64,000 nt of DNA from positions 60,222 through 124,221 of IMG/VR virus record IMGVR_UViG_3300028887_000080. One strand, written 5' to 3'. The notes beneath the pieces were generated by a model. It worked only from the letters and a program-made list of their open reading frames with translations. It was not told the DNA's origin and did no database searches. Below, piece by piece: positions 1 through 64,000 of the stretch (positions are counted from its first letter, which is position 1; each line of letters begins with the position of its first letter). Source of the DNA: a virus. Its lineage: Duplodnaviria > Caudoviricetes. The translations under genes and the position numbers were made by a program.

Positions 1-1204
1 TTCCATATTCGGCATATACACCGTTGATTGGATTTTCTTTGAGAGATGTCACGATGTTTTGAGGAAGGTTGGCGCCGAACAAGTCCATAGTCTTGTCGAA
101 TAACATTATGAAACCGTCTTTCAGTTTGATACCGACGCTTTTCAAAGATTCTTTGATTTTATTGAATGCTTTTTTGGCGAAATCACCGATTTTGCCTTCG
201 TTCACACCGTAGCGTTCGTTAATGAACTGTGATGTTGACATCACATATTTGTTGTTGCTTTCTTCCTGTTTCATTGCTGCTTGAAGTCTATATTGTTTGT
301 TTTGTTGAAGTTTTTGTTTCATTTCATCCGGGTTTCCGAATATGACTTGGAAATGTTTCTTTCCTACTTCTGCGTCATCCGACGCGGACTGCCCGATTAT
401 GGGAAGGTATCCAAGTTGCGGGTTTATTGTATCTTCCCATCCGTCGATTATGTATTGCTTGTCGAAATCGCAGGCACAGAACATATTTACAATGTTTGTC
501 GCCCTTTTAAGTTCCCAATCCTTGATGCTGTCATTGTTGAATGTCGATTTATAGAACATACCTTCAAAGATTGTTCCTTTCGACACGTTCCAATCGCTCA
601 AGTCGACATTCGGGAGGTCTTTGAAAGCAAAGACCGCGGTAAAGTCCCTGACGTCTGTCACATCGAACAATGAATACGGAAGTATTGCGTCTTGGGTTGT
701 GAGTCCAGGATATTCTCCGTTGATGAGCATATTGTATGTCAAATCCGATGCGTAGTTGATGTCGTCATAGTCGCCTTTTATGTATGCGCTTCCGTTTTTG
801 TCGGTGTTGATGACGCGTTTTGATTGCTGCGGTGCCACTGTTGTGTTTCGCTTGCTTGTTGAATTTTGTTTTTTCACCTGCGACTTTTCAATGTCGTCCG
901 TTGTGTTGTATTCCTTTTCGTCATCATCATCGTCATTTTCAGTTTCATCGTCAGGGATGTCGTCTTCAAATTCGGACATTGCCTTCTGATAGTCGCTCCA
1001 AGCGTCCTCGTTGATTGGCTCCCCGAATGGTTTTGAGTTCAACATTTCATTGACAGAAACTGTCACTTCGTTTTCATTTTCTGAAATAAACTGCTCATAC
1101 AGTTTTTTTATTTCTGAAAGCGGAAGGGTTTTGTCGATTTTCCCCCAAAAGTTCTCCGCCACGAACTTTGTGGCGTGTGACATATTGTAGATGTTTGCGT
1201 TCAT
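1..1204 (-). CDS. Large protein running off the window start, with acidic N-region and BspA/DUF285-like repeats; possible virion protein
   Basis: ATG at 1204, frame open to position 1; DLSDWNVSKGTIFEGMF / IKDWELKRATNIVNMF repeats; internal SQFINE...VNEG motifs. Confidence 0.6.
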   Translation of the reverse strand, partial: MNANIYNMSHATKFVAENFWGKIDKTLPLSEIKKLYEQFISENENEVTVSVNEMLNSKPFGEPINEDAWSDYQKAMSEFEDDIPDDETENDDDDDEKEYNTTDDIEKSQVKKQNSTSKRNTTVAPQQSKRVINTDKNGSAYIKGDYDDINYASDLTYNMLINGEYPGLTTQDAILPYSLFDVTDVRDFTAVFAFKDLPNVDLSDWNVSKGTIFEGMFYKSTFNNDSIKDWELKRATNIVNMFCACDFDKQYIIDGWEDTINPQLGYLPIIGQSASDDAEVGKKHFQVIFGNPDEMKQKLQQNKQYRLQAAMKQEESNNKYVMSTSQFINERYGVNEGKIGDFAKKAFNKIKESLKSVGIKLKDGFIMLFDKTMDLFGANLPQNIVTSLKENPINGVYAEYG

Positions 1205-1235
1205 ATCTTTGTCTTTATTATATTGTATGTTAAGG

Positions 1236-3242
1236 TTATTCAAAATCTTCTGTGTCCTTTCTTACGATTATCGAATCGCGGAGCGGTTCTCTCCAATCCC
1301 TTCCGCATTTGAAGTATTGTTCAAGCGTACCGCTTGTGAAAGTACCCCAGTTGACACTGACTTGCTCGTCATTCACCTTTGCCTCTTCAAATGTCTTTTC
1401 GATGATTTCGATGACTTCATCAACGCATTCAGGCGGAACAACCCAACCTTCATCGTTAGTGTCCCTTATCTGTATGAGTTTGTCCTTTATTTTAGACCAA
1501 ATTGCAAGGACAGGAGGTGCGATTCTGACAAAATACGTCCTTCTTTTGATTGCTTCCCATTGACCGCCCATCATCTTTGCAAGTTCTTTCTGTGTCATAT
1601 TCGTCATTATAATGAACCTGCTCATAACTTCGGTTTCATTTGGAACCTTGCGTTCAACCGTAGTTTGGTTCTCTTCGGTGTCATCGTCGGATGTGTGTCT
1701 TTTTGAAGAGCTTTTCGCTTTGTTTATTTTGCCAGGGCATTCTTTGAAGTATCTTTTTTTGCAGTTCATAATGTCGCCGTTTGTCACTTCACGCATACTG
1801 TAGAAACCTCCGCCGCCGCCTTCGTTTGCGTTCGGTGCCTCGATGGTCACAAAATCATCACCCTTTGCCTCAAGGACGTGCAGCCACAAAGACCGTTGGT
1901 ATGCCGTTTTGAACAAGTCGGCTGTGTCGTCGAACACAAGAACCCTTCCGTTGTTATGGTATATGAAACTGTAGAGTTCCTTTGCGTTGCAGGCGCCGCT
2001 CCCCCTTTCTGCATAGTCTTTCACCTTTTTCAGACCCATACTGTCCTTGATGCTTTCCCAAGTGTAGGATTTTCCGATACCGCCAGTTCCAGAAACAAAG
2101 ACGGCTGAAGCACCGACGTGAAGGTCTTTGAGTTTTTCGGGTCTTGTCTTTTTGCAGAATTTCACAAGTTCCTCGATTTGGAAATGAAGTTCGTCCAAAT
2201 CTTTGAAATATCTGTCCGTAAGTTTTTTGAACTGCTTGAAGTCCATATTGAAATATTGGAGCATAGACGTGTCTATTCCCCTGTATGTCGCAGGTGTCTG
2301 CAACTCTGTGATGTAGTTGCATTCTTGGACTTCAACTTCGCTGTGTTCTTCCGTTTCAACATCCATACCGAATTTGTCCATATCAAATATGCAGCGTACT
2401 ATTGCCGTGCAGGTTTCAAGACCAGCGCCTTTCCAACCTTTCGGTACGGATTCCAAATTTGCGATTATTCTTTTGTAATCTTTCGCCTGATTGTCTTTTC
2501 TTTGGAAAATCTGCACCAAAATCGCAGGGTTCGTCACCTTTTCCTGTCTTATGATTTCTGCAAATTTCTTAATACCTTCAATGGTTACTGCGTCTGCGCT
2601 GACACGTCCCTCCCTTTCTTTTCCGTCAGTTCTTATGAACCTTTCAATCGGAGCGAATATATCGGATTTTTTTATTTCGCGATAATATTGCGAAGCGTTT
2701 GTGTATTCAAGTTTTTCATTGATTGAACCCTCGAAACCTGTATTGTTGTTTTCGTAAACACCTTTGAGATAAATGTCCGGATTGTTTATGATTTCAAACA
2801 TAAACGAGAACATCCTGACAAGTCCCATTTTGTTTGAACTTACCGTATAGTCTGCGGTCTGCTCCTTTTTCGTGGTGTCGAATTTCGTATAATATCTTAT
2901 GATTGCCGATGTTCCATTCTGTGTGGGCGATATTGAAACCGCGCTTTCGTCCTTTCCGCTGAAAACCAAAATGGTGTCAAGACCGTCAATGCTTTTGAAA
3001 AATGTGTGTGTGTATGCGTTCCAACCGCATTTTCTGTTTACAAGCGAAACAAATTCATCCGCGATTTTTTTCATTTTCGGATTGTCCGCAACAACGAGTT
3101 TGGGGTTCGTTTCACTCCCTGAATTGATGAAATCATTGAGTATGGTGTCAACGTCAACTCCGTCATCACCGTTCGCTTCCATAACAGGTTGTGTATAGTC
3201 GGCGAATTTTTTCGAGTCGATTATCTCTGAAAATTTTTTCAT
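1236..3242 (-). CDS. P-loop (AAA-like) ATPase with internal-protein-like leader MKKFSE
   Basis: Walker A GTGGIGKS, Walker B VLVFDD; TATAAATA upstream. Confidence 0.7.
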   Translation of the reverse strand: MKKFSEIIDSKKFADYTQPVMEANGDDGVDVDTILNDFINSGSETNPKLVVADNPKMKKIADEFVSLVNRKCGWNAYTHTFFKSIDGLDTILVFSGKDESAVSISPTQNGTSAIIRYYTKFDTTKKEQTADYTVSSNKMGLVRMFSFMFEIINNPDIYLKGVYENNNTGFEGSINEKLEYTNASQYYREIKKSDIFAPIERFIRTDGKEREGRVSADAVTIEGIKKFAEIIRQEKVTNPAILVQIFQRKDNQAKDYKRIIANLESVPKGWKGAGLETCTAIVRCIFDMDKFGMDVETEEHSEVEVQECNYITELQTPATYRGIDTSMLQYFNMDFKQFKKLTDRYFKDLDELHFQIEELVKFCKKTRPEKLKDLHVGASAVFVSGTGGIGKSYTWESIKDSMGLKKVKDYAERGSGACNAKELYSFIYHNNGRVLVFDDTADLFKTAYQRSLWLHVLEAKGDDFVTIEAPNANEGGGGGFYSMREVTNGDIMNCKKRYFKECPGKINKAKSSSKRHTSDDDTEENQTTVERKVPNETEVMSRFIIMTNMTQKELAKMMGGQWEAIKRRTYFVRIAPPVLAIWSKIKDKLIQIRDTNDEGWVVPPECVDEVIEIIEKTFEEAKVNDEQVSVNWGTFTSGTLEQYFKCGRDWREPLRDSIIVRKDTEDFE

Positions 3243-3276
3243 ATCTTTGTGTTTATTTTTTTATTCAAAAACAAAA

Positions 3277-3297
3277 ATGCGGCACATTGTGCCGCAT
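3277..3297 (-). terminator. Intrinsic terminator hairpin
   Basis: ATGCGGCACA-T-TGTGCCGCAT followed by a T run on the minus strand. Confidence 0.6.
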
Positions 3298-3298
3298 A

Positions 3299-3306
3299 TA
3301 TTTATA
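3299..3306 (-). promoter_or_regulatory. T4-type late promoter TATAAATA
   Basis: Exact motif upstream of the 3242 start. Confidence 0.7.
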
Positions 3307-3323
3307 TGATTTGAAAATTCAGA

Positions 3324-3342
3324 GATATATCAGTGATATATC
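3324..3342. repeat. GATATATC-N3-GATATATC box
   Basis: GATATATC AGT GATATATC; one of 8 copies. Confidence 0.85.
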
Positions 3343-4240
3343 AATCCTTTTTGGACTGCCTTCGCTCTGACAACCAATCCATATAGTCGTCAAGTGCTGT
3401 GGGACAGTATTTTTCGATGAGGTCTTTGCTCCACCATTGGAAGTGACCGCTCTGCGGCATAGGTTCGTTGAATGAAACCTCTATGCCCATTTCGTTGTAG
3501 AGTTCATCGAACCCCTCAAGACCGAAGTCGTATCCGAGTCTCGCCGCCACCATAAACTTTTGGATGAGGTCGAACAGTTTCGGTTTTGAGTTCTCGGAAG
3601 GAACGCCTCCGCAGTAGTAACGCCAATCGAGCATAAGTTTGTAGTCCTTCTGTGTATACTTCATCTGCGTGATATACTCGAACGCAAGTCCAAGTCTGTT
3701 GAGCATTTCCTTGTGCACTTTCGTCGCCTTGATGCTCCGCTCGACCGACGTGTTCAGGATTTTGTCGAACTCTTCGTCGTCGGTGCCCTCAAGTTCTATG
3801 TTCATATTCCTTGTCCATTCAGGTATCGGCATAGTGTCGTCGTATGAATTGATGACGCTGTCAAGGAACTTTTCCCTCATACATTGGTCAAACATTTTCT
3901 GCTTGACGTTTTCTTCATACTTTTCCCTGTTCTTGTCTGTGAACTCGCCCATCCTAATTTTAGTCATAATGGTGACAATTTCCTTGTACTGCTGTTTCGA
4001 CACATTGATACCGAGCATATCGCTGACGGTCGTGTAATCCTCCTCCATAATGGCATTGGTCTCGTCAAGCATCGCCTGCATCTCCTCAATGCCGACTTTG
4101 AGAAGGACTTGGACTTTCATACGCCAATCCATTTCGTCAGGAATACCGACCTTGTTGGACACGTCAAGGTATGCTTCCATCGCCTTGGTAAGCCGTTTGT
4201 TTGTTTTTTTGTTTTCCTTTTTGTCTTTTTTATCTTTCAT
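3341..4240 (-). CDS. Hypothetical protein
   Basis: Long ORF, ATG at 4240. Confidence 0.7.
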   Translation of the reverse strand: MKDKKDKKENKKTNKRLTKAMEAYLDVSNKVGIPDEMDWRMKVQVLLKVGIEEMQAMLDETNAIMEEDYTTVSDMLGINVSKQQYKEIVTIMTKIRMGEFTDKNREKYEENVKQKMFDQCMREKFLDSVINSYDDTMPIPEWTRNMNIELEGTDDEEFDKILNTSVERSIKATKVHKEMLNRLGLAFEYITQMKYTQKDYKLMLDWRYYCGGVPSENSKPKLFDLIQKFMVAARLGYDFGLEGFDELYNEMGIEVSFNEPMPQSGHFQWWSKDLIEKYCPTALDDYMDWLSERRQSKKD

Positions 4241-4267
4241 AGTATGGTTGTTTTGTTTATTCAAAAA

Positions 4268-4699
4268 TCACTTGACAAAAGTCCTTTCCCCGTATAGATG
4301 CTTCAGCGACACAACAAGGTACAGTTTCATAGGAAACGATGATGAATAGTGGGGGTTTTTCATATATGCGCACACAGGCGCCTTGTCTGCAATGTCTTTG
4401 CCATAGGTCTTGACAACAGTCCCCTTTGAGACAAGTTCAAGTTTTTCCACATTTTCCCTGACAACTCTTGCAGCGTCGTTTCTTGCCTTTTTTGTATCCT
4501 TTTCGACAAATACACTTGTGAGAAGCATCCAACTTTTTTTCAACCTTTCGTTGGTTATGAGTATCTTGTCGTTTTCAAGGTCTGCAACTGCCATATATAC
4601 TCCGACAGGCAACTCCATCAATTCATCCCTTCGCCATTTGTATTCTATGCAAATAACTTCTGATAATTGCTCTGCAAAGTCCGAATCGCTGAACCTCAT
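4268..4699 (-). CDS. Hypothetical protein (starts MRFSDS, weak match to the MRxTDS tag)
   Basis: ATG at 4699 just after the upstream stop. Confidence 0.6.
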   Translation of the reverse strand: MRFSDSDFAEQLSEVICIEYKWRRDELMELPVGVYMAVADLENDKILITNERLKKSWMLLTSVFVEKDTKKARNDAARVVRENVEKLELVSKGTVVKTYGKDIADKAPVCAYMKNPHYSSSFPMKLYLVVSLKHLYGERTFVK

Positions 4700-4712
4700 T
4701 TCGGTTGTTTTA

Positions 4713-5228
4713 TTAGTTTCCTTTTCTGAATGTGATGTAGTCCCCTGAACTTTCCTTCGCGTCAAGTTCATTTTTGAACGGAAGGTCGTCATAATCCATA
4801 TTGTCGTTGTATGTATATACAACACTGCCGTCGCCGAAAAGATAGTTGAGCAATGTCTCTTTGGACTCAAGAACCGCTCCGACAAAGTTGCTTGTTCCGC
4901 CGCCGTGGTCAATGTAGTGCCAATCGCCGCTTTGCGGTTTTACAAACACCGCTTCGCAACCGTTTTCGGCAAGCGTGTTTTTGATAAAGTCCATACCCGT
5001 TGTGGTGATGTCTCCGATTACACACCCGTCCACACTGTACATTGCGGTGTAGAGATAGGAACCCCTTTCAACAGGTGTCGAAAGTTTTTCCACTTCCCAT
5101 CCGTATTCACCCATATAAAATTCAAAGCATTTGGGGATTTCCATTTTTTGCGGTGCCGCGGCAATCGCGATTGTATGCACTGAACTTGAATTGGTCTCGA
5201 AGACCGATTTTCTGATTTGCTGTTTCAT
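4713..5228 (-). CDS. FETNSSSxH-motif protein 2 (radical SAM associated)
   Basis: N-terminus MKQQIRKSVFETNSSSVH. Confidence 0.75.
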   Translation of the reverse strand: MKQQIRKSVFETNSSSVHTIAIAAAPQKMEIPKCFEFYMGEYGWEVEKLSTPVERGSYLYTAMYSVDGCVIGDITTTGMDFIKNTLAENGCEAVFVKPQSGDWHYIDHGGGTSNFVGAVLESKETLLNYLFGDGSVVYTYNDNMDYDDLPFKNELDAKESSGDYITFRKGN

Positions 5229-5249
5229 AATTTAACGGAATTTAATAGT

Positions 5250-5783
5250 TTAACTGTGATAATAGTTGCCGATGATATGAATGCCCTGTTCTGTGGAATC
5301 GTGCTCGAACGGTGAATCGCAGTCGTTGTTCCTGATGTAACTGTTGTAGAACTCGTCGTATGTCATCCACATCCCGTCGTCAATGCTCATTTCGGTTTCC
5401 TTGTAAAGGTCAAGACCCATATTTTTCCATTTCGCGGTTTCACTGTTGTAGTGTTTTTCCTCGAATGTATAGCAATCGTAGTCTTTGTCGCGGTTCTCGA
5501 AACTTTTTTTGTATAGTTCGAGCGATTTCACCCGTTCGTCCACGATTTTCTGCAACAATAACGCATTCTCCATTGCCGCACTGCTGTTGTCTTCGGTGAA
5601 CTCAAGTTCGTACATATAACTCCAAAAGTTCCCCCAAGTGTTGATGTCCTCACTGTGTGCCTTCACACGGGCGAGAAGGTCGCCGTTTTTCCACTTTCGG
5701 TAGTTTTCACGGTTCATCAACACAAGCGAGTGCTCGCTTGATGAGTTCGTTTCAAATATGCCGTTTCTGACCTTCGTTTTCAT
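5250..5783 (-). CDS. FETNSSSxH-motif protein 1 (radical SAM associated)
   Basis: N-terminus MKTKVRNGIFETNSSSEH. Confidence 0.75.
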   Translation of the reverse strand: MKTKVRNGIFETNSSSEHSLVLMNRENYRKWKNGDLLARVKAHSEDINTWGNFWSYMYELEFTEDNSSAAMENALLLQKIVDERVKSLELYKKSFENRDKDYDCYTFEEKHYNSETAKWKNMGLDLYKETEMSIDDGMWMTYDEFYNSYIRNNDCDSPFEHDSTEQGIHIIGNYYHS

Positions 5784-5786
5784 AGT

Positions 5787-6695
5787 TTATTTCTTTTGGT
5801 TGTTTGCAGATTGTTTTCTGACATCGTTGAACATTTCAACGACATCCATATTTCCGATTGGTTTTCTTTCTGTGGACAATGAGTTCATCGCATACTCGTT
5901 CTTCACGAGGTCTGCATAGAAGGTGTAGTTGCCGTCGTCTCCCATATAGAACTCCTCCCATTCCTTGTCGGACATAATGCGCTTCACGTCCAACTGCTTT
6001 ATGGCAAGGTTGTCAAAACTGACCACCTTGAACCACTCGGTCATTTTCGGAAGGACTGTATAGAGGTACATCCTGTTCGCCTGCATCTCGTCCGCGTTCT
6101 CCTCCTTGAAGGACACCCCGCGACCCAAGTCTTTGTAACCGAGTATGAGGATTTTTATTCCCCTGTCCTTCAATTTGTCAATGTCCGTCTTTGACAGCAC
6201 GCCGCAGATGGTGTGCAGCACGCAGTTCTTCAACTGTGACATCATATCAATCAGTTCGTCATTCGCCTCAACCAATGAAACCCCGATTCCGTACAGTAGG
6301 TTTCTTTCCTGAAAGTCCTTTATCTTTTCAAGGTTGTTCGCCAACTGCTTTTGGTTGACCGTGATGTTGGTGATGATGTGCTTTCCTTTCAGGAACACAA
6401 GAAGTTCCTCAAGTTGGGGATGGTTCATATCGTTTCCGTTCAGAGCGAGTTCCGTGTACGGGCGCAGTGAATTTAGAAACCTGCTGTTGAAGTCAATGCG
6501 TGAGTGTTCCCCGTTCGGCGTGCAGTTCTCATAACAAAATTGGCAACTGATTTGGCAGTTGTCTGTAATTTTTACGTCAATGTTCTCTGGAAATTCGGGG
6601 ACAAACTCATCATCCTCCGTGCGGCGGATTTTTGTGCCGTCATCATAGATGGTCACACGATAGTTTCCGTTCTTGTATGCTCCAAGTCTTTTCAT
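5787..6695 (-). CDS. Radical SAM protein
   Basis: CxxxCxxC motif CQISCQFC. Confidence 0.85.
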   Translation of the reverse strand: MKRLGAYKNGNYRVTIYDDGTKIRRTEDDEFVPEFPENIDVKITDNCQISCQFCYENCTPNGEHSRIDFNSRFLNSLRPYTELALNGNDMNHPQLEELLVFLKGKHIITNITVNQKQLANNLEKIKDFQERNLLYGIGVSLVEANDELIDMMSQLKNCVLHTICGVLSKTDIDKLKDRGIKILILGYKDLGRGVSFKEENADEMQANRMYLYTVLPKMTEWFKVVSFDNLAIKQLDVKRIMSDKEWEEFYMGDDGNYTFYADLVKNEYAMNSLSTERKPIGNMDVVEMFNDVRKQSANNQKK

Positions 6696-6705
6696 ATTAC
6701 TGTTG

Positions 6706-7713
6706 TTAAATGGATAATTCCGAAATTGTATAATGTCCTATAATCTCTATTGCGTATGGGGGTATGTTGTCCGCAGAAAAAACGGACAGCGGTGCAAAAT
6801 TGTAGTCTATTGAAAAGTTCACGTTATTCGGTATTTTTGATATGTCAATCCTGTAAAACGTATATTCCTTGTCATTCACATAGGGTGTCCTGCTTTTTGT
6901 CTTTCCTGCATACAGCATATCCGCCACACTTTGCAGACCTTCATTTATGTTTATGATTTCCTCATTCAGCATATACACTCTGTCTGGGTATCCGAACTGC
7001 TCGTTCTTTGATTTCGGAACGAGTCCGTTTTTCAGTATTTTGTGTTCCTTTGAAGTGGGTGAAACGTGATACAGATATGTCTGTTGTCTTATTTTGTCAT
7101 TTATGAACTCCTGTACCCTCTGCTCATATTGCAGCACCACCCATTCGTCCATATTTCCGATTTTGGGAAACAATGCTTTCACATCAACATTGCACGAGCG
7201 GTAATAACCGAAACACTTCATAGATTCGTCCATAAGAAGGATGTTGTCGTTAATGTTCGGTATTATTGCAAGGACATAGGTGTATGTGCCGTCAGGGTTC
7301 TGCGGTGTCTGTATCTGCCAATCTTCAAGGTCATAGAACGGAACTATTGCATTGTATGCGTTGATTGCCGACGCGGATATGTTCAGCACCCATTTTGCAT
7401 TTCCGTCCAACACCTGTCGGATTTGTTTCGGCAACACCTTGTATTTGATGGACGGTTCGTATTTTTTGGATATGTGTTTCTTTACCGATATTGGTTTCAA
7501 TGATGAGGTCACACCTTCAAGAAGACATTTGTCGTTACCTATATTCCCACTCAAAGGATTTCCGAACACCTTGTGCGTGTTGAATACAGAGAGGTCTTTC
7601 GTCTGTTTCACGATTACCTCTGTCGGTATTTGCGCAAGGTCATTCTGCGTGATTGCAGAAGAAATCACAGCATTCACATCATAGTATTCGTTTATTCTTT
7701 TTATGTGTTCCAT
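6706..7713 (-). CDS. Protein with C-terminal ADP-ribosyltransferase/Tpt1-like domain and MEHIKRINEY leader
   Basis: YLYHVSP...ILKNGLVP...DRVYM motif. Confidence 0.5.
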   Translation of the reverse strand: MEHIKRINEYYDVNAVISSAITQNDLAQIPTEVIVKQTKDLSVFNTHKVFGNPLSGNIGNDKCLLEGVTSSLKPISVKKHISKKYEPSIKYKVLPKQIRQVLDGNAKWVLNISASAINAYNAIVPFYDLEDWQIQTPQNPDGTYTYVLAIIPNINDNILLMDESMKCFGYYRSCNVDVKALFPKIGNMDEWVVLQYEQRVQEFINDKIRQQTYLYHVSPTSKEHKILKNGLVPKSKNEQFGYPDRVYMLNEEIININEGLQSVADMLYAGKTKSRTPYVNDKEYTFYRIDISKIPNNVNFSIDYNFAPLSVFSADNIPPYAIEIIGHYTISELSI

Positions 7714-7715
7714 AA

Positions 7716-7726
7716 TTGAATATAAT
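7716..7726 (-). promoter_or_regulatory. Putative early/middle promoter ATTATATTCAA
   Basis: Exact 11-mer, 9 copies upstream of gene starts. Confidence 0.6.
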
Positions 7727-7731
7727 AAAAA

Positions 7732-9855
7732 TCACTTCATTTCTTCAATTCTTATTTTTAATGTGTTCCTGAAATACCATTCCCCGCGAACGCTCTCCTT
7801 CCGTTTTTCTTCAGGGACTCCGTTCAGGATTTCCTCCATAACCGATTTCGGCATAGCGATGTTGCAGGACAGCCACTCGGATGACTTCAGGAGCATACGC
7901 TCCCAATCCTCGTCCTTGAATGTTTCCTTTACGAAGTCCATTGCCTTTTCGATAATCTCGTTGATTTTCTTGTTCACGGAATCATTGTCATCCGTTCGCA
8001 TAAGCATTCCGCCATTCGTCCCGAACGGGTCTGTGAGGTATGTCGTGACGCAGGGGGTTCCCGTTGCGCCGAGCACGCTCATACCGCATTCCCTCACCAT
8101 TCTCGAAGCGAGTGACGTGGCGCGCATTATGTCCTGCGAGGCGCCTGTCGTTATGTGTTTATTTCCGAACACCTCGCATTCCGCGGCATAGCCAGCGAGA
8201 CAGACCGCGATTTCCTTCACGCAGTCCAAAACGGTCATAAACTCCGTTTCCTCCGTGTTGTCTTCCTGCATAAATCCGTTCGCTTTCTGCGACACGGTTC
8301 CTGACACGAGTTTGGCGGGAAGTTTGCCGAAGAGTTTGGCATACATAACGAAATGCCCGCTTTCGTGAACCGCCGTCAATGCTTGGTTTTCGTCCGCCTT
8401 GTTTTTCCGTTTCCCTTCAAGTCGCAACTGCTGCGGGAATTTCATCTCGTCTTTCATTACAGATTTGTATTCCCAAGACGCAATCACATTTCCGTCCTCA
8501 TAGGTGAAATATATCGTTGATATATCACCCTTTCCGCTCGACATAGCGTGCATTATGATTGACGGGAGTTTGGTCTGTATGATTTCATAGGCGGATGAGA
8601 ACACGGGTCTCGTCCCGTGAGTCGGGAAAACGCCGTCCCTGTATATGATGTCGTATATGCTGTCGTCGTATTTTATCTCTATGCCGTATTTCTCTTTCAC
8701 GGTTTGGGCATAGTTTCCGAGATAGAGTTTGATGATGTCCTCGAAGTTCTTTTTCGAGAACGACGGGTAGAGAACCATAATGTTTCCGAGTCTTGCAATC
8801 TGCTCGTTCCTGAACCTCACGCCGAGCGCCTCCTTGATGTCCACGAGTGTCATTCTCTCCGTCTTTATCCTGAATTGGTCGGGTTCCATATCGGGGTCGA
8901 CGTTGTACGCCATCTCGTATGCCTCGTCTATGTTCCCCATAACGAAGACGAGCGACTTGCTGAAGTTCACGTCATACCCGCCGCGCATAGACTTCTGTAT
9001 TCTTTGGACATACTTGTATAGGTCGTCCGCGTTCATATCCCGCATAGAATCCATATATTCCTCGTATGTCATATCGTGCTCTCCTGATATGCACGTCACC
9101 TCGTAGATTGGACCGAGCAGGTCGCTCGACACCCAAAACGTTATGTCGTTGTTGCAGGCGCAGTCGAAATGGTCGCACCAATACTTCCTGTTTCCGCACT
9201 TGTAGTCCTCGAACTCTCCGAGGTTGCCCGACACATTGAAGTTCGCCGCGAAGTCGCCTTTTTTATCTATGGGGAGTATATTGAATATGTGCTCGCCGTT
9301 TTTGAGGACGCCTTTCTCTACAACGCCTCCGAGTTCGCATACCATCTTCAGGATGGACGCCGCGTTGGTCATCTTGTTCTTGAAGTAGTTGCTGAACGTC
9401 CTGTGGAACTTTCCCGTGTCAATCACTTCCCATATCGTTTTCAGGGAGGTTTTGTTGTCCTTTTCCTTCCCTTCCGAATCTATGGTGGCGGCGAATTGAA
9501 ACTCGTCGAACACGAACACCCTGTTGGATTTCGTGTTGCCCATATTTTCAAGTATCTTGTCTTCTATGTCCTCCGAATCCTCCTCCCCGATTTTGGCGAG
9601 GTTGTAGACGCACATATCCTCTTTTATGTCGAGAAGTTCGCAAAGTCTGTTCACAAGACTTGTCTTTCCGCAACCAGTCAGTCCCCACAGGCATATAGTT
9701 ATCGGTTTCGTCTGTAGGTCAGGAAACACATACCATCCCCTCACGTTGTCTATTATGGTGTCTATAACACCGTCTATTCCGACAAACTCTTTCTTGAGTT
9801 GCAGTTTTGCATCCTCAACTGCCTTGAATTTGTTTCTGATTTCTTCGTTCTGCAT
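7732..9855 (-). CDS. AAA+ ATPase fused to peptidase M41 (FtsH-like) domain, no membrane anchor
   Basis: GLTGCGKT, VFDEF; HESGH zinc motif, LAGYAAE, TTGASQD. Confidence 0.8.
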   Translation of the reverse strand: MQNEEIRNKFKAVEDAKLQLKKEFVGIDGVIDTIIDNVRGWYVFPDLQTKPITICLWGLTGCGKTSLVNRLCELLDIKEDMCVYNLAKIGEEDSEDIEDKILENMGNTKSNRVFVFDEFQFAATIDSEGKEKDNKTSLKTIWEVIDTGKFHRTFSNYFKNKMTNAASILKMVCELGGVVEKGVLKNGEHIFNILPIDKKGDFAANFNVSGNLGEFEDYKCGNRKYWCDHFDCACNNDITFWVSSDLLGPIYEVTCISGEHDMTYEEYMDSMRDMNADDLYKYVQRIQKSMRGGYDVNFSKSLVFVMGNIDEAYEMAYNVDPDMEPDQFRIKTERMTLVDIKEALGVRFRNEQIARLGNIMVLYPSFSKKNFEDIIKLYLGNYAQTVKEKYGIEIKYDDSIYDIIYRDGVFPTHGTRPVFSSAYEIIQTKLPSIIMHAMSSGKGDISTIYFTYEDGNVIASWEYKSVMKDEMKFPQQLRLEGKRKNKADENQALTAVHESGHFVMYAKLFGKLPAKLVSGTVSQKANGFMQEDNTEETEFMTVLDCVKEIAVCLAGYAAECEVFGNKHITTGASQDIMRATSLASRMVRECGMSVLGATGTPCVTTYLTDPFGTNGGMLMRTDDNDSVNKKINEIIEKAMDFVKETFKDEDWERMLLKSSEWLSCNIAMPKSVMEEILNGVPEEKRKESVRGEWYFRNTLKIRIEEMK

Positions 9856-9954
9856 AGTTCGCCTGTTTTGGTACAAGTTTAATATAACAAAAAACGAAGG
9901 TTTTTTTAAGCGAATGGATGAAAATTATCTGAAATACTATTCGGTCTTGTTGAT

Positions 9955-9962
9955 TATAAATA
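9955..9962 (+). promoter_or_regulatory. Late promoter TATAAATA
   Basis: Exact motif 20 nt before 9982. Confidence 0.75.
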
Positions 9963-9981
9963 TATTGAAAATAATTTTGCA

Positions 9982-10530
9982 ATGGAGCGTATTCTTAACT
10001 ATGATGAATTTGTGAGTGTGAACGAGAAACTCGTTTATTCCGACGGCAAGAAGAAAACCGCGAAGAAAAAGTCTTCAAACATAGTCGGTTATCTTGAGAT
10101 GGTCACTGTGCCTGACGTCGGTGATTTTGTCGCAAAGTTCGACAGCGGAAACGGTTCGGTCAGTTCAATCACATACGACAGTTATGAAATAGACGGCGAA
10201 TATGTGGTATGGAAACTCAACGGAAGGTCTATGCGATGCAAAAGAACAAAGACGTCCATTGTAGCGAACAAGGGGAACGAGGAGAGAATCGGGATAGAAC
10301 TCGACATCGTGTTCAACGGGGTTAGGTATGAAAAGATACCGTTCACATTGGCAGACCGCTCGAAGAACTATGCGAAGATGCTCGTGAACAGGACGTTCAT
10401 CAACACGATACACGGAGTGGTTGACACCTCCGCGTCGTTTATGGTGACTGAAAGACCAGACGGGTTTTCGGTGAACAAAAAAGACAGATACAGCGGAATT
10501 GTTTTCCAAACAAACGACGAGGAGGAGTGA
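9982..10530 (+). CDS. RimB-like retropepsin (RimK-associated aspartic protease) with capsid-targeting-like leader
   Basis: AKFDSGN catalytic motif, FTLADRS...MLVNR; leader MERILNYDEFVSVNE. Confidence 0.7.
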   Translation: MERILNYDEFVSVNEKLVYSDGKKKTAKKKSSNIVGYLEMVTVPDVGDFVAKFDSGNGSVSSITYDSYEIDGEYVVWKLNGRSMRCKRTKTSIVANKGNEERIGIELDIVFNGVRYEKIPFTLADRSKNYAKMLVNRTFINTIHGVVDTSASFMVTERPDGFSVNKKDRYSGIVFQTNDEEE

Positions 10531-10531
10531 T

Positions 10532-10978
10532 ATGAAAATAATAGAGAGTTTCGCGGTTTTTGAAAAACTGCTGCACAAGGAGAAAAGCATACGCAAGGCG
10601 CTCGACAGCAATTTCTGCGTGTTCCAATACATAAAGAAGGACGGTGAGAAACGCAAGGCGTTCGGCACATTGAAGTCCGACTTCATATCTAAATGGTGGA
10701 AACCATCGGGTGAGGAGTCACCGTCGATAGACGCGCTGCGACTTCAGGGTTATATACAGTATTGGGACATCGAGCGCAAGAACTTCAGGCAGTTCACTAT
10801 GGACGAGGGTGTGCACCTTCTTGAGGAATATGCGACCGCAGAGGAAATGGCGGAAAAATACCCTGAATTGAGAAAGAAACTCGGACTTCCCAAGTATGAC
10901 GAGAAGAAAAAGGAGAAAAACGGTGACGAGAAAACCGACAAAGGGAATGACGAAAGTGGAGATGATGGAAAAAAGTGA
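10532..10978 (+). CDS. SH3/WYL-like beta-barrel (DUF2693-like) protein
   Basis: FQYIKKDGEKRKAFGTL...YWDIERKNFRQF. Confidence 0.7.
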   Translation: MKIIESFAVFEKLLHKEKSIRKALDSNFCVFQYIKKDGEKRKAFGTLKSDFISKWWKPSGEESPSIDALRLQGYIQYWDIERKNFRQFTMDEGVHLLEEYATAEEMAEKYPELRKKLGLPKYDEKKKEKNGDEKTDKGNDESGDDGKK

Positions 10979-10995
10979 TATATCATTGATATATC
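10977..10995. repeat. GATATATC-N3-GATATATC box
   Basis: GATATATC ATT GATATATC. Confidence 0.85.
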
Positions 10996-11004
10996 GCAAA
11001 AAAC

Positions 11005-11031
11005 AAAAAGGGAGGCATTGCCTCCCTTTTT
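11005..11031. terminator. Bidirectional terminator
   Basis: AAAAAGGGAGGCA-T-TGCCTCCCTTTTT between convergent genes. Confidence 0.8.
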
Positions 11032-11037
11032 CTGTTT

Positions 11038-11643
11038 TCAGTCGATGTTTCCGATGTACTTCTTGAGTTTTTTCTGCGCGGAGATGAACTTCGCCCTTGC
11101 CCTGTGCATAGGTATTCCGAGCGTGTCTCCGATTGAGGCGAAGTCGGTCTTGCCGTTGTTCGTCGGGATAATACCTATTCTCATCTTCACGACCTTCGAC
11201 TGCATTTCGTTCAGTTTTTCAAGAGCGTTCTTGATGTCAATCATAAGATTCACGTCGTTCTGTTTGTATTCAAGCGGCATAAGGTGTCCGTCAGGCATAA
11301 TCAGGTCTTCGTATTTGTGCTTGATTTTCTCATACTCCTTGAACCCTCCGTTTGTTCGGTTGTATGGGAGATGCACCACGTTTTTTTGGTTGTTGAGTTC
11401 GCGTTTCGCGTACTCCGTCATAAAAGGTTTCGCGTATGACCAAAATCGGTCGTTCAGGTCGGGGTCGTACTGCTCAATCAACCGCACGACGACGATTGAG
11501 CATATCTGTCTTATGTCGTCCTTTATGTCGCTCTGCATTTTGCCGAACTCATAGATGATGACATTCACAATGTTGTTGAAATCTTTTGATTTCAGGAGGT
11601 CGTCAACTGTCAGTTTTTCATTTGTGCCTTTTTCATTGTCCAT
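11038..11643 (-). CDS. Sigma70-family RNA polymerase sigma factor
   Basis: Region 2-like YDPDLNDRFWSYA and region 4 HTH IGDTLGIPMHRAR. Confidence 0.7.
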   Translation of the reverse strand: MDNEKGTNEKLTVDDLLKSKDFNNIVNVIIYEFGKMQSDIKDDIRQICSIVVVRLIEQYDPDLNDRFWSYAKPFMTEYAKRELNNQKNVVHLPYNRTNGGFKEYEKIKHKYEDLIMPDGHLMPLEYKQNDVNLMIDIKNALEKLNEMQSKVVKMRIGIIPTNNGKTDFASIGDTLGIPMHRARAKFISAQKKLKKYIGNID

Positions 11644-11700
11644 AGGTTTTGTTCATTAAAGATTATTCGGTATGTTCAAATATCATTGCGTACACCGTAA

Positions 11701-11736
11701 GGCGTTTTCAGGCGTTTTCAGGCGTTTTCAGGCGTT
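11701..11736. repeat. Tandem repeat (GGCGTTTTCA)x3.6
   Basis: Directly visible, upstream of the sigma gene. Confidence 0.9.
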
Positions 11737-12031
11737 ATTTTTGAAAAACCGTGGCGACGGTGTTTCCGTCGGAGAAGTTGTCCAAAACGTCACGTTTGTA
11801 GGTTTCACGCAAGGAATCGTCTATGTATTCGTCGAGTATCCGAAGAAGTTCGATACGCTCGAACACGAAATTTTGCGTGATTTGGTGAATCGAGTCGTTT
11901 GCAAAATCGTCATTCACGCTGAACGTGGATGATGACAAGAGGTTGCCGCATTTCCTGTGTATTTCGTCAGCGGTTGCGGTTTCAGGGTTCACGCTCTCTT
12001 GGAGCACATAAATGTTGATTGATATGTCCAT
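11735..12031 (-). CDS. Hypothetical protein
   Basis: ATG at 12031 (MDISINIY), in operon. Confidence 0.6.
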   Translation of the reverse strand: MDISINIYVLQESVNPETATADEIHRKCGNLLSSSTFSVNDDFANDSIHQITQNFVFERIELLRILDEYIDDSLRETYKRDVLDNFSDGNTVATVFQK

Positions 12032-12044
12032 ATTGCACAGATGT

Positions 12045-12680
12045 TTATGAATCGTATTTTTTGTATTCGGGGTATTCCTTGAAAAACACGTCGTCGAACA
12101 TCCTGTCCTCAAGCACCCAAGACCAAAAGTCGTCGCCCTCTTTCGTGAGGTTCCAATCGAACCCGCCCTCGCTTCTGTCCGCGCACAGGTTTGCCGCGAA
12201 CACATACAGGTTTTCCTTTCCCTGCTGCTCGCGCTGCCGTTGGAGCATTTTGATTACGACGCCGAGAGGTATTCCGGCAAGTTCACCCACGAGTTGGGAA
12301 CTTGTCACGTTCGACGGGTTCTCCGTTTCGTCCACGATGACGCCGAAATCCCCCTTGTCGGAAATGTACGGAACAGTGAGGACTGTATGGGAATCCTCGC
12401 TTTCATCGTTCACGCAGTCCCACAATTTGTTTTCGGCGAACACAAGGCATTGTCCCCCGCCATAGACTATAAGTCTCTCAATCGGGAGTTCCCCCTGAAT
12501 GATTTTCGCGTTCTGCTCTATTTCGTCCAAGATTGGGTTGATGCCGCTTTCCTGATACACCTTCCCCCACCGCTGCGACTTGATGTTCTCTGTCGCCCTG
12601 TATGTTACATAGTAGGCGTTCGCATTGTTGCCCGCCTCTACGAAGTCGTCGAATGTTTGTGTGAAATGTTCTCTTTTCAT
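12045..12680 (-). CDS. Hypothetical protein
   Basis: 211-aa ORF in operon. Confidence 0.7.
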   Translation of the reverse strand: MKREHFTQTFDDFVEAGNNANAYYVTYRATENIKSQRWGKVYQESGINPILDEIEQNAKIIQGELPIERLIVYGGGQCLVFAENKLWDCVNDESEDSHTVLTVPYISDKGDFGVIVDETENPSNVTSSQLVGELAGIPLGVVIKMLQRQREQQGKENLYVFAANLCADRSEGGFDWNLTKEGDDFWSWVLEDRMFDDVFFKEYPEYKKYDS

Positions 12681-12681
12681 A

Positions 12682-12906
12682 TCATTGCAGTTCTATAACA
12701 CGCCAAGCGTCGATATGTTCAACGCGTTTCGCGTTTTTTGTGTTCTGTTCCTTGAAAATGTTGTCCACGGCGTCATACCAAACCGTACGGACACTTTTGC
12801 GCTCGCTTTCACTGATGTCCTCGAACATATTGAGTTGCACGCGAACCTTTACTTCATAATAACCGGAATATGTCGGTTTTGTGAGATTGATTGGTATCCA
12901 TTCCAT
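12682..12906 (-). CDS. Small hypothetical protein (MEWI..P.YSG.Y type)
   Basis: Tightly packed ORF. Confidence 0.6.
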   Translation of the reverse strand: MEWIPINLTKPTYSGYYEVKVRVQLNMFEDISESERKSVRTVWYDAVDNIFKEQNTKNAKRVEHIDAWRVIELQ

Positions 12907-12908
12907 AG

Positions 12909-13667
12909 TTATTCCCCCTTTATGATTTCAACATTTGAATAGTCGATAGGTTTGAAATTCCCCGCGTTCATAATCAGACTTCCCGCCTCGTCGTATCTTG
13001 AATTGAACTCGTCTTCCGCGATTGGCGTGATTTCCTCTTCGTCGAAGTCCGCCTTGTTGAGCGTGCCTATGGTGTTGATGGAGGTGTTCCCGTAGTTCTG
13101 CATATCAATGTTGATGAACACCCGCTCGCCCTCTGAATTGTATCCATAGCAGCGGACAAACATATACGACGGGGTTTTGACCTCGAAGTATGGCGGAAGT
13201 CCGTCGTCTCCGATTTCCTTTTTGTGTCTGCCGCCCCTTGTTTGGACAGGCGGTTTCGCCTGTACCTTATGCTCCGTCTTGGCGGTCGGTTGCTGTGCGC
13301 AGACCGCCCCCCAAATTACGTTCCCGCTTTCATCGGTTTCGATTGACGACATTGCGTCGGTGCAGAGTTTGACTATGTTCTCTATGATTTTTCTTGGCGA
13401 CTCCCCGTATTGCGAATCGACTTCCTGCGCGGTTTCGGCGATTTTTTTCACTACGCCGTACAGCTTCTCCGCGATGTGCTTCGGGTCTTTCGTCTTCGCA
13501 TACCATTGTAGCAGGTTCTCCACCGCGTGTTCGATTGTGTCACCGCGCTCCGTGTGCTCGTCCGCGCCGCTATTGTATGTGGCGACCCAATGGTTTCCGT
13601 TGAAGTTGAAGGACACATATTTCGCGTGCCCCCCGAACTGTGCCATAAGTTCATTGGTTGTTTTCAT
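12909..13667 (-). CDS. Hypothetical protein
   Basis: 252-aa ORF. Confidence 0.7.
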   Translation of the reverse strand: MKTTNELMAQFGGHAKYVSFNFNGNHWVATYNSGADEHTERGDTIEHAVENLLQWYAKTKDPKHIAEKLYGVVKKIAETAQEVDSQYGESPRKIIENIVKLCTDAMSSIETDESGNVIWGAVCAQQPTAKTEHKVQAKPPVQTRGGRHKKEIGDDGLPPYFEVKTPSYMFVRCYGYNSEGERVFINIDMQNYGNTSINTIGTLNKADFDEEEITPIAEDEFNSRYDEAGSLIMNAGNFKPIDYSNVEIIKGE

Positions 13668-13980
13668 CTTCGATATTTTCTATTTGTTCTATTTTCTTGT
13701 CTATGAGTGCGCGGAACGATTTCCACTGCGTTTCGATAAGGTCTTTGCAGCACGCGTGTTCTCGGTTTCCGAAAAGAAGGGACAGGAACTTCTTCCACCC
13801 CCTGTATTCGTCGAGGTGCTCCTTGTGCAGGGAAAGGGTTTTCCAGTTGTCGATGTAGTTGGCGGCACTTTCCCATTGCGCGACTGTCTTGCAGTCCTTG
13901 ATATGCTCGTATGCGATGACTGCACTGCTGCACAGCAGCGTCAGGTTGTGCTCCATCTTTACAAACTCCATAGTTTTCAT
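13651..13980 (-). CDS. Hypothetical protein
   Basis: Overlap-coupled ORF. Confidence 0.6.
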   Translation of the reverse strand: MKTMEFVKMEHNLTLLCSSAVIAYEHIKDCKTVAQWESAANYIDNWKTLSLHKEHLDEYRGWKKFLSLLFGNREHACCKDLIETQWKSFRALIDKKIEQIENIEDENNQ

Positions 13981-14363
13981 AGGTCGATGTGGTTTACGAT
14001 TGTGTAAAGGTTTTCGTTGAACGGGAGTCCAGAGTCATTGTCATTGTTTCCAAAAGCGCCTCTCGGTGCTAAAATCCCGTCTATGTTGCACTTTTTCGAT
14101 ATGTAGTACACATCCCCGTTCTTGTTGGTGCGGGTCTCGGTGATGAGGTCGTAGTTCCACTCGTTGTCCTTGAACGGGTTTTCCTCGTCGTAATTGTAGA
14201 TGAGGATGTCCCCCTTCTTTGGTTTGGGGTTGTTCTCCGCCACTTTTGCTTTCCGTTTCTTTGTGATGTGGTCGGCAATCAGATTGACCACGGAAACGAA
14301 AAAACCTGCCGTGAGGATGAGTGCGAAAATAAAGAGAAATAGTCCGTATTTGTCCATTTCCAT
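13977..14363 (-). CDS. Membrane-anchored hypothetical protein
   Basis: N-terminal hydrophobic helix. Confidence 0.65.
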   Translation of the reverse strand: MEMDKYGLFLFIFALILTAGFFVSVVNLIADHITKKRKAKVAENNPKPKKGDILIYNYDEENPFKDNEWNYDLITETRTNKNGDVYYISKKCNIDGILAPRGAFGNNDNDSGLPFNENLYTIVNHIDL

Positions 14364-14383
14364 AATTGAAAGTTTTTTGTTTA

Positions 14384-14394
14384 TTGAATATAAT
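14384..14394 (-). promoter_or_regulatory. Putative early/middle promoter ATTATATTCAA
   Basis: Exact 11-mer. Confidence 0.6.
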
Positions 14395-14413
14395 GTAATT
14401 TATGTTTTTTTTT

Positions 14414-14995
14414 TCAGATTTTTTTCCAATACTTTTTGTGGATTTTCTCACCGTCTATGTTCCCCCATTTGCAGGGTTTGATGCAGGGATAGCAGTTGAG
14501 GTCGCAGATGAGTTCGTCCACAATGTCTTTGTGCCTCGCACACACCTCTTGGAACACCCTGTTTATTTTCGCCGCCTGCCTGCCGTTCACGAATTTCGTC
14601 AGACCGATTCTGCCGTTTATGCGGACGAGACCTTTCCACAGTCTTTTCTCATAGCGCTTTGCGTATTCGGAGAACGTTTCATCTTTCTTTTGCGAAATGG
14701 CGCCTGCGTCTATTTTGAAATTGACGAAACGTCGGAACCTGTTCCAAAGGTTCCGTATGGGTTTGTACTTCAGAAGCCACTTTTCGCTATGGGTGTCCAC
14801 GTTCAGTCCGTAACCGAACAGGAGTTGGAAAAGACCTCCGTTCCAAAGGTTCACGACCTCATCCCGCACGCAACCGTTTTTTTCGGAAACATAGATATGC
14901 AACCTGTGTTTCTTGAACCCCGCTTTCAGTTCGGAGATTGCGTCATAGAGTTCGTCACCGTACAAGGCGAACCAATCGTCATAGTATTCGTGCAT
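14414..14995 (-). CDS. Hypothetical protein
   Basis: 193-aa ORF. Confidence 0.65.
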   Translation of the reverse strand: MHEYYDDWFALYGDELYDAISELKAGFKKHRLHIYVSEKNGCVRDEVVNLWNGGLFQLLFGYGLNVDTHSEKWLLKYKPIRNLWNRFRRFVNFKIDAGAISQKKDETFSEYAKRYEKRLWKGLVRINGRIGLTKFVNGRQAAKINRVFQEVCARHKDIVDELICDLNCYPCIKPCKWGNIDGEKIHKKYWKKI

Positions 14996-15007
14996 ATCGT
15001 AAAGGTG

Positions 15008-15640
15008 TTAGAATTCGCACTCGATTTCCTCCGACATTTTCTCGAACTCCGCCACGCACTTTTTCAGGATTGACACATAATATGTGCTCGTGACGAGTTC
15101 GGGTTCAGCGTCGGCGTCGAAGTTGAGGAGTTCCTTGAACCCGTTGCACCAATTCCCTTGGAACACGCCGTTGTCGACGGGTTCCTGTTCGCGACCGCTG
15201 TCTTGGTTCGGTGTTTCGTCCTGTTTCGTGTACAACTTTTCGTCAACTCTTCTTTTGTGTTCGTGCCGCCAAATGATTTCGCGCATATAGATTACGGTGT
15301 GCAGACCGATTTGACCGTCGAAGTAGTTCACGTTGTATGTGATGCAGTTCATAAGGTGTGCGTCGGACATATTGCACAGCGGAACCCAAATGCGGTTTCT
15401 GTTCTCGTCGAACGTTCCCCTGCATACGTTCTCCCTGATTTCCTCGAACGGTGAGTCGTAGTAGACGCACATATTGGTCATCTTTTCATTGTTCTTCGAC
15501 ATACGCACATAGGACGAACCTCCGTCGACGAAATAGTATTCGCCGTTTTTGTCCGTGTGTGATACATAGTCGTGTGTGCTGTATGAGGTCAGCACCGTCC
15601 CGTCAGGCGTTTTCCACCTGTTCAGTAATAGAGTTTTCAT
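15008..15640 (-). CDS. Conserved phage hypothetical protein
   Basis: TPDGTVL.S...HDYV...VDGG motif. Confidence 0.65.
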   Translation of the reverse strand: MKTLLLNRWKTPDGTVLTSYSTHDYVSHTDKNGEYYFVDGGSSYVRMSKNNEKMTNMCVYYDSPFEEIRENVCRGTFDENRNRIWVPLCNMSDAHLMNCITYNVNYFDGQIGLHTVIYMREIIWRHEHKRRVDEKLYTKQDETPNQDSGREQEPVDNGVFQGNWCNGFKELLNFDADAEPELVTSTYYVSILKKCVAEFEKMSEEIECEF

Positions 15641-16055
15641 TGCTCTCGTTTTTTGGTTTTTCTACTTTGATGTTGTTGAGGACACTTGACAGCGTGTGCT
15701 GTATGTTGCCCCTGTATTCGTTTTCCATTTCCTGCCTGCGTTTTTCGACCACTGTCGTGAAATTCCCGACGACATACTTCAGAACCCTTGCATTCTTCAT
15801 CTTTATGTCGTAACCGAACTTGTGGTTGATGACGGACGCAATGTTGGTGTTGAAGTCCGCCACAACGAATATCCCGTTCTCCTCCGACTTGATGTAGAAC
15901 TTGCTCATATCGGGAACCATAAGCAGTTCGCTTTCCTGCGAGTTCAACAGTTTTCTCACGATAATCATAAGATAGCGTTCCTCTCGTTCGATTTTGATAT
16001 TGCGCGACCCGATGAAGAGTATTTTCAGTCTGTGTTTGATTCTTCTGATGCTCAT
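15603..16055 (-). CDS. Hypothetical protein
   Basis: 150-aa ORF. Confidence 0.65.
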   Translation of the reverse strand: MSIRRIKHRLKILFIGSRNIKIEREERYLMIIVRKLLNSQESELLMVPDMSKFYIKSEENGIFVVADFNTNIASVINHKFGYDIKMKNARVLKYVVGNFTTVVEKRRQEMENEYRGNIQHTLSSVLNNIKVEKPKNESNENSITEQVENA

Positions 16056-16058
16056 AAT

Positions 16059-16247
16059 TTAATTATTTGTTGTTTTCGCTTTGTTTTCCGAATAGTGCTC
16101 GCATTTCCGTCCGCCCGTGCAACCGACAATGTTGTAGCGTTTTGGATTGTGACCGACAAGCGGGTGAACGCGCTCTGCGCATTTGCACACCCCGCAGTTC
16201 TTGATGTTGGTCTTTTCAAAGTGAAGGCAGTTCGTACACATCCTCAT
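16059..16247 (-). CDS. Small Cys-rich protein
   Basis: CxxC..C.C pattern. Confidence 0.55.
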   Translation of the reverse strand: MRMCTNCLHFEKTNIKNCGVCKCAERVHPLVGHNPKRYNIVGCTGGRKCEHYSENKAKTTNN

Positions 16248-16726
16248 TTTTCCACCTTTCCCTTCAAGTGGTGTTCAATAGCGTATTCAATCGCCTTGTC
16301 CTCCGCTTTCTCGTATGATGTGAAGTAATCCCTGCAATCAAACATCTTCCGCGTTTTTGTGTCGGTGACCGAGAACGTGTATTCAACGTCTCCGTTGTTC
16401 TTGTATGCGTAGCGTATCTGTATGATGATGCCGTGCTTGTCTCGGAACCATTTCTCAACGAGCGGTAGCGTCGGGGCGGAGCAGGTGTCACCATTCATCC
16501 ATTCACAGGAGTTCCTGTTGGCGTGGAGTCCGATACGACCGCCCTTGATTTCAACAATCTTATCCTCATTCATTGCGCTGATGAGGTCAAGTCGCTCCTC
16601 AAAGGATATTGACCGTCCCTCATATTGGAAGTCGCTTGAAAAATACAGTTCGCAGGGTTCGTCAAACCCGTACTTTTTCAGGAGCATACCTGTCTCATAG
16701 GTCACGTTTTCAAGTTCAATACTCAT
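16244..16726 (-). CDS. Conserved phage hypothetical protein
   Basis: LLKKYGFD...SAPT...KWFR...SYEKA pattern. Confidence 0.65.
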   Translation of the reverse strand: MSIELENVTYETGMLLKKYGFDEPCELYFSSDFQYEGRSISFEERLDLISAMNEDKIVEIKGGRIGLHANRNSCEWMNGDTCSAPTLPLVEKWFRDKHGIIIQIRYAYKNNGDVEYTFSVTDTKTRKMFDCRDYFTSYEKAEDKAIEYAIEHHLKGKVEK

Positions 16727-16732
16727 AGCGGT

Positions 16733-17770
16733 TTATTTGAATAAGTTTTCCGTAATTGTGTTCCCTTCGGCGTCGGCAAGCACGAAATTCTCGTTGAGAG
16801 TGCAGTCGAGTCCTTCATATACGAAATGCCTGTCGCATTCCTCGATTTTCTCGCCGTGCATAAGTTGCCATACAATCCCGTGATAGGTCTGCGGCACGCA
16901 CATAATCTTCTTTCCGCCGCTTTCTATGTCCGTGCGCAGGAAAAACGTGCACACGTCCTTTCCGCTCGTGCCTTCCTTCGTGTGGGCGCGGAGGTGGTAT
17001 TCGGTGCTTGTGAACAGGCTCACCTTCACATAAAAACCGTATTGTTCGAGAATTGTTGCCTCGATACGCTTGTGCATCCCAGACTTGATGAAAATGTCGG
17101 CGGTGTTCAAATCTGTCCTGAACACAAGTTCGTCAACCGACACCGCGCACAGGGAAAGTATGCCTCTGTCGATGAGTCCGCCGATTATGCCGTCTCTTGC
17201 AAGGTCTTCATATACGGTTCCCATAATGTTCCGTTCGACCGTCGTGTGGCGACTTGGGTTCAGTTGCCCGAATACGACCTGCCTGATGTATTTTGATTCT
17301 ATGATGTACTCACAGTCGGTGAATTTTCGGCAGAACTCATCCCACGTCTTGCAGTTGAGCACAATGGCTGGATTGACGTATGAGAGCGCTTGGAAGTTCG
17401 CTTTCTTCAGGTCGATTGAAATGAACACCCCTCCTGCGTTGGTGTGGTTCCATACACTTTTCGCCGCGCCGTTGAATGTGACGGGTTTGTATGCGAATAT
17501 GTCCATATCGCAGTTGTTGAACGCTTCATAGTGTTCATTTTTCAACGCCTGAATCATTTCCTCGCGTTTCTGATAGTAATAGTCAAGGAACTTGCTGGCG
17601 TCGCCTGAAAAGTCCTTGTTGACCATTTCAACAAACGCAACCCATTTGTCCCAATATCCGAGTTTGTTCATCTGTTTGACGAACACTTCCTGTGACACCG
17701 TTTTAATCGGTATGTTGTTGTCGCTCAAAAACCGCGACACCACTTCAATTTCAAAATCGAGAACGTCCAT
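16733..17770 (-). CDS. Hypothetical protein, possibly polymerase-palm-like
   Basis: FISIDLKKANFQ and VSVDELVF motifs. Confidence 0.55.
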   Translation of the reverse strand: MDVLDFEIEVVSRFLSDNNIPIKTVSQEVFVKQMNKLGYWDKWVAFVEMVNKDFSGDASKFLDYYYQKREEMIQALKNEHYEAFNNCDMDIFAYKPVTFNGAAKSVWNHTNAGGVFISIDLKKANFQALSYVNPAIVLNCKTWDEFCRKFTDCEYIIESKYIRQVVFGQLNPSRHTTVERNIMGTVYEDLARDGIIGGLIDRGILSLCAVSVDELVFRTDLNTADIFIKSGMHKRIEATILEQYGFYVKVSLFTSTEYHLRAHTKEGTSGKDVCTFFLRTDIESGGKKIMCVPQTYHGIVWQLMHGEKIEECDRHFVYEGLDCTLNENFVLADAEGNTITENLFK

Positions 17771-17794
17771 TTTAATTTTTTTGGTTTTCTTTAT

Positions 17795-17805
17795 TTGAAT
17801 ATAAT
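17795..17805 (-). promoter_or_regulatory. Putative early/middle promoter ATTATATTCAA
   Basis: Exact 11-mer. Confidence 0.6.
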
Positions 17806-17831
17806 GGAATTTTTGAAGTTTTTGAACTCGT

Positions 17832-17850
17832 GATATATCAATGATATATC
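17832..17850. repeat. GATATATC-N3-GATATATC box
   Basis: GATATATC AAT GATATATC. Confidence 0.85.
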
Positions 17851-17875
17851 GTATGAAAAAAATATCTTCTGAAAT

Positions 17876-19741
17876 TTATCGCAAAAGCGTGGAAACCTTG
17901 TCAATCTGCTCATACAGGTAGTGTTCCACCCCGTCCGCTTTTTTGTATTTGTCGCTGAAACGACCGCCATTGTCCTTTATCTGCCCGTATTCTTCCACCG
18001 CCTTTGACGAGATGTGCATAGGGTCTCTCGACTTGTCTTTGATTTGGTCGGACACCAACTGTATGTCCCGTATAAATTCTTCAGGCAAATCGCTTTTCTT
18101 GAGGTCTGCGAGGAACGGGGTGTGCATAATCCTGCCCTTGCCTGCGTTGAACATAGACTCTATGTCCGCGGCGTCTCTCGGTTTGCCGTGTTCGATTTGG
18201 CAGGTGAACGCCACGTTCACGGGGAAGTCGTCGTATCCAAGTCCTTCGCCCATCTGCATTTCAACCTGCTTGCATATCATATTTCCCATCATAGCGATTG
18301 GGTTGAGCGGGTTTCCGATGGTGACGTGCCAATACCCAGTCGGTTCCGACGACAGGATTGCGTTTGCAGGTTGTGTGAAACCGAGTTGTCCGAGGTTTCC
18401 GTTTATAAGGGAACCAATCATATTTTGTATGGCGCCGTTGAATATGTTTTTCGCGAGGTCTACCCAATCCTTCAGCGAGGAGGGCCAACTTCCGTTGTTC
18501 TGTGACTTGATGAAGTTCGTTGCGTGTGCGACAAGACTTTTTCCGTATGTCGCGTAGTCGCCCTTTGCAAAGGCGGAAAGGTCTCCGGGTTGTTTGCCGA
18601 ACCCTCCTCCGTTTCCGTAGTAACGGGTGGCGCCTCCCCAAAACGAACCCGTGCTTGTCCCCATAGTAATCATATTGCCTATGATGTCGAGCATAGCGAT
18701 TTTGGGGTTCACATATTGCAGGGACTTCAATTCGTACTCGAATTTCAGATTGAAACTCTGCTCGAAGTTGAGACCCGTGTCGCGTATCTTCGTCTTTTTG
18801 ATTACATCGACTGGACCCTGTGTGTACTTTTGGTATTTCTGCCACGGGTCAACCTGTGCGTACTGTCCTGCGACCTGCTGCTGTGCGGGTGTCAGACTTG
18901 TTCCTGCAAGAGCGTTGAACGCGCTCATAGAAAATCCCCTTGAGAACGGGTTTGCGCTTTTGTCGTTCACGGTGTTGATTAACGTCGCCCCGACACCGAA
19001 ACTTGAAGCGCCCGGTGTCCCTGACGTGAGAGATTGTATTTCGGAAGTCTGCTCCGCCCAATTCGTGCCCCAAGTGAATTTAAGGAGGTCGTCCATTTTG
19101 TTCCCTGCCATCTCCGACATATAGGTTGTCGCTGTGGCGATTGGCAACAGGGCGTCCCTTGTGTTGAGTTTCGCGTGTATCTCCTCACTGTATGCGAGGT
19201 TGAATGCCACGTCCCCGCAAGGCATACCGTATCTTCGCAATGTGATTAGGTAGTTCGGCGGTATGAACCCGTAGTATTTGTTGTAGATGAAGTCCTCTAT
19301 CCTGTACCTTGCGGAGTCGATGTTCTTGTATGCCTCTATGATTTTTTGGTATGTGACACCGCCGCTTGTCCACATCCTGTTGGCGCGTGCGAGGTCATTG
19401 TCGAAATACCTCTGCATCAATTCAGGGTCGTTGCGCTTGAACATACCCATAATGCCTGTGTAGTCCACCATCTGCCATCTTGAGAACATACTGAACGGCG
19501 CTATCACGCCTACTGTCCGCACATCATAAATTGATGACGCCTTTCCTTGCGATTCGGGGTTCCCAGCGTCATCGGTCGTGAACACGACGTCGCCTGCGTA
19601 CATATTCCCGTTTTCGTCAGGGGCGAACGCCCACGTCCACATAGGGGTGGACGTACCCGACACTTCCCACACATTAGAATACGGGGAGAACATACTGTCA
19701 TAAAGTTCGGGAATTTCGGGAATTTTGTTTTCCGGAGGCAT
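17876..19741 (-). CDS. Probable tail/baseplate structural protein
   Basis: 621 aa, late promoter, beta-rich WHVTIGNPLNPIA...DDFP segment. Confidence 0.5.
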   Translation of the reverse strand: MPPENKIPEIPELYDSMFSPYSNVWEVSGTSTPMWTWAFAPDENGNMYAGDVVFTTDDAGNPESQGKASSIYDVRTVGVIAPFSMFSRWQMVDYTGIMGMFKRNDPELMQRYFDNDLARANRMWTSGGVTYQKIIEAYKNIDSARYRIEDFIYNKYYGFIPPNYLITLRRYGMPCGDVAFNLAYSEEIHAKLNTRDALLPIATATTYMSEMAGNKMDDLLKFTWGTNWAEQTSEIQSLTSGTPGASSFGVGATLINTVNDKSANPFSRGFSMSAFNALAGTSLTPAQQQVAGQYAQVDPWQKYQKYTQGPVDVIKKTKIRDTGLNFEQSFNLKFEYELKSLQYVNPKIAMLDIIGNMITMGTSTGSFWGGATRYYGNGGGFGKQPGDLSAFAKGDYATYGKSLVAHATNFIKSQNNGSWPSSLKDWVDLAKNIFNGAIQNMIGSLINGNLGQLGFTQPANAILSSEPTGYWHVTIGNPLNPIAMMGNMICKQVEMQMGEGLGYDDFPVNVAFTCQIEHGKPRDAADIESMFNAGKGRIMHTPFLADLKKSDLPEEFIRDIQLVSDQIKDKSRDPMHISSKAVEEYGQIKDNGGRFSDKYKKADGVEHYLYEQIDKVSTLLR

Positions 19742-19767
19742 TATTTTCTTCGATTTTTTTGTTATAT

Positions 19768-19775
19768 TATTTATA
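19768..19775 (-). promoter_or_regulatory. Late promoter TATAAATA
   Basis: Exact motif. Confidence 0.7.
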
Positions 19776-19796
19776 TGATGGATATGACGGAAGGTT

Positions 19797-19804
19797 TATA
19801 AATA
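19797..19804 (+). promoter_or_regulatory. Late promoter TATAAATA (upstream of the late sigma gene)
   Basis: Exact motif. Confidence 0.65.
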
Positions 19805-19828
19805 ATATCTATTCAAAACTTATCCGTT

Positions 19829-20194
19829 ATGGGCAGAAAAAGAAGTGTAAATTACATAGACCCGAAAGAATTTTATGACGAACTTGTCATTTCGCTTGAA
19901 AAGGACGAACTCACTCCGAGGGCGATTGAACTCTGCCAACTGCTTATCGACAGGGTTGCCAAGTGCAACCACTACAGTTGCATTGAGGACGAAGAGGACT
20001 GCAAGGCGCACGCTATGTTCAACATACTGCGGTATTGGAGGAATTTCGACCCGGAGAAATACGACAATCCCTTCTCATATTTCACATCGTTCGCTTGGTC
20101 GGGTCTCGGACAGGGGTGGAATGTGATACATCCTGAAAAGGAAAGGGGTGTCCAAAAGATTTTCATATCAAGCATAGAGGACGCCAAAAAATGA
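19829..20194 (+). CDS. T4 gp55-like late transcription sigma factor
   Basis: NYIDPKEFY N-terminus and NFDPEKYDNPFSYFT motif. Confidence 0.8.
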   Translation: MGRKRSVNYIDPKEFYDELVISLEKDELTPRAIELCQLLIDRVAKCNHYSCIEDEEDCKAHAMFNILRYWRNFDPEKYDNPFSYFTSFAWSGLGQGWNVIHPEKERGVQKIFISSIEDAKK

Positions 20195-20222
20195 AAAAGG
20201 TCGGTTTTGAACCGACCTTTTC
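20194..20222. terminator. Bidirectional terminator
   Basis: AAAAAGGTCGGTT-TTG-AACCGACCTTTT. Confidence 0.75.
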
Positions 20223-20244
20223 TTTTTTGATACGCTTTGAACCT

Positions 20245-21948
20245 CTATTCCTTTTGGCAGTCGCAGACGAGTGTTTTCTTTTCCTTTCCGCAGGTCGGGC
20301 ACACATCGCCGTCGCCGCAGGTCGGACACTCACCGTTGACCACTGTCACTCCGTCACCGTCCACAACAACCGTTTCGTGGTTGATGTCGAAGATGAGGTC
20401 GCTTTTGTTCACAACAACCGACGAACCTGTTTTGGGGTCGGTCACGGTGATTGTCGTGTATTCAGGTGCCTCCGCGAATGCTGCGGCGTCGACATACACA
20501 ATGTCGCCTGGGACGAGTGTTCCGACAATGTTTGCCACCTTGACGGGAACGCAGTTGCTGTCGCAGTCTGTTGTGTATGTGTCGGAAAGTGCGATTTCGT
20601 TGTTCTTGATTTCACATTCAAGGAGGTTGAGAGCTTCAACAAGGGAAGTTGTGTCAATGTTTTTCGGTGTCTTTTCGATTTCAGACACGATTTTGCCGCG
20701 TTGCTCTTTCAGGAAGTCGATTCTGTCCTGAATGCTTGCACGTTCTTCCATAATCGCAGCCTTCTTGTCGCCTTCCGCCTTAAGTGCCTCTCGGAGTATG
20801 TTCGTGGCGTCGTAGTTGATGCTTTCCTTGATGTATTTGTTCGCTTCGGTTGCCGACTTGAAGAACTTCATCTCGTTCATATAGGTGTTGTAGTTCACGT
20901 TGTTGACATAGAAACCTTCCTCGACGGAAATCAGGGTGAGGAACACGCCTGCGTTCACGTCGGAACGGAGGTTCACCATATTGTCAAGTTCACTAATCAT
21001 ATCGCGGGACTCGAACATTTTGACAAGCGTGTCGATATGATGCACATTGGTCTTGTTGAACAGACCGCTGATTGAGAGTGTGTCGCGGAGGTCGAGTGAC
21101 GGGAGGTCTGTAAGGTCGTTGTTTCCTATGCAGATGCGGTTCTCGTCAATCTTGTATTCGAGTATTTTCCCGTTAACTCCGTAGTAGTCGAGCGTGTTTT
21201 CCTTTGCGTTGTAGGTCATAAGGGAAAGACCGTTCACCACGTTGTTGTAGCGTTCGTTTGAAACCTTTGTCTCAAGTATTTTTCCGTTAGACAAGGCATA
21301 GTTCTTTCCATAGAGGTTGAACACAATGCTGTTGTTTTCGGAAATGAAAGGAGTGAACATCTTGACCATAGAGCAGCAGTGGTTTTCGACAACCGTCTTG
21401 TTCAGTTTGCTTGTGGTCTTGTATTCCTCGGATTCGATAAGGGCGATGACCTGTTTGGATTCGTTGCACCAAAATTCCGTGTCAACCGCCAATTTTTTGA
21501 GCGGTTCATAGACATCGTCGTTCAGAAGCACGTCATTGACCTGCTTGTAGAGGTCTGCATACATATTGTTGGACATCTTCTTCGCACAGGACTCCATAAC
21601 CTTTGCCCCGACATATCCCCACTTGTCGATTTCCATTGTGGACTTGATGTATGCGCAAAGGGTTTTTACAGGAACGAGGAAACTCCCGTTCAGTGAGTTG
21701 TAGACATTCTCCGCAATCGAATACTTGATTGCAGGGTTCAGTTTTGATTCGTCAATCGGGATTCCAGCGTTTTTTCTTCCAATCATAACCGCAACCTCTG
21801 ACGGGAATTGCTTGATTGCATTCTCGACGATTGCGTACGAACTCATTGCGGAATATGATGCACTGTCGTTTGACGCCGCGAAATCCTTGAGGTCTCTTGC
21901 TGCGCTTGCGAGATTCTCATATAATTGTATCAGATTAAATTTTCTCAT
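20245..21948 (-). CDS. Probable virion/head protein with C-terminal Cys cluster
   Basis: 567 aa, late promoter, coiled coil, CPTCG repeats. Confidence 0.5.
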   Translation of the reverse strand: MRKFNLIQLYENLASAARDLKDFAASNDSASYSAMSSYAIVENAIKQFPSEVAVMIGRKNAGIPIDESKLNPAIKYSIAENVYNSLNGSFLVPVKTLCAYIKSTMEIDKWGYVGAKVMESCAKKMSNNMYADLYKQVNDVLLNDDVYEPLKKLAVDTEFWCNESKQVIALIESEEYKTTSKLNKTVVENHCCSMVKMFTPFISENNSIVFNLYGKNYALSNGKILETKVSNERYNNVVNGLSLMTYNAKENTLDYYGVNGKILEYKIDENRICIGNNDLTDLPSLDLRDTLSISGLFNKTNVHHIDTLVKMFESRDMISELDNMVNLRSDVNAGVFLTLISVEEGFYVNNVNYNTYMNEMKFFKSATEANKYIKESINYDATNILREALKAEGDKKAAIMEERASIQDRIDFLKEQRGKIVSEIEKTPKNIDTTSLVEALNLLECEIKNNEIALSDTYTTDCDSNCVPVKVANIVGTLVPGDIVYVDAAAFAEAPEYTTITVTDPKTGSSVVVNKSDLIFDINHETVVVDGDGVTVVNGECPTCGDGDVCPTCGKEKKTLVCDCQKE

Positions 21949-21985
21949 ATCTTATATAATATTTTCCTTGTGTTGTGACACCTTT

Positions 21986-21993
21986 TATTTATA
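21986..21993 (-). promoter_or_regulatory. Late promoter TATAAATA
   Basis: Exact motif. Confidence 0.7.
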
Positions 21994-22003
21994 AAGGACT
22001 CTT

Positions 22004-22546
22004 TCAGTCCTTGTTTTCCTTTTTAGTCTTTTCGGAAAGCGACTTCACATAGGCGTCGAAGTCAAGGACGTGACCGTTTCCTGCGTTTATCTTGCCGATG
22101 TTTTTGTCAACAGGAATGAGTTTTTCGTTTCCCTTTCCTTTCGGAGCGTCGAATTTCGGGGGCTTGTATCCACCCTTGCGCTCATCCTTCTTGAACTCCT
22201 TCTTGGTCTTGTCCGCCCTGTCGTTTGCAATGCTGTTCATATCGCCCGCATTGCCTTTTCCGCTTGTTATAACCTCCGTGTCGTCCTCGTTGGATTCCTT
22301 TATCTCGTCCTTGATGTTGACGGGTTTCCAAGCGGACGGGGTTATGATTGCAAAACCGTTCTTCGGCATAAGGTCTGGGTGCTGCATCGGGTTCGGGCAT
22401 TCCGCGCATATCTCGTTGTATCTTGCGATGTGCGTGCGTGCGATTTCCTCGATGACACCCATTCCGAGAAGTATGCTCAAGACCTGCTCGTCGCTCAATC
22501 CGCATTTCTTCTGCGAATAAATCAGTCTCAATAAGTTGCTGTTCAT
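22004..22546 (-). CDS. Late hypothetical protein
   Basis: ORF; start at 22546 or 22564. Confidence 0.6.
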   Translation of the reverse strand: MNSNLLRLIYSQKKCGLSDEQVLSILLGMGVIEEIARTHIARYNEICAECPNPMQHPDLMPKNGFAIITPSAWKPVNIKDEIKESNEDDTEVITSGKGNAGDMNSIANDRADKTKKEFKKDERKGGYKPPKFDAPKGKGNEKLIPVDKNIGKINAGNGHVLDFDAYVKSLSEKTKKENKD

Positions 22547-22567
22547 AATAGGATAATTATTCAACTA

Positions 22568-22575
22568 TATTTATA
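22568..22575 (-). promoter_or_regulatory. Late promoter TATAAATA
   Basis: Exact motif. Confidence 0.65.
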
Positions 22576-22584
22576 AGGCAGGAT

Positions 22585-22974
22585 TTACCATCCATTGCCG
22601 TTTTTAATACGGATGCCCTCACGCCGCATATCCTGTGGGGTGATGTTTCCGAGTTTTCCAATCCAAAGTTCGTGTACGCTGTTGTATTCCTCCGTCCAAC
22701 CCTTTTTCTCGTATGTGACGAGGATGCAACCATTGTCAAGCACCTCACAGGTCAGGTCGGCAACGTCAATGTCGGATTTTACTGCCGATTTGACAACATC
22801 ATACACACTGTTGCCGGTGATGAGTTTGAGGTCTTTGTGCTGATAGTCTCCGTGTCTGACACTGTGTTCCTCGTGTTTCAGAAGCACATAGGGTTCGTAT
22901 CTGTATCCTGTGGCGGTGGATGGCATTCTTGATTTACTGACACTCATTTCATCCACACTTTTGATATGTTCCAT
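22585..22974 (-). CDS. Putative internal head protein (MEHIKSVDEM leader)
   Basis: Shared leader plus late promoter. Confidence 0.6.
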   Translation of the reverse strand: MEHIKSVDEMSVSKSRMPSTATGYRYEPYVLLKHEEHSVRHGDYQHKDLKLITGNSVYDVVKSAVKSDIDVADLTCEVLDNGCILVTYEKKGWTEEYNSVHELWIGKLGNITPQDMRREGIRIKNGNGW

Positions 22975-22999
22975 AATCGGTTGATATATTTTTTTACAT

Positions 23000-23007
23000 T
23001 ATTTATA
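23000..23007 (-). promoter_or_regulatory. Late promoter TATAAATA
   Basis: Exact motif. Confidence 0.7.
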
Positions 23008-23015
23008 TTCGGTCT

Positions 23016-23046
23016 GTGAACTACCGCTTGGGTAAAGACATAGCGG
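23016..23046 (-). mobile_element. Relic IS200/IS605 right end
   Basis: GTGAACTACCGC is the reverse complement of 40181-40192, with adjacent imperfect hairpin. Confidence 0.4.
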
Positions 23047-23063
23047 TTTTTTTGAACAATTCG

Positions 23064-23071
23064 TATAAATA
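23064..23071 (+). promoter_or_regulatory. Late promoter TATAAATA
   Basis: Exact motif. Confidence 0.7.
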
Positions 23072-23092
23072 TAGACAAACAAAAACGGAATT

Positions 23093-23815
23093 ATGAGGAT
23101 TAAAACACTTGACGAGTTCACAAACCGCGTAAACGAGGCGAAGGGTGACAACCTGCATCAATTCGTGGAGTATATGAATGAATACGGAAAACAAGGTGAA
23201 TTGGGACATTGTTCAACGACAGCGGAAAACGAGTTTTCAAAAAACAATTTTGTTTTCAGTGACGTGTCAGACACATTTGACAATTATTCACTATGCGGTC
23301 TTGTGTTCGACTATCTTTGTGATATGGGTGAAGCGTGCGATTTGGACGAACTTAAACATTCGGACGACCCTGTTGTGGAGTACATAGAGGACGAAAACGA
23401 CTTCAACGGTTATCTGATGGACGTCGCATACGATAGGATTCTGTCCAACTTGGAAACTGACAGCAGGGGGAACATCTATATAGAGCGTGAAATATCGGTT
23501 CCAAAATTCATAAACAAGGACAAGTTCTACAACTTGCTGAAAACCGACTACAGCGGAAAACTCGGTGTGTTCTGGACTTATGCCAAAGGCAATGCGGAGG
23601 CGCAGTGGTCAAACCATCTTGACGGCGAATACATAACGCTGTACGGATATGTTTCACCGACCGATGTCGATTGGGACGAAACCATCAGGGCGAACCTCGA
23701 TATGCCAGACGAACAGGAACTGACGTTGAAGAAAGGCGCGACAATAGAACTCGACAGGGTAAAAACAAAAAAAGGGCACACCATATTCCGTGGCAGTATG
23801 CTGTACAAGGCGTAA
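23093..23815 (+). CDS. Putative internal head protein, possible ADP-ribosyltransferase fold
   Basis: Leader MRIKTLDEFTNRVNE; IYIER / GVFWT / DEQEL motifs. Confidence 0.5.
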   Translation: MRIKTLDEFTNRVNEAKGDNLHQFVEYMNEYGKQGELGHCSTTAENEFSKNNFVFSDVSDTFDNYSLCGLVFDYLCDMGEACDLDELKHSDDPVVEYIEDENDFNGYLMDVAYDRILSNLETDSRGNIYIEREISVPKFINKDKFYNLLKTDYSGKLGVFWTYAKGNAEAQWSNHLDGEYITLYGYVSPTDVDWDETIRANLDMPDEQELTLKKGATIELDRVKTKKGHTIFRGSMLYKA

Positions 23816-23821
23816 CACCGC

Positions 23822-23840
23822 AATATATCAACGATATATC
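23822..23840. repeat. GATATATC-N3-GATATATC box (1 mismatch)
   Basis: AATATATC AAC GATATATC. Confidence 0.75.
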
Positions 23841-23841
23841 T

Positions 23842-24108
23842 ATGAAAGAAGACATCAACAGATACAAGGGGTTCGAGTTTCCGAACGACAAAGTCCGCAC
23901 CTCCAACTGGGACATACAGAACACAGGGTACGACTACTCAAAGACGCTTATAAGCAACTCCCTTTCCAAATACCTCTACGGCAACAAGTCGCTTGCAGGG
24001 TTCCTCGACACACTGAACGGCATAATGGTGCATCTCGTGGACTGCGTGAAATACATACGCAACTTCTACAACTACGCCGTGCCGAAAGACTACAAGAAAA
24101 TCAATTAG
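23842..24108 (+). CDS. Hypothetical protein
   Basis: ATG at 23842. Confidence 0.6.
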   Translation: MKEDINRYKGFEFPNDKVRTSNWDIQNTGYDYSKTLISNSLSKYLYGNKSLAGFLDTLNGIMVHLVDCVKYIRNFYNYAVPKDYKKIN

Positions 24109-24117
24109 AAATCAGCG

Positions 24118-24435
24118 TCAGATTTCCGGGTCGACATAATAATCGACGATTATAGGGGCGCCTTCGCCCGCGTATGGCAGCGCCCGAAGCGTGTTGTACG
24201 ATATGTAGTCATACGCCTCGTCCTCGTCCATACCGTCGGCGGTCATAAGTTGTCCGACCATCCTGAACATACTGTATATGTAGCGCCCGTCTGTGTCGAC
24301 GCCGACTATGCAGTTGTCGAACCCGTCGAGTTTTATCGACTCCGGATACATTTCAAACAGGTCGTCGAGAGATATTCTCATCGGAGCGTCCTTGTCAAGC
24401 AGCGTTTTCCCGATTTTGCTTTCAGTGATTTTCAT
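24118..24435 (-). CDS. MRxTxS-tag protein (MKITES) with conserved phage domain
   Basis: DGFDNCIVG...EAYDYISYN...GEGAP. Confidence 0.7.
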   Translation of the reverse strand: MKITESKIGKTLLDKDAPMRISLDDLFEMYPESIKLDGFDNCIVGVDTDGRYIYSMFRMVGQLMTADGMDEDEAYDYISYNTLRALPYAGEGAPIIVDYYVDPEI

Positions 24436-24558
24436 AATATTTCGGCAATTAGACCGCCTGAATGAAGTCAAAGCGGATGTTCAATTTGTTTATTTTATGT
24501 TTTCTGCAACGGAATTATCCCTTTCTGAAATAATATAACAAAAAAATGGAAATTTTTT

Positions 24559-24569
24559 ATTATATTCAA
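24559..24569 (+). promoter_or_regulatory. Putative early/middle promoter ATTATATTCAA
   Basis: Exact 11-mer. Confidence 0.6.
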
Positions 24570-24582
24570 TAAAAGGAATGCT

Positions 24583-24777
24583 ATGGACATCAAATATAGA
24601 AAAGACCACGAATGGACTTCCACGCAGTGCGACCACATCCGCATCCTCGACAATGAGGGAAACGAATACCGCATAACCTGCAACAAGTTCGGGGGGATAG
24701 AGATTCTGTCGGAAGACGGAAGTGTGGCAATCGAACCGATTGTGTCAAACCATTTTGTCATCAAAAGAACGAAGTGA
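24583..24777 (+). CDS. Small hypothetical protein
   Basis: ORF directly after the promoter. Confidence 0.6.
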   Translation: MDIKYRKDHEWTSTQCDHIRILDNEGNEYRITCNKFGGIEILSEDGSVAIEPIVSNHFVIKRTK

Positions 24778-25196
24778 TGCACACCTACAAGAAATTCACG
24801 AAAGACCAAAGAAGCACGTTCTCCTATTGGTTCGCCCATTGGCGGGCGTTCAACGAACTCGCACGCGAACTCGGCGTGTGGAAATTCCGCCACCTGTTCC
24901 ACGATATAGAGAAACCGTTCCTGCGACTTTTTATGGACTACAGGAAAGTGCAGGAAATCCATCGCAGACACAACGCCCACCATCTTGAATATCAAGGCAG
25001 GCGTAATTGGTTGGATATGTACCTTGATTGGGAGTGCTCCCGTTACACGAAAATCGCAAGTCCGAGAACCGCCGTGGAGGAGGCGAACGCGAAGTTGCAG
25101 GACGGAACTATGTCATACAACGACTACTGCGAGTTTATGCGTGTGGCGAGAAACATAAGTAGAAAGGACTATGAAAAAGGAAGCGGACAAGAATAA
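24777..25196 (+). CDS. HD-fold-like protein (DUF5662-like)
   Basis: FHDIEK...HRRHNAHH...DWE. Confidence 0.6.
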   Translation: MHTYKKFTKDQRSTFSYWFAHWRAFNELARELGVWKFRHLFHDIEKPFLRLFMDYRKVQEIHRRHNAHHLEYQGRRNWLDMYLDWECSRYTKIASPRTAVEEANAKLQDGTMSYNDYCEFMRVARNISRKDYEKGSGQE

Positions 25197-25422
25197 ATTC
25201 CCGATTGAGTTCGAGTTCTTGTTTATGAACCATTGGGGCGGCATTTACATTCTCCCTTGTATGAAGTTGTGCGTCAATTACTCAATGCCGACACTCATAT
25301 TACAGTGGTGGGTGTTTCGGTTGGATGTTAAAATATACAAGCATTTGCCGAATTGGTTTATGAAATATGTATGGAGCGTCCTCAACTTCGATTTTATTAA
25401 AAAGAAGAAGTATGACAAGTGA
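25171..25422 (+). CDS. Hypothetical protein
   Basis: Coupled ORF. Confidence 0.5.
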   Translation: MKKEADKNKFPIEFEFLFMNHWGGIYILPCMKLCVNYSMPTLILQWWVFRLDVKIYKHLPNWFMKYVWSVLNFDFIKKKKYDK

Positions 25423-25867
25423 AGAAAAAGATTTATTGCGAAAAGACCTCTGCGCGAGGTTGCCGTATGATACGATTGTAAGCGTTGACAATGGTAAATA
25501 TCGTGAAGATACGAAACTTCGTACATATCATCTTGCAGATTTCAACACTTGGGACGTCAGACCTTATCTCCGCCCGATAAATACCATAACAAAATCGGAA
25601 ATTGCCGATGCGATTAAGTATATTTGTGATACCGATAATGTTGTATGGGACGATGGAACATCTGGTGTAGGATTCTATTTTTATAAATCAGATGGAATTA
25701 AACGCCCATTTGATGATTTCAAATTCAGATTGGGATGTTACGGACCAAAAAATATTGATTGGTTTAATAAATTCCATTTTGACTATCGTGGATTGATACC
25801 GATGGGATTGGCATTGCCATCACCTGAAGGAATGTATGAAACTAAAAGTGAACTAATTCCACCCTAA
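25412..25867 (+). CDS. Conserved Bacteroidota-phage-type hypothetical protein
   Basis: LLRKDLCARLPY...RPYLRP...HFDYRGLIPMGLA; stop lies within the MITE. Confidence 0.65.
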   Translation: MTSEEKDLLRKDLCARLPYDTIVSVDNGKYREDTKLRTYHLADFNTWDVRPYLRPINTITKSEIADAIKYICDTDNVVWDDGTSGVGFYFYKSDGIKRPFDDFKFRLGCYGPKNIDWFNKFHFDYRGLIPMGLALPSPEGMYETKSELIPP

Positions 25868-26154
25868 AGGGCGGAATCTTCGTGATTCAACGATGCTGTT
25901 TGCTTTGAATGTCCTATGGCATTCAAAATCATTTCCCGCATCTCCACACGCTTAAATTCGGTGTGTCCCACACCTACATATAAAACATCTGTTTTCTTGG
26001 TTTTACGGTCACAAACAGTCTGTTTTTGTTTCTGTGACCAACCACGATACCAATATTTCAAAGAACTTAATATATTTATATGAACCATTTTATAAACAAC
26101 TTTATTCGTTCCGTTTCATATCCCACCTTGAAAGGAGGAATCTTTTCACGGAAC
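25848..26154 (-). mobile_element. MITE: internal-deletion derivative of the IS605-like TnpB element at 38787-40192, retaining the omegaRNA region
   Basis: Both ends and about 130 nt of 3' sequence align with the full element; AAAT upstream in both. Confidence 0.85.
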
Positions 26155-26170
26155 ATTTATGTAAATAGAT

Positions 26171-26446
26171 ATGACGAACATAGAAAAAGTAAGAGAACTA
26201 ATCGAAGAAATATATCCATCAACCTCAATGGGTGATTATGGACTGAAAGAAATGCTATTGCTGGCGGCGATGAAATGGAAAGAACAGGAGATGATTGAGA
26301 AATTAAAAGAAATGGAAATTGAAGACGGAGATATAGAAGATTTTGCCAATGAGGAACAAAGTAGCAACTATGGGTTGAGTGAGAAGTTTATCTCACGTCT
26401 CAAAAAAGAAATGCAAATAACTGATAAACCATCACACTTAAATTGA
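26171..26446 (+). CDS. Hypothetical protein
   Basis: 91-aa ORF. Confidence 0.55.
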   Translation: MTNIEKVRELIEEIYPSTSMGDYGLKEMLLLAAMKWKEQEMIEKLKEMEIEDGDIEDFANEEQSSNYGLSEKFISRLKKEMQITDKPSHLN

Positions 26447-26453
26447 AAACAAT

Positions 26454-26792
26454 ATGAAAATCACAATCGTACACAACCCTGGATTCATTGAAGAGGAATT
26501 TTCGATTGAAATGAAAGGCGGGGAAATAAGCGCGGAATACGAAACCAATGACGGGGAACGTTATGTCATCGCCCGTGTACCAAAAGGTCTCGTGAACGTT
26601 ATTTACAATATGCAGAAAGGACTGCACAAAAACGACACCGTCATTGTGGAAACGGAAACTAAAACAGTAAGGGGAAAGTATTATGCTCCTTCACAGATTG
26701 ACGGCAACCCTCTTGTTTTATTGGACAACGGGATAGCAAAAGAAAAGAAAAGCAAGGAAACCCAAAGAATAAAACAAAATAAAACAGAATAA
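26454..26792 (+). CDS. Hypothetical protein
   Basis: 112-aa ORF. Confidence 0.6.
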   Translation: MKITIVHNPGFIEEEFSIEMKGGEISAEYETNDGERYVIARVPKGLVNVIYNMQKGLHKNDTVIVETETKTVRGKYYAPSQIDGNPLVLLDNGIAKEKKSKETQRIKQNKTE

Positions 26793-26795
26793 AAT

Positions 26796-27695
26796 ATGGC
26801 AAACAAAGATTCTCTCGGCGACCGTATGAAAGAATACGAGGGTGTGTCGAGATACAAACTGACACGGCGTATGCCCGTTGTAATCCGCATCGACGGAAAA
26901 TCATTCCATACATTCACAAGATGGTTCAACAAACCCTATGACGTCGTACTGTCCGACACGATGGGACGCACAATGAAATATCTCTGCGAGAATATTCAGG
27001 GATGCGTGTTCGGATACACGCAGTCCGACGAAATCACACTCGTCCTCGTGGACTATGAGAAACTGAACACCGCTGCGTGGTTCGACAACACAGCGCAGAA
27101 GATGTGCAGCATCGCCGCTTCTATGGCGACGATGGCGTTCAACAAGTTCTTCGGCGAGGAGGTCGGCAGGTTCTCAAGCAAAGTGTCCGACCCGCAATGG
27201 TATGACTATTACGGACTGCACCGCCTTGACGGAGGTATAGACCAAGAGCGAATCGCCAAACTCAATGTCACATACCGAAAGGCATACGAACGAGGAGCGA
27301 TGTTCGACGCAAGGGTGTTCAACGTCCCGAAGGAAGATGTGACCAACTGCGTCCTGTGGAGGCAGCAGGACGCGACCCGCAACAGCATTGAGATGCTCGG
27401 ACGCGCATTTTTCACGCACAATCAGTTGTTCAAGAAAAACTGCTCCGACATTCAGGATATGCTGATGACTTGGCACAACATCAACTGGAACGACGTTGAC
27501 ACGCGCTTCAAGCGCGGGTTTTCCTGCATAAGGAAAGAAATGGAGGTTTCTATGCCCGACACCTCAACCGCTTCGCCAACGGCAACCGCATCCTGCGGAA
27601 AGACGACACGACGAGTGTGGGTGTTGGATATGGAGATGCCGATTATCACGCAGGACAGGGACTATATCGACAAACTTGTTTTCATCGGGGAATGA
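26796..27695 (+). CDS. thg1: tRNA(His) guanylyltransferase Thg1-like protein
   Basis: RIDGKSFHTFT, YTQSDEI, FDARVF, WRQQDATRNS. Confidence 0.95.
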   Translation: MANKDSLGDRMKEYEGVSRYKLTRRMPVVIRIDGKSFHTFTRWFNKPYDVVLSDTMGRTMKYLCENIQGCVFGYTQSDEITLVLVDYEKLNTAAWFDNTAQKMCSIAASMATMAFNKFFGEEVGRFSSKVSDPQWYDYYGLHRLDGGIDQERIAKLNVTYRKAYERGAMFDARVFNVPKEDVTNCVLWRQQDATRNSIEMLGRAFFTHNQLFKKNCSDIQDMLMTWHNINWNDVDTRFKRGFSCIRKEMEVSMPDTSTASPTATASCGKTTRRVWVLDMEMPIITQDRDYIDKLVFIGE

Positions 27696-28105
27696 GACTG
27701 ACGGAAAGCAAAATCGTGGATGATATTAGGAGGGACGTCATCAAGGTGACGTTCGCTGTCGACGTGAAGGACAGGAGCGTCATAGATGAGCAATTCATAC
27801 TCGGAAAGTACCCGTTCAACCTGTATTCCGAATACGACCCTGTTGAAAAGCGCAGGTATCTCGAAGCGTGCTTCATTTTCGACGTGAAGGGGTATGAACT
27901 CGCGGTTCCCGTCGGAAAGGGCGGTCTTTACAGAATGCGCGGGGAAGTCTATCCGAACCACGCCTGCACAGACGAGTGGTTAATCGAGGGGAGCAGGGCG
28001 GTGAACTTTATGTCATTCCTGCGGAAATCGAAAGGCACCACCTATCTGCGCATAATAAAGAACGACGGAAACCTTGAGTTTACATTGAACGGCGGTTTAT
28101 ATTGA
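27692..28105 (+). CDS. MRxTxS-tag protein (MRLTES)
   Basis: ATGA overlap with thg1. Confidence 0.7.
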   Translation: MRLTESKIVDDIRRDVIKVTFAVDVKDRSVIDEQFILGKYPFNLYSEYDPVEKRRYLEACFIFDVKGYELAVPVGKGGLYRMRGEVYPNHACTDEWLIEGSRAVNFMSFLRKSKGTTYLRIIKNDGNLEFTLNGGLY

Positions 28106-28112
28106 AATTGAT

Positions 28113-28613
28113 ATGGCAAGACTTACGGACTCGGAAAATATCCGCGACATCCTCTGCGCGGAAACGCAGTACACCGAACTGAAGTCGGAGTTCTACAAAC
28201 GTGTTGTGAACAGTCACTTCAGGGATGTTATGTCCTATGTGAAGGACAGTCGGAACCGCAGGTTGGTGGATGAACTGTATGGGGAACTGAAAGACCTGTG
28301 TTCCGCCTATGTCGGTGTGAACGGTATGGGGCGGAAGTTCGGACTCCTGTTCTACGACGATGGTTTCGGGAACGCAACTATGGAGAGCGTGTTCGCATAC
28401 CACGTCATCGCCAATGTCTGCATCATCCCCAAAAAGAAAGGTCACTACAACGAAACTTCGTTGAAGTCGGCGATGAAGTCCGACGTGCGGATTTTCGATG
28501 CCACACTGACGCGCTTGGTGAATTGGTACAAGAGGTGCGAACAGGAGTATTTCAGATGCGAGTGCACGGACATCGACGGCAACTTCTACCTGTTCGATGA
28601 CTACTGCTTCTAA
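28113..28613 (+). CDS. MRxTxS-tag protein (MARLTDS)
   Basis: 166-aa ORF. Confidence 0.7.
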   Translation: MARLTDSENIRDILCAETQYTELKSEFYKRVVNSHFRDVMSYVKDSRNRRLVDELYGELKDLCSAYVGVNGMGRKFGLLFYDDGFGNATMESVFAYHVIANVCIIPKKKGHYNETSLKSAMKSDVRIFDATLTRLVNWYKRCEQEYFRCECTDIDGNFYLFDDYCF

Positions 28614-28617
28614 AACA

Positions 28618-28648
28618 AAAAACGCAGGGTTTGACGCCTGCGTTTTTT
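28618..28648. terminator. Intrinsic terminator
   Basis: AAAACGCAGG-loop-CCTGCGTTTTTT. Confidence 0.75.
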
Positions 28649-28755
28649 GTTTTGTTGATGTGTTCTGCTACCGCTTCAACCACCGTGACATTGAAAGTGT
28701 TTGAAAACACTTGGTTTGGTTAGTGGTTCAATGGGTTGCAGCGTGAAGTTAATTA

Positions 28756-29337
28756 TTACTTTTGCTTTATCAAGCGAACGGATACGTCAGCAGCATAAGG
28801 TTCATCTATGTCGTAAATTGCGCTAAACCCAGTTGATTTGTCATTGTTTCTAAATTCAAATGTATAAAACAAATATGCGTCTTTGCCATTTTTTCTGTAT
28901 TTTTCAAATGTTGTTGTTAAATAAGTTGCAATTTCATCTTTATGAGGTTCATCTGCGGGTAAAAACAGCACGCCTCTAAAATCATTGGTATAAAAATACC
29001 GGCCATATCTTTCTATTATTGTTTTCTCGCCGTTCCATTCTACATAATCAAATGCAAACTTGCCCCAAATAGAATTGCATTTCATAAGTTCTTCAAAGTT
29101 GCTCTTTGTTGGTAAATCTTCTTTTTTATAGCTGTTCATCGCCATATCATAAGTGATTGTTGAACCATAATACGGGTCATATCCTTTTTTTTGTGAGAAC
29201 TCTGGTTCATTTGTATTTTTCCAAAGCACAGTCCCTCCCATATCAACCCATTCCGAGTTGCTTTTAACTATATTTTCCAATTTTGATATTAAATCATATT
29301 GTTTTGACATTTCGTCAATTCTCATTATATGTGCCAT
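28756..29337 (-). CDS. Putative internal protein (MAHIMRIDEM leader) with DUF1566/Fib_succ_major-like C-type lectin fold; low GC
   Basis: WVDMGGTVLW...LPTKSNFEEL...FLPA...SVRLI. Confidence 0.6.
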   Translation of the reverse strand: MAHIMRIDEMSKQYDLISKLENIVKSNSEWVDMGGTVLWKNTNEPEFSQKKGYDPYYGSTITYDMAMNSYKKEDLPTKSNFEELMKCNSIWGKFAFDYVEWNGEKTIIERYGRYFYTNDFRGVLFLPADEPHKDEIATYLTTTFEKYRKNGKDAYLFYTFEFRNNDKSTGFSAIYDIDEPYAADVSVRLIKQK

Positions 29338-29359
29338 AGGTTCAAATTTATATTTCCAT

Positions 29360-29367
29360 TATTTATA
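29360..29367 (-). promoter_or_regulatory. Late promoter TATAAATA
   Basis: Exact motif. Confidence 0.7.
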
Positions 29368-29380
29368 CGACAAAAAAACA

Positions 29381-29406
29381 AACCCCGCGATTGCTCACGG
29401 GGTTTG
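29381..29406 (-). terminator. Terminator after the tail tube gene
   Basis: AAACCCCGCG...CACGGGGTTT hairpin, T run on the minus strand. Confidence 0.6.
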
Positions 29407-29430
29407 CGGGTTTCCCATTCCGGCGGTCTG

Positions 29431-29985
29431 TTAGAGACCGATGAGTTGTTCGTCCCAATAGTCGCAGCGGAAAGTGAGTTGCGCCTCGGTTGCGTCGCTT
29501 GACGAATAGTCGAGGTCACCGCCGACCTGCAACTGACCTGTCGGGAACACGTCCTTGCAGATGATTTTGCGGTAGATGCTGCCGTCACGGTTGTACTGCA
29601 CGATAATCATACTGCCGACGTACTGCGATTTCATTCCGCTCATACCTGTGAGGGGGTTCCAAATCACGTTGCACCATTTTCTCAATGTGGTGTAGATGTA
29701 GTTTTCGTTCGAGTCGTTCAAGTTCATAGTGAAAGTGACCTGCAAGTCCAAAGTGGTCTTGTCAGGGAACCCTGCGTATGAACGCGTCGCCTGTTTGAAT
29801 TTCTGTTCTGTCGTTGAAACCGACGGGTTGAGCCCGTCAAGTCCAGACACTTGTTTGACGTGTTCAAGCAGAAGAGCTTGGTCGCCTCCTGTCGGAGGGA
29901 ATATCGTGACCTCGAACAATGCCTTGTAGACAGGTTCCCAATGTCTTGTACTTGGTACAGAGTTACTATAATGTGGTAATGCCAT
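29431..29985 (-). CDS. Tail tube protein (T4 gp19-like)
   Basis: 184 aa; EPVYKALFEV...LDYS...LTFRCDYW. Confidence 0.8.
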   Translation of the reverse strand: MALPHYSNSVPSTRHWEPVYKALFEVTIFPPTGGDQALLLEHVKQVSGLDGLNPSVSTTEQKFKQATRSYAGFPDKTTLDLQVTFTMNLNDSNENYIYTTLRKWCNVIWNPLTGMSGMKSQYVGSMIIVQYNRDGSIYRKIICKDVFPTGQLQVGGDLDYSSSDATEAQLTFRCDYWDEQLIGL

Positions 29986-30039
29986 AATCCATTTATATAT
30001 TTTTCGGTTGGAACGCCTGTGTGGATTTCGTTCCGTTAT

Positions 30040-30047
30040 TATTTATA
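30040..30047 (-). promoter_or_regulatory. Late promoter TATAAATA
   Basis: Exact motif. Confidence 0.7.
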
Positions 30048-30124
30048 TGAGGTGTTTTTTTGTTCCATTTTTTTGTTATATTAAATCGGAATTATCCCTT
30101 TTAGTCTTGTAAAAATGTGAGTGA

Positions 30125-30132
30125 TATAAATA
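30125..30132 (+). promoter_or_regulatory. Late promoter TATAAATA inside the element
   Basis: Exact motif 21 nt before the tnpB ATG. Confidence 0.55.
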
Positions 30133-30152
30133 TAGTACAGTATTTCAATCAG

Positions 30153-31364
30153 ATGGAAAGAACGTACACATACAAGTTCAGGTTGTATCCGAACAAGGAG
30201 CAAGAGATTTATCTTGCCAATGTATTTGGATGTTGCAGACTTGTGTACAACCATTTCCTTGATGAGAAGAAACAACAATATGAAGAAACAAAAACAAGTG
30301 ATTCATACAATGTTCAATCAGGTAAACTGACACTACTCCGCAAGACTGATGGGTATGAGTTTCTAAAAAATGTTCCTTTACAAGTTTTGCAGTGTAGTTT
30401 ACGAAATATGCACACTGCATACGAGAATTTTTATAAACACAGAAGTTCCTATCCGAAGTTCAAGAACAGAAGGGACAGACAGTCGTTCAAACTACCACAG
30501 GAGCAATCCTTCAAAATAAAAGATAACAAACTTTACATCCCAAAACTAAAAAGCGGGATTGACATTGTAATGGAACGTGGGATTGTAGGCAAAATTTGCT
30601 TTGTAACCATCTCAAAAAACAAGGCAGGCAGATACCACATAGCAATTACTGTTAAACAGGATTACATACCTTATGGAAAGACCAATCGTTCAGTCGGTCT
30701 TGACCTCGGCATAAAGGATTTCGTCATCACAAGTGACGGAATGAAATACAAGAACCACAGGAGCATAATCAGGACATTAAAACGCAAACTAAAACATAAC
30801 CAAAGGCATCTGTCAAGAAAGATACACGGAAGCAAGAGATACGAAAACCAAGTGTTGAAATGCAACCGAATCTATCAGAAGATAACAGATGTCAAGACCG
30901 ATTACATACACAAAATCACTAATGAACTTGTCAGAAACTATGATGTGATAAAGGTTGAAGATTTGAACATCAGAGGGATGATGAAGAACCACAAGTTGGC
31001 AGAGGCAATATCAGAATGTAATTGGTATCAGTTCATACAGACGCTTGAATACAAGTGCTTGTGGAATGAAAAGGAACTTATAAAGATAGACCGTTTCTAT
31101 CCGTCAAGTCAGATGTGCAGTGAATGTGGTTATGTTGAGAAAAAAGTCAGAAACCTAAATGTAAGGGAATGGACTTGCTGCAACTGCGGTTGTCATCACG
31201 ACAGGGATGTCAATGCGGCAAGGAACATTTTGAAATATAATTCGGTGAGGAACACCGAAAACAGTCGTGGAGTTGTGAAACAACTGAATGAAAAACCTAA
31301 TTTGATTAGTGATTGTTCGGACAACTGTGAAGCGACTATTGAACTTGATAATTTACAAGATTAA
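30153..31364 (+). CDS. tnpB: RNA-guided endonuclease TnpB
   Basis: YKFRLYP HTH, VGLDLG, VEDL, CSECG/CCNCG zinc finger, DRDVNAA. Confidence 0.95.
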   Translation: MERTYTYKFRLYPNKEQEIYLANVFGCCRLVYNHFLDEKKQQYEETKTSDSYNVQSGKLTLLRKTDGYEFLKNVPLQVLQCSLRNMHTAYENFYKHRSSYPKFKNRRDRQSFKLPQEQSFKIKDNKLYIPKLKSGIDIVMERGIVGKICFVTISKNKAGRYHIAITVKQDYIPYGKTNRSVGLDLGIKDFVITSDGMKYKNHRSIIRTLKRKLKHNQRHLSRKIHGSKRYENQVLKCNRIYQKITDVKTDYIHKITNELVRNYDVIKVEDLNIRGMMKNHKLAEAISECNWYQFIQTLEYKCLWNEKELIKIDRFYPSSQMCSECGYVEKKVRNLNVREWTCCNCGCHHDRDVNAARNILKYNSVRNTENSRGVVKQLNEKPNLISDCSDNCEATIELDNLQD

Positions 31365-31397
31365 AAGGGATAATTCCGTATTAAATAAATACGAAGT

Positions 31398-33293
31398 ATG
31401 GACAAATCGGAACTTTACAGCATAATCTTGGAGGACAGGCACATTCAGGAGAATAAATTCAGGATTGAGTATCCTGAATTTTATGCAGAATTGTGCGATA
31501 TTGAATTTCCTGAAGGTTTCACGTTCAGACAGAAACTTTACCATTACTTCAACGATGACATATCGTTTGGGCTTGGTGTATGCGAATGCGGCAATCGCTG
31601 CGAGTTCATCTCGTTGAACGAAGGTTACAAGGCGCATTGTTCAAGGAGTTGTGCCACGAAGTCCTTGTCCGTGAAAGAGAAAAGAAAAAAAACCTGCCTT
31701 GAAAAATATGGGGTCGAGCACGAATCCAAATGCGAGGTGATAAAGGAAAAGAAACGGGAGACCTGCAAGTCGCATTACGGGGTTGAATATCCTATGCAGT
31801 CGGATGAGGTCAGAAAGAAATCAATGGAAACAAACATCGCCAATATGGGTGTTGCGTGTCCGTTTGAATCCGAAACGGTGAAGGAAAAGTCAAGAGAGAC
31901 CTGTATGTCGAAATATGGCGTGGAACACCATTCAAAATCAGAGGAGATAAAAGAAAAGAAACGGAAGACGTCTATGGAACATTATGGCGTGGACTGCCCG
32001 TTGAAATCGGATGAAGTGAAGGGAAGGATAAAGGAAACGGTTAAAGAGAAATACGGCGTGGAATACGTTATGCAGTCGGAGGATGTGAAAGGGCGTGCAA
32101 GGAAAACCAACCTTGAGCGATATGGAACCGACTGTGTCTTGAAACTTGACAGCACAAAGGAGAAAGCAAAAAGAACAAGTATTGAAAAATACGGGGTTGA
32201 ACATCCTATGCAGTCGGAGGATGTGAAACGGAAAGTTTCGTCCACTTGCAAGAAACACTATGGCGTCGATTATCCCATACAGTCGGACATAATAAAGGAA
32301 AGGACAAAGCATACCAACATTGAGAGATATGGTGTTGAATACGCAACGCAATCGGAGGAGTTCAAAAAGAAACTTATTGAAACGAACATTGAAAAATACG
32401 GTGTGCCGTACACCTGTATGCTCGATGGCGTCCGCAGACATTCAAACGATTCCAAACCGAACTTGAATTTCGCCGAACTTCTGTCGGAAAACGGGATTGG
32501 ATACGAGCGCGAGTTTTCTGTCGGGAAATATGTATATGACTTCAAGGTCGGGGACACGCTTGTTGAAATCAACCCGACAATCACGCACAATTCGTTTCTT
32601 GACATATTCGGCGGGAATGCAAAGGACAGGAAGTATCATTTTGATAAAACGTCGGTTGCTGCGGAAAACGGTTACCGTTGCATACACGTTTGGGATTGGG
32701 ACGACTCCGCGAAGATAGTGAATATGCTGAAACCGAAGGAAACGCTATATGCAAGGAAACTGTCGGTGGCGGAGGTGAACCCTGTGGAAGCGGACGTTTT
32801 CCTGTCAAAGCATCATATACAGGGAACCTGCAAGGGTATGTGCGTGTGCGTCGGACTTTATTTGGACGGCGCGATTGTCGAGATTATGGCTTTCGGGAAA
32901 CCGAGATACAACAGGAAATGCGAATGGGAACTTCTGCGCCTGTGCACCGACGGCAACTATATCGTTGTCGGCGGGGCGGAGCGGTTGTTCTCGCACGCAG
33001 TCCGCGAGTACGGTATGCACAGCGTGGTGTCATATTGCGACAATTCAAAGTTCACAGGTGATGTGTATGCAAGACTCGGTTTCAAAAAAACTTCTTTTTC
33101 TTTCGGAAAGCATTGGTTCTGCAAAAAGGACAAACGCAGCCACATAACCGACAATATGCTTCGGCAGCGCGGGTTCGACCAACTGTTCGGAACCGACTAC
33201 GGAAAGGGCACGAGCAACGAAACCCTTATGCTTGAGCGGGGATTCCTTCCTGTGTACGACGCAGGTCAATACACCTTCCTGTGGACGGCATAG
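31398..33293 (+). CDS. Homing-endonuclease-like protein with ~23-aa KYGVE repeats
   Basis: About 11 T..EKYGVE.P.QS repeats, YDFKV...VEIN nuclease region, Hef-like C-terminus. Confidence 0.7.
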   Translation: MDKSELYSIILEDRHIQENKFRIEYPEFYAELCDIEFPEGFTFRQKLYHYFNDDISFGLGVCECGNRCEFISLNEGYKAHCSRSCATKSLSVKEKRKKTCLEKYGVEHESKCEVIKEKKRETCKSHYGVEYPMQSDEVRKKSMETNIANMGVACPFESETVKEKSRETCMSKYGVEHHSKSEEIKEKKRKTSMEHYGVDCPLKSDEVKGRIKETVKEKYGVEYVMQSEDVKGRARKTNLERYGTDCVLKLDSTKEKAKRTSIEKYGVEHPMQSEDVKRKVSSTCKKHYGVDYPIQSDIIKERTKHTNIERYGVEYATQSEEFKKKLIETNIEKYGVPYTCMLDGVRRHSNDSKPNLNFAELLSENGIGYEREFSVGKYVYDFKVGDTLVEINPTITHNSFLDIFGGNAKDRKYHFDKTSVAAENGYRCIHVWDWDDSAKIVNMLKPKETLYARKLSVAEVNPVEADVFLSKHHIQGTCKGMCVCVGLYLDGAIVEIMAFGKPRYNRKCEWELLRLCTDGNYIVVGGAERLFSHAVREYGMHSVVSYCDNSKFTGDVYARLGFKKTSFSFGKHWFCKKDKRSHITDNMLRQRGFDQLFGTDYGKGTSNETLMLERGFLPVYDAGQYTFLWTA

Positions 33294-33342
33294 TGGCTTT
33301 CCCGCGGTTGCCATTTTCTGAAACCCGTGCAAAAACATTCGT

Positions 33343-33350
33343 TATAAATA
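33343..33350 (+). promoter_or_regulatory. Late promoter TATAAATA
   Basis: Exact motif. Confidence 0.7.
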
Positions 33351-33416
33351 TATTCCAGAGCAATGCCGTTTTTACAATGGCATTCTGGACTGAAAGAAAA
33401 ATATTTTGCGCGAAAT

Positions 33417-35456
33417 ATGAAATCGAAAAACAAAACATTATTGATTGTCGAGCAGGCGATGAGCGACCTCAAAATGTCGAACAGCGGTTCCGATGTCATT
33501 TATCTTGAAGGCATATTCACGGAGTTCAAAGTAAGGAACCGCAATGGTCGCATATACGAGGCGTCGGATTTCATCCCGAAGATGAACGAACTGCTCCCGA
33601 AAATCGAGGGTCACACCCTTCTCGGAGAACTCGACCATCCTGTCAATTTCGACGTTTCCCTAAAGAACGCTTCACACGTCATCGAGAAATTGGAATACGA
33701 TGAAAAGAACGACAGGGTAATCGGAAAAATCCGTCTTTTGAACACAGACGCTGGAAAGCAGGCACAGGCACTTGTCCGTGACGGCATTCCGTTGCACATC
33801 TCGTCCCGTGCCGCAGGTCAAATCAACCCGCAGACGGGTCGTGTGACGCTTGAAAAACTTTTCACATACGACCTTGTAGCCGACCCTGGTTTCGAGAACG
33901 CCGAACTCAAGCGTGTGAACGAAGCATACGGTTTCGGCAATATGGACAACGTTTACATCTATGAATGCGACTATGTTTCAGAAGAGGAAGCAACAGGTAT
34001 AAATAAAGACAATAATAAAGTGAACAATATGAACATCAACGAATCCAAAACGCTCAATGTCGAGGACTTCCAAAAATATACCGAATACATTGCAGGCGTA
34101 ATCGAAAATGTCAAAAAGAGCATCAATGAACTCAAGAACACGATTTCTGTGAACGAGAGTGTAAACGGAAAAATCGGAAAACCGAACGGAACGTTTGCCG
34201 ACACCAAACAACTCGGCGAATATGTCAATTATCTCGCTGAACAACTTCAAAAGGTGAGCGACCACAGCGACTATCTCGCAAATGAACTCGAAAAAAGCAA
34301 CCGCCACAACGACTATCTTGCAGAGAATCTCGAAAACGCAATCAACTACGGAAATTATCTTGCAGAAAAACTCGACGGAAACATCAGCCACAACGATTAT
34401 CTTGCAGAGCAGTTGCAGAAAGTTGCAGACCACAGCGACTACCTCGCAGAGACGGTTCAGAAAACCGCCGACCACAGCGACTACCTCGCAGAACAACTCG
34501 AAAAGGGAATCGCATATTCCGAATATGTTGCAGAAAAAGTGGCGACAACGGCGGATTATGCCGACTATCTTGCCGAAAATGTGGAAAAGAGTATGAATTA
34601 CAGCGAATATCTTGCGGAGGAATTGCAGAAAACCGCCGACCACAGCGACTACCTCGCAGAACAACTCGAACGCAACTATGCACACAACGACTATCTCGCA
34701 GAGAAACTCAACGAGAATTATGCACACAACGACTATCTCGCAGAGAAACTCAACGAGAATTTCGACAGAACCGACAGCATTGTGGAAAGTATGCAGCAGA
34801 ACGGAATGCTTGTTGTGGAAAACAAAGCTGCATTGCAGGGAGGCGCAATCAATGAAAGCAGCGATTCTTTTGCAGCAAACAAGTCTGTGGAAGAAACACG
34901 CAATGCGGCAGCACAAATCCGCAAGGGAATCAAATCGAACGATGAATACAAATCGTCAATCACTGAAAAAATCGACGCGCTTATCAACAAGCACAGCGGT
35001 CAGGTGAAACCCGACAATTTCCTCAACTTCCTCTCCGAAGGACGCAGAAACGAGTTCGAGTCGCTTGACGAAAACACAAAAGCCGTAATCACCGTCGCTA
35101 TGAACACGGCAAATGTCGGTAACGAAGAACAGGCAAATGTTGTGTGGAAGAGCGTCTATGAGTCAAAGAAAGGTCTTGACCTTGTCGAGAATATGCCAGC
35201 TGTCTACCGTGACAAATGGAATGGGCTTTCAGACAAGAGAAAACAGGAAATCCTGAACGAGTCCAAATTCTACAAAATCAACACGACCAACGAAATCGAA
35301 TACTTCTGGTCAACCCGCGACCTCCGCGACAACACAATGGTTGTGGAACGCGTCGACACCGATTCGGCAAGAATGTGGTCGGAAGACAAAAAGCAGCAGG
35401 ATGACCGTATCAGCAGCATCCTCGGACGCACAAAGAGAGGTATCTTGGGTTTCTAA
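33417..35456 (+). CDS. Prohead core protease (T4 gp21-like) fused to scaffold-like repeat domain
   Basis: NRNGRIY, LGELDHP, SHVI, ISSRAAG, TYDLVADPG. Confidence 0.9.
   Translation: MKSKNKTLLIVEQAMSDLKMSNSGSDVIYLEGIFTEFKVRNRNGRIYEASDFIPKMNELLPKIEGHTLLGELDHPVNFDVSLKNASHVIEKLEYDEKNDRVIGKIRLLNTDAGKQAQALVRDGIPLHISSRAAGQINPQTGRVTLEKLFTYDLVADPGFENAELKRVNEAYGFGNMDNVYIYECDYVSEEEATGINKDNNKVNNMNINESKTLNVEDFQKYTEYIAGVIENVKKSINELKNTISVNESVNGKIGKPNGTFADTKQLGEYVNYLAEQLQKVSDHSDYLANELEKSNRHNDYLAENLENAINYGNYLAEKLDGNISHNDYLAEQLQKVADHSDYLAETVQKTADHSDYLAEQLEKGIAYSEYVAEKVATTADYADYLAENVEKSMNYSEYLAEELQKTADHSDYLAEQLERNYAHNDYLAEKLNENYAHNDYLAEKLNENFDRTDSIVESMQQNGMLVVENKAALQGGAINESSDSFAANKSVEETRNAAAQIRKGIKSNDEYKSSITEKIDALINKHSGQVKPDNFLNFLSEGRRNEFESLDENTKAVITVAMNTANVGNEEQANVVWKSVYESKKGLDLVENMPAVYRDKWNGLSDKRKQEILNESKFYKINTTNEIEYFWSTRDLRDNTMVVERVDTDSARMWSEDKKQQDDRISSILGRTKRGILGF
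34218..34757 (+). repeat. 13 x 42-bp (14-aa) YLAE coding repeats
   Basis: e.g. DHSDYLAEQLQKVA. Confidence 0.9.
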
Positions 35457-35501
35457 TCCCCTGACGCCTTCCTGTTTTGAAGAATATACCGCTTACAGGA
35501 A

Positions 35502-35963
35502 ATGACCGAACTAATCATAGCATTCTCAAGTCTCATAGCAGTAATACTTGGAACTGGCGGTGTTCTTTTCCACAAACAGAACAAACGCCTCAAAGCGGCG
35601 GAAGCGGAAGCGGCGGAAAAGGCGGTGATTGCAAAGGACTTGGAAAACCAAAAGACCGCAAGTGACGAATGGATACGCCTCTACAATGAGACAAAGGACG
35701 AATTGAACGATTGCAGAAAAAAGATGAGCGAATTGCAGAATAAACTCTATATGGCAATCGAAGTCGAGGCACAGCAGAGACTTGTCATAAATGACCTTGA
35801 ATGGTCGAGGTGCGTTCTGAACGGGTGCTCGAAGAGGCAACCCCCTCGCAATTTTGAAAAGAAACTTGAAAAAATCGAGAATATGCACGAAACCATTATG
35901 AAGGTGAAAGAAGTTTCCGACGATGAAATGGACGAAACCGAAAACCAAATGGAAGTCGATTGA
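35502..35963 (+). CDS. Membrane-anchored coiled-coil protein (holin-like)
   Basis: N-terminal TM helix followed by coiled coil. Confidence 0.55.
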   Translation: MTELIIAFSSLIAVILGTGGVLFHKQNKRLKAAEAEAAEKAVIAKDLENQKTASDEWIRLYNETKDELNDCRKKMSELQNKLYMAIEVEAQQRLVINDLEWSRCVLNGCSKRQPPRNFEKKLEKIENMHETIMKVKEVSDDEMDETENQMEVD

Positions 35964-35981
35964 GGCATATCCCGAACAAAA

Positions 35982-36011
35982 AAGAAACCCGTCTGAAAAG
36001 ACGGGTTTCTT
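35982..36011. terminator. Bidirectional terminator
   Basis: AAGAAACCCGTCT-GAAA-AGACGGGTTTCTT. Confidence 0.75.
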
Positions 36012-36057
36012 GTTTCTACGCTTGATGCTTAACGCGGTCTTGTGTATTCACATTCAC

Positions 36058-36076
36058 GATATATCTGCGATATATC
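36058..36076. repeat. GATATATC-N3-GATATATC box
   Basis: GATATATC TGC GATATATC. Confidence 0.85.
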
Positions 36077-36248
36077 AGTTGACTGACGATTCGTTCAGTT
36101 TGTCAAGTTTCCGTTTCAGGTTTTTCTTCCTTTTTTCATCGGTGATTGAGTTTTCCTTCTTGGTCTGTTCAATCCTGTCCTTCATATAGGTCTCGAAATC
36201 CATCACGTTCCCTTTGTATAGTCTTATGCGTTCAAGTCGCTTGTCCAT
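36075..36248 (-). CDS. Small late protein
   Basis: ATG at 36248, late promoter upstream. Confidence 0.55.
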   Translation of the reverse strand: MDKRLERIRLYKGNVMDFETYMKDRIEQTKKENSITDEKRKKNLKRKLDKLNESSVN

Positions 36249-36268
36249 AGCAGAAAATATCTTCCCAT

Positions 36269-36276
36269 TATTTATA
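36269..36276 (-). promoter_or_regulatory. Late promoter TATAAATA
   Basis: Exact motif. Confidence 0.65.
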
Positions 36277-36292
36277 TGCCTTGTCACACTCG

Positions 36293-36300
36293 TATAAATA
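36293..36300 (+). promoter_or_regulatory. Late promoter TATAAATA
   Basis: Exact motif before rimK. Confidence 0.7.
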
Positions 36301-36322
36301 TAACAAACCAAATTGACGAACA

Positions 36323-37738
36323 ATGAAATCATTCACACAGCAATATCAGTTGATAACGGAGTCGAAAAAAGTGAACGGTGTGCAGCTGCTCTATTTGAGT
36401 TCAATCACAAATTCCACTTTTTGCAAGATGCTCAAGGAGAAATGCAAGGAAACGGGCATCAAGTTCCTGTATGCCGACCCCGAAACGGCGGTGCTTGAAA
36501 AAATAAGCGACAAGAAGTTCAAGGTCGTCTGCATAGACAACGAGTTCGAGGTGAACACCGACAACACAATCATTCTGCCACGCCTTACAATCTTGAAGAA
36601 CTCCCGCACAAAGAACTTCCTGAAGGAGTTCGAGTACAGGGGGTTTTTCGTTCTCAACACACTTGAGAGTTATGAGAACTGCGAGAACAAGTACACCACA
36701 TACAAGGTGCTGTCAGCGGAGAACATCCCGACACCCCTCACGACAGTCGTCACATCGGACGACATCGAACGGCTGAAGAAAAAGGTCGACAAAGTCGGTG
36801 GCAATTTTCCTGTCGTGTGCAAAATCCTCGACGGCAAGAAAGGGATAGGCGTGTTCATCATTGATTCCTATATGAGTCTGAAGTCCACGCTTGAAACGAT
36901 GTTCAAACTCGTTCCGAACGCGGAGATACTTTTGCAGAACAAAATCGAGTCCGACTACGACCTCCGTATCCACGTTTTCAACAAGTCCTACGGAAGGTTG
37001 AGCAACAACCCCGAAAACTATGAGATTATCGGTGTTATGCGCCGTAACAAGATTGACGGGGACTTCCGCACGAACTTCAGTCTCGGAGGCACAATCGAAA
37101 GTTTCAAGTTGAGCGACGACCAGAAGGAACTCGCAATCAAGACCGCTGCCGCCGTGAAGTGCAAATGGTGCGGAGTGGATATGATTGCCGACAAGAACAC
37201 GGGCGACAACTACATCATCGAGGTCAACGCATCACCTGGCGTCAAGGGCATCACATCCGTTTCGGACGTTCCCCCAATCGACTACATATTCGACTTCCTC
37301 AAGAAGTTCAAGTACATCAACAACAACGCAACGGTAGTCGGTGCCGCGGAGTCCGCCACGCTCAAGTTCGACGAGGGTGACTATGTGACCGACGTCGGAT
37401 TCAACACGAACGATGACATCAGTGTCATAGAGACGAGAACATCCGCCTATGACGAACGCAACAACAAGGTGACATTCGCAATCGGAAATATGATGGTCAC
37501 CAAACCTGTCATCGGAACTATGATTGAGAATGACAATATGACGAGGAGTTATCTCATACAGACGAAAGTCGAGTTCAACGAGATGACATACAAGAACGTC
37601 ATATTCAAGGTGAAGTCTGTCGACGCGGACAGCGTGACTGTCACGATGGGCAACTCGTTCATCGGTCAGATTGGCAATATGGTGTCGATAGACCCGACCA
37701 CGAGTTACCTCGTCACTGACCCCGTGAACCTGCAATAA
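36323..37738 (+). CDS. rimK: RimK-family ATP-grasp ligase with degenerate RimB-like C-terminal domain
   Basis: FPVVCK..G..G.GV, DLRIHV, DFRTNFSLGG, GVDMI, IEVNASPG. Confidence 0.85.
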   Translation: MKSFTQQYQLITESKKVNGVQLLYLSSITNSTFCKMLKEKCKETGIKFLYADPETAVLEKISDKKFKVVCIDNEFEVNTDNTIILPRLTILKNSRTKNFLKEFEYRGFFVLNTLESYENCENKYTTYKVLSAENIPTPLTTVVTSDDIERLKKKVDKVGGNFPVVCKILDGKKGIGVFIIDSYMSLKSTLETMFKLVPNAEILLQNKIESDYDLRIHVFNKSYGRLSNNPENYEIIGVMRRNKIDGDFRTNFSLGGTIESFKLSDDQKELAIKTAAAVKCKWCGVDMIADKNTGDNYIIEVNASPGVKGITSVSDVPPIDYIFDFLKKFKYINNNATVVGAAESATLKFDEGDYVTDVGFNTNDDISVIETRTSAYDERNNKVTFAIGNMMVTKPVIGTMIENDNMTRSYLIQTKVEFNEMTYKNVIFKVKSVDADSVTVTMGNSFIGQIGNMVSIDPTTSYLVTDPVNLQ

Positions 37739-37756
37739 ACAGAATATACAAAGATT

Positions 37757-38140
37757 ATGACACACATAATGAGAATTGACGAGATGACAAAATCATCTTA
37801 CAGAATCGAAAACGCAAACACGAATTTCAAGTGGTTCGATGTACCCGAAGAGGATATGGAACTTGTTGAATATCTAAAGAAAAAATATGGAAACGATAGT
37901 GTTCACGGGCAAAAAGAAGGTGATATTGGCGGAGAAGAATACGGGAACGATTGGAGATTATATGAAATAGTCACAAGACGGGACGCCTTTAATATCAGAA
38001 TAAACGACGCTTACTTTTTTTGCGGCGAATTTAGACTCCGTGCCGACTATGCAACCCCAAGAGAACTTTTTGAACAGGCATTGAGGGATATGGAAAATTC
38101 CAAAAGACGTCAGCGTGAAAATGATATGTACACGATGTAG
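37757..38140 (+). CDS. Putative internal protein (MTHIMRIDEM leader)
   Basis: Shared leader. Confidence 0.65.
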   Translation: MTHIMRIDEMTKSSYRIENANTNFKWFDVPEEDMELVEYLKKKYGNDSVHGQKEGDIGGEEYGNDWRLYEIVTRRDAFNIRINDAYFFCGEFRLRADYATPRELFEQALRDMENSKRRQRENDMYTM

Positions 38141-38192
38141 GCATTGTGGACAATGGAATAATTCCGAAAAAAAAAAATATAAACTCAAAACT

Positions 38193-38795
38193 ATGAAAAT
38201 ACTGAAAATAGACGAGATGTTTTCAACACATCGCATAAACGAAGGCGCTGGCGCAGGATACAATGTTATGTTCGGCGACCTTGAAATCGACGTGAACACA
38301 ATAGAAATCACAGACCCCTTGAAAGACAGTGACGGAAACGGTTATTTTGAATGGAAAGCGAAGTTGAAACCGTGCAATATGAAGGAATGGGCGACTTCAA
38401 GTTATTATGACGGAACAGACAGCAATTCATCACATATTGAATTTGACTTCGACATAAAAGGAGGTGAAGTGCGGGGATGGATGGAAACATCTGAATTTCT
38501 CGGCGAAAATGGAAAATTCAACAAATCGTATGCGTTGAATTTTCTCAAGGAAATGGACGGGGTTGGATTTTCACTGTCGGATATGATTGGTGGTGGATGG
38601 GTGCATACAAACCTGTCCAACCCGATAGAAATCGGAAGCGGCAACTATGTTGAAGAGGGCAAGGTTCTTGAAAGCGACTATAGGAAGTCGCACGGATGGG
38701 ACAAGGACGAGAATGAATACGGCATATACTATGCGAAGATAGACGCAAAGGAATTTGCAGACTTCGTGAACGATTTTTACAAAAATGTTCCGTGA
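38193..38795 (+). CDS. Putative internal protein (MKILKIDEMF..RINE leader)
   Basis: ATG at 38193; stop supplied by the IS left end. Confidence 0.65.
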   Translation: MKILKIDEMFSTHRINEGAGAGYNVMFGDLEIDVNTIEITDPLKDSDGNGYFEWKAKLKPCNMKEWATSSYYDGTDSNSSHIEFDFDIKGGEVRGWMETSEFLGENGKFNKSYALNFLKEMDGVGFSLSDMIGGGWVHTNLSNPIEIGSGNYVEEGKVLESDYRKSHGWDKDENEYGIYYAKIDAKEFADFVNDFYKNVP

Positions 38796-38845
38796 AAGAT
38801 TCCACCTTTCAAGGTGGATATGAAACGGAACAAACTATTTTTCAT

Positions 38846-38853
38846 TATAAATA
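38846..38853 (+). promoter_or_regulatory. Late promoter TATAAATA inside the element
   Basis: Exact motif 19 nt before the TTG start. Confidence 0.5.
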
Positions 38854-38871
38854 TAACAAAAAACAATAATT

Positions 38872-40176
38872 TTGACATCAGAAGATAGAATTATAAAAAA
38901 TAGTTGCATTTCAGAAACGAAGCGTGCAACCGTTTCAAGACACCTTGGAATGGACTGCAAGACTTTTGATGTCAAAATCCAAGAGAACTCGTTGAACAAC
39001 AAACAAAAGGAAGCGTTGGAACGCATATTCCTTGAACAGAAGTGGTACAAGAATTATATCATAAATTGGTCTAACCAATCCGACCAAAACAAACTGTCGA
39101 AGTTCGACACAAAATTGACTTCCATAACCAAGAAGGACAAGGATATGAATGATGTTGATGTGAAAATCCAATACCTTTCCGCACAGTCAAGACAATGTTT
39201 GTTGTCAAGGATGCTTGCAAATGCAAAATCAATCAAAACATTATCGAACAAAGGATTCCAAAAAGGCGGACATTTGAAATTCTCAAAAGAGGAAACAATC
39301 ATTGACTTGAAACAATATGGAACAAGTCACAAGATTGTCTCAAACAAAAAGGTCAAGGTTGCAGGAATCAAAAAAGCATTGGTTGTCAACGGGTTGAAGC
39401 AATTCACAAGCATACAAGGGATTGAATATGCGAATGCAAGACTGTTGAAACGTGCAAGCGGATATTATATCCAATTTGTATGCTATGTTCCAAAGGAAAC
39501 CAAGCAATATATAAACCAAACAATAGGTGTTGACTTCGGTTGCGAGACAACATTCACATTGTCAAACGGTGAGAAGGTACAAGCGTCAGTTCAAGAAAGC
39601 GACAGACTTAAAAGACTTCAAAGAAAGTTGAATAAGAAAATAAAAGGGTCAAAGAACTGGTGCAAGTGCAAATCACAACTGAACAAGGAACACGAAAAAC
39701 TGACAAACAAGAAAAATGATTTGACAAACAAAGTTGTTTACAAACTTACTGAATATGAAACAGTTGTAATCCAAGACGAGCAGATTGCAAGGTGGCATAA
39801 AAGCGGTCACGGAAAGAAGGTTCAGCATTCAATTCTTGGAAGAGTCAAATCAAAACTGAAGAGCAAACCAAACGTAGTTGTCTTGGACAAATATGTTCCA
39901 ACGACAAAGGTCTGCACAAAATGCGGATGCTGTCACGATGAACTGAAAGTCTATGACAGAACATTCAAATGCGATTGTGGTGTTGAAATGGACAGAGACG
40001 TTCACGCAGCACAGAATATGGTTTGGTTCTATAAGAATAATGTAGGCACTTTGTGCCACAATGTAGGTGTGGGGCGCACCGAATCAAAGCGTGTGGAGAT
40101 GCGGGAAAAGATTTTGGATGCTATAAGGCATTCAAAGCAATCAGCATCGTTGAATCACGAAGCCGACACCCTTTAG
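38872..40176 (+). CDS. tnpB: TnpB-like nuclease (RuvC-II reads IQDE)
   Basis: IGVDFG, CTKCG/CDCG, DRDVHAA. Confidence 0.85.
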   Translation: MTSEDRIIKNSCISETKRATVSRHLGMDCKTFDVKIQENSLNNKQKEALERIFLEQKWYKNYIINWSNQSDQNKLSKFDTKLTSITKKDKDMNDVDVKIQYLSAQSRQCLLSRMLANAKSIKTLSNKGFQKGGHLKFSKEETIIDLKQYGTSHKIVSNKKVKVAGIKKALVVNGLKQFTSIQGIEYANARLLKRASGYYIQFVCYVPKETKQYINQTIGVDFGCETTFTLSNGEKVQASVQESDRLKRLQRKLNKKIKGSKNWCKCKSQLNKEHEKLTNKKNDLTNKVVYKLTEYETVVIQDEQIARWHKSGHGKKVQHSILGRVKSKLKSKPNVVVLDKYVPTTKVCTKCGCCHDELKVYDRTFKCDCGVEMDRDVHAAQNMVWFYKNNVGTLCHNVGVGRTESKRVEMREKILDAIRHSKQSASLNHEADTL

Positions 40177-40221
40177 GGTGGCGGTAGTTCACAAAAATCC
40201 TGAAGAATATTATGAAATATA

Positions 40222-40875
40222 ATGAAAATATTGAAAGTAAATGAATATGTACTGCACGGTAGTCAGTTGAACGAATCTTATTCGGAAAACTTCTTGAAGA
40301 AACTCGTGCACAGGATTGTGAACTCCAAGACGAACAACGAGTATTTCTCGTATTTCGGACACGAGGTGAACATACAGTCTGGCACAAGGGACTATGCCGA
40401 TATTTCAATCAACAACAATATCAATTTCGACATTGATTATGATACACTTGACGTTCATTTCCAAAGCACTGGAAACCTGAAAGATAATGAAATTGATGCA
40501 ATCGTTTCCGCACTGCACGCAGAACTCGACAACCGTATGTTGAGCGTCAGCGTGTCATTCGATGAGAACATCGGTTCTCATTCCGAAAGCGGATACAAAC
40601 TCACGCAAGACGATGTCGCGCTTCTTAAAGAATGGGGGGACAGGGATGATGACATTGAGCAGATACAAAGATGCCTTGATGAAGACGGTTTCGTTATGAC
40701 AGACCGTTTCAACAAACGCATTGACGCGGAAACTGCAATCAAGATGCTCGGACAGAAAGAGTTCCTTTCCGGACTTGAGCGTTCCTGCTTCCATTGGAGC
40801 GCATCACGCGGAAGCGGAAACAAAACTGTCAGTTTCGACACAAGCGAATGGCACCATAAAACATTCCACAACTAA
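40222..40875 (+). CDS. Putative internal protein (MKILKVNEY..LNES leader)
   Basis: Shared leader. Confidence 0.65.
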   Translation: MKILKVNEYVLHGSQLNESYSENFLKKLVHRIVNSKTNNEYFSYFGHEVNIQSGTRDYADISINNNINFDIDYDTLDVHFQSTGNLKDNEIDAIVSALHAELDNRMLSVSVSFDENIGSHSESGYKLTQDDVALLKEWGDRDDDIEQIQRCLDEDGFVMTDRFNKRIDAETAIKMLGQKEFLSGLERSCFHWSASRGSGNKTVSFDTSEWHHKTFHN

Positions 40876-40895
40876 TGAAAACCAACAAAATGAAT

Positions 40896-40921
40896 AAAGC
40901 GGTCAAATTTGACCGCTTTTT
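40896..40921. terminator. Terminator
   Basis: AAAGCGGTCAAATTTGACCGCTTTT. Confidence 0.7.
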
Positions 40922-40979
40922 CTTTTTGTTATAACTTGTATCACTTTTTTGATAAATGCCGCGGAATGGCAAGAAAACG

Positions 40980-41264
40980 CTATTCCTGCGTATCTTCGTC
41001 ACTCTTTTCTGTTTCGTCGGTTTCGTTCTCCGTGATTTCATCGTCAGGTTCTCCATCTTCGATTTCAATTCCGTCCTCGCCTCCAGCAAAGTCGTCATAG
41101 AAACCGAATCGCTCCAAACTCGCATAGAAGTATGAGATGAAGAATACAGCAACAAGCAGGAACGAGAACCTCACGAACGGCGTTGCAAAATAGAATGAAC
41201 CGCAGGCGAAACCGACCATTGCGGAAAGCGCGGCAAAAAGATAAGGTGTGTTTTTTCTTTTCAT
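40980..41264 (-). CDS. Two-TM membrane protein with acidic tail
   Basis: Two hydrophobic segments. Confidence 0.6.
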   Translation of the reverse strand: MKRKNTPYLFAALSAMVGFACGSFYFATPFVRFSFLLVAVFFISYFYASLERFGFYDDFAGGEDGIEIEDGEPDDEITENETDETEKSDEDTQE

Positions 41265-41281
41265 ATCAAATGTTTTTTTGG

Positions 41282-43447
41282 TTATCTCAACACGTCATAC
41301 ACAAAGCAGTCCGCATCCGAGAACGTGCTGTCCGTGCAGGTAAATTCGATTATAGGTCTGTCGCCAATAAGGTCGTCCGACGGCACGACCACCTCCACCG
41401 CGGTGTCGGAATCCTCCCCGTCGGAAAGGTTCGTCCTGAACACGATGTTCCTGCCGTTGAGGTTTTCAAGCGTGAGGTTGGGAAAAACCACCCTCACGTT
41501 CTGACCGTTTCTCCACGTGGTGATGGTGTCATAGGCGTTTATGATTATGTCGTATGCCGCATTGGTGTTCGGCATCGTGTAAACCCTCACCATATTGGTC
41601 ATAGGTTTCAGGTAGAAGTTCACCTTGTTGTCCCCCCTGTCGCCACCTGTCAGGTCTATCGGACTTGATTGGTTCGCGGCGGTGGAGTCCGAGAGCGTGA
41701 GGTTGCACATACTGTAACCGCTCGTGCTGTTTCCGACAGTTATCCTGTTCGGTGTGCTCGTGTCTATGTCTATGGCATATCCGCCGCGCACGACGTCCGT
41801 GTTGTACTGCAACTCCACGTTCGCCATTCCGTTCACTATGGAGTTGAGGGCATCCCAATTCCTTGCTATGAGGTCGACGAGTGTGTTCCTGTCGGCGAAC
41901 GCGGAGTTTGCGTTCTCAAGCGTCCTTTCGATTTCGGCAACCGTGTTCACGAGCGCCTCGTAGTTCGCCATAGTGCTTGTGAAGGTCTCTATGTCGCTCA
42001 ACCTGCTCTCAATCCTCGTGAGTGCGCCCCTGACCCTTGTGAACATATCCGTGCATTCGGTGAGTCTTGTCATCGCGTCGGCGAACAGGCTCATCGAGAA
42101 TGTATTGTATTCGTTAACGAGAGTGGTGACGCCCTGCTTGTTCGGTTCTATGTCGATTCTCAAGTTCAGTTTGAATCCATAGCTGTTCCCGTTCTGCACG
42201 CCTGCGACAGGCATATATTTCGGGTATCTTTGCATATAGTCCCAATTCTCGCATTTTATGTCGTCAAGGAAAAGTACCCCATATAGGTTGGATGTGCGGG
42301 TTCCTGACGAAACGTCGACAATGTCGTAATATACAAGCACCGCATTGAATTGGAAACTTTTGGAGTTGTTTGACTTGTTGAAGTCGTCCATACCTGCAAG
42401 ACCGCCCATTGTTATCTCCCTGTAGGAGTTGGCGTCAAAGTCTATGCAGAGTCCGTCAAAGTCGGTCTTGTACGAATATGATTTCCAATATGCGTCTATG
42501 TCTTTCTCATACACCCTTGTTTTGGGTTCGGTGTTTGAGTTTACGAGATACCTGCATTCGGTGTCGTTGGCGTCCCTTGTGTCGTACAGTGCACGCAGGT
42601 CAACCGGGTATGCGTTGTCCAACTGTGTCTGTCCGAGTATCCAATCTTGGTGCAGTGTGACTTCATAATGCGGCGGACGCATATTGCCGTCAGTTTCCCT
42701 TTTGAAAAGCACTGTCGGCGTGCATCCTGCGTCGGACGGTATGTTCACATAGATTTCGGTGTACGCTTCGTTGGCAATGTCCACATTGTTGGTGATGTCT
42801 ATGTTGCCGATGTATCTTACCACATTGTTGTAGGCGTATTCAGACGGGATGTCTATCGGGTCTGAATATGTATTTGTGTCTGGGTCATAGTGCTCAAACA
42901 CCTCGTCGATTCCCTCGACATACCGCTTCTCGTTCCTGTTCAGAAGCGAAGGCGACACCTTGTTTTCGTCATACTTGAAGTTCATTGCGCCTGTCTGCGC
43001 CATAAAATGCCAAAAGACACGCTCTGCAACGGAGCGGTCTGTTGAATTGTCTTCGGATTTGTCAATCAGAAGTTCCTCGAAGTTGTAGGCATAGTCCTGC
43101 AAAAGTTCGGCAAGCAGTTGGGACGACGTCTTGACGGAAGTGTGACCGCTCGTGTTCCAATCCCCGTAGCATCGGTCGAGCATATCGTCTATCGCACAGA
43201 ACTGAAAATAGTTCTTGTCGTATGTGGACGGAAGTATTGAACTGTTGTTGCTCGATGCGCTCCCGCTGTTGTGGTTCCAATTCGCCACGTTGATTATGTC
43301 TGGTATGTCGATGCAGACAAAATGCGAGAACACAAACTCCTTCTGCGAGTTGGCGAGGCATTTTGACAAATCCCTTGCCGCGCTTGAAAAAGTGTAGAAT
43401 GTTGTCCCCTGCGGGTTTAACGGTCTTATAAGTGGTGTGAATGCCAT
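41282..43447 (-). CDS. Probable virion structural (baseplate/tail) protein
   Basis: 721 aa; GTTFYTFSSA, FNAVLVYYD, NLYGVLFLD; late promoter. Confidence 0.55.
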   Translation of the reverse strand: MAFTPLIRPLNPQGTTFYTFSSAARDLSKCLANSQKEFVFSHFVCIDIPDIINVANWNHNSGSASSNNSSILPSTYDKNYFQFCAIDDMLDRCYGDWNTSGHTSVKTSSQLLAELLQDYAYNFEELLIDKSEDNSTDRSVAERVFWHFMAQTGAMNFKYDENKVSPSLLNRNEKRYVEGIDEVFEHYDPDTNTYSDPIDIPSEYAYNNVVRYIGNIDITNNVDIANEAYTEIYVNIPSDAGCTPTVLFKRETDGNMRPPHYEVTLHQDWILGQTQLDNAYPVDLRALYDTRDANDTECRYLVNSNTEPKTRVYEKDIDAYWKSYSYKTDFDGLCIDFDANSYREITMGGLAGMDDFNKSNNSKSFQFNAVLVYYDIVDVSSGTRTSNLYGVLFLDDIKCENWDYMQRYPKYMPVAGVQNGNSYGFKLNLRIDIEPNKQGVTTLVNEYNTFSMSLFADAMTRLTECTDMFTRVRGALTRIESRLSDIETFTSTMANYEALVNTVAEIERTLENANSAFADRNTLVDLIARNWDALNSIVNGMANVELQYNTDVVRGGYAIDIDTSTPNRITVGNSTSGYSMCNLTLSDSTAANQSSPIDLTGGDRGDNKVNFYLKPMTNMVRVYTMPNTNAAYDIIINAYDTITTWRNGQNVRVVFPNLTLENLNGRNIVFRTNLSDGEDSDTAVEVVVPSDDLIGDRPIIEFTCTDSTFSDADCFVYDVLR

Positions 43448-43522
43448 TGTGTTTTATTGTTATGTTATTTGTTGAATTTCTGGAGGAAGTTCGGATAGTC
43501 GAGCGGCATAATGTTTGTTCTG

Positions 43523-43530
43523 TATTTATA
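43523..43530 (-). promoter_or_regulatory. Late promoter TATAAATA
   Basis: Exact motif. Confidence 0.6.
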
Positions 43531-43873
43531 TGAGTTCAGTTTTCCTTTTCCTGCCTTTTGCGAAGAACACATTGTCGGAAAGGGACTTTATTATTTCCTC
43601 CGTTTTTTTGCAGGTTTCTATGAACCCGCTGACATCGTCCGAGTCGAGCGAGAACCATTCGTTCAGTGCTCCTTTTGGACTGAACCTTCTGTGCAACATA
43701 GTTTCAAGTCCGTAGGGGTCGTCGCATTTATAGGTATGCACGACGAAAAGTTGTGCGGAGTTACCTGTCTGCAATTCATCGAGACGAGTCTTTATGTCGC
43801 GTTTGGTCACCCCTATTTTATAGGTTTCAGTTTGCGGGTCGCATATAAGATAGACAATGCCTGCCATATCCAT
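43526..43873 (-). CDS. GIY-YIG (T5orf172/MUG113-like) protein
   Basis: VYLI...YKIGVT...RLDELQTGN...LH..F......EWF. Confidence 0.85.
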   Translation of the reverse strand: MDMAGIVYLICDPQTETYKIGVTKRDIKTRLDELQTGNSAQLFVVHTYKCDDPYGLETMLHRRFSPKGALNEWFSLDSDDVSGFIETCKKTEEIIKSLSDNVFFAKGRKRKTELI

Positions 43874-43878
43874 TAAAA

Positions 43879-44286
43879 TTAAAGACTTTTCAGAATAATC
43901 TCTATTTCAGTGAATTTCTTTTCATCATAAAGTTTTGCGATTTCAGAAGAAATCTCTTTGACCTTTTCGTAGACGGAGTTCATCCTCGTTTGGCTCATCC
44001 TGCCGAGTTCCATCGCACAAACGTCTATGGTCGGATGCTCTGGGCTTCCTATCAGGGTGTATATCTCCCTGTCGCCGCTTTTTTCCATAGGTTCAACGCG
44101 AACCCAAACGCCGCGTTCAATCTCCTTTCTCTGTCCGAAACTGTAAAAACCCTTTTCGTAATACACCTCTATGTGAATTGTGTTGTAACTTCCGTGGTTT
44201 TTTATAGGTTCAAACAAGACAAGTTTTGTGTCGCCGAAACTTTCATTCACGAAATCATCGTATTTAAGAATGCTGTGGTTTTTCAT
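43879..44286 (-). CDS. Putative internal protein (ILKYDDFVNES leader)
   Basis: Leader plus late promoter. Confidence 0.65.
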   Translation of the reverse strand: MKNHSILKYDDFVNESFGDTKLVLFEPIKNHGSYNTIHIEVYYEKGFYSFGQRKEIERGVWVRVEPMEKSGDREIYTLIGSPEHPTIDVCAMELGRMSQTRMNSVYEKVKEISSEIAKLYDEKKFTEIEIILKSL

Positions 44287-44305
44287 AATCACGCTTTATT
44301 TTCTA

Positions 44306-44313
44306 TATTTATA
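44306..44313 (-). promoter_or_regulatory. Late promoter TATAAATA
   Basis: Exact motif. Confidence 0.7.
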
Positions 44314-44375
44314 AAAGCCAGTTAAAGAAAAACTCTCGTCATCATAAACAAAAAAGGTCGGCAACCGCCAACCTT

Positions 44376-44394
44376 GATATATTAACGATATATC
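44376..44394. repeat. GATATATC-N3-GATATATC box (1 mismatch)
   Basis: GATATATT AAC GATATATC. Confidence 0.75.
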
Positions 44395-44405
44395 GTTCCA
44401 CGGAA

Positions 44406-44726
44406 TTATCTTCCGTTTGTCCTGTCGAACTCCTGCATTATTGTTGTCGCGACATCGTCGATGTCGTCACCCTCGGAGATTTCAATTTCAACACTGTCTC
44501 CGACCTTGCAGGCGTCGGAATCTGAACTTTTCACGGTGGCAACCACTTCTGCCCAATCCAAATAGTCATTCTTCAGTTCGACACTCCACACAACCTCCGC
44601 GTTCGTGCGACCGCCGTCCTCGATGAGAGTCGTGACAACGTCCACTGTTTTGTCCACATTCCTGTTATCCTTGAAAAAGGAAATCAGGGTATCCACCATT
44701 TCGTCTATTCTCTTTATGTGTACCAT
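44406..44726 (-). CDS. Putative internal protein (MVHIKRIDEM leader)
   Basis: Shared leader. Confidence 0.65.
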   Translation of the reverse strand: MVHIKRIDEMVDTLISFFKDNRNVDKTVDVVTTLIEDGGRTNAEVVWSVELKNDYLDWAEVVATVKSSDSDACKVGDSVEIEISEGDDIDDVATTIMQEFDRTNGR

Positions 44727-44729
44727 AAA

Positions 44730-45101
44730 CTACATTTTTATTCCAAGGTATGTGCAGATTGCCGTCATCACGATTTTGGAGGTGAGCAGTTGATAGAGCG
44801 GACCTGTAGTCACACCCAATGCCTTGCAAATCGCCTTGCCGAGTTTGTCGCCTGCGACAAGACCGCCGATTCCTCCGACAAGACCGCCGAGGAACCCTTC
44901 GTTCTGCATCTCCGCCATCGTCTTTTCAATGGCGTCCACATCGCAGGGAAGTTCGTCCGCGTTCACGCTTTCGTTCACGAAGGCACGTTCCTTGTCGGTG
45001 AGGTTGAGGTTCTTTTTGTAGAGTTCGACAAACAATTCGAGCGCCTTTTCGTCGCTTATCCTGTCGTTCACCATATCGTTGTAGGTCTTTACATTTTCCA
45101 T
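44730..45101 (-). CDS. Putative internal protein with glycine-zipper hydrophobic C-terminus
   Basis: MENVKTYNDMVN leader; NEGFLGGLVGGIGGLVAG. Confidence 0.6.
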   Translation of the reverse strand: MENVKTYNDMVNDRISDEKALELFVELYKKNLNLTDKERAFVNESVNADELPCDVDAIEKTMAEMQNEGFLGGLVGGIGGLVAGDKLGKAICKALGVTTGPLYQLLTSKIVMTAICTYLGIKM

Positions 45102-45124
45102 TGTGATATAATAGATTCCGATTA

Positions 45125-45132
45125 TATTTATA
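45125..45132 (-). promoter_or_regulatory. Late promoter TATAAATA
   Basis: Exact motif. Confidence 0.7.
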
Positions 45133-45186
45133 AAAACAAAAATCCTGCTGATAGCAGGATTGTATTTTGTTTGTATTTTTCACAGG

Positions 45187-45672
45187 TCAGAGAGGAAGTT
45201 CAGGAAAGCACTCTGTTGGTTGTGACGGGTTTGTCAGGTGCCGAAACACAGGCGCAAATTGTTTAGGATATTTCACAAATTGATATTTCGGGACATCTTT
45301 CCAATGCCAACATAGGTTTATCGCAAATTCCGCATATTCGTTCAATGCCGAAACCGCCTTTTTGTACTTTTTGCTTTTGACATACGTCTTATATACGATT
45401 TCATTTTGAAGTTCATCGCTTTTTCTGAAATGCGACAATGCAAGCATAAGACTTGGTGTGAGGTTGTTTCTGTCGTAATAGACGGCGAAACCGACTGTTT
45501 TCGTGTTTTTCTGAATACAGTATTTTTCAGGAAAGACTACGAATACCCTGTCAGTCCATATATCTTCACAGCAGTCCATTATGGAAAAATATGTGTTGCC
45601 AAAAGGAGTTTTTTCCAAACACACGTTTTTCGGCAAGTTCTCTTTAATTATGCCGCTGTCTGTCAGTCTCAT
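45187..45672 (-). CDS. MRxTxS-tag protein (MRLTDSG)
   Basis: 161-aa ORF. Confidence 0.7.
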   Translation of the reverse strand: MRLTDSGIIKENLPKNVCLEKTPFGNTYFSIMDCCEDIWTDRVFVVFPEKYCIQKNTKTVGFAVYYDRNNLTPSLMLALSHFRKSDELQNEIVYKTYVKSKKYKKAVSALNEYAEFAINLCWHWKDVPKYQFVKYPKQFAPVFRHLTNPSQPTECFPELPL

Positions 45673-45871
45673 CGTCTTTGTGTTTTTCAGTCGCTTTTTT
45701 TATCGCGTCGGCGCACCCGCTTCCTACAACTATGTAGGACGCGCTTCCCCTCACCGACTTGTTCAATGCTTCATTCGCCATTTTTATCAGGCGTGTTCCA
45801 AGTTCCGACATCAGCGTGCGTTCCAAGTCCTTTTTCAGGCAGTCTGTCATCTGCGAGTCAGTCAGTCTCAT
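45644..45871 (-). CDS. MRxTxS-tag protein (MRLTDSQ)
   Basis: ATG at 45871. Confidence 0.6.
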   Translation of the reverse strand: MRLTDSQMTDCLKKDLERTLMSELGTRLIKMANEALNKSVRGSASYIVVGSGCADAIKKATEKHKDDETDRQRHN

Positions 45872-45888
45872 AACATATTTGGTTTGCT

Positions 45889-46293
45889 TCAATACAGGAA
45901 CCTGTAGTTTTCGATTTGGAAATTGAAGTTGGCGTCTTTGAACACGCTTCCGTTTTTCGCAATTATGTAATACTTCAGAAGTTGCGCTATGTTGGATTCC
46001 TTGTTTTCCTTGCCGTCCAATTCGTCTTCCGCCTTTTTGATGGAAAGAATGTTCTCTATGATTCCGCTTCTTACGTTCTTCCTGTACGGGTTTCCCCCTA
46101 CGTAGTATATTCTCACAAGCAGTCTTTTGAACGGCGGCGATGTTTCCACACAAAGCACCTCCGCGCAACTTTTCTCGAAACCCCGCAGATGCGGGTCGTA
46201 TTTCAGGTCGCCGTCGTAGATTTCCTCAACCACGTCGTACTTCCATTCGCCAATGACACTTTCCTTTATTCCGCTTTCGGACAGTCTTGCCAT
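45889..46293 (-). CDS. MRxTxS-tag protein (MARLSESG)
   Basis: 134-aa ORF. Confidence 0.7.
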   Translation of the reverse strand: MARLSESGIKESVIGEWKYDVVEEIYDGDLKYDPHLRGFEKSCAEVLCVETSPPFKRLLVRIYYVGGNPYRKNVRSGIIENILSIKKAEDELDGKENKESNIAQLLKYYIIAKNGSVFKDANFNFQIENYRFLY

Positions 46294-46296
46294 ATC

Positions 46297-47391
46297 CTAT
46301 ACCAAAGGATTGTCCGTTATGTTCACGTCCTTGAACGCTTTTTTGAACTCTCCAACCCTGTCCATCTCGTCGCAGTGTGTGACCTCAACGACATAGGGGA
46401 CATTCAAAGCGTTCTGTTCAATGCGCTCTTTCAGTTTATTTATGTCAAGATGACCGTATCGGAACTCACCCTGAAAGCTGTTCCAATGGTTCGTCCTGTC
46501 CTCATCAACAGAGGATGAGATGTCCGACCGCAAACTTTCCGACAGCATACCGCCGTCACCGTGCCGTGTCAGATAGGGTCTTGTCACATAATGCGCGGTC
46601 AGGATTGTACCCTGATTGGGGGTTCCGTCAATATGGGCGGCACCCATTTTGTTCAGGATTGACAGTGCGTATGCGATGCCCGTGTTTGACGGGGTGGTGT
46701 CATAGGTGTTGAACCCTGTGTCGGAAAGGAGCAGACCCTGCCCGTTCTCAAACAGGAGGTTGTCGTATTTGAGTTCCTCCACCTCCACAGGTTCTGCTGT
46801 GTCAGCAAGAAACTTGCAGTCGGACAGGAACGCCTGAACGATGGTGTCGGAATCCCACACGTCCAGCCAATGGGTCGGAACCCGCAAGGTTCTCTCATAA
46901 TAGGACTTGACATTGTGGAGGTGTTCCAACTGCATACGGACAGGCAGGGAGACAAACTCATCAAGCGCCCTTGTTGAACAGTCTCGGTAGCGTTTGATGG
47001 TATTCCATATCCCCATACCGCAAGTCGCGTGGGTGCCTTTCTGTTCCTCCGATATTGCGTTTGCCATCATATCGTATGGAGTACTCCATCGGCAGTTTTT
47101 GTCACGCATAATCTTCGGTTTCACAATCAGGGAGTCATACTCAATCCTGAACTGCATAGGGTTCAATATGAAAAAGCACGAATAATAGTTGTCGGCGTTG
47201 AGGTGGGTTGCCGAACCGAAGTGCTGATAGGTGATACTCCCGTTCTTTGTGAGGACTGAATGTCCTCTCTGCGCCCCTCCGTTGGTGAGGACGTTCAATA
47301 CGGAACCCTCCGCGCTTTTTGCGTATTTTGCGGTGACAGTCCCCTTGCCCTCGTCACCATAGTTGCTTCCGATTATTATCCGTGCTTTCAT
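46297..47391 (-). CDS. Adenylosuccinate synthetase-like protein (short, divergent PurA family)
   Basis: IIGSNYGDEGKG, GGAQRGH, FENGQGLLL, TRPYLTRHG. Confidence 0.85.
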   Translation of the reverse strand: MKARIIIGSNYGDEGKGTVTAKYAKSAEGSVLNVLTNGGAQRGHSVLTKNGSITYQHFGSATHLNADNYYSCFFILNPMQFRIEYDSLIVKPKIMRDKNCRWSTPYDMMANAISEEQKGTHATCGMGIWNTIKRYRDCSTRALDEFVSLPVRMQLEHLHNVKSYYERTLRVPTHWLDVWDSDTIVQAFLSDCKFLADTAEPVEVEELKYDNLLFENGQGLLLSDTGFNTYDTTPSNTGIAYALSILNKMGAAHIDGTPNQGTILTAHYVTRPYLTRHGDGGMLSESLRSDISSSVDEDRTNHWNSFQGEFRYGHLDINKLKERIEQNALNVPYVVEVTHCDEMDRVGEFKKAFKDVNITDNPLV

Positions 47392-47403
47392 ATTGCGTTT
47401 TGT

Positions 47404-48261
47404 TTACCAAGTGAGTTCGCCTTCGTTCACTGCGGAGCGTTGGCACACTCCGTTCAATGACTCGTCAATGCAGTCCTCAATGGTCTGTGAGAGCATATTG
47501 ACAGTTGATACTTTCAGGCGGTTTCCGAGAATTTCACCGAAGGTCTTTTGGATGTCCTCCTTGTAAGCGCGATAGCAGTTCCGTGAGTCGTCAACGGCGA
47601 TGTGGAAGATGTCAAACTTCTCGCTTGCGACCCTGTAAAGTTCGGGTGTCTCAACATTTCCCTGTTCGGTTCCGTTCACGCTCTCGTTCAACTCCTCTTT
47701 CGGGAGGTAGGGGTTGAGGGGTTCGTCACCCATCGTGATGATGATGCCCTTGCGACACTGCTTGTCAAAAGCGTCAAGCGCGGTTCGTTTCAGACCCATA
47801 TACCACGCGGCGGTGTAACTCTCATAGGCGTTTCCGCCTCCGCCGTGTTCCATATAGATTTTGTCCAATGCCTCCGCGATGCGGATGTCAGACTCGAACT
47901 GCGACATCTGGATGGGTGCCTCGTCATAGGCGAGGTCGCCGATTCCCATTACGCAGAACTCAATGTCCTTGTACTTCTTGTAGAGGTTCGTCATAATGAC
48001 GTTGAGAGACTCCGCGCACTCCTGACAGGACGCACCCATAGAACCCGTCACGTCAAGAGCGAGGATGATGGGGATGGTGTTCGGGTGTTCTTCGGAATTG
48101 ACACACTCCCTGATGCTGAAAAGTTTCGGGTCAAGAGACTTGTCAATGTTGTTTTGCTTGAACACCTGACCGCTGACCTTGCGTGTCTTTGCGCAATATG
48201 ATTTGCCAGCAGACACGCTGTAATCACGGTATGATGCTTCGTTCCAACTTCCTGCACCCAT
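47404..48261 (-). CDS. vWA-domain protein
   Basis: ALDVTGSMG MIDAS motif, GGGGNAYESY, MGDE. Confidence 0.85.
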   Translation of the reverse strand: MGAGSWNEASYRDYSVSAGKSYCAKTRKVSGQVFKQNNIDKSLDPKLFSIRECVNSEEHPNTIPIILALDVTGSMGASCQECAESLNVIMTNLYKKYKDIEFCVMGIGDLAYDEAPIQMSQFESDIRIAEALDKIYMEHGGGGNAYESYTAAWYMGLKRTALDAFDKQCRKGIIITMGDEPLNPYLPKEELNESVNGTEQGNVETPELYRVASEKFDIFHIAVDDSRNCYRAYKEDIQKTFGEILGNRLKVSTVNMLSQTIEDCIDESLNGVCQRSAVNEGELTW

Positions 48262-48263
48262 AA

Positions 48264-48923
48264 TTAGTCCTCCTCAACTTTAACGGTTTTCTTTGACTTC
48301 TTGACGGGTTTGGTTTCCACTTCGTCCTCGTCCTCGTCATCGCAGTCGCAAATGTCGGTGTCAAGGTCAAAGTCAAACATTCCCTCAAAGGGGTTGGCAT
48401 TGCCGCCGCCCATAAGCATTGACATCGCCATCATCTGACCGAGACCGTTGCTGCCGCCCGTGAGGGGGTTGGCATTGCAGCCGCCCATCATCTTGGACAT
48501 CATCATCATCTTCATAATGTTGCCCACGCCCTTGCCAGATTTGAGGTCGCCGAACATAGAGACAATCTTTCCGTAGAAATAGGTCTTGCCCATAAAGATG
48601 TGGCGTTCGGGGACGATGTGTTTGATTTCGGATGACTTGTAGTCAATGACCGTGATGTCGTTCTTGTCGGCGTCAATCACGCACTTCGGTTCGTCGTTGA
48701 CGATGATGATGTCACCGACCTTCACCTTGTTTGTCGGGAGTACGAAGAACATATCCTCGCCCACGTCAAAGCAGAAGTTGCTCACATTGGTGAGGGTTCC
48801 TTTCTTCACGTTGTAGGTCTTGTACTTGTTGTCGCACTTGACCGCGATGTCGCCGTTGAGCGTCAGACGGCACCATCCTTGTTTCACTGTACGGAACATT
48901 CCGTTGAATACGTTGTCAAACAT
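48264..48923 (-). CDS. Hypothetical protein with Met/Gly-rich C-terminus (vWA-operon partner)
   Basis: MKMMMMSKMMGG low-complexity tract. Confidence 0.7.
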   Translation of the reverse strand: MFDNVFNGMFRTVKQGWCRLTLNGDIAVKCDNKYKTYNVKKGTLTNVSNFCFDVGEDMFFVLPTNKVKVGDIIIVNDEPKCVIDADKNDITVIDYKSSEIKHIVPERHIFMGKTYFYGKIVSMFGDLKSGKGVGNIMKMMMMSKMMGGCNANPLTGGSNGLGQMMAMSMLMGGGNANPFEGMFDFDLDTDICDCDDEDEDEVETKPVKKSKKTVKVEED

Positions 48924-48958
48924 AGTTTTTTGTTTTTGGTTAATAAAAAGGTTTCCTA

Positions 48959-48969
48959 TTGAATATAAT
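48959..48969 (-). promoter_or_regulatory. Putative early/middle promoter ATTATATTCAA
   Basis: Exact 11-mer. Confidence 0.6.
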
Positions 48970-48980
48970 AAAATTTCTCA

Positions 48981-49913
48981 TTATTTTTGTGTTTCGGAAC
49001 ATTTTTTCAGATTTTCCCTCAAATTCCTCTTGTACTTGTCAATCTGTTTCGTTCCGATGGTGTTAATCCTGTCGCAGATTGCGGTAACAATCTTCGGCAG
49101 GTAGGAGTTGTCATAGCATTCGTCACCGCTGTAACCCGCCTCCGCATATTGGTCGTACATAGCACCGACCCCCTTGCTTTTGCAGACGATATGGTTGCAA
49201 AGCGACATAACCACGCTCCACTCTATGTTGGGGTTTTTTTCACAACCGTCATTTTTGTACATATTATAATACCTGACGATTGTGTCCGCCACCAACACCC
49301 GTTTGCCCAAACCCATTGGATGCACCATCTTTGTCGTGAACGCATACCTCAACACCTCATTGACCACATCATTTATTGTGAACGTGTGTGTGAGCATAGG
49401 GTCGTTGAACAGGTCACAGTACATAAGGTTCATATCGGACATTATGGAAACGCGGAGGTTTTCAATGAACTCCCTGTTCTTACCCTCCATAGCGTGCTTT
49501 GAAATCAGGTCGTCTTTTTTGAGCGACAGTTCCGCGCTTTCAATCGCACTGTCAAACAGTTTGAACACACTCTTGGCGAACTCCACGTCCGCAGAAAAGA
49601 GGCGTTCCGTGCGCTCAATGTTCACATCATCCACATAATCCTCGCCGTGCATAGCATACAGGACAATGCACCAAGTTGCGGAGGTGACGTCATCATAACC
49701 GAACTTTTGGATACCGCCGTTGTGGGCGAATGCGTCAACGAGCATAGATGTCAATTTGTAAAGACGCTCTATGTAGAACGCATCATCCGTGATGAAGAAC
49801 GGGTCGTCGCCGATATAAATCTTTGATATGTAGTCATAGTATCTCGGCGCGAAGGTCTCGTGCAGGGCGACCAATGTGTAGGGCGACATAAATTCGGTTT
49901 CGGTCAGTCTCAT
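48981..49913 (-). CDS. MRxTxS-tag protein (MRLTET), 310-aa helical family
   Basis: Paralogue of the next gene (LHE.F..R...Y.SK....DP). Confidence 0.7.
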   Translation of the reverse strand: MRLTETEFMSPYTLVALHETFAPRYYDYISKIYIGDDPFFITDDAFYIERLYKLTSMLVDAFAHNGGIQKFGYDDVTSATWCIVLYAMHGEDYVDDVNIERTERLFSADVEFAKSVFKLFDSAIESAELSLKKDDLISKHAMEGKNREFIENLRVSIMSDMNLMYCDLFNDPMLTHTFTINDVVNEVLRYAFTTKMVHPMGLGKRVLVADTIVRYYNMYKNDGCEKNPNIEWSVVMSLCNHIVCKSKGVGAMYDQYAEAGYSGDECYDNSYLPKIVTAICDRINTIGTKQIDKYKRNLRENLKKCSETQK

Positions 49914-49916
49914 CGC

Positions 49917-50861
49917 TTAAAATCTTTCGGTGCTGATTTTGTTGTCAATGTTCTTCTTCGCACGCCTCTTGTACCGCTCCACATCCTTCTCGGTGATATG
50001 TTCACACATTTTGTCTATAAGGCACTCAATGAAAGTATAGGTGTCATCATCATAGTCTTTGAACGTATATTTCTCCCAACCTAACCCATCGTTTCCATTC
50101 TTATCATCCAATATGATTTCAATCATATTGTCAAAATCGGTGTTGCGTAAAAGTTGGTGTACGCACAATGCACGCCGTATATCACCAAAGCAGTCAAACT
50201 GCTGCTCATAGTTGTACTTGCCGTCATCCATCCGTGTTATCAGATGTACGGCGAGTATGGTGCGACCTTCTATCGGGTTCCTGATGTATGAGGTGAACAC
50301 AAGGCGGATGATGTCACGGAGAACTTCGTCCGCATTCGGTATCAAGTCAAAAACACATCTTGTGACAGTGTTTTCCGTGACATTGCATTTTTCCATAGCG
50401 CACCTGATTTTCTCATACAGACTTTCAAGGTACTCCTTGTTCTTTCCGCAGATGCCGTATTGCTCCATCAGGTTCTGCCTTGCCAAATTCTTATTGGCAT
50501 TGTCCATCGCCGCGTCAAACACATAGGGGAGTTCCTTTTGCAACTTCTTGCTTTTTTTGATGACTTCGTTTATGTGTGTGATGTCTTCGGGGTGCAGGAC
50601 GTCGGGTTTGTATATCACCGCGTCCTCAATGTCCCTTAACATACGTTTTACGTTCCAATAATCGTTCGGTCTTGGAAAGTATTTTTGCAGTTTGTTGGCG
50701 GGCGCGTAGATGTAATTGTCCCTGAACGAGATTATGTAATAGCAGGGGTCTTCGCTGAAAAACACCTTTGACAGGTATTTGTGGAAGCGTTCCTTGAACG
50801 CCTCGTGGAGACTTTCAAGCGTGACCTCCTGTTCAATAATGTTCGTGTCGCTGATTCTCAT
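49917..50861 (-). CDS. MRxTxS-tag protein (MRISDT), 314-aa helical family
   Basis: ATG at 50861. Confidence 0.7.
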   Translation of the reverse strand: MRISDTNIIEQEVTLESLHEAFKERFHKYLSKVFFSEDPCYYIISFRDNYIYAPANKLQKYFPRPNDYWNVKRMLRDIEDAVIYKPDVLHPEDITHINEVIKKSKKLQKELPYVFDAAMDNANKNLARQNLMEQYGICGKNKEYLESLYEKIRCAMEKCNVTENTVTRCVFDLIPNADEVLRDIIRLVFTSYIRNPIEGRTILAVHLITRMDDGKYNYEQQFDCFGDIRRALCVHQLLRNTDFDNMIEIILDDKNGNDGLGWEKYTFKDYDDDTYTFIECLIDKMCEHITEKDVERYKRRAKKNIDNKISTERF

Positions 50862-50862
50862 A

Positions 50863-53100
50863 TTATTCGTTTTGGGTCGTGAGATAGACCACGCGTGAGT
50901 TGTCCGCGGACTTGAAGTCGGGGTTGTCATAGACGCCCCAAATGAGGTTCTTCACGCTGTGTGGTTTCGGAACAACCTCGTCGTAACCGTCGGTGAACAT
51001 AACCACGCAGCGGGCGCCGCCGTTCTCGGATACCCAATCGAGGGCGTTCTTGAAGTCCGTGCCGCCAGTGATGTGCCCGCCCTTCGCGTGCTTGTCGCAT
51101 CTCTTGAGCAGCATAACCGCAGCGTCGCTGATTTTCCCCGCAAGTCTCGTGTTGGTGGTCTCGACGAGTTCGACGCGGGTGGTGAAGTATGCGTAGGTCA
51201 CGTCATATACGTTGCACTTCTTTGTGATTGCATAGCACTCCGCCAACAGGTTGCTCAAGGTCTTGTCGGAGATGGAACCCGAACAGTCCACGAGAAACAC
51301 GACGTCCTTGATTGCATCGTTGTTGGTCTTGTGCTTCAGTGTCATCGTGTCGCGCGCAAGACCTCTTTTCTCGCCCCACTCGTTTCTGAACTTCAATGAA
51401 TTGCTCATTGCGCGGTTCATCAGTTTGCGGAGTTCGTGCTGCCAGTTATAGCGGGATGCCTCGATGTCCTTCAGGTGGCGTGTGATGAGTTGCGAACCCT
51501 CCTTGCCTGCCATCTGACTTGAAAGTTCCTCCCACTTGGATTCGATGTCGTCAAGTTCCTCCTCTTTTGTGAACTCGCCCTTGTAACCCGCTTTTCTTGC
51601 GATGTTGGCGCCTTCCTGCTGACTGATGATGTCTTCGTTTGAAAGTCTTTTCGTCTTGTCGCCTGTGCCGCCTTTCCCCTGATTGAGGTAGAGTTCATAA
51701 TGCGGGGGTCTTGGGATGTTCAAATCCTCCGCGTCGGCGGGGAGAGCGGGTCTGAACTGTTTGCCGCCCATCTGTGAGAGCATACCACCGAGACCACCCA
51801 TCGGGTCGCCCGCGATGGTTGCGACAAGTTGCTTAATCTGCGAGCAGGCATTGTCAATGGCGTAGTCCCAACCCTGATTGTAGGTCTTGTAGTCGTCCTC
51901 GATGTCTCGGTCTGCGTCGAAGTCGTCGTAGTTATGGACGATTTTGTTGACCGCTTCAAAAATTTGGCGTGCCTTTTCCTCCTCTTCTTGTGTGAGAGCG
52001 CTTTGTGACTTCTTTCCCTCACCCATACGCTCGACAATCCAATCCTGAAGGTCTTTTCCGCCATCGCTCGGACTGCTCGCAAAACCCATTGTGTTCTGCA
52101 TAAACCCCATCAGGGGGACGCTTGTGGTTTTCGTTCCGTTCCGCTGTGCGGTTTTCAGGATGTCGGCAATCATATTCTTTTCCTTGTCGCTGTAGTTGCC
52201 GCTTCCGACAATTCTGTCAATCAGTTTCTGAAAGTCGTCACGCTTCGGGGTCTTTCTGATTTTTTGGATTGCCTTCTCTGAATTTTCAAGGGCGCGTGAC
52301 ACGTCGTCCTTCGTGTACTTGTCGCCGAGTCTCTTGGACATCTTGCGATAGTTCTGCTCAAGGATTTCGTTGATTTTGTGCATAGCGTCGGCAAACCCTT
52401 TCTTGAACTCCGCAGACGAAGGAACCCGCTCAATGTTGCCGCCGCCCGTTGACTTTGGCCAAACGATGTCCAACATCGGCGCCTCGACCTTTAGGTCTTT
52501 GCGGTTGATGACGTCGTTGTAAATCATTTCATACGACCACAGGTCGCTTTCCTTCGTGTCGGGGTGTTTGGTATATTTCTCCGCATAGTACGCCCCGATA
52601 TGGTCGAGTTGCCCCTGATTGACGAACTTGTCGATGAACGCGGCGCCGTTCACCTCAAAGTCCGCCGCGATGTTGGCGAGTCGTTTGTCGTGTCCGCGAC
52701 CCCTTTTCAGGTGGTTGAACACGCAGTGCAACAACTCGTGAATCATCACGAAACGGATTTCGCCGTCCGTGAGTGTGTTCGTCCAAGTCGGGTTGATGAA
52801 AAGGCGGGTTCCGTCGGTCGCCTGCGTGGGGACGTCGAAGGTGTAGATGAAGTTGACGTACTCAAGCAACGCTCCGAAACAGGGGTTCATCGCGTGTACG
52901 CTGCCGCGTGCCACGTCCACCCGCTCACGCACGTCCCTGATGTTCACCTCAATACCCGTGTTCGGGTCGATGGCGGTGTCGAGTTCTCCGAGCGGTTTGA
53001 TGGTGTCCTTTACGATTGTGACCTGCGAGGGGTCGATTTTTGTAAGGTCGGGTTTCCGTGTCCCGTTCTTTTCCTGATTTTCATTTGTATTGTTTTCCAT
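50863..53100 (-). CDS. DUF2201-type metallopeptidase plus vWA domain protein
   Basis: TQATDG, HELLH, NIAAD; VDCSGS, GGTDF, FTDG. Confidence 0.85.
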   Translation of the reverse strand: MENNTNENQEKNGTRKPDLTKIDPSQVTIVKDTIKPLGELDTAIDPNTGIEVNIRDVRERVDVARGSVHAMNPCFGALLEYVNFIYTFDVPTQATDGTRLFINPTWTNTLTDGEIRFVMIHELLHCVFNHLKRGRGHDKRLANIAADFEVNGAAFIDKFVNQGQLDHIGAYYAEKYTKHPDTKESDLWSYEMIYNDVINRKDLKVEAPMLDIVWPKSTGGGNIERVPSSAEFKKGFADAMHKINEILEQNYRKMSKRLGDKYTKDDVSRALENSEKAIQKIRKTPKRDDFQKLIDRIVGSGNYSDKEKNMIADILKTAQRNGTKTTSVPLMGFMQNTMGFASSPSDGGKDLQDWIVERMGEGKKSQSALTQEEEEKARQIFEAVNKIVHNYDDFDADRDIEDDYKTYNQGWDYAIDNACSQIKQLVATIAGDPMGGLGGMLSQMGGKQFRPALPADAEDLNIPRPPHYELYLNQGKGGTGDKTKRLSNEDIISQQEGANIARKAGYKGEFTKEEELDDIESKWEELSSQMAGKEGSQLITRHLKDIEASRYNWQHELRKLMNRAMSNSLKFRNEWGEKRGLARDTMTLKHKTNNDAIKDVVFLVDCSGSISDKTLSNLLAECYAITKKCNVYDVTYAYFTTRVELVETTNTRLAGKISDAAVMLLKRCDKHAKGGHITGGTDFKNALDWVSENGGARCVVMFTDGYDEVVPKPHSVKNLIWGVYDNPDFKSADNSRVVYLTTQNE

Positions 53101-53118
53101 ATTCGTTTGTTTTTATTG

Positions 53119-53598
53119 TTATTTCTGTTCAAATCTTGTTCTCGTTTTCGGCAGTTCATAGAAGTTGTAGCGGGCAAGTCCGTCAAGTCCCTCTATGGTT
53201 GCATATCTGCCGTTCTCTATCATAAGCGAAGTGACGAAGTCCCTGTCTATGTCGCCTTCCTCCACCTCCTCACCCTTTATCTCGTTGATGTCCACCACGA
53301 ACACCTTTTTCCCGCTCGCGAACGCATATCCCGCTTCCCAAGCGCACCCCGCCGTAGTGTTGGCGCGACCGTAGTTGAGGAGAACCACATATTCGCACGA
53401 GTCAATCGCGTTCAGGTCGTTTTGGAACACCATCAGACCCCATTCGTTGTTCGGGTAGTCCCACGCGTTCTTGACGAAATGCTCCATCGGCACATACACG
53501 TCGCTGAACCGACCGCGCAGGATTTCCGCTGCGGCGGCGATTGTCTCCCTGAAACGCGGTGACATAGACGATGCGAGATACACTTTCTTCTTTTCCAT
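53119..53598 (-). CDS. Nucleoside 2-deoxyribosyltransferase-like protein
   Basis: KVYLAS, NDLNAIDSC, GCAWEAGYAFA. Confidence 0.8.
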   Translation of the reverse strand: MEKKKVYLASSMSPRFRETIAAAAEILRGRFSDVYVPMEHFVKNAWDYPNNEWGLMVFQNDLNAIDSCEYVVLLNYGRANTTAGCAWEAGYAFASGKKVFVVDINEIKGEEVEEGDIDRDFVTSLMIENGRYATIEGLDGLARYNFYELPKTRTRFEQK

Positions 53599-53603
53599 AG
53601 GTC

Positions 53604-53861
53604 TTATTTTTTGAGGGGACACCAAGTCGGGATTTCGCATTTGGCGAAGTTGTTGTATGAGCCTCCGAGAGAAACTTTGCCGTTCTCGTTGTATTGTTCA
53701 AGTTCGGTACCCGAATTGACCGCCTTTTCGTGCGTGCAGAACCAATCATAGTTCGGTTCGTCAAAACTGTCAAAGCAGACGCTCGTGTCGGTATGCACAT
53801 AAAAGAACGGGCAGTCGTTGCAGTGCTTGATGCTGATTTTTTTCTCAATCGTTACTTCCAT
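53604..53861 (-). CDS. Small Cys-rich protein
   Basis: CNDCPF...C...IPTWCPL. Confidence 0.65.
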   Translation of the reverse strand: MEVTIEKKISIKHCNDCPFFYVHTDTSVCFDSFDEPNYDWFCTHEKAVNSGTELEQYNENGKVSLGGSYNNFAKCEIPTWCPLKK

Positions 53862-53877
53862 AGTTTTCAATTTTTAT

Positions 53878-53896
53878 GATATATCAATGATATATC
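53878..53896. repeat. GATATATC-N3-GATATATC box
   Basis: GATATATC AAT GATATATC between promoter and ATG. Confidence 0.85.
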
Positions 53897-53902
53897 GTTT
53901 TA

Positions 53903-53913
53903 TTGAATATAAT
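53903..53913 (-). promoter_or_regulatory. Putative early/middle promoter ATTATATTCAA
   Basis: Exact 11-mer. Confidence 0.6.
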
Positions 53914-53930
53914 GAAAAAAATCAAAAAAA

Positions 53931-54162
53931 TCACCACAAATTTGAAGAAATTTTTCTGATGTCAATGATTTTGATATGCACATACGCATCATTGAGTTCG
54001 CGGTTGTACTTGTAAACAGACCGCTCCGACAAGACAGGTTCCGCTTATGCTTGTGCTTTTTGTGTTCAGCATAAACATAAACGGAAAGTCGCCACCATAC
54101 AGTTTGAACTGCAAGCATTCCTTTTTCTCACTCTTGATAAGGTCGGTTTCCGTCAGTCTCAT
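53931..54162 (-). pseudogene. Truncated or frameshifted MRLTET-tag gene
   Basis: 57-aa ORF; family-like tail LSERSVYKY...VHIKII lies in another frame ending at 53931. Confidence 0.45.
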
Positions 54163-54521
54163 TTTGAACCGCCTTTCAGTTTTGAGACAAGTCTTTTTGC
54201 GTGAAATGTCCAAAACGAGGTGAACAGGACTTCCTTGTTCTCCCCGTCAATGATTCCGAAATAGTTGCGTGTCGGTGTGGTGACGATATACGCCTTATAG
54301 TTGAGTTCCTCATACAAGTAGAACTCAATGTGCGACAGTTCGCCCGCCACGACCTCATCCAATATTGTGTTGAGTTTCGCTTCCGAGTTCATACATTTCT
54401 TGTAGGTTCTCCACGCCTTCCTGTCAAATATGAACGGCAGGTACTCCATACATAACGACAGGACGAGTGGGACTGCACATACAAGCAGTGCGATTGCGAT
54501 TACATAAAAAACATTTTCCAT
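54159..54521 (-). CDS. Membrane-anchored hypothetical protein
   Basis: N-terminal TM helix. Confidence 0.65.
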   Translation of the reverse strand: MENVFYVIAIALLVCAVPLVLSLCMEYLPFIFDRKAWRTYKKCMNSEAKLNTILDEVVAGELSHIEFYLYEELNYKAYIVTTPTRNYFGIIDGENKEVLFTSFWTFHAKRLVSKLKGGSK

Positions 54522-54536
54522 AACTTTTCCTTTTTA

Positions 54537-54547
54537 TTGAATATAAT
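54537..54547 (-). promoter_or_regulatory. Putative early/middle promoter ATTATATTCAA
   Basis: Exact 11-mer. Confidence 0.6.
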
Positions 54548-54557
54548 GCAATTTTTT

Positions 54558-54998
54558 TCAATCTTTGACACGTATCATAATCAGGTCGTAATTCATTCCA
54601 TTCAAGAACTTTTGCCATACGAATCTGAACCTTGTGTTTGAAATCTTGTCCGCTTCATTTTGCAGGTCGTCCTTTGGACGATTGCTCCTATGAGTTAGAA
54701 GTTCAAGTTTGATTTTTTCACCGATACACTTCACGGACTGTATGTTGTACAGGGTGCATTTCACGTCACCCATCTTGTGAAATTCGTCCTCCATTATGTG
54801 CAGGTATGCCGCTTTCCCGTCCATTGTGCGTGCGATTTCCTCCGAGTACTTTCCGAAGAATGGTGTTGTGAGTACAAATTTGTTGCGTATCTGCGTGAAG
54901 CAGTCGCAATGCAGAACCTCCACGCCTATATACTGCATAAACACGGTGTTCCTGTCGGTGACGAGTTCTGAAAGGTTTGACAAATCGCTTATCCGCAT
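54558..54998 (-). CDS. Tag-array protein (MRISDL)
   Basis: DRN.V / LTTPFFG subfamily. Confidence 0.7.
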   Translation of the reverse strand: MRISDLSNLSELVTDRNTVFMQYIGVEVLHCDCFTQIRNKFVLTTPFFGKYSEEIARTMDGKAAYLHIMEDEFHKMGDVKCTLYNIQSVKCIGEKIKLELLTHRSNRPKDDLQNEADKISNTRFRFVWQKFLNGMNYDLIMIRVKD

Positions 54999-55471
54999 AG
55001 TTCCGCTGTTATGTTCATCCAACCATTGCCTCCAGCAGTCCAGAAACGCATTCTTGTTTCCGACATCTTGACTGCGAACTCCACAGCGTCCTCATCGTTG
55101 CAGAAAGGAACTGTCTGCGAGAAAGGAACCATCTGCGTAAATGCAAACCGCATTTCAAGCACATCGCCCGCGACATCCGCGGATACAATGTCCGCTTTCC
55201 AATTATAGTATTTGTATTTCTCAACAACCTTTTCGAGGTACAAAGACGCGTGCTTGTTGTATATCTTGTCGAGAATGGTCTTGGAGTTATCGCCGAAGTA
55301 TCTCGTGCGCATAGTGAATGCCCACTCTTTCTTCACGATTGTGAAATTCATATTGTCCAATGGGTTTTCGTACTCATCTTCCGTCAGAATGTTTATTCCG
55401 TCGAATTTGACAAACACGCTGTTTTTGTCCATCGCCGCGTCAAATACGTTTTTGCTTTCAGTGATTCTCAT
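54989..55471 (-). CDS. Tag-array protein (MRITES)
   Basis: DKN.V / TRYFG subfamily. Confidence 0.7.
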   Translation of the reverse strand: MRITESKNVFDAAMDKNSVFVKFDGINILTEDEYENPLDNMNFTIVKKEWAFTMRTRYFGDNSKTILDKIYNKHASLYLEKVVEKYKYYNWKADIVSADVAGDVLEMRFAFTQMVPFSQTVPFCNDEDAVEFAVKMSETRMRFWTAGGNGWMNITAELCG

Positions 55472-55907
55472 AATGTTTCAGCATTTTGATATACATCACC
55501 ACGTTGCCTTTCTCTATGTCGAAATCCACGGTTTCGTCCGACAGTAATTTGCAAAGTCGCTCCGCCATTTCTTGCGTCATACGAAAGTCGCACGTTATAA
55601 GTTGCAATATCAGTTCTCCGTCTACAACATTGCCGCCTTCGACAGTGTACACCTTCGGAAATTCGTCATTGCCGCGTTCGTCCAAGATTCCGTACAGCTT
55701 GAGTCTTGTGTACCTGTTTCTCACGTTGTTCAGGACTTCCCCGCTTTTGTTTCCGAAGAACCTTGTGTGCAGCGTGAAGAAATACCGCACCAATTCTCTG
55801 TTGTCCACGCTGATGTCATCCGCCCAATTCGTGCCGAGGAACTTCACATTCACGTGGTGTTTGTCAAGCAGATTACGCGAAATATCTTTGTTGTCAGTCA
55901 GTCTCAT
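55458..55907 (-). CDS. Tag-array protein (MRLTDN)
   Basis: Close paralogue of 56339-56776. Confidence 0.75.
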   Translation of the reverse strand: MRLTDNKDISRNLLDKHHVNVKFLGTNWADDISVDNRELVRYFFTLHTRFFGNKSGEVLNNVRNRYTRLKLYGILDERGNDEFPKVYTVEGGNVVDGELILQLITCDFRMTQEMAERLCKLLSDETVDFDIEKGNVVMYIKMLKHYENH

Positions 55908-56352
55908 AAATCTCGTACATATTTACGTAAATGAAATCCGCATTTGTCTTTACTACATCAATATCAAACCTTGTTCCTGAAACGACCTCCGCGTCATATT
56001 GGGCGCACTCGTAGTCGGGATACGCATCCGTTGAAATCTGTATGACTATGTTGTCGTCGTCCCTGTCGATGGCGTCCACTGTGAATATAAAGGTCTCAAG
56101 CGCGTTGAGTTTTGAGTAGCAGGAGTTCGCCCTGTTGATGAAAAGCGCCATACCCCTTATCGTGTGAACCCCCATTTGCAATTTATATATCTGTTCAACG
56201 ACGTCCTTTGTATGCACGCCATAGAACTTGCTCCTGACGGTGAATATGTACTTGCCCCTCCGTCCTGTCGGGAACGTGCCGTTGAACATCATCTCAACGG
56301 CGTTTCTGTCCTCCATCGCCCTTGCCATATCCTTGTTTTCAGTCAGTCTCAT
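55894..56352 (-). CDS. Tag-array protein (MRLTEN)
   Basis: DRNAV / SKFYG. Confidence 0.7.
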   Translation of the reverse strand: MRLTENKDMARAMEDRNAVEMMFNGTFPTGRRGKYIFTVRSKFYGVHTKDVVEQIYKLQMGVHTIRGMALFINRANSCYSKLNALETFIFTVDAIDRDDDNIVIQISTDAYPDYECAQYDAEVVSGTRFDIDVVKTNADFIYVNMYEIYETD

Positions 56353-56776
56353 AGCATTTGTGCATTTTGATATACATCACCTCATTGCCTCTCTCTATGT
56401 CGATGTCGAACCTCACAAATTCATTCGACAGGATTTCACAAAGGGTCTCCGCCCTGTCGCAGTTCATATTGGGCATAGAGGTCTCGAACTCCAACGTCAA
56501 CCCTCCGTTTTCAACCTTCCCGTCGTTCACAATGTATTTCATACACGAAAGGTCGTTATGTTTTTCAAAAATGTTGCAGAGTATGAGTCTTGTGTACCTG
56601 TTTCTCACGTTGTTCAGGACTTCGGCGCTTTTTTCACCGAAGAACTTTGTGTGCAGCGTGAAAAAGTAAAATTGCCGTCCGCGGCACATATCGTTGTACG
56701 TTCCAGTCGTTCGCACCTTTACACGGTTGGCGTCCAACAGGTTCTGCGAAATATTTTTGTTGTCAGTCAGTCTCAT
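56339..56776 (-). CDS. Tag-array protein (MRLTDN)
   Basis: FFTLHTKFFG..S.EVLNNVRNRYTRL. Confidence 0.75.
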   Translation of the reverse strand: MRLTDNKNISQNLLDANRVKVRTTGTYNDMCRGRQFYFFTLHTKFFGEKSAEVLNNVRNRYTRLILCNIFEKHNDLSCMKYIVNDGKVENGGLTLEFETSMPNMNCDRAETLCEILSNEFVRFDIDIERGNEVMYIKMHKCYETD

Positions 56777-57295
56777 AGTCCTTCCATTTTGAACGTCGCT
56801 CTCCATTTGATTTCAAATGTGTCTATGTCATAGACACCCATACTTGTCACGGTTATGTTTCGGTGTTTGATTTTCGCAGACCTGTCGGACAGGTATTTGA
56901 CAATCAGTTTCCTGCACGCGGCGACTTCTGCAAAGTCGTTTTGGTCGGACTTCGGGTATTTCCACGCTTTCACCAATCCGCTGTTCCCGTAAAAATCGAC
57001 CGCTGTCGTGGAGTTTTTGTTTTGGAACGCAAGCAATGTGTCGCAGATTGTCTTCATATCACCGTCCACCATTTTCAATTCGACAGGAATGTATGCGACA
57101 AGAGTGTTTGTTGTGATTTCCATTTTTTTTGTTCTTTATCACGACACCCACAACAGTGTCCGGCATCACACACCCGTCGTTGTATAACGAAACAACCTGT
57201 TGGACGCCATACTTCGGATTCTTGTCAAAGAAATCGCATATATCGTCGAACAGGGACTTGAGTGTTGTCATATTATTGCTATCGCTTATTCGCAT
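56773..57295 (-). pseudogene. Tag-array gene (MRISDS) split by an A8 run into ORFs 57059-57295 and 56773-57123
   Basis: Removing one A at 57123-57130 fuses the ORFs into about 173 aa. Confidence 0.5.
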
Positions 57296-57735
57296 AGTTC
57301 CTTCAGTTTTATGTTCATCCAACACTCTCCTTCCTCGATTTCAAAACCGACTTTCGCCGATGAGACTTTCTCCGCGAAATCAAATGCAGATGACTCACCC
57401 TTCATAGCGGCGGGGTCGATGAACGAGAATGACAGGGCAAGTTCACCGCCGACCGCCTTCACCATATAAACGTAACCCCTGTACGGATAGTAATGGCATT
57501 TCATAATATCGTTGAAATACAGTTCCACATACCTGCATCCGATTTTTCCGACAGTCTCTTCAGGGTGCTTTCCGAAAAACGATGTGTACAGCGTGAATTT
57601 GTACTCGTTGGATAACACCTCGCCTCCGTAGTGCGTCTCGCGGCGCTTGTCCACCCCGTCGAAATGCACCCACACTTGGTCACTGCCAAGCGTCCTGCAT
57701 TGTTTTGAAAAATTCCTGTTATCACTCAATTTCAT
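57286..57735 (-). CDS. Tag-array protein (MKLSDN)
   Basis: FTLYTSFFG. Confidence 0.7.
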   Translation of the reverse strand: MKLSDNRNFSKQCRTLGSDQVWVHFDGVDKRRETHYGGEVLSNEYKFTLYTSFFGKHPEETVGKIGCRYVELYFNDIMKCHYYPYRGYVYMVKAVGGELALSFSFIDPAAMKGESSAFDFAEKVSSAKVGFEIEEGECWMNIKLKELCE

Positions 57736-58169
57736 AAGGCGATGGCGTAAAGGTAAAAATAAGGGTCGTCGTCGATGCCGCTGTCTTCAAATACAAATCG
57801 CTTCGAGGACACCTCCGCCGCTAACTTTTTCGCGTCGGTGATAACCCCCGAAAATGTATACGCCGGGGTTTGGAAAACAATTTCGAGCGTCTCTCCGAAG
57901 CATTGCGATGACATAACCTCAAAATTGTGGCGGTTGTCGCATACGTTTTTCCTCCCTTGCGTAAAGAAGTGTATGGACGCGAAACCCGCTTTCAATTTCT
58001 TTGCGACGGATTCGCTCTCCTTCCCGAAAAACGTGGTCGTCAGTTTGAAAATGTACGAAGTCCACACTCGGTTGATGTCGTACAGTCTGTCCAAACGCAG
58101 GAACTCCATATCAACGATGTTCCTGTCCGTTATCGCGTCCAATGTGTTTTTGTTTTCAGTCAGTCTCAT
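57732..58169 (-). CDS. Tag-array protein (MRLTEN)
   Basis: DAITDRNIVDMEFL shared with the next gene. Confidence 0.75.
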   Translation of the reverse strand: MRLTENKNTLDAITDRNIVDMEFLRLDRLYDINRVWTSYIFKLTTTFFGKESESVAKKLKAGFASIHFFTQGRKNVCDNRHNFEVMSSQCFGETLEIVFQTPAYTFSGVITDAKKLAAEVSSKRFVFEDSGIDDDPYFYLYAIAL

Positions 58170-58594
58170 ATTGCAGTCATATTAAGATAACGATAAGGCT
58201 GGTGGGACAAGTCGAACTTGAACCGTTTTTCGGAAACCATAGACGCTATGAATTTCGCCTCGTCCATACTCTTAATCTGCTCATCGTCGAACGTGCCAAT
58301 CTTCATTTTGAGCAGTCCGCGCTCCGCGCTCACCGACGCGATTCCATAGGTCTTGCTTATCAAATCTCCTAACTTCCCGTTGTCCGTCACATACAGGAAG
58401 GCGTGCTTGTGTTCAATCTCCTTTTTGACCGCTTCGCTTTCCTTCCCGAAAAAAGGGGTCGTTAGCAGGAAGAAATACTGCGTCACCGACGCATCGTACC
58501 CGTCGTGTATAGTTCTCGAATGCAGAAACTCCATATCAACGATGTTCCTGTCCGTTATTGCGTCCGATATGTTTCCGCTTTCCGTAAGTCTCAT
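58166..58594 (-). CDS. Tag-array protein (MRLTES)
   Basis: DAITDRNIVDMEFL; LTTPFFGKESE. Confidence 0.75.
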   Translation of the reverse strand: MRLTESGNISDAITDRNIVDMEFLHSRTIHDGYDASVTQYFFLLTTPFFGKESEAVKKEIEHKHAFLYVTDNGKLGDLISKTYGIASVSAERGLLKMKIGTFDDEQIKSMDEAKFIASMVSEKRFKFDLSHQPYRYLNMTAI

Positions 58595-59013
58595 TTTCCG
58601 CAGTCGTTTTCGTTCATAAGTTCATTCAAATCAATAAAAAGACATCCGTTTTTTCCGTCCTGACTGATGGCGCAAGTCCATTTCATTTCCGATATTTTCA
58701 TCGCGTCGCTATCGGCGTCATTGTCTTGGTTCTCGTGCCAGCATTGGAGTTCGAGTCGGTTTCCGTATGCGACCGCATTTCTTACGGCATACACGCTCCT
58801 CGACATATTTCTCGACTCGACGGCAAGGTCGTCTATGAATATGTAAGCACCCACGTTGTCGTTAATAACATCCGCAACCGACAATGACTCGTCCCCGAAA
58901 CAGTAGAGCGTGAACAGGAACTCCGCCTTTTCCCTCACTCCGAGAAATTCCGCATAGACCCTGTTCTTGTCCGTTATGGTGTCCGCAATCCGTTTGTTTT
59001 CAGTTATCCTCAT
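58591..59013 (-). CDS. Tag-array protein (MRITEN)
   Basis: EFLFTLYCFG. Confidence 0.75.
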   Translation of the reverse strand: MRITENKRIADTITDKNRVYAEFLGVREKAEFLFTLYCFGDESLSVADVINDNVGAYIFIDDLAVESRNMSRSVYAVRNAVAYGNRLELQCWHENQDNDADSDAMKISEMKWTCAISQDGKNGCLFIDLNELMNENDCGK

Positions 59014-59022
59014 AATATGTGT

Positions 59023-59041
59023 GATATATCAATGATATATC
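59023..59041. repeat. GATATATC-N3-GATATATC box
   Basis: GATATATC AAT GATATATC between promoter and ATG. Confidence 0.85.
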
Positions 59042-59047
59042 GTTTTA

Positions 59048-59058
59048 TTGAATATAAT
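59048..59058 (-). promoter_or_regulatory. Putative early/middle promoter ATTATATTCAA
   Basis: Exact 11-mer. Confidence 0.6.
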
Positions 59059-59064
59059 GGAAAT

Positions 59065-59496
59065 TCATTTTTTGTGCACTTCGTACACAAGCAGTCGCGT
59101 CACGGGTTTTCTTCCGTAGTCGAGCGTGACCTTCCAATCCGTGTTCGATATGATGAGCGCGTCGCTTTCCGCACAATTCAGGTAACAGTGCTTGCACGTC
59201 AGGCACAGTTTTCCCTTTGCTGTGAACGCAAACATAACGTTCCATACAAACCGCTTCATATTGTTGATTTTGGACGGCGTGCCGTCGAGTTCGGCGCTTT
59301 TGTAGAAAACCAATGTCGTGGGGCGCGAGTTCAGAACGTCCGCTATGCGTTCGCTGTCCTCGCCGAAACAACCAAGCGTGAACAGGAACTCCGTGTGAAT
59401 GGGTCTTCCGTAGGCGTGCGCCGTCCTTATATACTGCGCGTATATCCTGTTTTTGTCCAAGATTTGACTTGATATTCCGCTGTCGGTTATTCTCAT
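59065..59496 (-). CDS. Tag-array protein (MRITDSG)
   Basis: EFLFTLGCFG. Confidence 0.75.
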   Translation of the reverse strand: MRITDSGISSQILDKNRIYAQYIRTAHAYGRPIHTEFLFTLGCFGEDSERIADVLNSRPTTLVFYKSAELDGTPSKINNMKRFVWNVMFAFTAKGKLCLTCKHCYLNCAESDALIISNTDWKVTLDYGRKPVTRLLVYEVHKK

Positions 59497-59951
59497 AGTT
59501 CAGTCAGACTTATGTGGAACGAAGATGTGAAACAGACGAGCAAGCAACCGAACCTCACTGACGAAAGCATATCGGCGACCTTTGCCGAATCCGAGAAAGG
59601 ACTGTGCGTCGCCTGTATTACGAGGTATTTGTTGAGATAAGACCAAGCAGCGCCCTTGACATAATAGCGGTCGCACACCTCGTCGGCAAGTATGCCGCTG
59701 TTCGGTTTCTTTGTCACAATTATGTATCCGTCAAACCTGTTCAGCACTTTGAGCGCTTTCATAGGTTTTACGCTCTTGATTATCTCGCACTCCCCATCTG
59801 TGTAGGTGAATTGCTCAATGTCCCCATATATGTGGAAAAGGAACGTCGAAGTCGGGACGCCGTTGGCGCAAGGGACATCCCCATAATGGAAGACTTCCAC
59901 AATGTTCTGGTTACGCAAAGATTCCGATAGACCGCTGTCAGTTATTTTCAT
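59493..59951 (-). CDS. Tag-array protein (MKITDSG)
   Basis: ATG at 59951, ATGA overlap. Confidence 0.7.
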   Translation of the reverse strand: MKITDSGLSESLRNQNIVEVFHYGDVPCANGVPTSTFLFHIYGDIEQFTYTDGECEIIKSVKPMKALKVLNRFDGYIIVTKKPNSGILADEVCDRYYVKGAAWSYLNKYLVIQATHSPFSDSAKVADMLSSVRFGCLLVCFTSSFHISLTEL

Positions 59952-60400
59952 ACTTTTTCTATTATGTCCAAAAAATAAAGACCTCGGAATTTCCGAAGTT
60001 GGCAAATGAACGACGCGTTTGAAATGATGTCGGCGTCTCTCTGCGGGTCTGTCTGACGATACTGATATTCACATTCAATCACGGCGAAATCGCCCTCCGA
60101 CCGAGCACCTGTTATCCTGAAGGTGCGGGACTCAAGTTCATCCAACCTGCTTTTAGACCTGTAGCAGGGGTGCTGCCTCATAATAGTTATGAACGCACCG
60201 TCACCTGCGGCGGAATTTATGGTTTCGGCGGCAATGTCGGCGCCGATTGCTTTGCGCGAACTGTTTTCGTCAAAGCACCTGATTGGACATTTAACTGCGA
60301 ACTCGTATATGTTTGAACGAACGCCCGCGCCGCAGTACCAAACCGACACATTGTTCGCTCCGAGCACATCGCTTTTAATCCTGCTGTCTGTTATTCTCAT
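59948..60400 (-). CDS. Tag-array protein (MRITDSR)
   Basis: VKCP / DPQRDA shared with 60842-61288. Confidence 0.7.
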   Translation of the reverse strand: MRITDSRIKSDVLGANNVSVWYCGAGVRSNIYEFAVKCPIRCFDENSSRKAIGADIAAETINSAAGDGAFITIMRQHPCYRSKSRLDELESRTFRITGARSEGDFAVIECEYQYRQTDPQRDADIISNASFICQLRKFRGLYFLDIIEKV

Positions 60401-60858
60401 ACGGTTTCGGTTAATCTTAAAAAGCACCCCTCCCCAACTTTCGAGATTGAGCACTTGAACATTGTGTCCGAAATAAGTTCGGCGTCGGCGGCGGGGTTGC
60501 GCACGACGCGGTGGAATGCACCTATCGTGAAACGGTCGTCCTCAAACAAGATTGCATCGCTGTCTATTTTGAAATACCTGCTGTCAAGTTTTGACAGTCT
60601 TCCGTTTTTCACGGAAACCACAGTCAGGTAAGACGGGTGCGTTTTGAGCACTCCGCACACATCCTTCGCGGTAAGCTCCGCCCGTGTGAATGAAACGCGT
60701 TCATTGTCGTAAAACTCCGTTTCGACGGAACCTCTTATCGTGAATGTGAAATAGCAGCACGGACTACCTTCATTGTCAGGGACAATCCCGCACCAATTCG
60801 CAAACACGGGGTTTCGCCAGTGCAACGCATCCGATATTCCGCTATTCATCAATCTCAT
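60397..60858 (-). CDS. Tag-array protein (MRLMNSG)
   Basis: FTIRG / LKTHPS shared with 61285-61719. Confidence 0.7.
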   Translation of the reverse strand: MRLMNSGISDALHWRNPVFANWCGIVPDNEGSPCCYFTFTIRGSVETEFYDNERVSFTRAELTAKDVCGVLKTHPSYLTVVSVKNGRLSKLDSRYFKIDSDAILFEDDRFTIGAFHRVVRNPAADAELISDTMFKCSISKVGEGCFLRLTETV

Positions 60859-61288
60859 ATAATTCAAAAATATATCTGTCGCTTCTTTTTGCGATGGCAA
60901 CTATGTACGAGGCGTCTGAAAGGAGTCCAGCGTCCTTTTGAGGGTCGGACTTCTCCACGTTGTGCACGCAATGCAATGACGCCCAATCCCCGTAGTGTAT
61001 CGAGTTTATCACATCGAACGACATACGTCCCACGCCGTGCAGTCTTGTGTGCCTTTTGTCTGTAGCGTAAAAAACGACCCCGCTCCCCTCACGCATCATT
61101 TCCGACAATTCCTCCGCGTCTATGTCGAAGTTGCCATCGACGCCCAAATTCAGGAACGGGCACTTCACCGTGACGATGAAAATCTCCTTTTCGGTTTCGT
61201 TCCAATCCCTGCACAATCCGCAGTATTGCACCCCCACGCCTGTGTCCGTAAGAACATCGTTCCTAATTCCGCTGTCCGTCAGTCTCAT
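60842..61288 (-). CDS. Tag-array protein (MRLTDSG)
   Basis: 148-aa ORF. Confidence 0.7.
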   Translation of the reverse strand: MRLTDSGIRNDVLTDTGVGVQYCGLCRDWNETEKEIFIVTVKCPFLNLGVDGNFDIDAEELSEMMREGSGVVFYATDKRHTRLHGVGRMSFDVINSIHYGDWASLHCVHNVEKSDPQKDAGLLSDASYIVAIAKRSDRYIFELYEIDE

Positions 61289-61719
61289 ACCGCTTTAACC
61301 AATCCAAGATAACAATAATGCCCGAATTTGTCGAACCGAATGCTGTATCTTGAGTTTGAAATGCGTTCGGCGGTCTCTTCTGGGTCTATCAGGAACTCCT
61401 TGTACGCCCCTATCAGGAGGTCGTCCCCGTTGCACACCACGGTCTTTATGTGGAAAGTGTAGTTGCTCGTGAGCACGTTCCTGCTCGGCAGTACCGTCAG
61501 ACACGACGGGTGGGACTTCAGCATACTGCACACTTCCTGCACGCTGCGCGTCTCAATTCTGTCCCTGAACGGGTCGTATTCGCCGATTATGCCTCTTATT
61601 GTGAATACGAAAAACAGCACGGGTTTGCCTTCGCCGTCGTGCTCGACGCCGCCATAGTGGGCGAACACATAGTTCGTGTCATATAACCCGTTTTCCATTC
61701 CGCTTTCCGTTATCCTCAT
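61285..61719 (-). CDS. Tag-array protein (MRITESG)
   Basis: 144-aa ORF. Confidence 0.7.
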   Translation of the reverse strand: MRITESGMENGLYDTNYVFAHYGGVEHDGEGKPVLFFVFTIRGIIGEYDPFRDRIETRSVQEVCSMLKSHPSCLTVLPSRNVLTSNYTFHIKTVVCNGDDLLIGAYKEFLIDPEETAERISNSRYSIRFDKFGHYCYLGLVKAV

Positions 61720-61741
61720 TTTCTTTTTCGTTTCCTTTTAT

Positions 61742-61752
61742 TTGAATATAAT
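61742..61752 (-). promoter_or_regulatory. Putative early/middle promoter ATTATATTCAA
   Basis: Exact 11-mer. Confidence 0.6.
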
Positions 61753-61762
61753 GGAAACTGCG

Positions 61763-62239
61763 TCAGGTTTCATAATCCTGCACGCCGAGCGATATGAAAG
61801 ACTTTGCCTTTATGACCTCAAGGCGTGTGATGTGAAGTCCGTCCATATCCACAATCCTCCTGTCGGTCAAATACCCGATTAGTTTTTCCTTGAGCGTTTC
61901 CCTTCTTTGCCTGTCATCACCGCACAGCGCGGCGACGCCGCACGTCATCGGCGAATCGAAGTCCGCGCTCATAAACAGATGGTTGAGGTTGCGCGAGTTT
62001 TTAGCGAGGTGCAGTATCTCACAGACCTCCTCCGACAATGTGTCGGAACAGGCGTCGAAGAAAATGCCTGCGTGGAAGCAGTCAGAAACGTCGTTTCCCC
62101 TGCGGAATGAGATGTAGAGGAGATATTCGCATTCCACGCAGTTGTCGTCGAAGAAGAACTTTCTCCGCTTGTTCTCACTGAAACCTTCAGGAAGCGTTTT
62201 TTTCAGGCGTTCGCCCATTTGTGCATCCGTTATCCTCAT
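61763..62239 (-). CDS. Tag-array protein (MRITDA), LPxG..FFD subfamily
   Basis: LPEGF...FFFDD. Confidence 0.7.
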   Translation of the reverse strand: MRITDAQMGERLKKTLPEGFSENKRRKFFFDDNCVECEYLLYISFRRGNDVSDCFHAGIFFDACSDTLSEEVCEILHLAKNSRNLNHLFMSADFDSPMTCGVAALCGDDRQRRETLKEKLIGYLTDRRIVDMDGLHITRLEVIKAKSFISLGVQDYET

Positions 62240-62709
62240 ACCATTTCTTTCTGCTTATATTCCACAATCTCATTGATTTTGTATACGCCGATAACTTCTA
62301 TTTCCCAACCTTTTAGGTCGGAGTCGGTGTATTTTCCGAGATATTCGTACACCATTTCCTCAATCCTGACGGCGGTTTCGCAGATGTCGCCGCGACCGTG
62401 GTCGGACAACCAATCCCCGTTCTGCTTAATCCATCTGAAATCGGAACGGTCGAACAGGTTGAACTTCCGCAGAAGTTCAAAAAGGTCCGCTGTCATATTG
62501 CGTCTGTCGTACTCAAAAATGATTCCTATCCAAAGTTTCGGGGAAATGAAATTGCTCTCCGTTTCACCGAACCTGATTAAAAGCACGCGGTCACCCTCAC
62601 CGCAGTACGGGTCGAAGAAATACCTCCTGTGTGAGTTCTCCTTCAACCCTTCGGGCAGTTTCCTCTTGAGAACGTCGTCCCCCATTCCGCTGTCAGTTAT
62701 CCTTGCCAT
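62236..62709 (-). CDS. Tag-array protein (MARITDSG), LPxG subfamily
   Basis: ATG at 62709; RKLPEG...RYFFD. Confidence 0.7.
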   Translation of the reverse strand: MARITDSGMGDDVLKRKLPEGLKENSHRRYFFDPYCGEGDRVLLIRFGETESNFISPKLWIGIIFEYDRRNMTADLFELLRKFNLFDRSDFRWIKQNGDWLSDHGRGDICETAVRIEEMVYEYLGKYTDSDLKGWEIEVIGVYKINEIVEYKQKEMV

Positions 62710-62726
62710 AGTCGTTATATGAACTG

Positions 62727-63197
62727 TTACTCGAACCTCTGTATATATTTCACGACGTCCTCCGGTGTGCAGATGTTGATATTCTCCATTTCCCACCCCG
62801 CCAATTCGACACCGAAATAGGTTTCGATATACTCCAAGAGAAATTTCTCCGCCCTGCGGCATATTTCGTATTTTTTCCCGATTCCCACAGAATACATCCA
62901 TTCCCTGTTGTGTTTCGCGAACCATATCTCCGTTCCGTCGATTGCGCATACGTCCAATATGATTGGACGGAGGTCGTCCGACACGTTGCCGATGTCGTTG
63001 TCGAATATGACGCATATCCGTAGTTTGGGGTCGCCGCCGAAGACTTTGCCTTTGTTGAACCTTACGGAAAGCACCCTGTCGCAGTCCCTCGAAGCGCAGT
63101 CGAAGAAATACTTCCTGTACGGCGTCTCGTAAAAACCATTCGGCAGTTTCCTGCGCGTCGCTTCCTTTGCGATTCCGCTGTCTGTTATCCTTGCCAT
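62727..63197 (-). CDS. Tag-array protein (MARITDSG), LPxG subfamily
   Basis: RKLPNG...KYFFD. Confidence 0.75.
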   Translation of the reverse strand: MARITDSGIAKEATRRKLPNGFYETPYRKYFFDCASRDCDRVLSVRFNKGKVFGGDPKLRICVIFDNDIGNVSDDLRPIILDVCAIDGTEIWFAKHNREWMYSVGIGKKYEICRRAEKFLLEYIETYFGVELAGWEMENINICTPEDVVKYIQRFE

Positions 63198-63201
63198 AGT
63201 T

Positions 63202-63438
63202 TCAGTGTTTGATGCGCCAATCCAAGGTGTCGCCCACGGACACTCTGTCGAATGTGTGCCCCCCGACCTCTATGCGTATGATGTCGGTCGGATTTTCCGC
63301 GTCCGAAAGTTCAAGGACGCATTGCGCCCGTCCGTTGATATTCTTCGACTCCACGACCCACTTGTCGCTTTCGGTCGAGGTGTATGGTTGGCAACCGAAC
63401 ATTGCCGCCGCAAGTGCCGTTAACATAAACCTTTTCAT
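63202..63438 (-). CDS. Small lipoprotein
   Basis: Signal peptide with lipobox AMFGC. Confidence 0.65.
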   Translation of the reverse strand: MKRFMLTALAAAMFGCQPYTSTESDKWVVESKNINGRAQCVLELSDAENPTDIIRIEVGGHTFDRVSVGDTLDWRIKH

Positions 63439-63884
63439 AGGAAAAACTTGTTGTATTCATCCAACTTCAATATGTGTGATTCACAAAGCGTCATATCGTC
63501 CGTTATGGTCTCTCCGTTAAGTGTCAGGTATTCCCTGACCATTTTTTCCAATCTGACCGCCCTGTCGTAGTCGCCCGCGAAATATCCCTTGTATATCCTT
63601 TCATAGTGGACGGACAGCATACCGTTAACCCACTGTCTCTCCGTAATCCTGTGCAACTCCAACAGGTCGGGTATGTATTCGGACGTTTCGTATGACTTTC
63701 TGTCGAACAGGACGCCTGACACATAGACCCCGATTTCGGAAGACCTGAAACTGCACAGCAGAACCCACAGCGTGTTGCCGCCGCAGTGCTTGTCATAGAC
63801 GAAGCGGCGCGACGGGTCGTTCGCCATACCGTCGGGGAGTTTCCTTCCGGAGTTGATTTCCATTCCGCTGTCGGTTATCCTCAT
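63435..63884 (-). CDS. Tag-array protein (MRITDSG), LPxG subfamily
   Basis: ATG at 63884; RKLPDG...RFVYD. Confidence 0.7.
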   Translation of the reverse strand: MRITDSGMEINSGRKLPDGMANDPSRRFVYDKHCGGNTLWVLLCSFRSSEIGVYVSGVLFDRKSYETSEYIPDLLELHRITERQWVNGMLSVHYERIYKGYFAGDYDRAVRLEKMVREYLTLNGETITDDMTLCESHILKLDEYNKFFL

Positions 63885-64000
63885 ATTGACGTCTGTGTTT
63901 TTATTTTTGCGCTGAACGAATCGTCCAAGCGTGAAATGTCGTACTTTCCTTTGCACATAGACAGACCGTACAGGTATCTGCGGACGCCGTCGAATGTTAT

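Follow-up and report, generated by a model that had tools for sequence, protein, structure and literature searches.

The 64,000-nucleotide stretch of DNA analysed here (the window) is part of a 124-kb contig from an uncultured T4-like jumbo phage of the cattle gut, the genome of which is ~320 kb (CheckV completeness estimate). It harbours a series of genes whose products begin with the same short peptide, hereafter the tag, with the pattern M(A)[RK][IL][TS][DE] and the six-residue consensus MR[IL][TS][DE][SNT]. The tagged genes, with the promoter-like motifs among them and the sequence families (F15, F4 and F2) of their bodies, are the following.

24118..24435, minus strand: tagged gene, 105 aa, MKITES..., body of the phrog_13182 / YNTLRALPYAGEGAPI family
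27692..28105, plus: tagged gene, 137 aa, MRLTES...; its ATGA start overlaps the Thg1 stop
28113..28613, plus: tagged gene, 166 aa, MAR variant MARLTDS..., tag without out-of-frame stops
45187..45672, minus: tagged singleton, 161 aa, MRLTDSG...
45644..45871, minus: tagged singleton, 75 aa, MRLTDSQ...
45889..46293, minus: tagged singleton, 134 aa, MAR variant MARLSES...
48959..48969, minus: ATTATATTCAA motif; operon of a Met/Gly-rich protein, a phrog_2971 protein, a PurA-like synthetase and three tagged genes
48981..49913, minus: tagged 310-aa protein of F2, N-terminal domain modelled as all-helical
49917..50861, minus: tagged 314-aa F2 paralogue, MRISDT..., directly after a DUF2201 metallopeptidase/vWA gene
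53989..54162, minus: tagged short ORF, 57 aa, MRLTET...
54537..54547, minus: ATTATATTCAA motif, preceding a membrane-protein gene and the tagged ORF at 54162
54558..54998, minus: F15 member, 146 aa, MRISDL...
54989..55471, minus: F15 member, 160 aa
55458..55907, minus: F15 member, 149 aa
55894..56352, minus: F15 member, 152 aa
56339..56776, minus: F15 member, 145 aa
57059..57295, minus: tagged 78-aa ORF inside the array, MRISDSN..., overlapping ORF 56773-57123; may be a remnant
57286..57735, minus: F15 member, 149 aa, MKLSDN...
57732..58169, minus: F15 member, 145 aa
58166..58594, minus: F15 member, 142 aa, the one modelled
58591..59013, minus: F15 member, 140 aa, the first to follow the 59058 promoter motif
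59048..59058, minus: ATTATATTCAA motif at the head of the lower F15 operon, with the palindrome GATATATCATTGATATATC after it
59065..59496, minus: F15 member, 143 aa
59493..59951, minus: F15 member, 152 aa, MKITDS...
59948..60400, minus: F15 member, 150 aa
60397..60858, minus: F15 member, 153 aa, degenerate tag MRLMNS
60842..61288, minus: F15 member, 148 aa
61285..61719, minus: F15 member, 144 aa, the first to follow the 61752 promoter motif
61742..61752, minus: ATTATATTCAA promoter-like motif, heading the upper F15 operon
61763..62239, minus: F4 member (LPxG...FFD), 158 aa
62236..62709, minus: F4 member, 157 aa, MAR variant
62727..63197, minus: F4 member, 156 aa, MAR variant
63435..63884, minus: F4 member, 149 aa

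The phrog_2971 protein of the operon at 48959..48969 had been called a vWA protein in the original prediction.

A regular-expression search over all ATG, GTG and TTG starts of the window retrieved 28 tagged starts, all at positions named in that prediction. The 29th named start, at 60858, carries the variant MRLMNS, so that all 29 proposed bearers stand (29/29), as do the 20 genes said to lie between 54998 and 63884 (20/20). Two more tagged genes are found upstream of the window (21637-22032 and 27573-28109 in contig coordinates), which brings the bearers to at least 31 on the contig, all small, mostly unrelated and non-late proteins. In the comparison with chance that had been proposed, these 31 starts are set against ~0.13 expected among ~175 genes from the amino-acid composition, or ~0.003 for the strict form of the motif. 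Inside proteins the motif occurs only once, not counting two ORFs called too long, in which it marks the true start. The tag is real, and its frequency greatly exceeds that expected by chance. Its starts are also sound by ORF logic, since in 18 of the 31 genes the tag ATG is the earliest possible start after the upstream in-frame stop.

With the first eight residues cut, BLASTP sorted the bodies into families of 15, 4 and 2 members plus 10 singletons, reproducing the groups first proposed, and additional tagged bodies are present in relatives. Profile comparisons of the body groups (hhalign, tag cut) yielded no relation above 28% probability, the value of the strongest match, between F4 and the contig gene at 27573. 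AlphaFold modelled the F15 protein 58166..58594 as a beta-rich body (mean pLDDT 84, pTM 0.79) with pLDDT <50 at residues 1-12. The F2 model is poor overall (mean pLDDT 58); its residues 10-135 are all-helical, with block-mean pLDDT values mostly of 74-92 and a dip at 31-50, and its tag residues 1-9 have pLDDT <50. In both models, the tag is predicted to be a low-confidence overhang outside the folded part, and not the first strand of one common fold. BLASTP clusters, hhalign and the F15 and F2 predicted folds agree that the bodies are unrelated, as had been claimed, with at least four unrelated kinds bearing the tag; nor was any family found to match, in line with the original prediction that none is described. 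It is very improbable that all tagged proteins form one fast-evolving superfamily with a common ancestor, of which the N-terminus is the only part still recognizable. Most of the genes are small, clustered, lineage-specific ORFans, and the weak profile match of F4 to the gene at 27573 (probability 28%) would fit such an origin. Nevertheless, beta-rich and all-helical models are hard to reconcile with it, as are the lack of profile similarity between groups, the membership of the 24118..24435 body in a wider tagless family, and the chimeric genes and strain joints that show exchange of the tag (see below).

The 24118..24435 protein has an 18-aa tag-plus-linker extension ahead of its body. Ten of the 11 aligned relatives of this body are devoid of the tag, and they begin near residue 15-19 of the tagged protein or have unrelated extensions; the sole tagged relative is a 94% orthologue. 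Further relatives are gp313 of a Tunturiibacter phage and an untagged copy in G001, a complete 413-kb relative of the phage. Because other members of the wider family lack it, the tag was grafted onto this body. For the ~145-aa beta-rich family F15, by contrast, the tag is the native N-terminus, more distant F15 relatives included, and an alignment of 33 F15 sequences with bodies ~25% identical places tag columns 1-6 within the 16 best-conserved of its 142 columns.

Between families, tag amino-acid identity is 0.57, compared with 0.55 within families and 0.18 for the next three residues. The tag is thus as well conserved between unrelated families as within them. At the DNA level, codon positions 1+2 have a between-family identity of 0.77, compared with 0.42 for position 3. 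Replacements are nearly all conservative (R/K, I/L, T/S, D/E, S/N/T), and the synonymous spread is wide, with AGA, AGG, CGA, CGC and CGG for Arg, all four ACN codons for Thr, and both AGC and TCG for Ser. The freedom of position 3 and the two kinds of Ser codon bear out the proposed selection on the peptide. Furthermore, the four MAR variants keep the register counted from the protein end; under the methionine aminopeptidase rule they would mature to ARITDS, equal in length to MRITDS. The first-in-operon gene at contig position 21637 has the tag MRISDSG in quite different codons, without out-of-frame stops. The argument from codons holds as far as synonymous variation goes, but codon use in the tag is still biased relative to the bodies of the same genes (AGA 19/28, CTG 11/15, AGC 17/19), and the excess of CTG, AGC and ACT goes beyond what the general 5' bias towards A-rich codons would give.

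That 5' bias could point to a translation ramp, in which the initial five or six codons, together with the nascent peptide, are optimal for early elongation or re-initiation in the host, and genes needing fast early synthesis converge on the tag or inherit it. Codons 3-5 can reportedly alter yield by orders of magnitude. Untagged genes of the phage are A-rich at the 5' end too (AGA 49% vs 22%, ATA 51% vs 33%, AAA 79% vs 52%), and AGA, ATA, GAA and GGA are used in the tag. We nonetheless consider a ramp quite improbable: ~140 other genes of the phage, highly expressed late ones included, are untagged, G001 does without the tag altogether, the MAR variants shift the codon register while keeping the peptide, and CTG and AGC are not A-rich choices.

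The original prediction had dismissed a role of the tag at the DNA level, which is contradicted by strain joints in the tag-coding bases and by stops of upstream genes in the same bases. In runs X4 and X5, gene 55894..56352 is exactly absent, with a 15-nt piece of tag DNA at the joint that matches either side. Other strains have the body of gene 48981..49913 exchanged for 954 other bases, with the break 11 nt past the ATG, and another strain joint is found 14 nt after the ATG of gene 54558..54998. In relative L037, gene 45644..45871 keeps only its first ~39 nt, the body being exchanged, and gene 45889..46293 is absent. Relative L011 has an extra tagged gene just before 59065..59496, with the first 23 nt of the tag duplicated, and L038, L011 and L037 have chimeric or inserted genes whose breaks lie no more than 20-40 nt from the start. 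These strain comparisons show the tag-coding bases to be the joints at which strains lose, gain and replace genes of the array. Recombination in the initial 10-50 bases of the reading frame carried the tag to other genes.

The tag could accordingly be viewed as a portable start junction with an inert passenger peptide, its first ~15 bases serving DNA and mRNA. They would provide stops in both other frames for the upstream gene (ATGA, CTGA/ATAA, ACTGA) with translational restart, and microhomology for the insertion, deletion or swap of cassettes, the sameness of the tags being upheld by repeated recombination (concerted evolution). In addition to the joints, 25 of the 31 tags have an out-of-frame stop at nt 2-4 and 23 have one at nt 8-10; these stops are used by overlapping upstream genes, and stop-making codons are over-used (CTG 11/15 and ACT 10/24, vs 31% and 12% in bodies). 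However, position 3 is much freer than positions 1+2, and conservation extends to residues irrelevant to the stops (Ser6, G at nt 5, C at nt 11). The stop template would be satisfied equally by Val (GTG/GTA) or other A-initial codons, yet none is seen. The peptide is also kept in three tags without any out-of-frame stop and in the four register-shifting MAR variants, and first-in-operon genes, with no upstream ORF to terminate, have intact tags. An inert passenger peptide is therefore unlikely. Because codon use is biased and tag DNA serves as both a recombination joint and a stop/start junction, concerted evolution or nucleotide-level constraint could still account for some of the conservation.

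The ATTATATTCAA motif occurs 14 times on the contig, five of them within the 45187-63884 block, and heads tagged operons. Of the 38 occurrences of TATAAATA on the contig, none is in this 18.7-kb block or before the other tagged genes. The tagged genes accompany those for DNA ligase, Thg1, a PurA-like protein and a deoxyribosyltransferase behind ATTATATTCAA motifs, and relative L159 has more tagged genes between such a motif and the DNA ligase gene. The original assignment to a non-late promoter class therefore holds, and the promoter-like motifs suggest early or middle expression.

This context bears on whether the tag might be a capsid-targeting, prohead-protease leader, i.e. a short relative of the late leaders MxHI[MK]RIDEM and ...YDEFVxxVNE that would direct proteins into the prohead and that the S77 protease (33363-35456) would remove by cutting after [IL]-x-[DE], as happens to T4 internal proteins. 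The phage does encode this T4 gp21-type protease and has other N-terminal leaders behind T4-type late promoters. The [IL]-[TS]-E of some tags fits the T4 cutting rule, [LIV]-x-E, and MRI-D-E inside the late leader resembles MRI-T-E. Loading by leader seems to be a habit of the clade, since ~41 late-promoter genes of G001 share another long leader. Nevertheless, such a role is rather improbable. T4 gp21 cuts after Glu, while tag position 5 is Asp in 19 of 31 cases and Glu in only 11; the block is devoid of TATAAATA and the neighbouring genes follow another motif; and the tag and the late leader share 11 of the 18 bases of six codons, no more than chance would give.

We thus tentatively propose, with a probability of roughly 45%, that the tag acts as a short linear motif for docking or recognition, carried by accessory proteins of the early or middle phase. 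It would be a conserved, intrinsically flexible motif at the extreme N-terminus, kept because one common partner would read it after translation. Candidate partners include a docking hub, a modifying enzyme, or an unfoldase or protease timing the turnover of early effectors, and grafting the tag onto a new body would connect that body to the same pathway. The tag is absent from G001, as are the tagged bodies with one exception. G001 shares core genes with the phage, including the FtsH-like (AAA+/M41) protease at 45% identity. Co-occurrence consequently lends no support to this protease, one of the partners first suggested, as G001 has it without the tag; nor did the comparison with G001 point out a phage-encoded receptor.

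Among known systems, the T4 CTS (of IPI, IPII, IPIII and Alt, removed by the prohead protease gp21) is likewise a short N-terminal peptide on unrelated, non-essential, fast-evolving proteins. The phage described here is itself T4-like and has both an S77 protease and TATAAATA late promoters, and the aliphatic-x-acidic pattern is similar. Unlike the CTS, the tag has only 6-8 residues, its acidic residue is mostly Asp, and its genes are not behind late promoters. In contrast with the handful of CTS proteins in T4, the predicted bearers number more than 31 in 39% of a genome.

The N-motifs recognized by ClpX and the N-degrons read by ClpS are also N-terminal peptides, unstructured and position-specific, by which diverse proteins are marked for a single machine, and the Met-basic-aliphatic beginning of the tag recalls one reported ClpX class. 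The tag consensus past residue 3 fits no described class, and the FtsH-like protease of the phage does not co-occur with the tag.

Lastly, the PeSL cassettes of T4-type hyperplastic regions, which are mobile and regulatory, are non-coding promoter and stem-loop units between genes (Arbiol et al. 2010, PMC2839356; Comeau et al. 2014, PMC4122927). There, short conserved sequences flank small, variable early ORFs, and indel and replacement breakpoints between close strains fall at these sequences, as they do at the tags. Unlike in these cassettes, the joint here consists of the first 15-40 coding bases, constrained as a peptide.

A regular-expression search over all start codons of the window found the N-terminal peptide M(A)[RK][IL][TS][DE], hereafter the tag, at every position at which the original prediction had read it, i.e. 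in 29 genes when the degenerate MRLMNS at 60858 is included; about 0.13 tag starts are expected by chance. Two additional tagged genes are located upstream of the window on the same contig, G000. In 18 of these 31 genes, the ATG of the tag is the first possible start after the upstream in-frame stop. Position 5 is Asp in 19 tags, Glu in 11 and Asn in one, and the motif extends weakly to positions 7 and 8 ([GK], then [IMN]). Four tags from three families have an Ala inserted after Met (the MAR variants), with R-I/L-T/S-D/E-S shifted one codon later. Under the usual methionine-aminopeptidase rule, their mature ends would have the same length as in the MR forms. An amphipathic helix after the tag was discarded, as the helical moment is no different from that of untagged N-termini (p = 0.27), and so was the Bacteroides O-glycosylation motif D-[ST]-[AILMTV], with which D-S-G/K is mismatched; the tagged proteins have no signal peptide. 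The DNA pattern ATGAGACTGACNGAMAGC gave one match in IMG/VR, by chance, and among the matches listed for metagenome contigs we found single chance ones in unrelated contigs only. A tag-like RFSDSDF (Phe at position 3) follows an internal Met in the ORF at 4268-4792 (minus strand), beside a radical-SAM operon.

G000 is an IMG/VR viral contig of 124,221 bp, the final 64 kb of which form the window, and its CheckV completeness of 39% implies a genome of ~320 kb. It codes for a T4 gp21-type S77 prohead protease, an FtsH-like AAA+/M41 protease, Thg1, a RimK-like ligase, a PurA-like synthetase and a nucleoside deoxyribosyltransferase. The public runs matching the window stretch are bovine gut metagenomes. 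No DNA match to the window was found in GenBank phages, and no relative of the 721-aa protein was found in IMG/VR.

After removal of the first eight residues, BLASTP sorted the remainders of the tagged proteins (the bodies) into three families and ten singletons. The main loci are as follows.

24118-24435, tagged gene, the body of which matches phrog_13182
48981-50861, F2, a pair of tagged genes for proteins of ~310 aa each
54558-61719, F15, the 15-member family of tagged genes
61763-63884, F4, the four-member family of tagged genes

Comparisons between body groups with hhalign, ten residues being cut, gave nothing above 28% probability; most profiles are shallow, and this test is weak alone. 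The AlphaFold2 model of F15, based on a 33-sequence alignment, is beta-rich and confident (mean pLDDT 84, pTM 0.79), with residues 1-12 below a pLDDT of 50. The F2 model is weak overall (mean pLDDT 58, residues 1-9 below 50); its residues 10-135 form helices only, with block-mean pLDDT values mostly of 74-92 and a dip at 31-50. Searches of PDB, BFVD and 48,161 representative chains with the F15 model yielded nothing usable (best Z 5.8, best Foldseek E 3.8e-3), nor did the structural neighbours of the F2 model, the best of which (Z 6.2) are unrelated helical proteins. The ESM Atlas search gave scores of at most 0.80, with one lead towards a subtilisin-prodomain-like fold.

At the sequence level, Pfam and PHROGs analyses of all tagged proteins identified nothing but phrog_13182, for one body. 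GNAT (E 0.0013), PAS, ANTAR and Gp23 were rejected as body families, their matches being weak and below the cut-offs. Profile and word searches against 1.84 billion representatives collected 30 matches for F15, 2 for F2 and 9 for F4, all of them close relatives in the clade, and every full-length small F15 match has the tag at its start or, where the called ORF is slightly extended upstream, immediately after that extension. The F15 alignment is devoid of conserved stretches of 7-10 columns. In tblastn searches of GenBank phages with six tagged proteins, five had no match.

The bodies thus show no detectable homology or common fold. Clustering and hhalign with the tag removed, the differing F15 and F2 models and the untagged relatives of the 24118-24435 body all agree with the initial view of them as unrelated, and in the F15 and F2 models the tag is not the first strand of one shared domain. 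That all tagged proteins belong to one superfamily fits less well with these data and is very improbable.

The tag itself is well conserved. Among F15 proteins, whose bodies are ~25% identical, tag columns 1-6 are within the top 16 of 142 for conservation, though they are modelled as disordered. Between unrelated families, positions 1 and 2 of the tag codons are 77% identical and position 3 is 42% identical. The amino-acid identity of the tag is 0.57 between families and 0.55 within them, and that of the next three residues is 0.18. Amino-acid replacements are conservative with few exceptions, and both AGC and TCG are used for Ser. The third-position freedom, the conservative replacements and the two types of Ser codons argue for selection on the peptide, as had been proposed. 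The tag has the features of a short linear motif: it is conserved, disordered in the models, outside the domain and present on unrelated proteins.

Nevertheless, tag codons are biased relative to the codons of the bodies behind them: AGA 19/28 versus 19%, CTG 11/15 versus 31%, AGC 17/19 versus 22% and ACT 10/24 versus 12%. Part of this bias is a general A-rich 5' bias that also occurs in untagged genes and that leaves CTG, ACT and AGC unexplained; a translation ramp fits less well as an account of the tag, and we give it a slim chance. The sequences CTG-A, ATA-A and ACT-GA create TGA or TAA in the two other frames, and overlapping upstream genes of the array end within the gene that follows, at its nucleotides 2-4, 8-10, 12-14 or 15-17.

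To compare strains, contigs of other bovine-gut runs were aligned to 45000-64000. The gene at 55894-56352 is lost exactly in other strains, with a joint at 55893/56339 where 15 nt, those of the two tags, fit both sides. In the gene at 48981-49913, the body gives way to 954 other bases at a break 11 nt downstream of the ATG (joint 49903), and the 54998 gene has another joint (54985), 14 nt downstream of its ATG. Three loci of relatives show further rearrangements. L038 has a chimeric gene, in which the start region comes from the 55907 gene and the body from the 54998 gene. L011 carries an additional tagged gene ahead of the 59496 gene, as an insertion accompanied by duplication of the initial 23 nt of the 59496 gene. 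In L037, the 46293 gene is absent, the 45871 gene is reduced to its first ~39 nt followed by a new body, and another tagged gene (MKISDSD...) stands in place of the 45672 gene. The tag-coding DNA is a preferred recombination joint, which explains the spread of the tag and probably accounts for part of its codon bias. The original prediction had argued against a DNA recombination site, and these joints contradict it on that point. A separate observation concerns one bovine-gut run, which lacks 56786-57701; within the F15 array, at 56773-57295 (minus strand), a 78-aa ORF with the tag and an untagged one of 116 aa overlap in different frames, and this pair may stem from decay or rearrangement of an array member.

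The peptide might be a mere passenger of a DNA or mRNA junction whose role is to supply stops, restart and homology. As the main rival, this explanation accounts for both the codon bias and the joints. However, it fails on the third-position pattern, on conserved residues irrelevant to stops, on the MAR variants and on the intact tags of first-in-operon genes. One of the latter, the gene at 21637 of G000, encodes MRISDSG as CGC ATC AGC GAC AGC GGG, with zero out-of-frame stops. We regard the passenger explanation as unlikely.

In one gene, the tag has clearly been transferred to a body of a family that lacks it. The 24118-24435 body has as relatives an untagged 90-aa protein of G001 (a complete, tag-less relative of G000), gp313 of Tunturiibacter phage Tunturi_5 and 14 further database proteins. 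In an alignment of 11 relatives, 10 start around residue 15-19 of the 24118-24435 protein or bear unrelated extensions, and its first 18 residues are found in a 94% orthologue only. The extension, MKITESKIGKTLLDKDAP, resembles the first ~16 residues of F15 proteins and not the tag alone, with LLDK at an equal distance. This resemblance makes a copy of the 5' end of an F15 gene its most likely origin, and the 24118-24435 gene represents a clear case of grafting of the tag onto a body.

The genetic context points to a non-late expression class. The T4 late-promoter octamer TATAAATA is present in 38 copies on G000, 20-35 nt before structural and leader-bearing genes. A motif scan detected none in 45187-63884 or ahead of the other tagged genes. 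Another, promoter-like motif, ATTATATTCAA, occurs 14 times on G000, usually as TTTTT-ATTATATTCAA-TAAAA, and precedes the tagged operons at 61752, 59058, 54547 and 48969 as well as the G000 21637 gene. The early observation that tagged genes lie behind a non-late motif thus holds. Sequences upstream of tagged genes are not conserved; the conserved element is coding, with the ATG as its beginning. Within the window, Thg1, the PurA-like synthetase and a DUF2201/vWA gene are followed by tagged genes. L159, a related locus that extends past the end of G000, has a ATTATATTCAA heading an operon of four more tagged genes with new bodies directly upstream of DNA ligase, another heading the F4 array, and genes with late-type leaders behind TATAAATA. 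Judging from these motifs, the tagged genes would be early or middle rather than late.

Several other features were noted around these motifs. A palindrome, GATATATCATTGATATATC (59020-59047, 53875-53902, also before 17805), directly follows several ATTATATTCAA copies and in one case precedes it; its role may be that of an operator or a 5' hairpin. In other strains, the copies at 53913 and 59058 have recombined with each other. The ATTATATTCAA at 7713-7726 ends just 2 nt ahead of the ATG of the 6706-7713 gene, compared with 13-35 nt elsewhere, and therefore some such transcripts could be leaderless or nearly so. At 11467-12600 of L159, the whole F15 array behind ATTATATTCAA is replaced by a single untagged gene for a 377-aa protein. 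Within the F4 array, 63202-63438 (minus strand) codes for a 78-aa protein whose signal is of the lipoprotein type (…AAAMFGC…) and which is conserved at the same place in L159.

The T4 prohead protease gp21 cuts after Glu. As a short N-terminal leader common to unrelated proteins, the tag looks like a capsid-targeting leader removed by such a protease. Nevertheless, Asp occupies the would-be cutting position of an aliphatic-x-Glu site in 19 of 31 tags, and, based on the motifs, tagged genes have ATTATATTCAA instead of TATAAATA. These two points weaken capsid targeting, which is an improbable function. Descent of the tag from the late MTHIMRIDEM leader was also rejected, since merely 11 of 18 bases are alike.

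G001 (413 kb) shares core proteins with G000 at 45-80% identity. It harbours no tag and, among the tagged bodies, only the grafted one. Two other G001-like fragments have no tag match, and a near-identical third has just the two pattern matches of G001. An FtsH-like protease is present in this tag-less phage (45% identity), and therefore its co-occurrence with the tag in G000 does not point to that enzyme. About 41 G001 proteins of 85-637 aa have a 24-residue leader of their own, M-K/E-I-L-x-S-E-Q-Y-I-N-E-K-L-N-I-Q-P-V-S-K-D-R-L, and are encoded in arrays whose first gene follows TATAAATA (e.g. 28428-33117, 49794-61706 and 176630-180934; loci L016-L036). No leader of this type was found in the sampled 124 kb of G000. 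Arrays combining a leader with variable bodies seem to be a habit of the clade, with different leaders and promoter classes. One G001 protein (302551-303084) joins an MTHIKRIDEM leader with a NIQPVTKERL part. A trio at 46297-48923 of the window, coding for a Met/Gly-rich protein, a phrog_2971 protein and the PurA-like synthetase (phrog_1211, labelled 2-aminooxy adenylosuccinate synthetase), is kept in G001 (137019-139699) at 60-70% identity, and the flanking tagged genes are not.

Altogether, we favour the tag being a putative post-translational recognition handle, a short linear motif on a flexible N-terminal overhang that is native to F15, grafted elsewhere and selected as a peptide. We give this reading a probability of about 0.45; what the five readings leave over goes to other explanations. 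More speculatively, the tag might be a second protein-addressing system apart from capsid targeting, with a six-residue handle plugging exchangeable early effectors into one host or phage machine, e.g. to have them destroyed at a set time, modified or brought to a hub, and the same 15-20 bases serving as a genetic socket that captures new bodies; this scenario is possible but doubtful. Coding sequence and recombination site would then have co-evolved into one plug-in module. If the tag is a recognition handle, the early effector repertoire of a phage could be found by sequence alone, the six residues could be used as a probe to fish out the addressed machine, and the phage would provide an example of gene capture and expression with tag and joint in one element.

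Shared leaders in phages have so far mainly been represented by the T4 capsid-targeting sequence, which a handful of late proteins carry. The present tag is a different one, found on a large, fast-turning set of non-late ORFans. The two have the same design but differ in timing and cut site. What is distinctive is the non-late context and that the same bases serve as tag, stop/start junction and recombination joint. Next to the T4 sequence, the closest described counterparts are the PeSL cassettes of the hyperplastic regions of T4-type phages, which are non-coding and consist of an early promoter and a terminator stem-loop (PMC2839356, PMC4122927). Their evolutionary role is the same, strain indels and replacements breaking at the conserved element as they do at the tag, but the PeSL element is non-coding whereas the tag element is coding from its ATG. 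Hyperplastic gene arrays can thus have a coding element, and not a non-coding boundary, as their organising unit.

Follow-up and report, generated by a model that had tools for sequence, protein, structure and literature searches.

A tnpB gene together with a guide-RNA scaffold is carried inside a small non-autonomous transposon of the IS1595 family in the phage DNA analysed here, and this arrangement is real, mobile and conserved. The transposon occupies 1,292 bp (positions 30087-31378) of the window, that is, of the whole analysed stretch of 64,000 nucleotides, and an intact tnpB is its sole gene.

Architecture of the element, its family and its TnpB lineage

The element is bounded by 27-nt terminal inverted repeats (TIRs) of the IS1595-family type, CGGAATTATCCCTTTTA(G/A)TCTTGTAAA, the left one at 30087-30113 on the plus strand and the right one at 31352-31378 on the minus strand, which agree at 26 of 27 positions with a single mismatch. 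On either side lies an exact 8-bp copy of TATTAAAT (30079-30086 and 31379-31386), the target-site duplication (TSD), with identity between the two copies stopping at 8 bp. Both features had been described in a first-pass annotation of this DNA and were found again at these coordinates; elsewhere in the window the TIR pattern does not occur, and shuffled sequences gave zero matches. The lack of an IS605 right end, also remarked on in that annotation, holds for this element, which has no ...GGTAGTTCAC terminus; the second, canonical tnpB element of the window (38787-40192) does end in one. No left-end hairpin is present between the left TIR and the tnpB start codon, a distance of only about 40 nt. 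IS605 elements have neither inverted ends nor duplications. Given its TIRs and TSD the element therefore falls outside the IS200/IS605 (IS1341-type) group, and only its protein fits that family's type.

The tnpB coding sequence (30153-31364, plus strand, 403 aa) starts with the ATG at 30153 and has its stop codon (31362-31364) within the right TIR, its final 40 or so codons overlapping the omegaRNA region. The protein matches the Pfam domains HTH_OrfB_IS605, OrfB_IS605 and Cas12f1-like_TNB (PF12323, PF01385 and PF07282) and the NCBIfam model guided_TnpB (NF040570), scoring 321.9 bits where 100 would suffice; its score with NF038281 is slightly below the cut-off (401.6 and 425 bits, respectively). 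The earlier description of a sole tnpB cargo with an intact RuvC D/E/D triad is borne out by these matches and by the catalytic residues D184, E269 and D352, which show no variation across the TIR-bounded clade. A predicted T4-like late-promoter box, TATAAATA, lies at 30125-30132 on the plus strand, 21 nt upstream of the ATG. This motif is found 20 times in the window, where 0.9 occurrences are expected, among others upstream of the prohead protease gene and of the second tnpB, and tnpB thus appears from its upstream sequence to be expressed from a late promoter.

The first-pass annotation had proposed that a non-autonomous DDE element captured TnpB, and had suggested looking for further TIR-bounded copies and for a cognate IS1595 transposase. 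Both exist. Many jumbo-phage and Bacteroidales records hold other copies, each with its own 8-bp TSD. An autonomous copy of 3,388 bp, with the TSD ATTTTAAA, is located at 156819-160206 in a related 388-kb phage (G001), its 23-nt ends being identical to the corresponding ends of the tnpB element (the first 23 nt of the left TIR). These ends bound an IS1595 transposase that scores 181.5 bits with NF033547 (cut-off 75) and 114.7-117 bits with PF12762; a putative N-terminal zinc ribbon reaches 24.6 bits with PF12760, against a cut-off of 25.4, and a CxxC...CxxC pattern is visible. In many contigs of Bacteroidales metagenome-assembled genomes (MAGs), transposases of 57-97% identity adjoin the same ends. 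There are also sibling elements with the same ends and other cargo, including a second element of the phage record that has identical ends, its own TSD TATTTTTT and a different cargo, and 8-bp TSDs recur family-wide at more than 15 other insertions. Such duplications are usual among IS1595 members (PMC8101967), a family that includes passenger-carrying forms (PMC11891212). The TIR length of 27 nt also lies within the range of about 20-40 bp for this family. No transposase gene was found in the 124-kb phage record, which is 39% complete, nor did we find any element combining a transposase with tnpB. Taken with the empty allele described below, the copies and the cognate transposase support the proposed capture.

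The tnpB-bearing branch of this family can be followed through at least 11 insertions of TnpB or guide-RNA-only elements that arose independently, every one having a separate 8-bp TSD, those of the independent TnpB elements with clean duplications being AGTGATTT, AAACTTAT, AAAGAAAT, AACTAAAA, AACAAATA, AACTATGT and AATAGATA. The TIR-bounded TnpBs form a single clade (support 100/100), which branches from within the canonical IS605-type TnpBs. TnpBs as distant as 56% identity are still bounded by TIRs, which have co-diverged with them, and relatives at or below 50% identity have canonical IS605-type right ends without inverted repeats. Within the clade dN/dS is 0.05-0.10 with synonymous sites near saturation, and the ends are nonetheless almost identical. 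These data show a TnpB lineage under strong purifying selection that travels in such ends at many independent sites.

Two ways of explaining the arrangement away were considered. That the TIRs and the direct repeat arose by chance, in intergenic DNA rich in A and T, has the AT-richness of the flanks in its favour and nothing further, and is already refuted by the absence of the TIR pattern from shuffled sequences, by the dozens of element copies elsewhere and by the empty site. It is also very improbable that an ordinary IS605/IS1341-type tnpB element became nested by chance in an unrelated miniature inverted-repeat element. The protein is indeed of the IS200/IS605 type, even if its NF038281 score of 401.6 bits stays below 425, but the roughly 40 nt between the left TIR and the ATG contain no left-end hairpin, the right-end hairpin and tail consist of the TIR itself, and the arrangement, with co-diverged ends, is common to all clade members (at least 56% identity), the only clade copies found outside such ends being the decayed L038 and L434. 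At no homologous tnpB locus were IS605 ends seen nested inside the element, the observation that the first-pass annotation had named as fatal to its proposal.

The 3' RNA scaffold, the predicted guide and the empty site

The 3' 146 nt of the element (31233-31378, plus strand) correspond to an omegaRNA-like scaffold. It opens with a stem-loop on the 5' side and continues with a long-range helix, in which GTCGT pairs with GCGAC, and inner hairpins; the terminal hairpin and an 11-nt tail are both formed by the right TIR. RNAalifold and pair counts on 18 copies gave 37 pairs, 95% paired, of which 19 show compensatory changes, and none of 500 shuffles did equally well; the single-sequence fold of the region has a z of -3.4. 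With a covariance model (R1) the scaffold scores 153.7 bits, and the model recognises canonical relatives in their 3' regions as well; a scan of the region against Rfam returned no family matches. The 3' end thus encodes a conserved structured RNA that continues into the right TIR. An omegaRNA-like region had been noted in this part of the element; rather than stopping at about 31345, this region extends from 31233 or 31241 through the right TIR to 31378. The terminal hairpin is weak in some copies (L037 and the window element).

The model's 11-nt tail, GGAUAAUUCCG, is placed on GGGUAGUUCAC, the canonical right end. In L043 this alignment falls at the insertion-sequence boundary and in L059 no more than 1 nt from it, so that the tail is in register with the GGGTAGTTCAC right end in two of the four canonical relatives inspected; in L043 GGGTAGTTCAC lies exactly at the boundary. 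Since the tail of the model falls on this canonical right end, the guide most likely begins in the duplicated target. The corresponding segment, TATTAAATAAATACGAAGTA (31379-31398, plus strand), would be the guide if transcription reads through the TIR, and no terminator-like site was found on the plus strand from the tnpB 3' end to the flank. Directly 5' of the left TSD lies TTA (30076-30078, plus strand), with TA (30077-30078) as its minimum, a candidate TAM. In elements oriented by their omegaRNA, TA occupies this position in 9 of the 9 automatically detected TnpB or omega-only elements, and in 11 of 11 when L264 and L433 are added, against a background of 27% (n=77); the binomial p is 8e-6, and comparison with the right-end side by Fisher's test gives 0.0045. 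Set against this signal of 11 sites is an apparent preference of the transposase itself for YA beside its target. The TAM of the canonical relatives was not readable from an alignment of their 5' flanks, as their left ends were not placeable. The predicted read-through guide advanced in the first-pass annotation gains indirect support from the RNA covariation, the agreement of the tail with the right end of canonical relatives and the TA at the expected TAM position. A guide consisting of the outer 16 nt of the TIR was rejected, because it would target every family copy, itself included.

The uninterrupted site sought since the first-pass annotation was located through a 90%-identical homologue of the DUF7487 gene that adjoins the element. 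In that relative's contig (L437) both flanking genes are present and lie 112 nt apart, which equals 1412 - 1292 - 8 and is exactly the expected spacer length. The site reads ...TTTTTTTGTTA TATTCTAT AAATACG..., with TATTCTAT as its single copy, where the predicted empty allele was ...TTGTTATATTAAATAAATACG... A promoter-like motif had been noted at the insertion, and this fits the perfect TATAAATA late-promoter box found at the target in the empty allele. No empty allele other than that of L437 was found, and since it departs from the predicted target at positions 5-6, it is not expected to be cleaved. Other routes to an empty site gave none: the relatives of the upstream 184-aa gene, at 78-86% identity, have a hypervariable and differently filled spacer; the IMG/VR relatives of the DUF7487 gene are all at or below 47% identity; the joined flanks of 22 elements had no spanning BLAST match in the collected DNA; and the G001 element with its flanks, compared by BLAST with four related phage records, returned element matches and one weak flank match only. 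GenBank phages gave no megablast match to the locus. A neighbouring 81-aa gene seemingly shared by L257 and L264 was rejected, the proteins being unrelated.

A proposed model of mobilisation and homing

From the sequence comparisons we consider it probable that this is a non-autonomous element of an IS1595 lineage, its transposase replaced by a TnpB-omegaRNA module, which is mobilised in trans and homes by means of a guide derived from its flank. The lineage would reside in Bacteroidales of the rumen and hindgut and in the jumbo phages of these hosts, and would have kept the 27-nt ends when the module replaced the transposase gene. A transposase supplied in trans, from an autonomous copy in the same phage, a co-infecting phage or the host, would move the element to new AT-rich sites. 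Late in infection the TATAAATA box inside the element would drive transcription of tnpB. Processing of this transcript would yield an omegaRNA with a scaffold reaching as far as the outer end of the right TIR, so that the guide would comprise the duplicated 8 bp and the next 8-12 nt of flank. TnpB would then cut genomes in which the uninterrupted site is preceded by (W)TA, and the break would be repaired from an element-bearing copy in the highly recombinogenic T4-like replication pool; by this repair the element would be retained after excision and spread to co-infecting relatives. Deletion derivatives that retain only the guide RNA could be served by TnpB in trans. TnpB-mediated homing of IS605 elements has reportedly been shown, by Meers and co-workers in 2023. 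For cut-and-paste DDE elements the benefit of such restorative homing has been questioned (PMC13565253).

We also propose, more tentatively and as a possibility somewhat short of an even chance, that the DDE transposase and TnpB are coupled via the TSD, with the right TIR serving as the scaffold 3' end and the liking of the transposase for YA supplying the TA TAM in advance. The 8 bp duplicated by the IS1595 transposase would become the first 8 nt of the guide, and the right TIR may have been co-opted through a prior resemblance to the ancestral IS605 right end. With a TSD-derived guide, a scaffold ending in the TIR and a neighbouring TA, each correctly oriented insertion would be born with a functional homing guide against its own empty site. 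If so, a cut-and-paste transposon and its guide-RNA-only derivatives could spread in this way among co-infecting jumbo phages.

Two other readings bear on the guide and on who profits from it. The scaffold could end at ...GCGACTATTGAAC before the TIR, in which case the apparent guide would be a fixed internal spacer plus TIR, and TnpB a relic or directed at a fixed unrelated target. The length of the stretch between the conserved ...ATTGAAC and the TIR, which differs by 5-22 nt among otherwise conserved copies, speaks for this, as in a freely evolving guide, and would be unusual within a scaffold except in a hairpin loop that tolerates such indels; the similarity of TATTGAAC to the canonical tail TAGTTCAC also agrees with it. 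However, the indels are located in a hairpin loop, and the segment pairs with the inner TIR, a pairing kept despite two-sided changes (helix 7, 5/7 pairs). A fixed guide would moreover have no evident target, since its first bases are absent from the sibling elements, and would leave unexplained both the oriented TA beside the TSD and a dN/dS of 0.05-0.10 across many insertion sites; we regard it as unlikely. We likewise doubt that TnpB mainly serves the phage, cutting competitor relatives that lack the insertion (marker exclusion) much as the free-standing homing endonucleases of T-even phages do, with the TIRs used only for occasional relocation. The DUF7487 gene beside the element is named by sources as a possible homing endonuclease, the locus lies in a hypervariable region, such phages have several further TnpBs and expression is apparently from a late promoter, all of which would suit a phage benefit, and sequence alone cannot separate it from homing of the element because the molecular mechanism is identical. 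Repeated transposition to many distinct sites with clean TSDs nevertheless shows ongoing spread at the level of the element.

Relation to known TnpB carriers

Prokaryotic TnpBs in TIR-bearing DDE transposons, among them solo TnpBs that are moved in trans, have been on record since 2023 (PMC10691335; review PMC13565253), and Altae-Tran et al. 2023 (PMC10691335) distinguish the DDE-associated branches DDE-1 to DDE-6; the review (PMC13565253) names ISL2, IS630 and IS1031. The premise of the first-pass annotation that association with TIR transposons is mostly a matter of eukaryotic Fanzors is out of date in the light of these prokaryotic cases, and since DDE-borne TnpBs with inverted ends were already part of that account (PMC10691335), the novelty is smaller than it assumed. 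As in the examples given there, TnpB lies inside TIRs with the tnpB 3' end near the transposon end (here less than 250 bp away), the TIRs are shared with a DDE transposase, and solo TnpBs reside in the ends of transposase-bearing copies, implying mobilisation in trans. Unlike them, the transposase is of the IS1595 family, which the main texts of PMC10691335 and PMC13565253 do not name, although the lineage may coincide with one of DDE-1 to DDE-5; the present carriers are Bacteroidales jumbo phages, with no copy found that has both tnpB and transposase; the last omegaRNA hairpin and tail come from the TIR; and the guide would open with the 8 nt of the TSD. This rumen jumbo phage case extends the few known bacterial TnpBs in DDE transposons.

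Work on bacterial TnpB has been almost entirely on IS605 and IS607, whose scarless excision explains the use of a homing nuclease. Whether and how an OMEGA module serves TIR/TSD transposons is an open question (PMC13565253), for which the lineage is a compact natural test case: it combines many independent insertions with a matching transposase and an empty allele, and has guide-RNA-only derivatives as well as a TIR-ended scaffold. To this the phage setting is added, where the module may behave as a homing endonuclease that can be programmed. A TnpB of about 400 aa with a possibly very short TAM (TA) would also be of interest for genome editing.

With the IS1341-type members of IS200/IS605 (tnpB-only elements such as ISDra2 derivatives) the element shares the TnpB family, the overlap of omegaRNA and tnpB 3' end and, presumably, a flank-derived guide and empty-site cleavage, but it lacks the Y1 transposase, the asymmetric hairpin ends and the 4-5-nt target doubling as TAM. 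Eukaryotic DDE transposons such as Mariner/Tc1 and hAT carry Fanzor1, likewise a TnpB homologue that is cargo of TIR/TSD transposons, and it has been suggested that the TAM read there includes the 5' TSD (PMC13565253); here, in contrast, the setting is prokaryotic and viral, the TnpB is typical and compact, and the proposed TAM lies just outside the TSD. IS1595 insertion sequences ('transporter IS' forms, eukaryotic Merlin) have in common with the element ends of about 27 nt, 8-bp TSDs, passenger genes and, through its autonomous copies, the transposase type (DDE_Tnp_IS1595 with a putative zinc ribbon), but the present copy is without a transposase, and what it carries instead is an RNA-guided nuclease along with the guide RNA. 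Its end CGGAATT would suggest the ISNha5 group of IS1595, with CGGnnTT ends.

The insertion, its empty site and its carrier

The element is bounded by 27-nt inverted repeats at 30087-30113 and 31352-31378, which differ from each other by one mismatch, do not occur again in the window and had 0 matches among shuffles. Both are bordered by an exact direct repeat, TATTAAAT, whose identity stops at 8 bp. TnpB is the sole long ORF; its start, set by the homologue N-termini (MER(T/V)YTYKF), is the ATG at 30153, its stop codon sits within the right repeat, and its catalytic D, E and D residues are invariant throughout the clade. A TATAAATA late-promoter box at 30125-30132 is the putative tnpB promoter. 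The repeats, the duplication, the lone tnpB cargo and the intact RuvC residues had been reported in the first-pass annotation, an observation that is confirmed, and its interpretation of a TnpB captured by a DDE element is supported.

The empty allele that this interpretation supposes was found in L437, a 3,958-bp contig of a relative, which encodes both window neighbours, a minus-strand 184-aa protein and a DUF7487 protein with 90% identity to the product of the window gene at 31398. The spacer between them is 112 nt, exactly the window spacer minus the element and one duplication, and reads ...TTTTTTTGTTA TATTCTAT AAATACG..., compared with ...TTTTTTTGTTA TATTAAAT AAATACG... in the window with the element removed. 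The window element is an insertion. Its target in L437 overlaps a perfect TATAAATA box ahead of the DUF7487 gene, in agreement with the promoter-like motif previously suspected there. Five nucleotides past the target octamer, L437 764-772 reads CGGAATTAT, a perfect match to the transposon end over its first 9 nt, and the occupied window has CGAAGTAT at the matching place; this could be chance, or the transposase could be drawn to end-like sequences.

More distant relatives also lack the DUF7487 gene at this region, which is thus a hot spot for selfish DNA. The window neighbour (31398-33293) is a 631-aa protein with four repeats, whose relatives carry the source annotation 'possible homing endonuclease' or 'endonuclease-like protein'. 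As the homologous position in relatives (L268) lacks its gene, it is probably itself mobile.

The window makes up the right half of a 124-kb virus record of IMG/VR with an estimated completeness of 39%, related records of 363-413 kb being complete or nearly so. It encodes a T4-type prohead core protease (33363-35456) and holds 20 occurrences of the T4 late-promoter box TATAAATA where 0.9 are expected, and its close relatives come from bovine, buffalo, sheep, yak and horse gut metagenomes. From these features, we interpret the carrier as a T4-like jumbo phage that infects Bacteroidales of the rumen or hindgut, the presumed host being suggested by identical transposon ends in Bacteroidales MAG contigs.

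IS1595-type ends and the TnpB clade

A second element with identical ends lies in the same phage record outside the window (G000:C1:20569-21601; L001 1501-2533). It is flanked by a duplication of its own, TATTTTTT, and its cargo differs, a protein of 298 aa with a match to the phosphoribosyltransferase domain PF00156 at 37 bits. The exact 17-nt end motif matched 26 stretches in IMG/VR, mostly from jumbo-phage records, in which the paired elements are 98 bp to 3.4 kb long. Other TIR copies and a cognate IS1595 transposase, both proposed as checks in the first-pass annotation, were found: copies are many in IMG/VR jumbo-phage records and Bacteroidales MAG contigs, and the transposase lies between the same ends in both settings. 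The 388-kb record of a related jumbo phage, G001, has an autonomous copy (156819-160206; duplication ATTTTAAA) with three passenger ORFs and a 319-aa transposase that matches NF033547 'IS1595 family transposase' at 181.5 bits (cut-off 75) and DDE_Tnp_IS1595 at 114.7 bits, the match to the family zinc ribbon being marginal. Relatives of the G001 transposase (57-97% identity) lie between the same ends on Bacteroidales MAG contigs of the species-representative genome collection, likewise with 8-bp duplications. Both such duplications and forms with passenger genes are described for the IS1595 family (PMC8101967; PMC11891212). Judged by its ends and the transposases found between them, the element belongs to an IS1595-family lineage. 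A transposase gene was not found in this phage record (124 kb, incomplete at 39%), and this copy therefore depends on transposase supplied in trans.

Cargo ORFs of same-ended sibling elements and one passenger of the autonomous copy open with M-x-HI(K/R)R(I/L/V)NEM (L005 9348-10262; L006 8579-9070, minus strand; L009 3129-3488; L025 618-1484, minus strand). The same leader is present on many window phage genes (compare 28756-29337, minus strand) and ends in I/L/V-x-E, the motif at which T4-type prohead proteases cut. Members of this transposon family may carry late-expressed, capsid-packaged (injected) proteins from one phage to another. At G001 239110-242971 (L006, L032), three or four family elements inside 4 kb form a local insertion hot spot; the elements have 27-38% G+C against 45-49% in the phage records.

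The protein search recovered a large TnpB clade at 56% identity or more, and the members with readable context, bar a few decayed copies, are all bounded by the same ends or by co-diverged versions of them (CGGAATYATCYAYTTTAGGCTTG at 56-58% identity). Clean 8-bp duplications at different sites (AGTGATTT, AAACTTAT, AAAGAAAT, AACTAAAA, AACAAATA, AACTATGT and AATAGATA) show that the tnpB-bearing unit transposed repeatedly. The rival scenario named in the first-pass annotation, normal IS605 ends nested inside an unrelated MITE, was not seen in this clade, given its shared or co-diverged ends. Relatives at 50% identity or less lack inverted ends; their right end is of the canonical IS605 type, with a hairpin, GGTAGTTCAC and, beyond it, unrelated flank. 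The TIR-bounded TnpBs form one clade (100/100) nested among canonical TnpBs in a maximum-likelihood tree, in which 6 of the 16 rows were assigned by clade position and not by end inspection. Within the clade dN/dS is 0.05-0.10, and the ends are nearly identical despite a synonymous divergence of 0.6 to saturation. The association of TnpB with these ends is old, single and maintained.

A second tnpB in the window (38787-40192) shares 26% identity with the first and has ends of the canonical kind (left hairpin after ...AAAT; right hairpin plus GCGGTAGTTCAC); it too follows a TATAAATA box (38846-38853). Five tnpB genes are present in G001 and four in record G003. At L117 937-2308, a tnpB element is immediately followed by a further 88 bp that repeat the 3' end of the scaffold together with the right repeat; this tandem right end has no matching duplication.

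Scaffold, predicted guide and candidate TAM

Across 18 copies, the 146 nt that finish at the outer edge of the right repeat share a fold of 37 pairs (95% of cells paired, 19 pairs changed on both sides), which none of the shuffled or slid-register alignments approached. The window copy taken singly is also more stably folded than its shuffled versions (z = -3.4). The omegaRNA-like region noticed earlier is thus a covarying structure. A 5' stem-loop is followed by a long-range helix (GTCGT with GCGAC) around inner hairpins, its arms covarying in an alignment of the canonical relatives too, and by a terminal hairpin. The inner portion of the right repeat supplies the 3' arm of this hairpin, and the remaining 11 nt at the outer end (GGATAATTCCG) form a single-stranded tail. 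The copies vary in length (5 to 22 nt) within the terminal-hairpin loop. Canonical relatives share the layout of hairpin, GG(G)TAGTTCAC and guide; the covariance model from the TIR clade matches their 3' regions at 34-42 bits, and for two of the four relatives inspected it aligns its 11-nt tail with GGGTAGTTCAC, at the IS boundary or 1 nt before it. On these grounds, we think that the scaffold extends to the repeat end and that the guide would consist of the duplicated 8 bp and adjoining flank (TATTAAATAAATACGAAGTA in the window). The L437 allele, which retains GTTA and is mismatched to the predicted guide at positions 5 and 6, would probably escape predicted TnpB cleavage, a single example given as a remark and not as evidence.

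The outer 11-12 nt of the right repeat (GGGATAATTCCG) share 8 of 11 positions with the canonical right end GGGTAGTTCAC, one gap allowed, and a pre-existing likeness of the IS1595 end to the ancestral omegaRNA tail may have made capture workable. In six stretches (L041, L117, L170, L257, L021 and L306) the terminal-hairpin loop has a 9-11-nt insertion, TTATAAATAAT, which adds an outward-facing TATAAATA box across the right end that could drive the gene downstream of the insertion.

With elements oriented by the omegaRNA, all nine automatically detected TnpB or omega-only elements have TA immediately 5' to the left duplication, as do two with degenerate left ends read by eye (WTA in 11/11 overall). 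The background, which the transposase's own apparent YA preference raises, is 27% TA (n=77; right-end side and around elements without tnpB), with CA about equally common. By a binomial test the oriented TA has p = 8e-6, and by Fisher's test with the right-end side as reference p = 0.0045. A transposase that acts symmetrically has no means of telling which way the cargo faces, so the asymmetry suggests selection after insertion and points, in a small sample, to TA (or WTA) as the candidate TAM of a guide starting at the duplication.

Proposed mechanism and known systems

The tnpB unit would be moved by transposase supplied in trans. Late in infection, tnpB would be transcribed from the element's own TATAAATA box (30125-30132), the transcript running through the right repeat into the flank, a readthrough path on which no terminator-like site was found between tnpB and flank. 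TnpB with its omegaRNA would then cut uninterrupted copies of the site bearing the TAM, and recombination with the occupied genome would convert them. Cleavage of empty sites with recombinational conversion is the mechanism shown for IS605 TnpB; the same is proposed here in a DDE element of a phage. The overall mechanism is plausible, its RNA and cleavage steps being predicted.

The view of TIR-borne TnpB as essentially a eukaryotic (Fanzor) trait, taken in the first-pass annotation, does not hold, as prokaryotic DDE-linked TnpBs were already reported in 2023 (PMC10691335). Altae-Tran et al. described six TnpB branches linked to DDE transposases, all with inverted terminal repeats and the tnpB 3' end at most 250 bp from the end, some TnpBs being solo with the same ends (PMC10691335), and a 2026 review gives the families involved as ISL2, IS630 and IS1031 (PMC13565253). 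IS1595 is not mentioned in the main texts of either, a full-text literature search for TnpB with IS1595 gave nothing relevant, and the window element therefore extends a known type. Compared with the DDE-linked TnpBs of 2023, its lineage adds the IS1595 transposase family, along with the jumbo-phage setting, the scaffold-repeat fusion, guide-RNA-only derivatives and, as inferred, the duplication as guide start and the candidate TA TAM.

The guide-RNA-only derivatives are elements of about 325 bp with both ends and the whole scaffold, without tnpB (L021 6894-7220; L301 616-944; L306 801-1122; fragments in L302, L303, L307 and L308), and the covariance model scores them at 115-172 bits. Several sit in G002, a complete 413-kb phage with no TnpB of this clade (best match 42% identical). 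These derivatives may be relics, or they may use a TnpB provided in trans.
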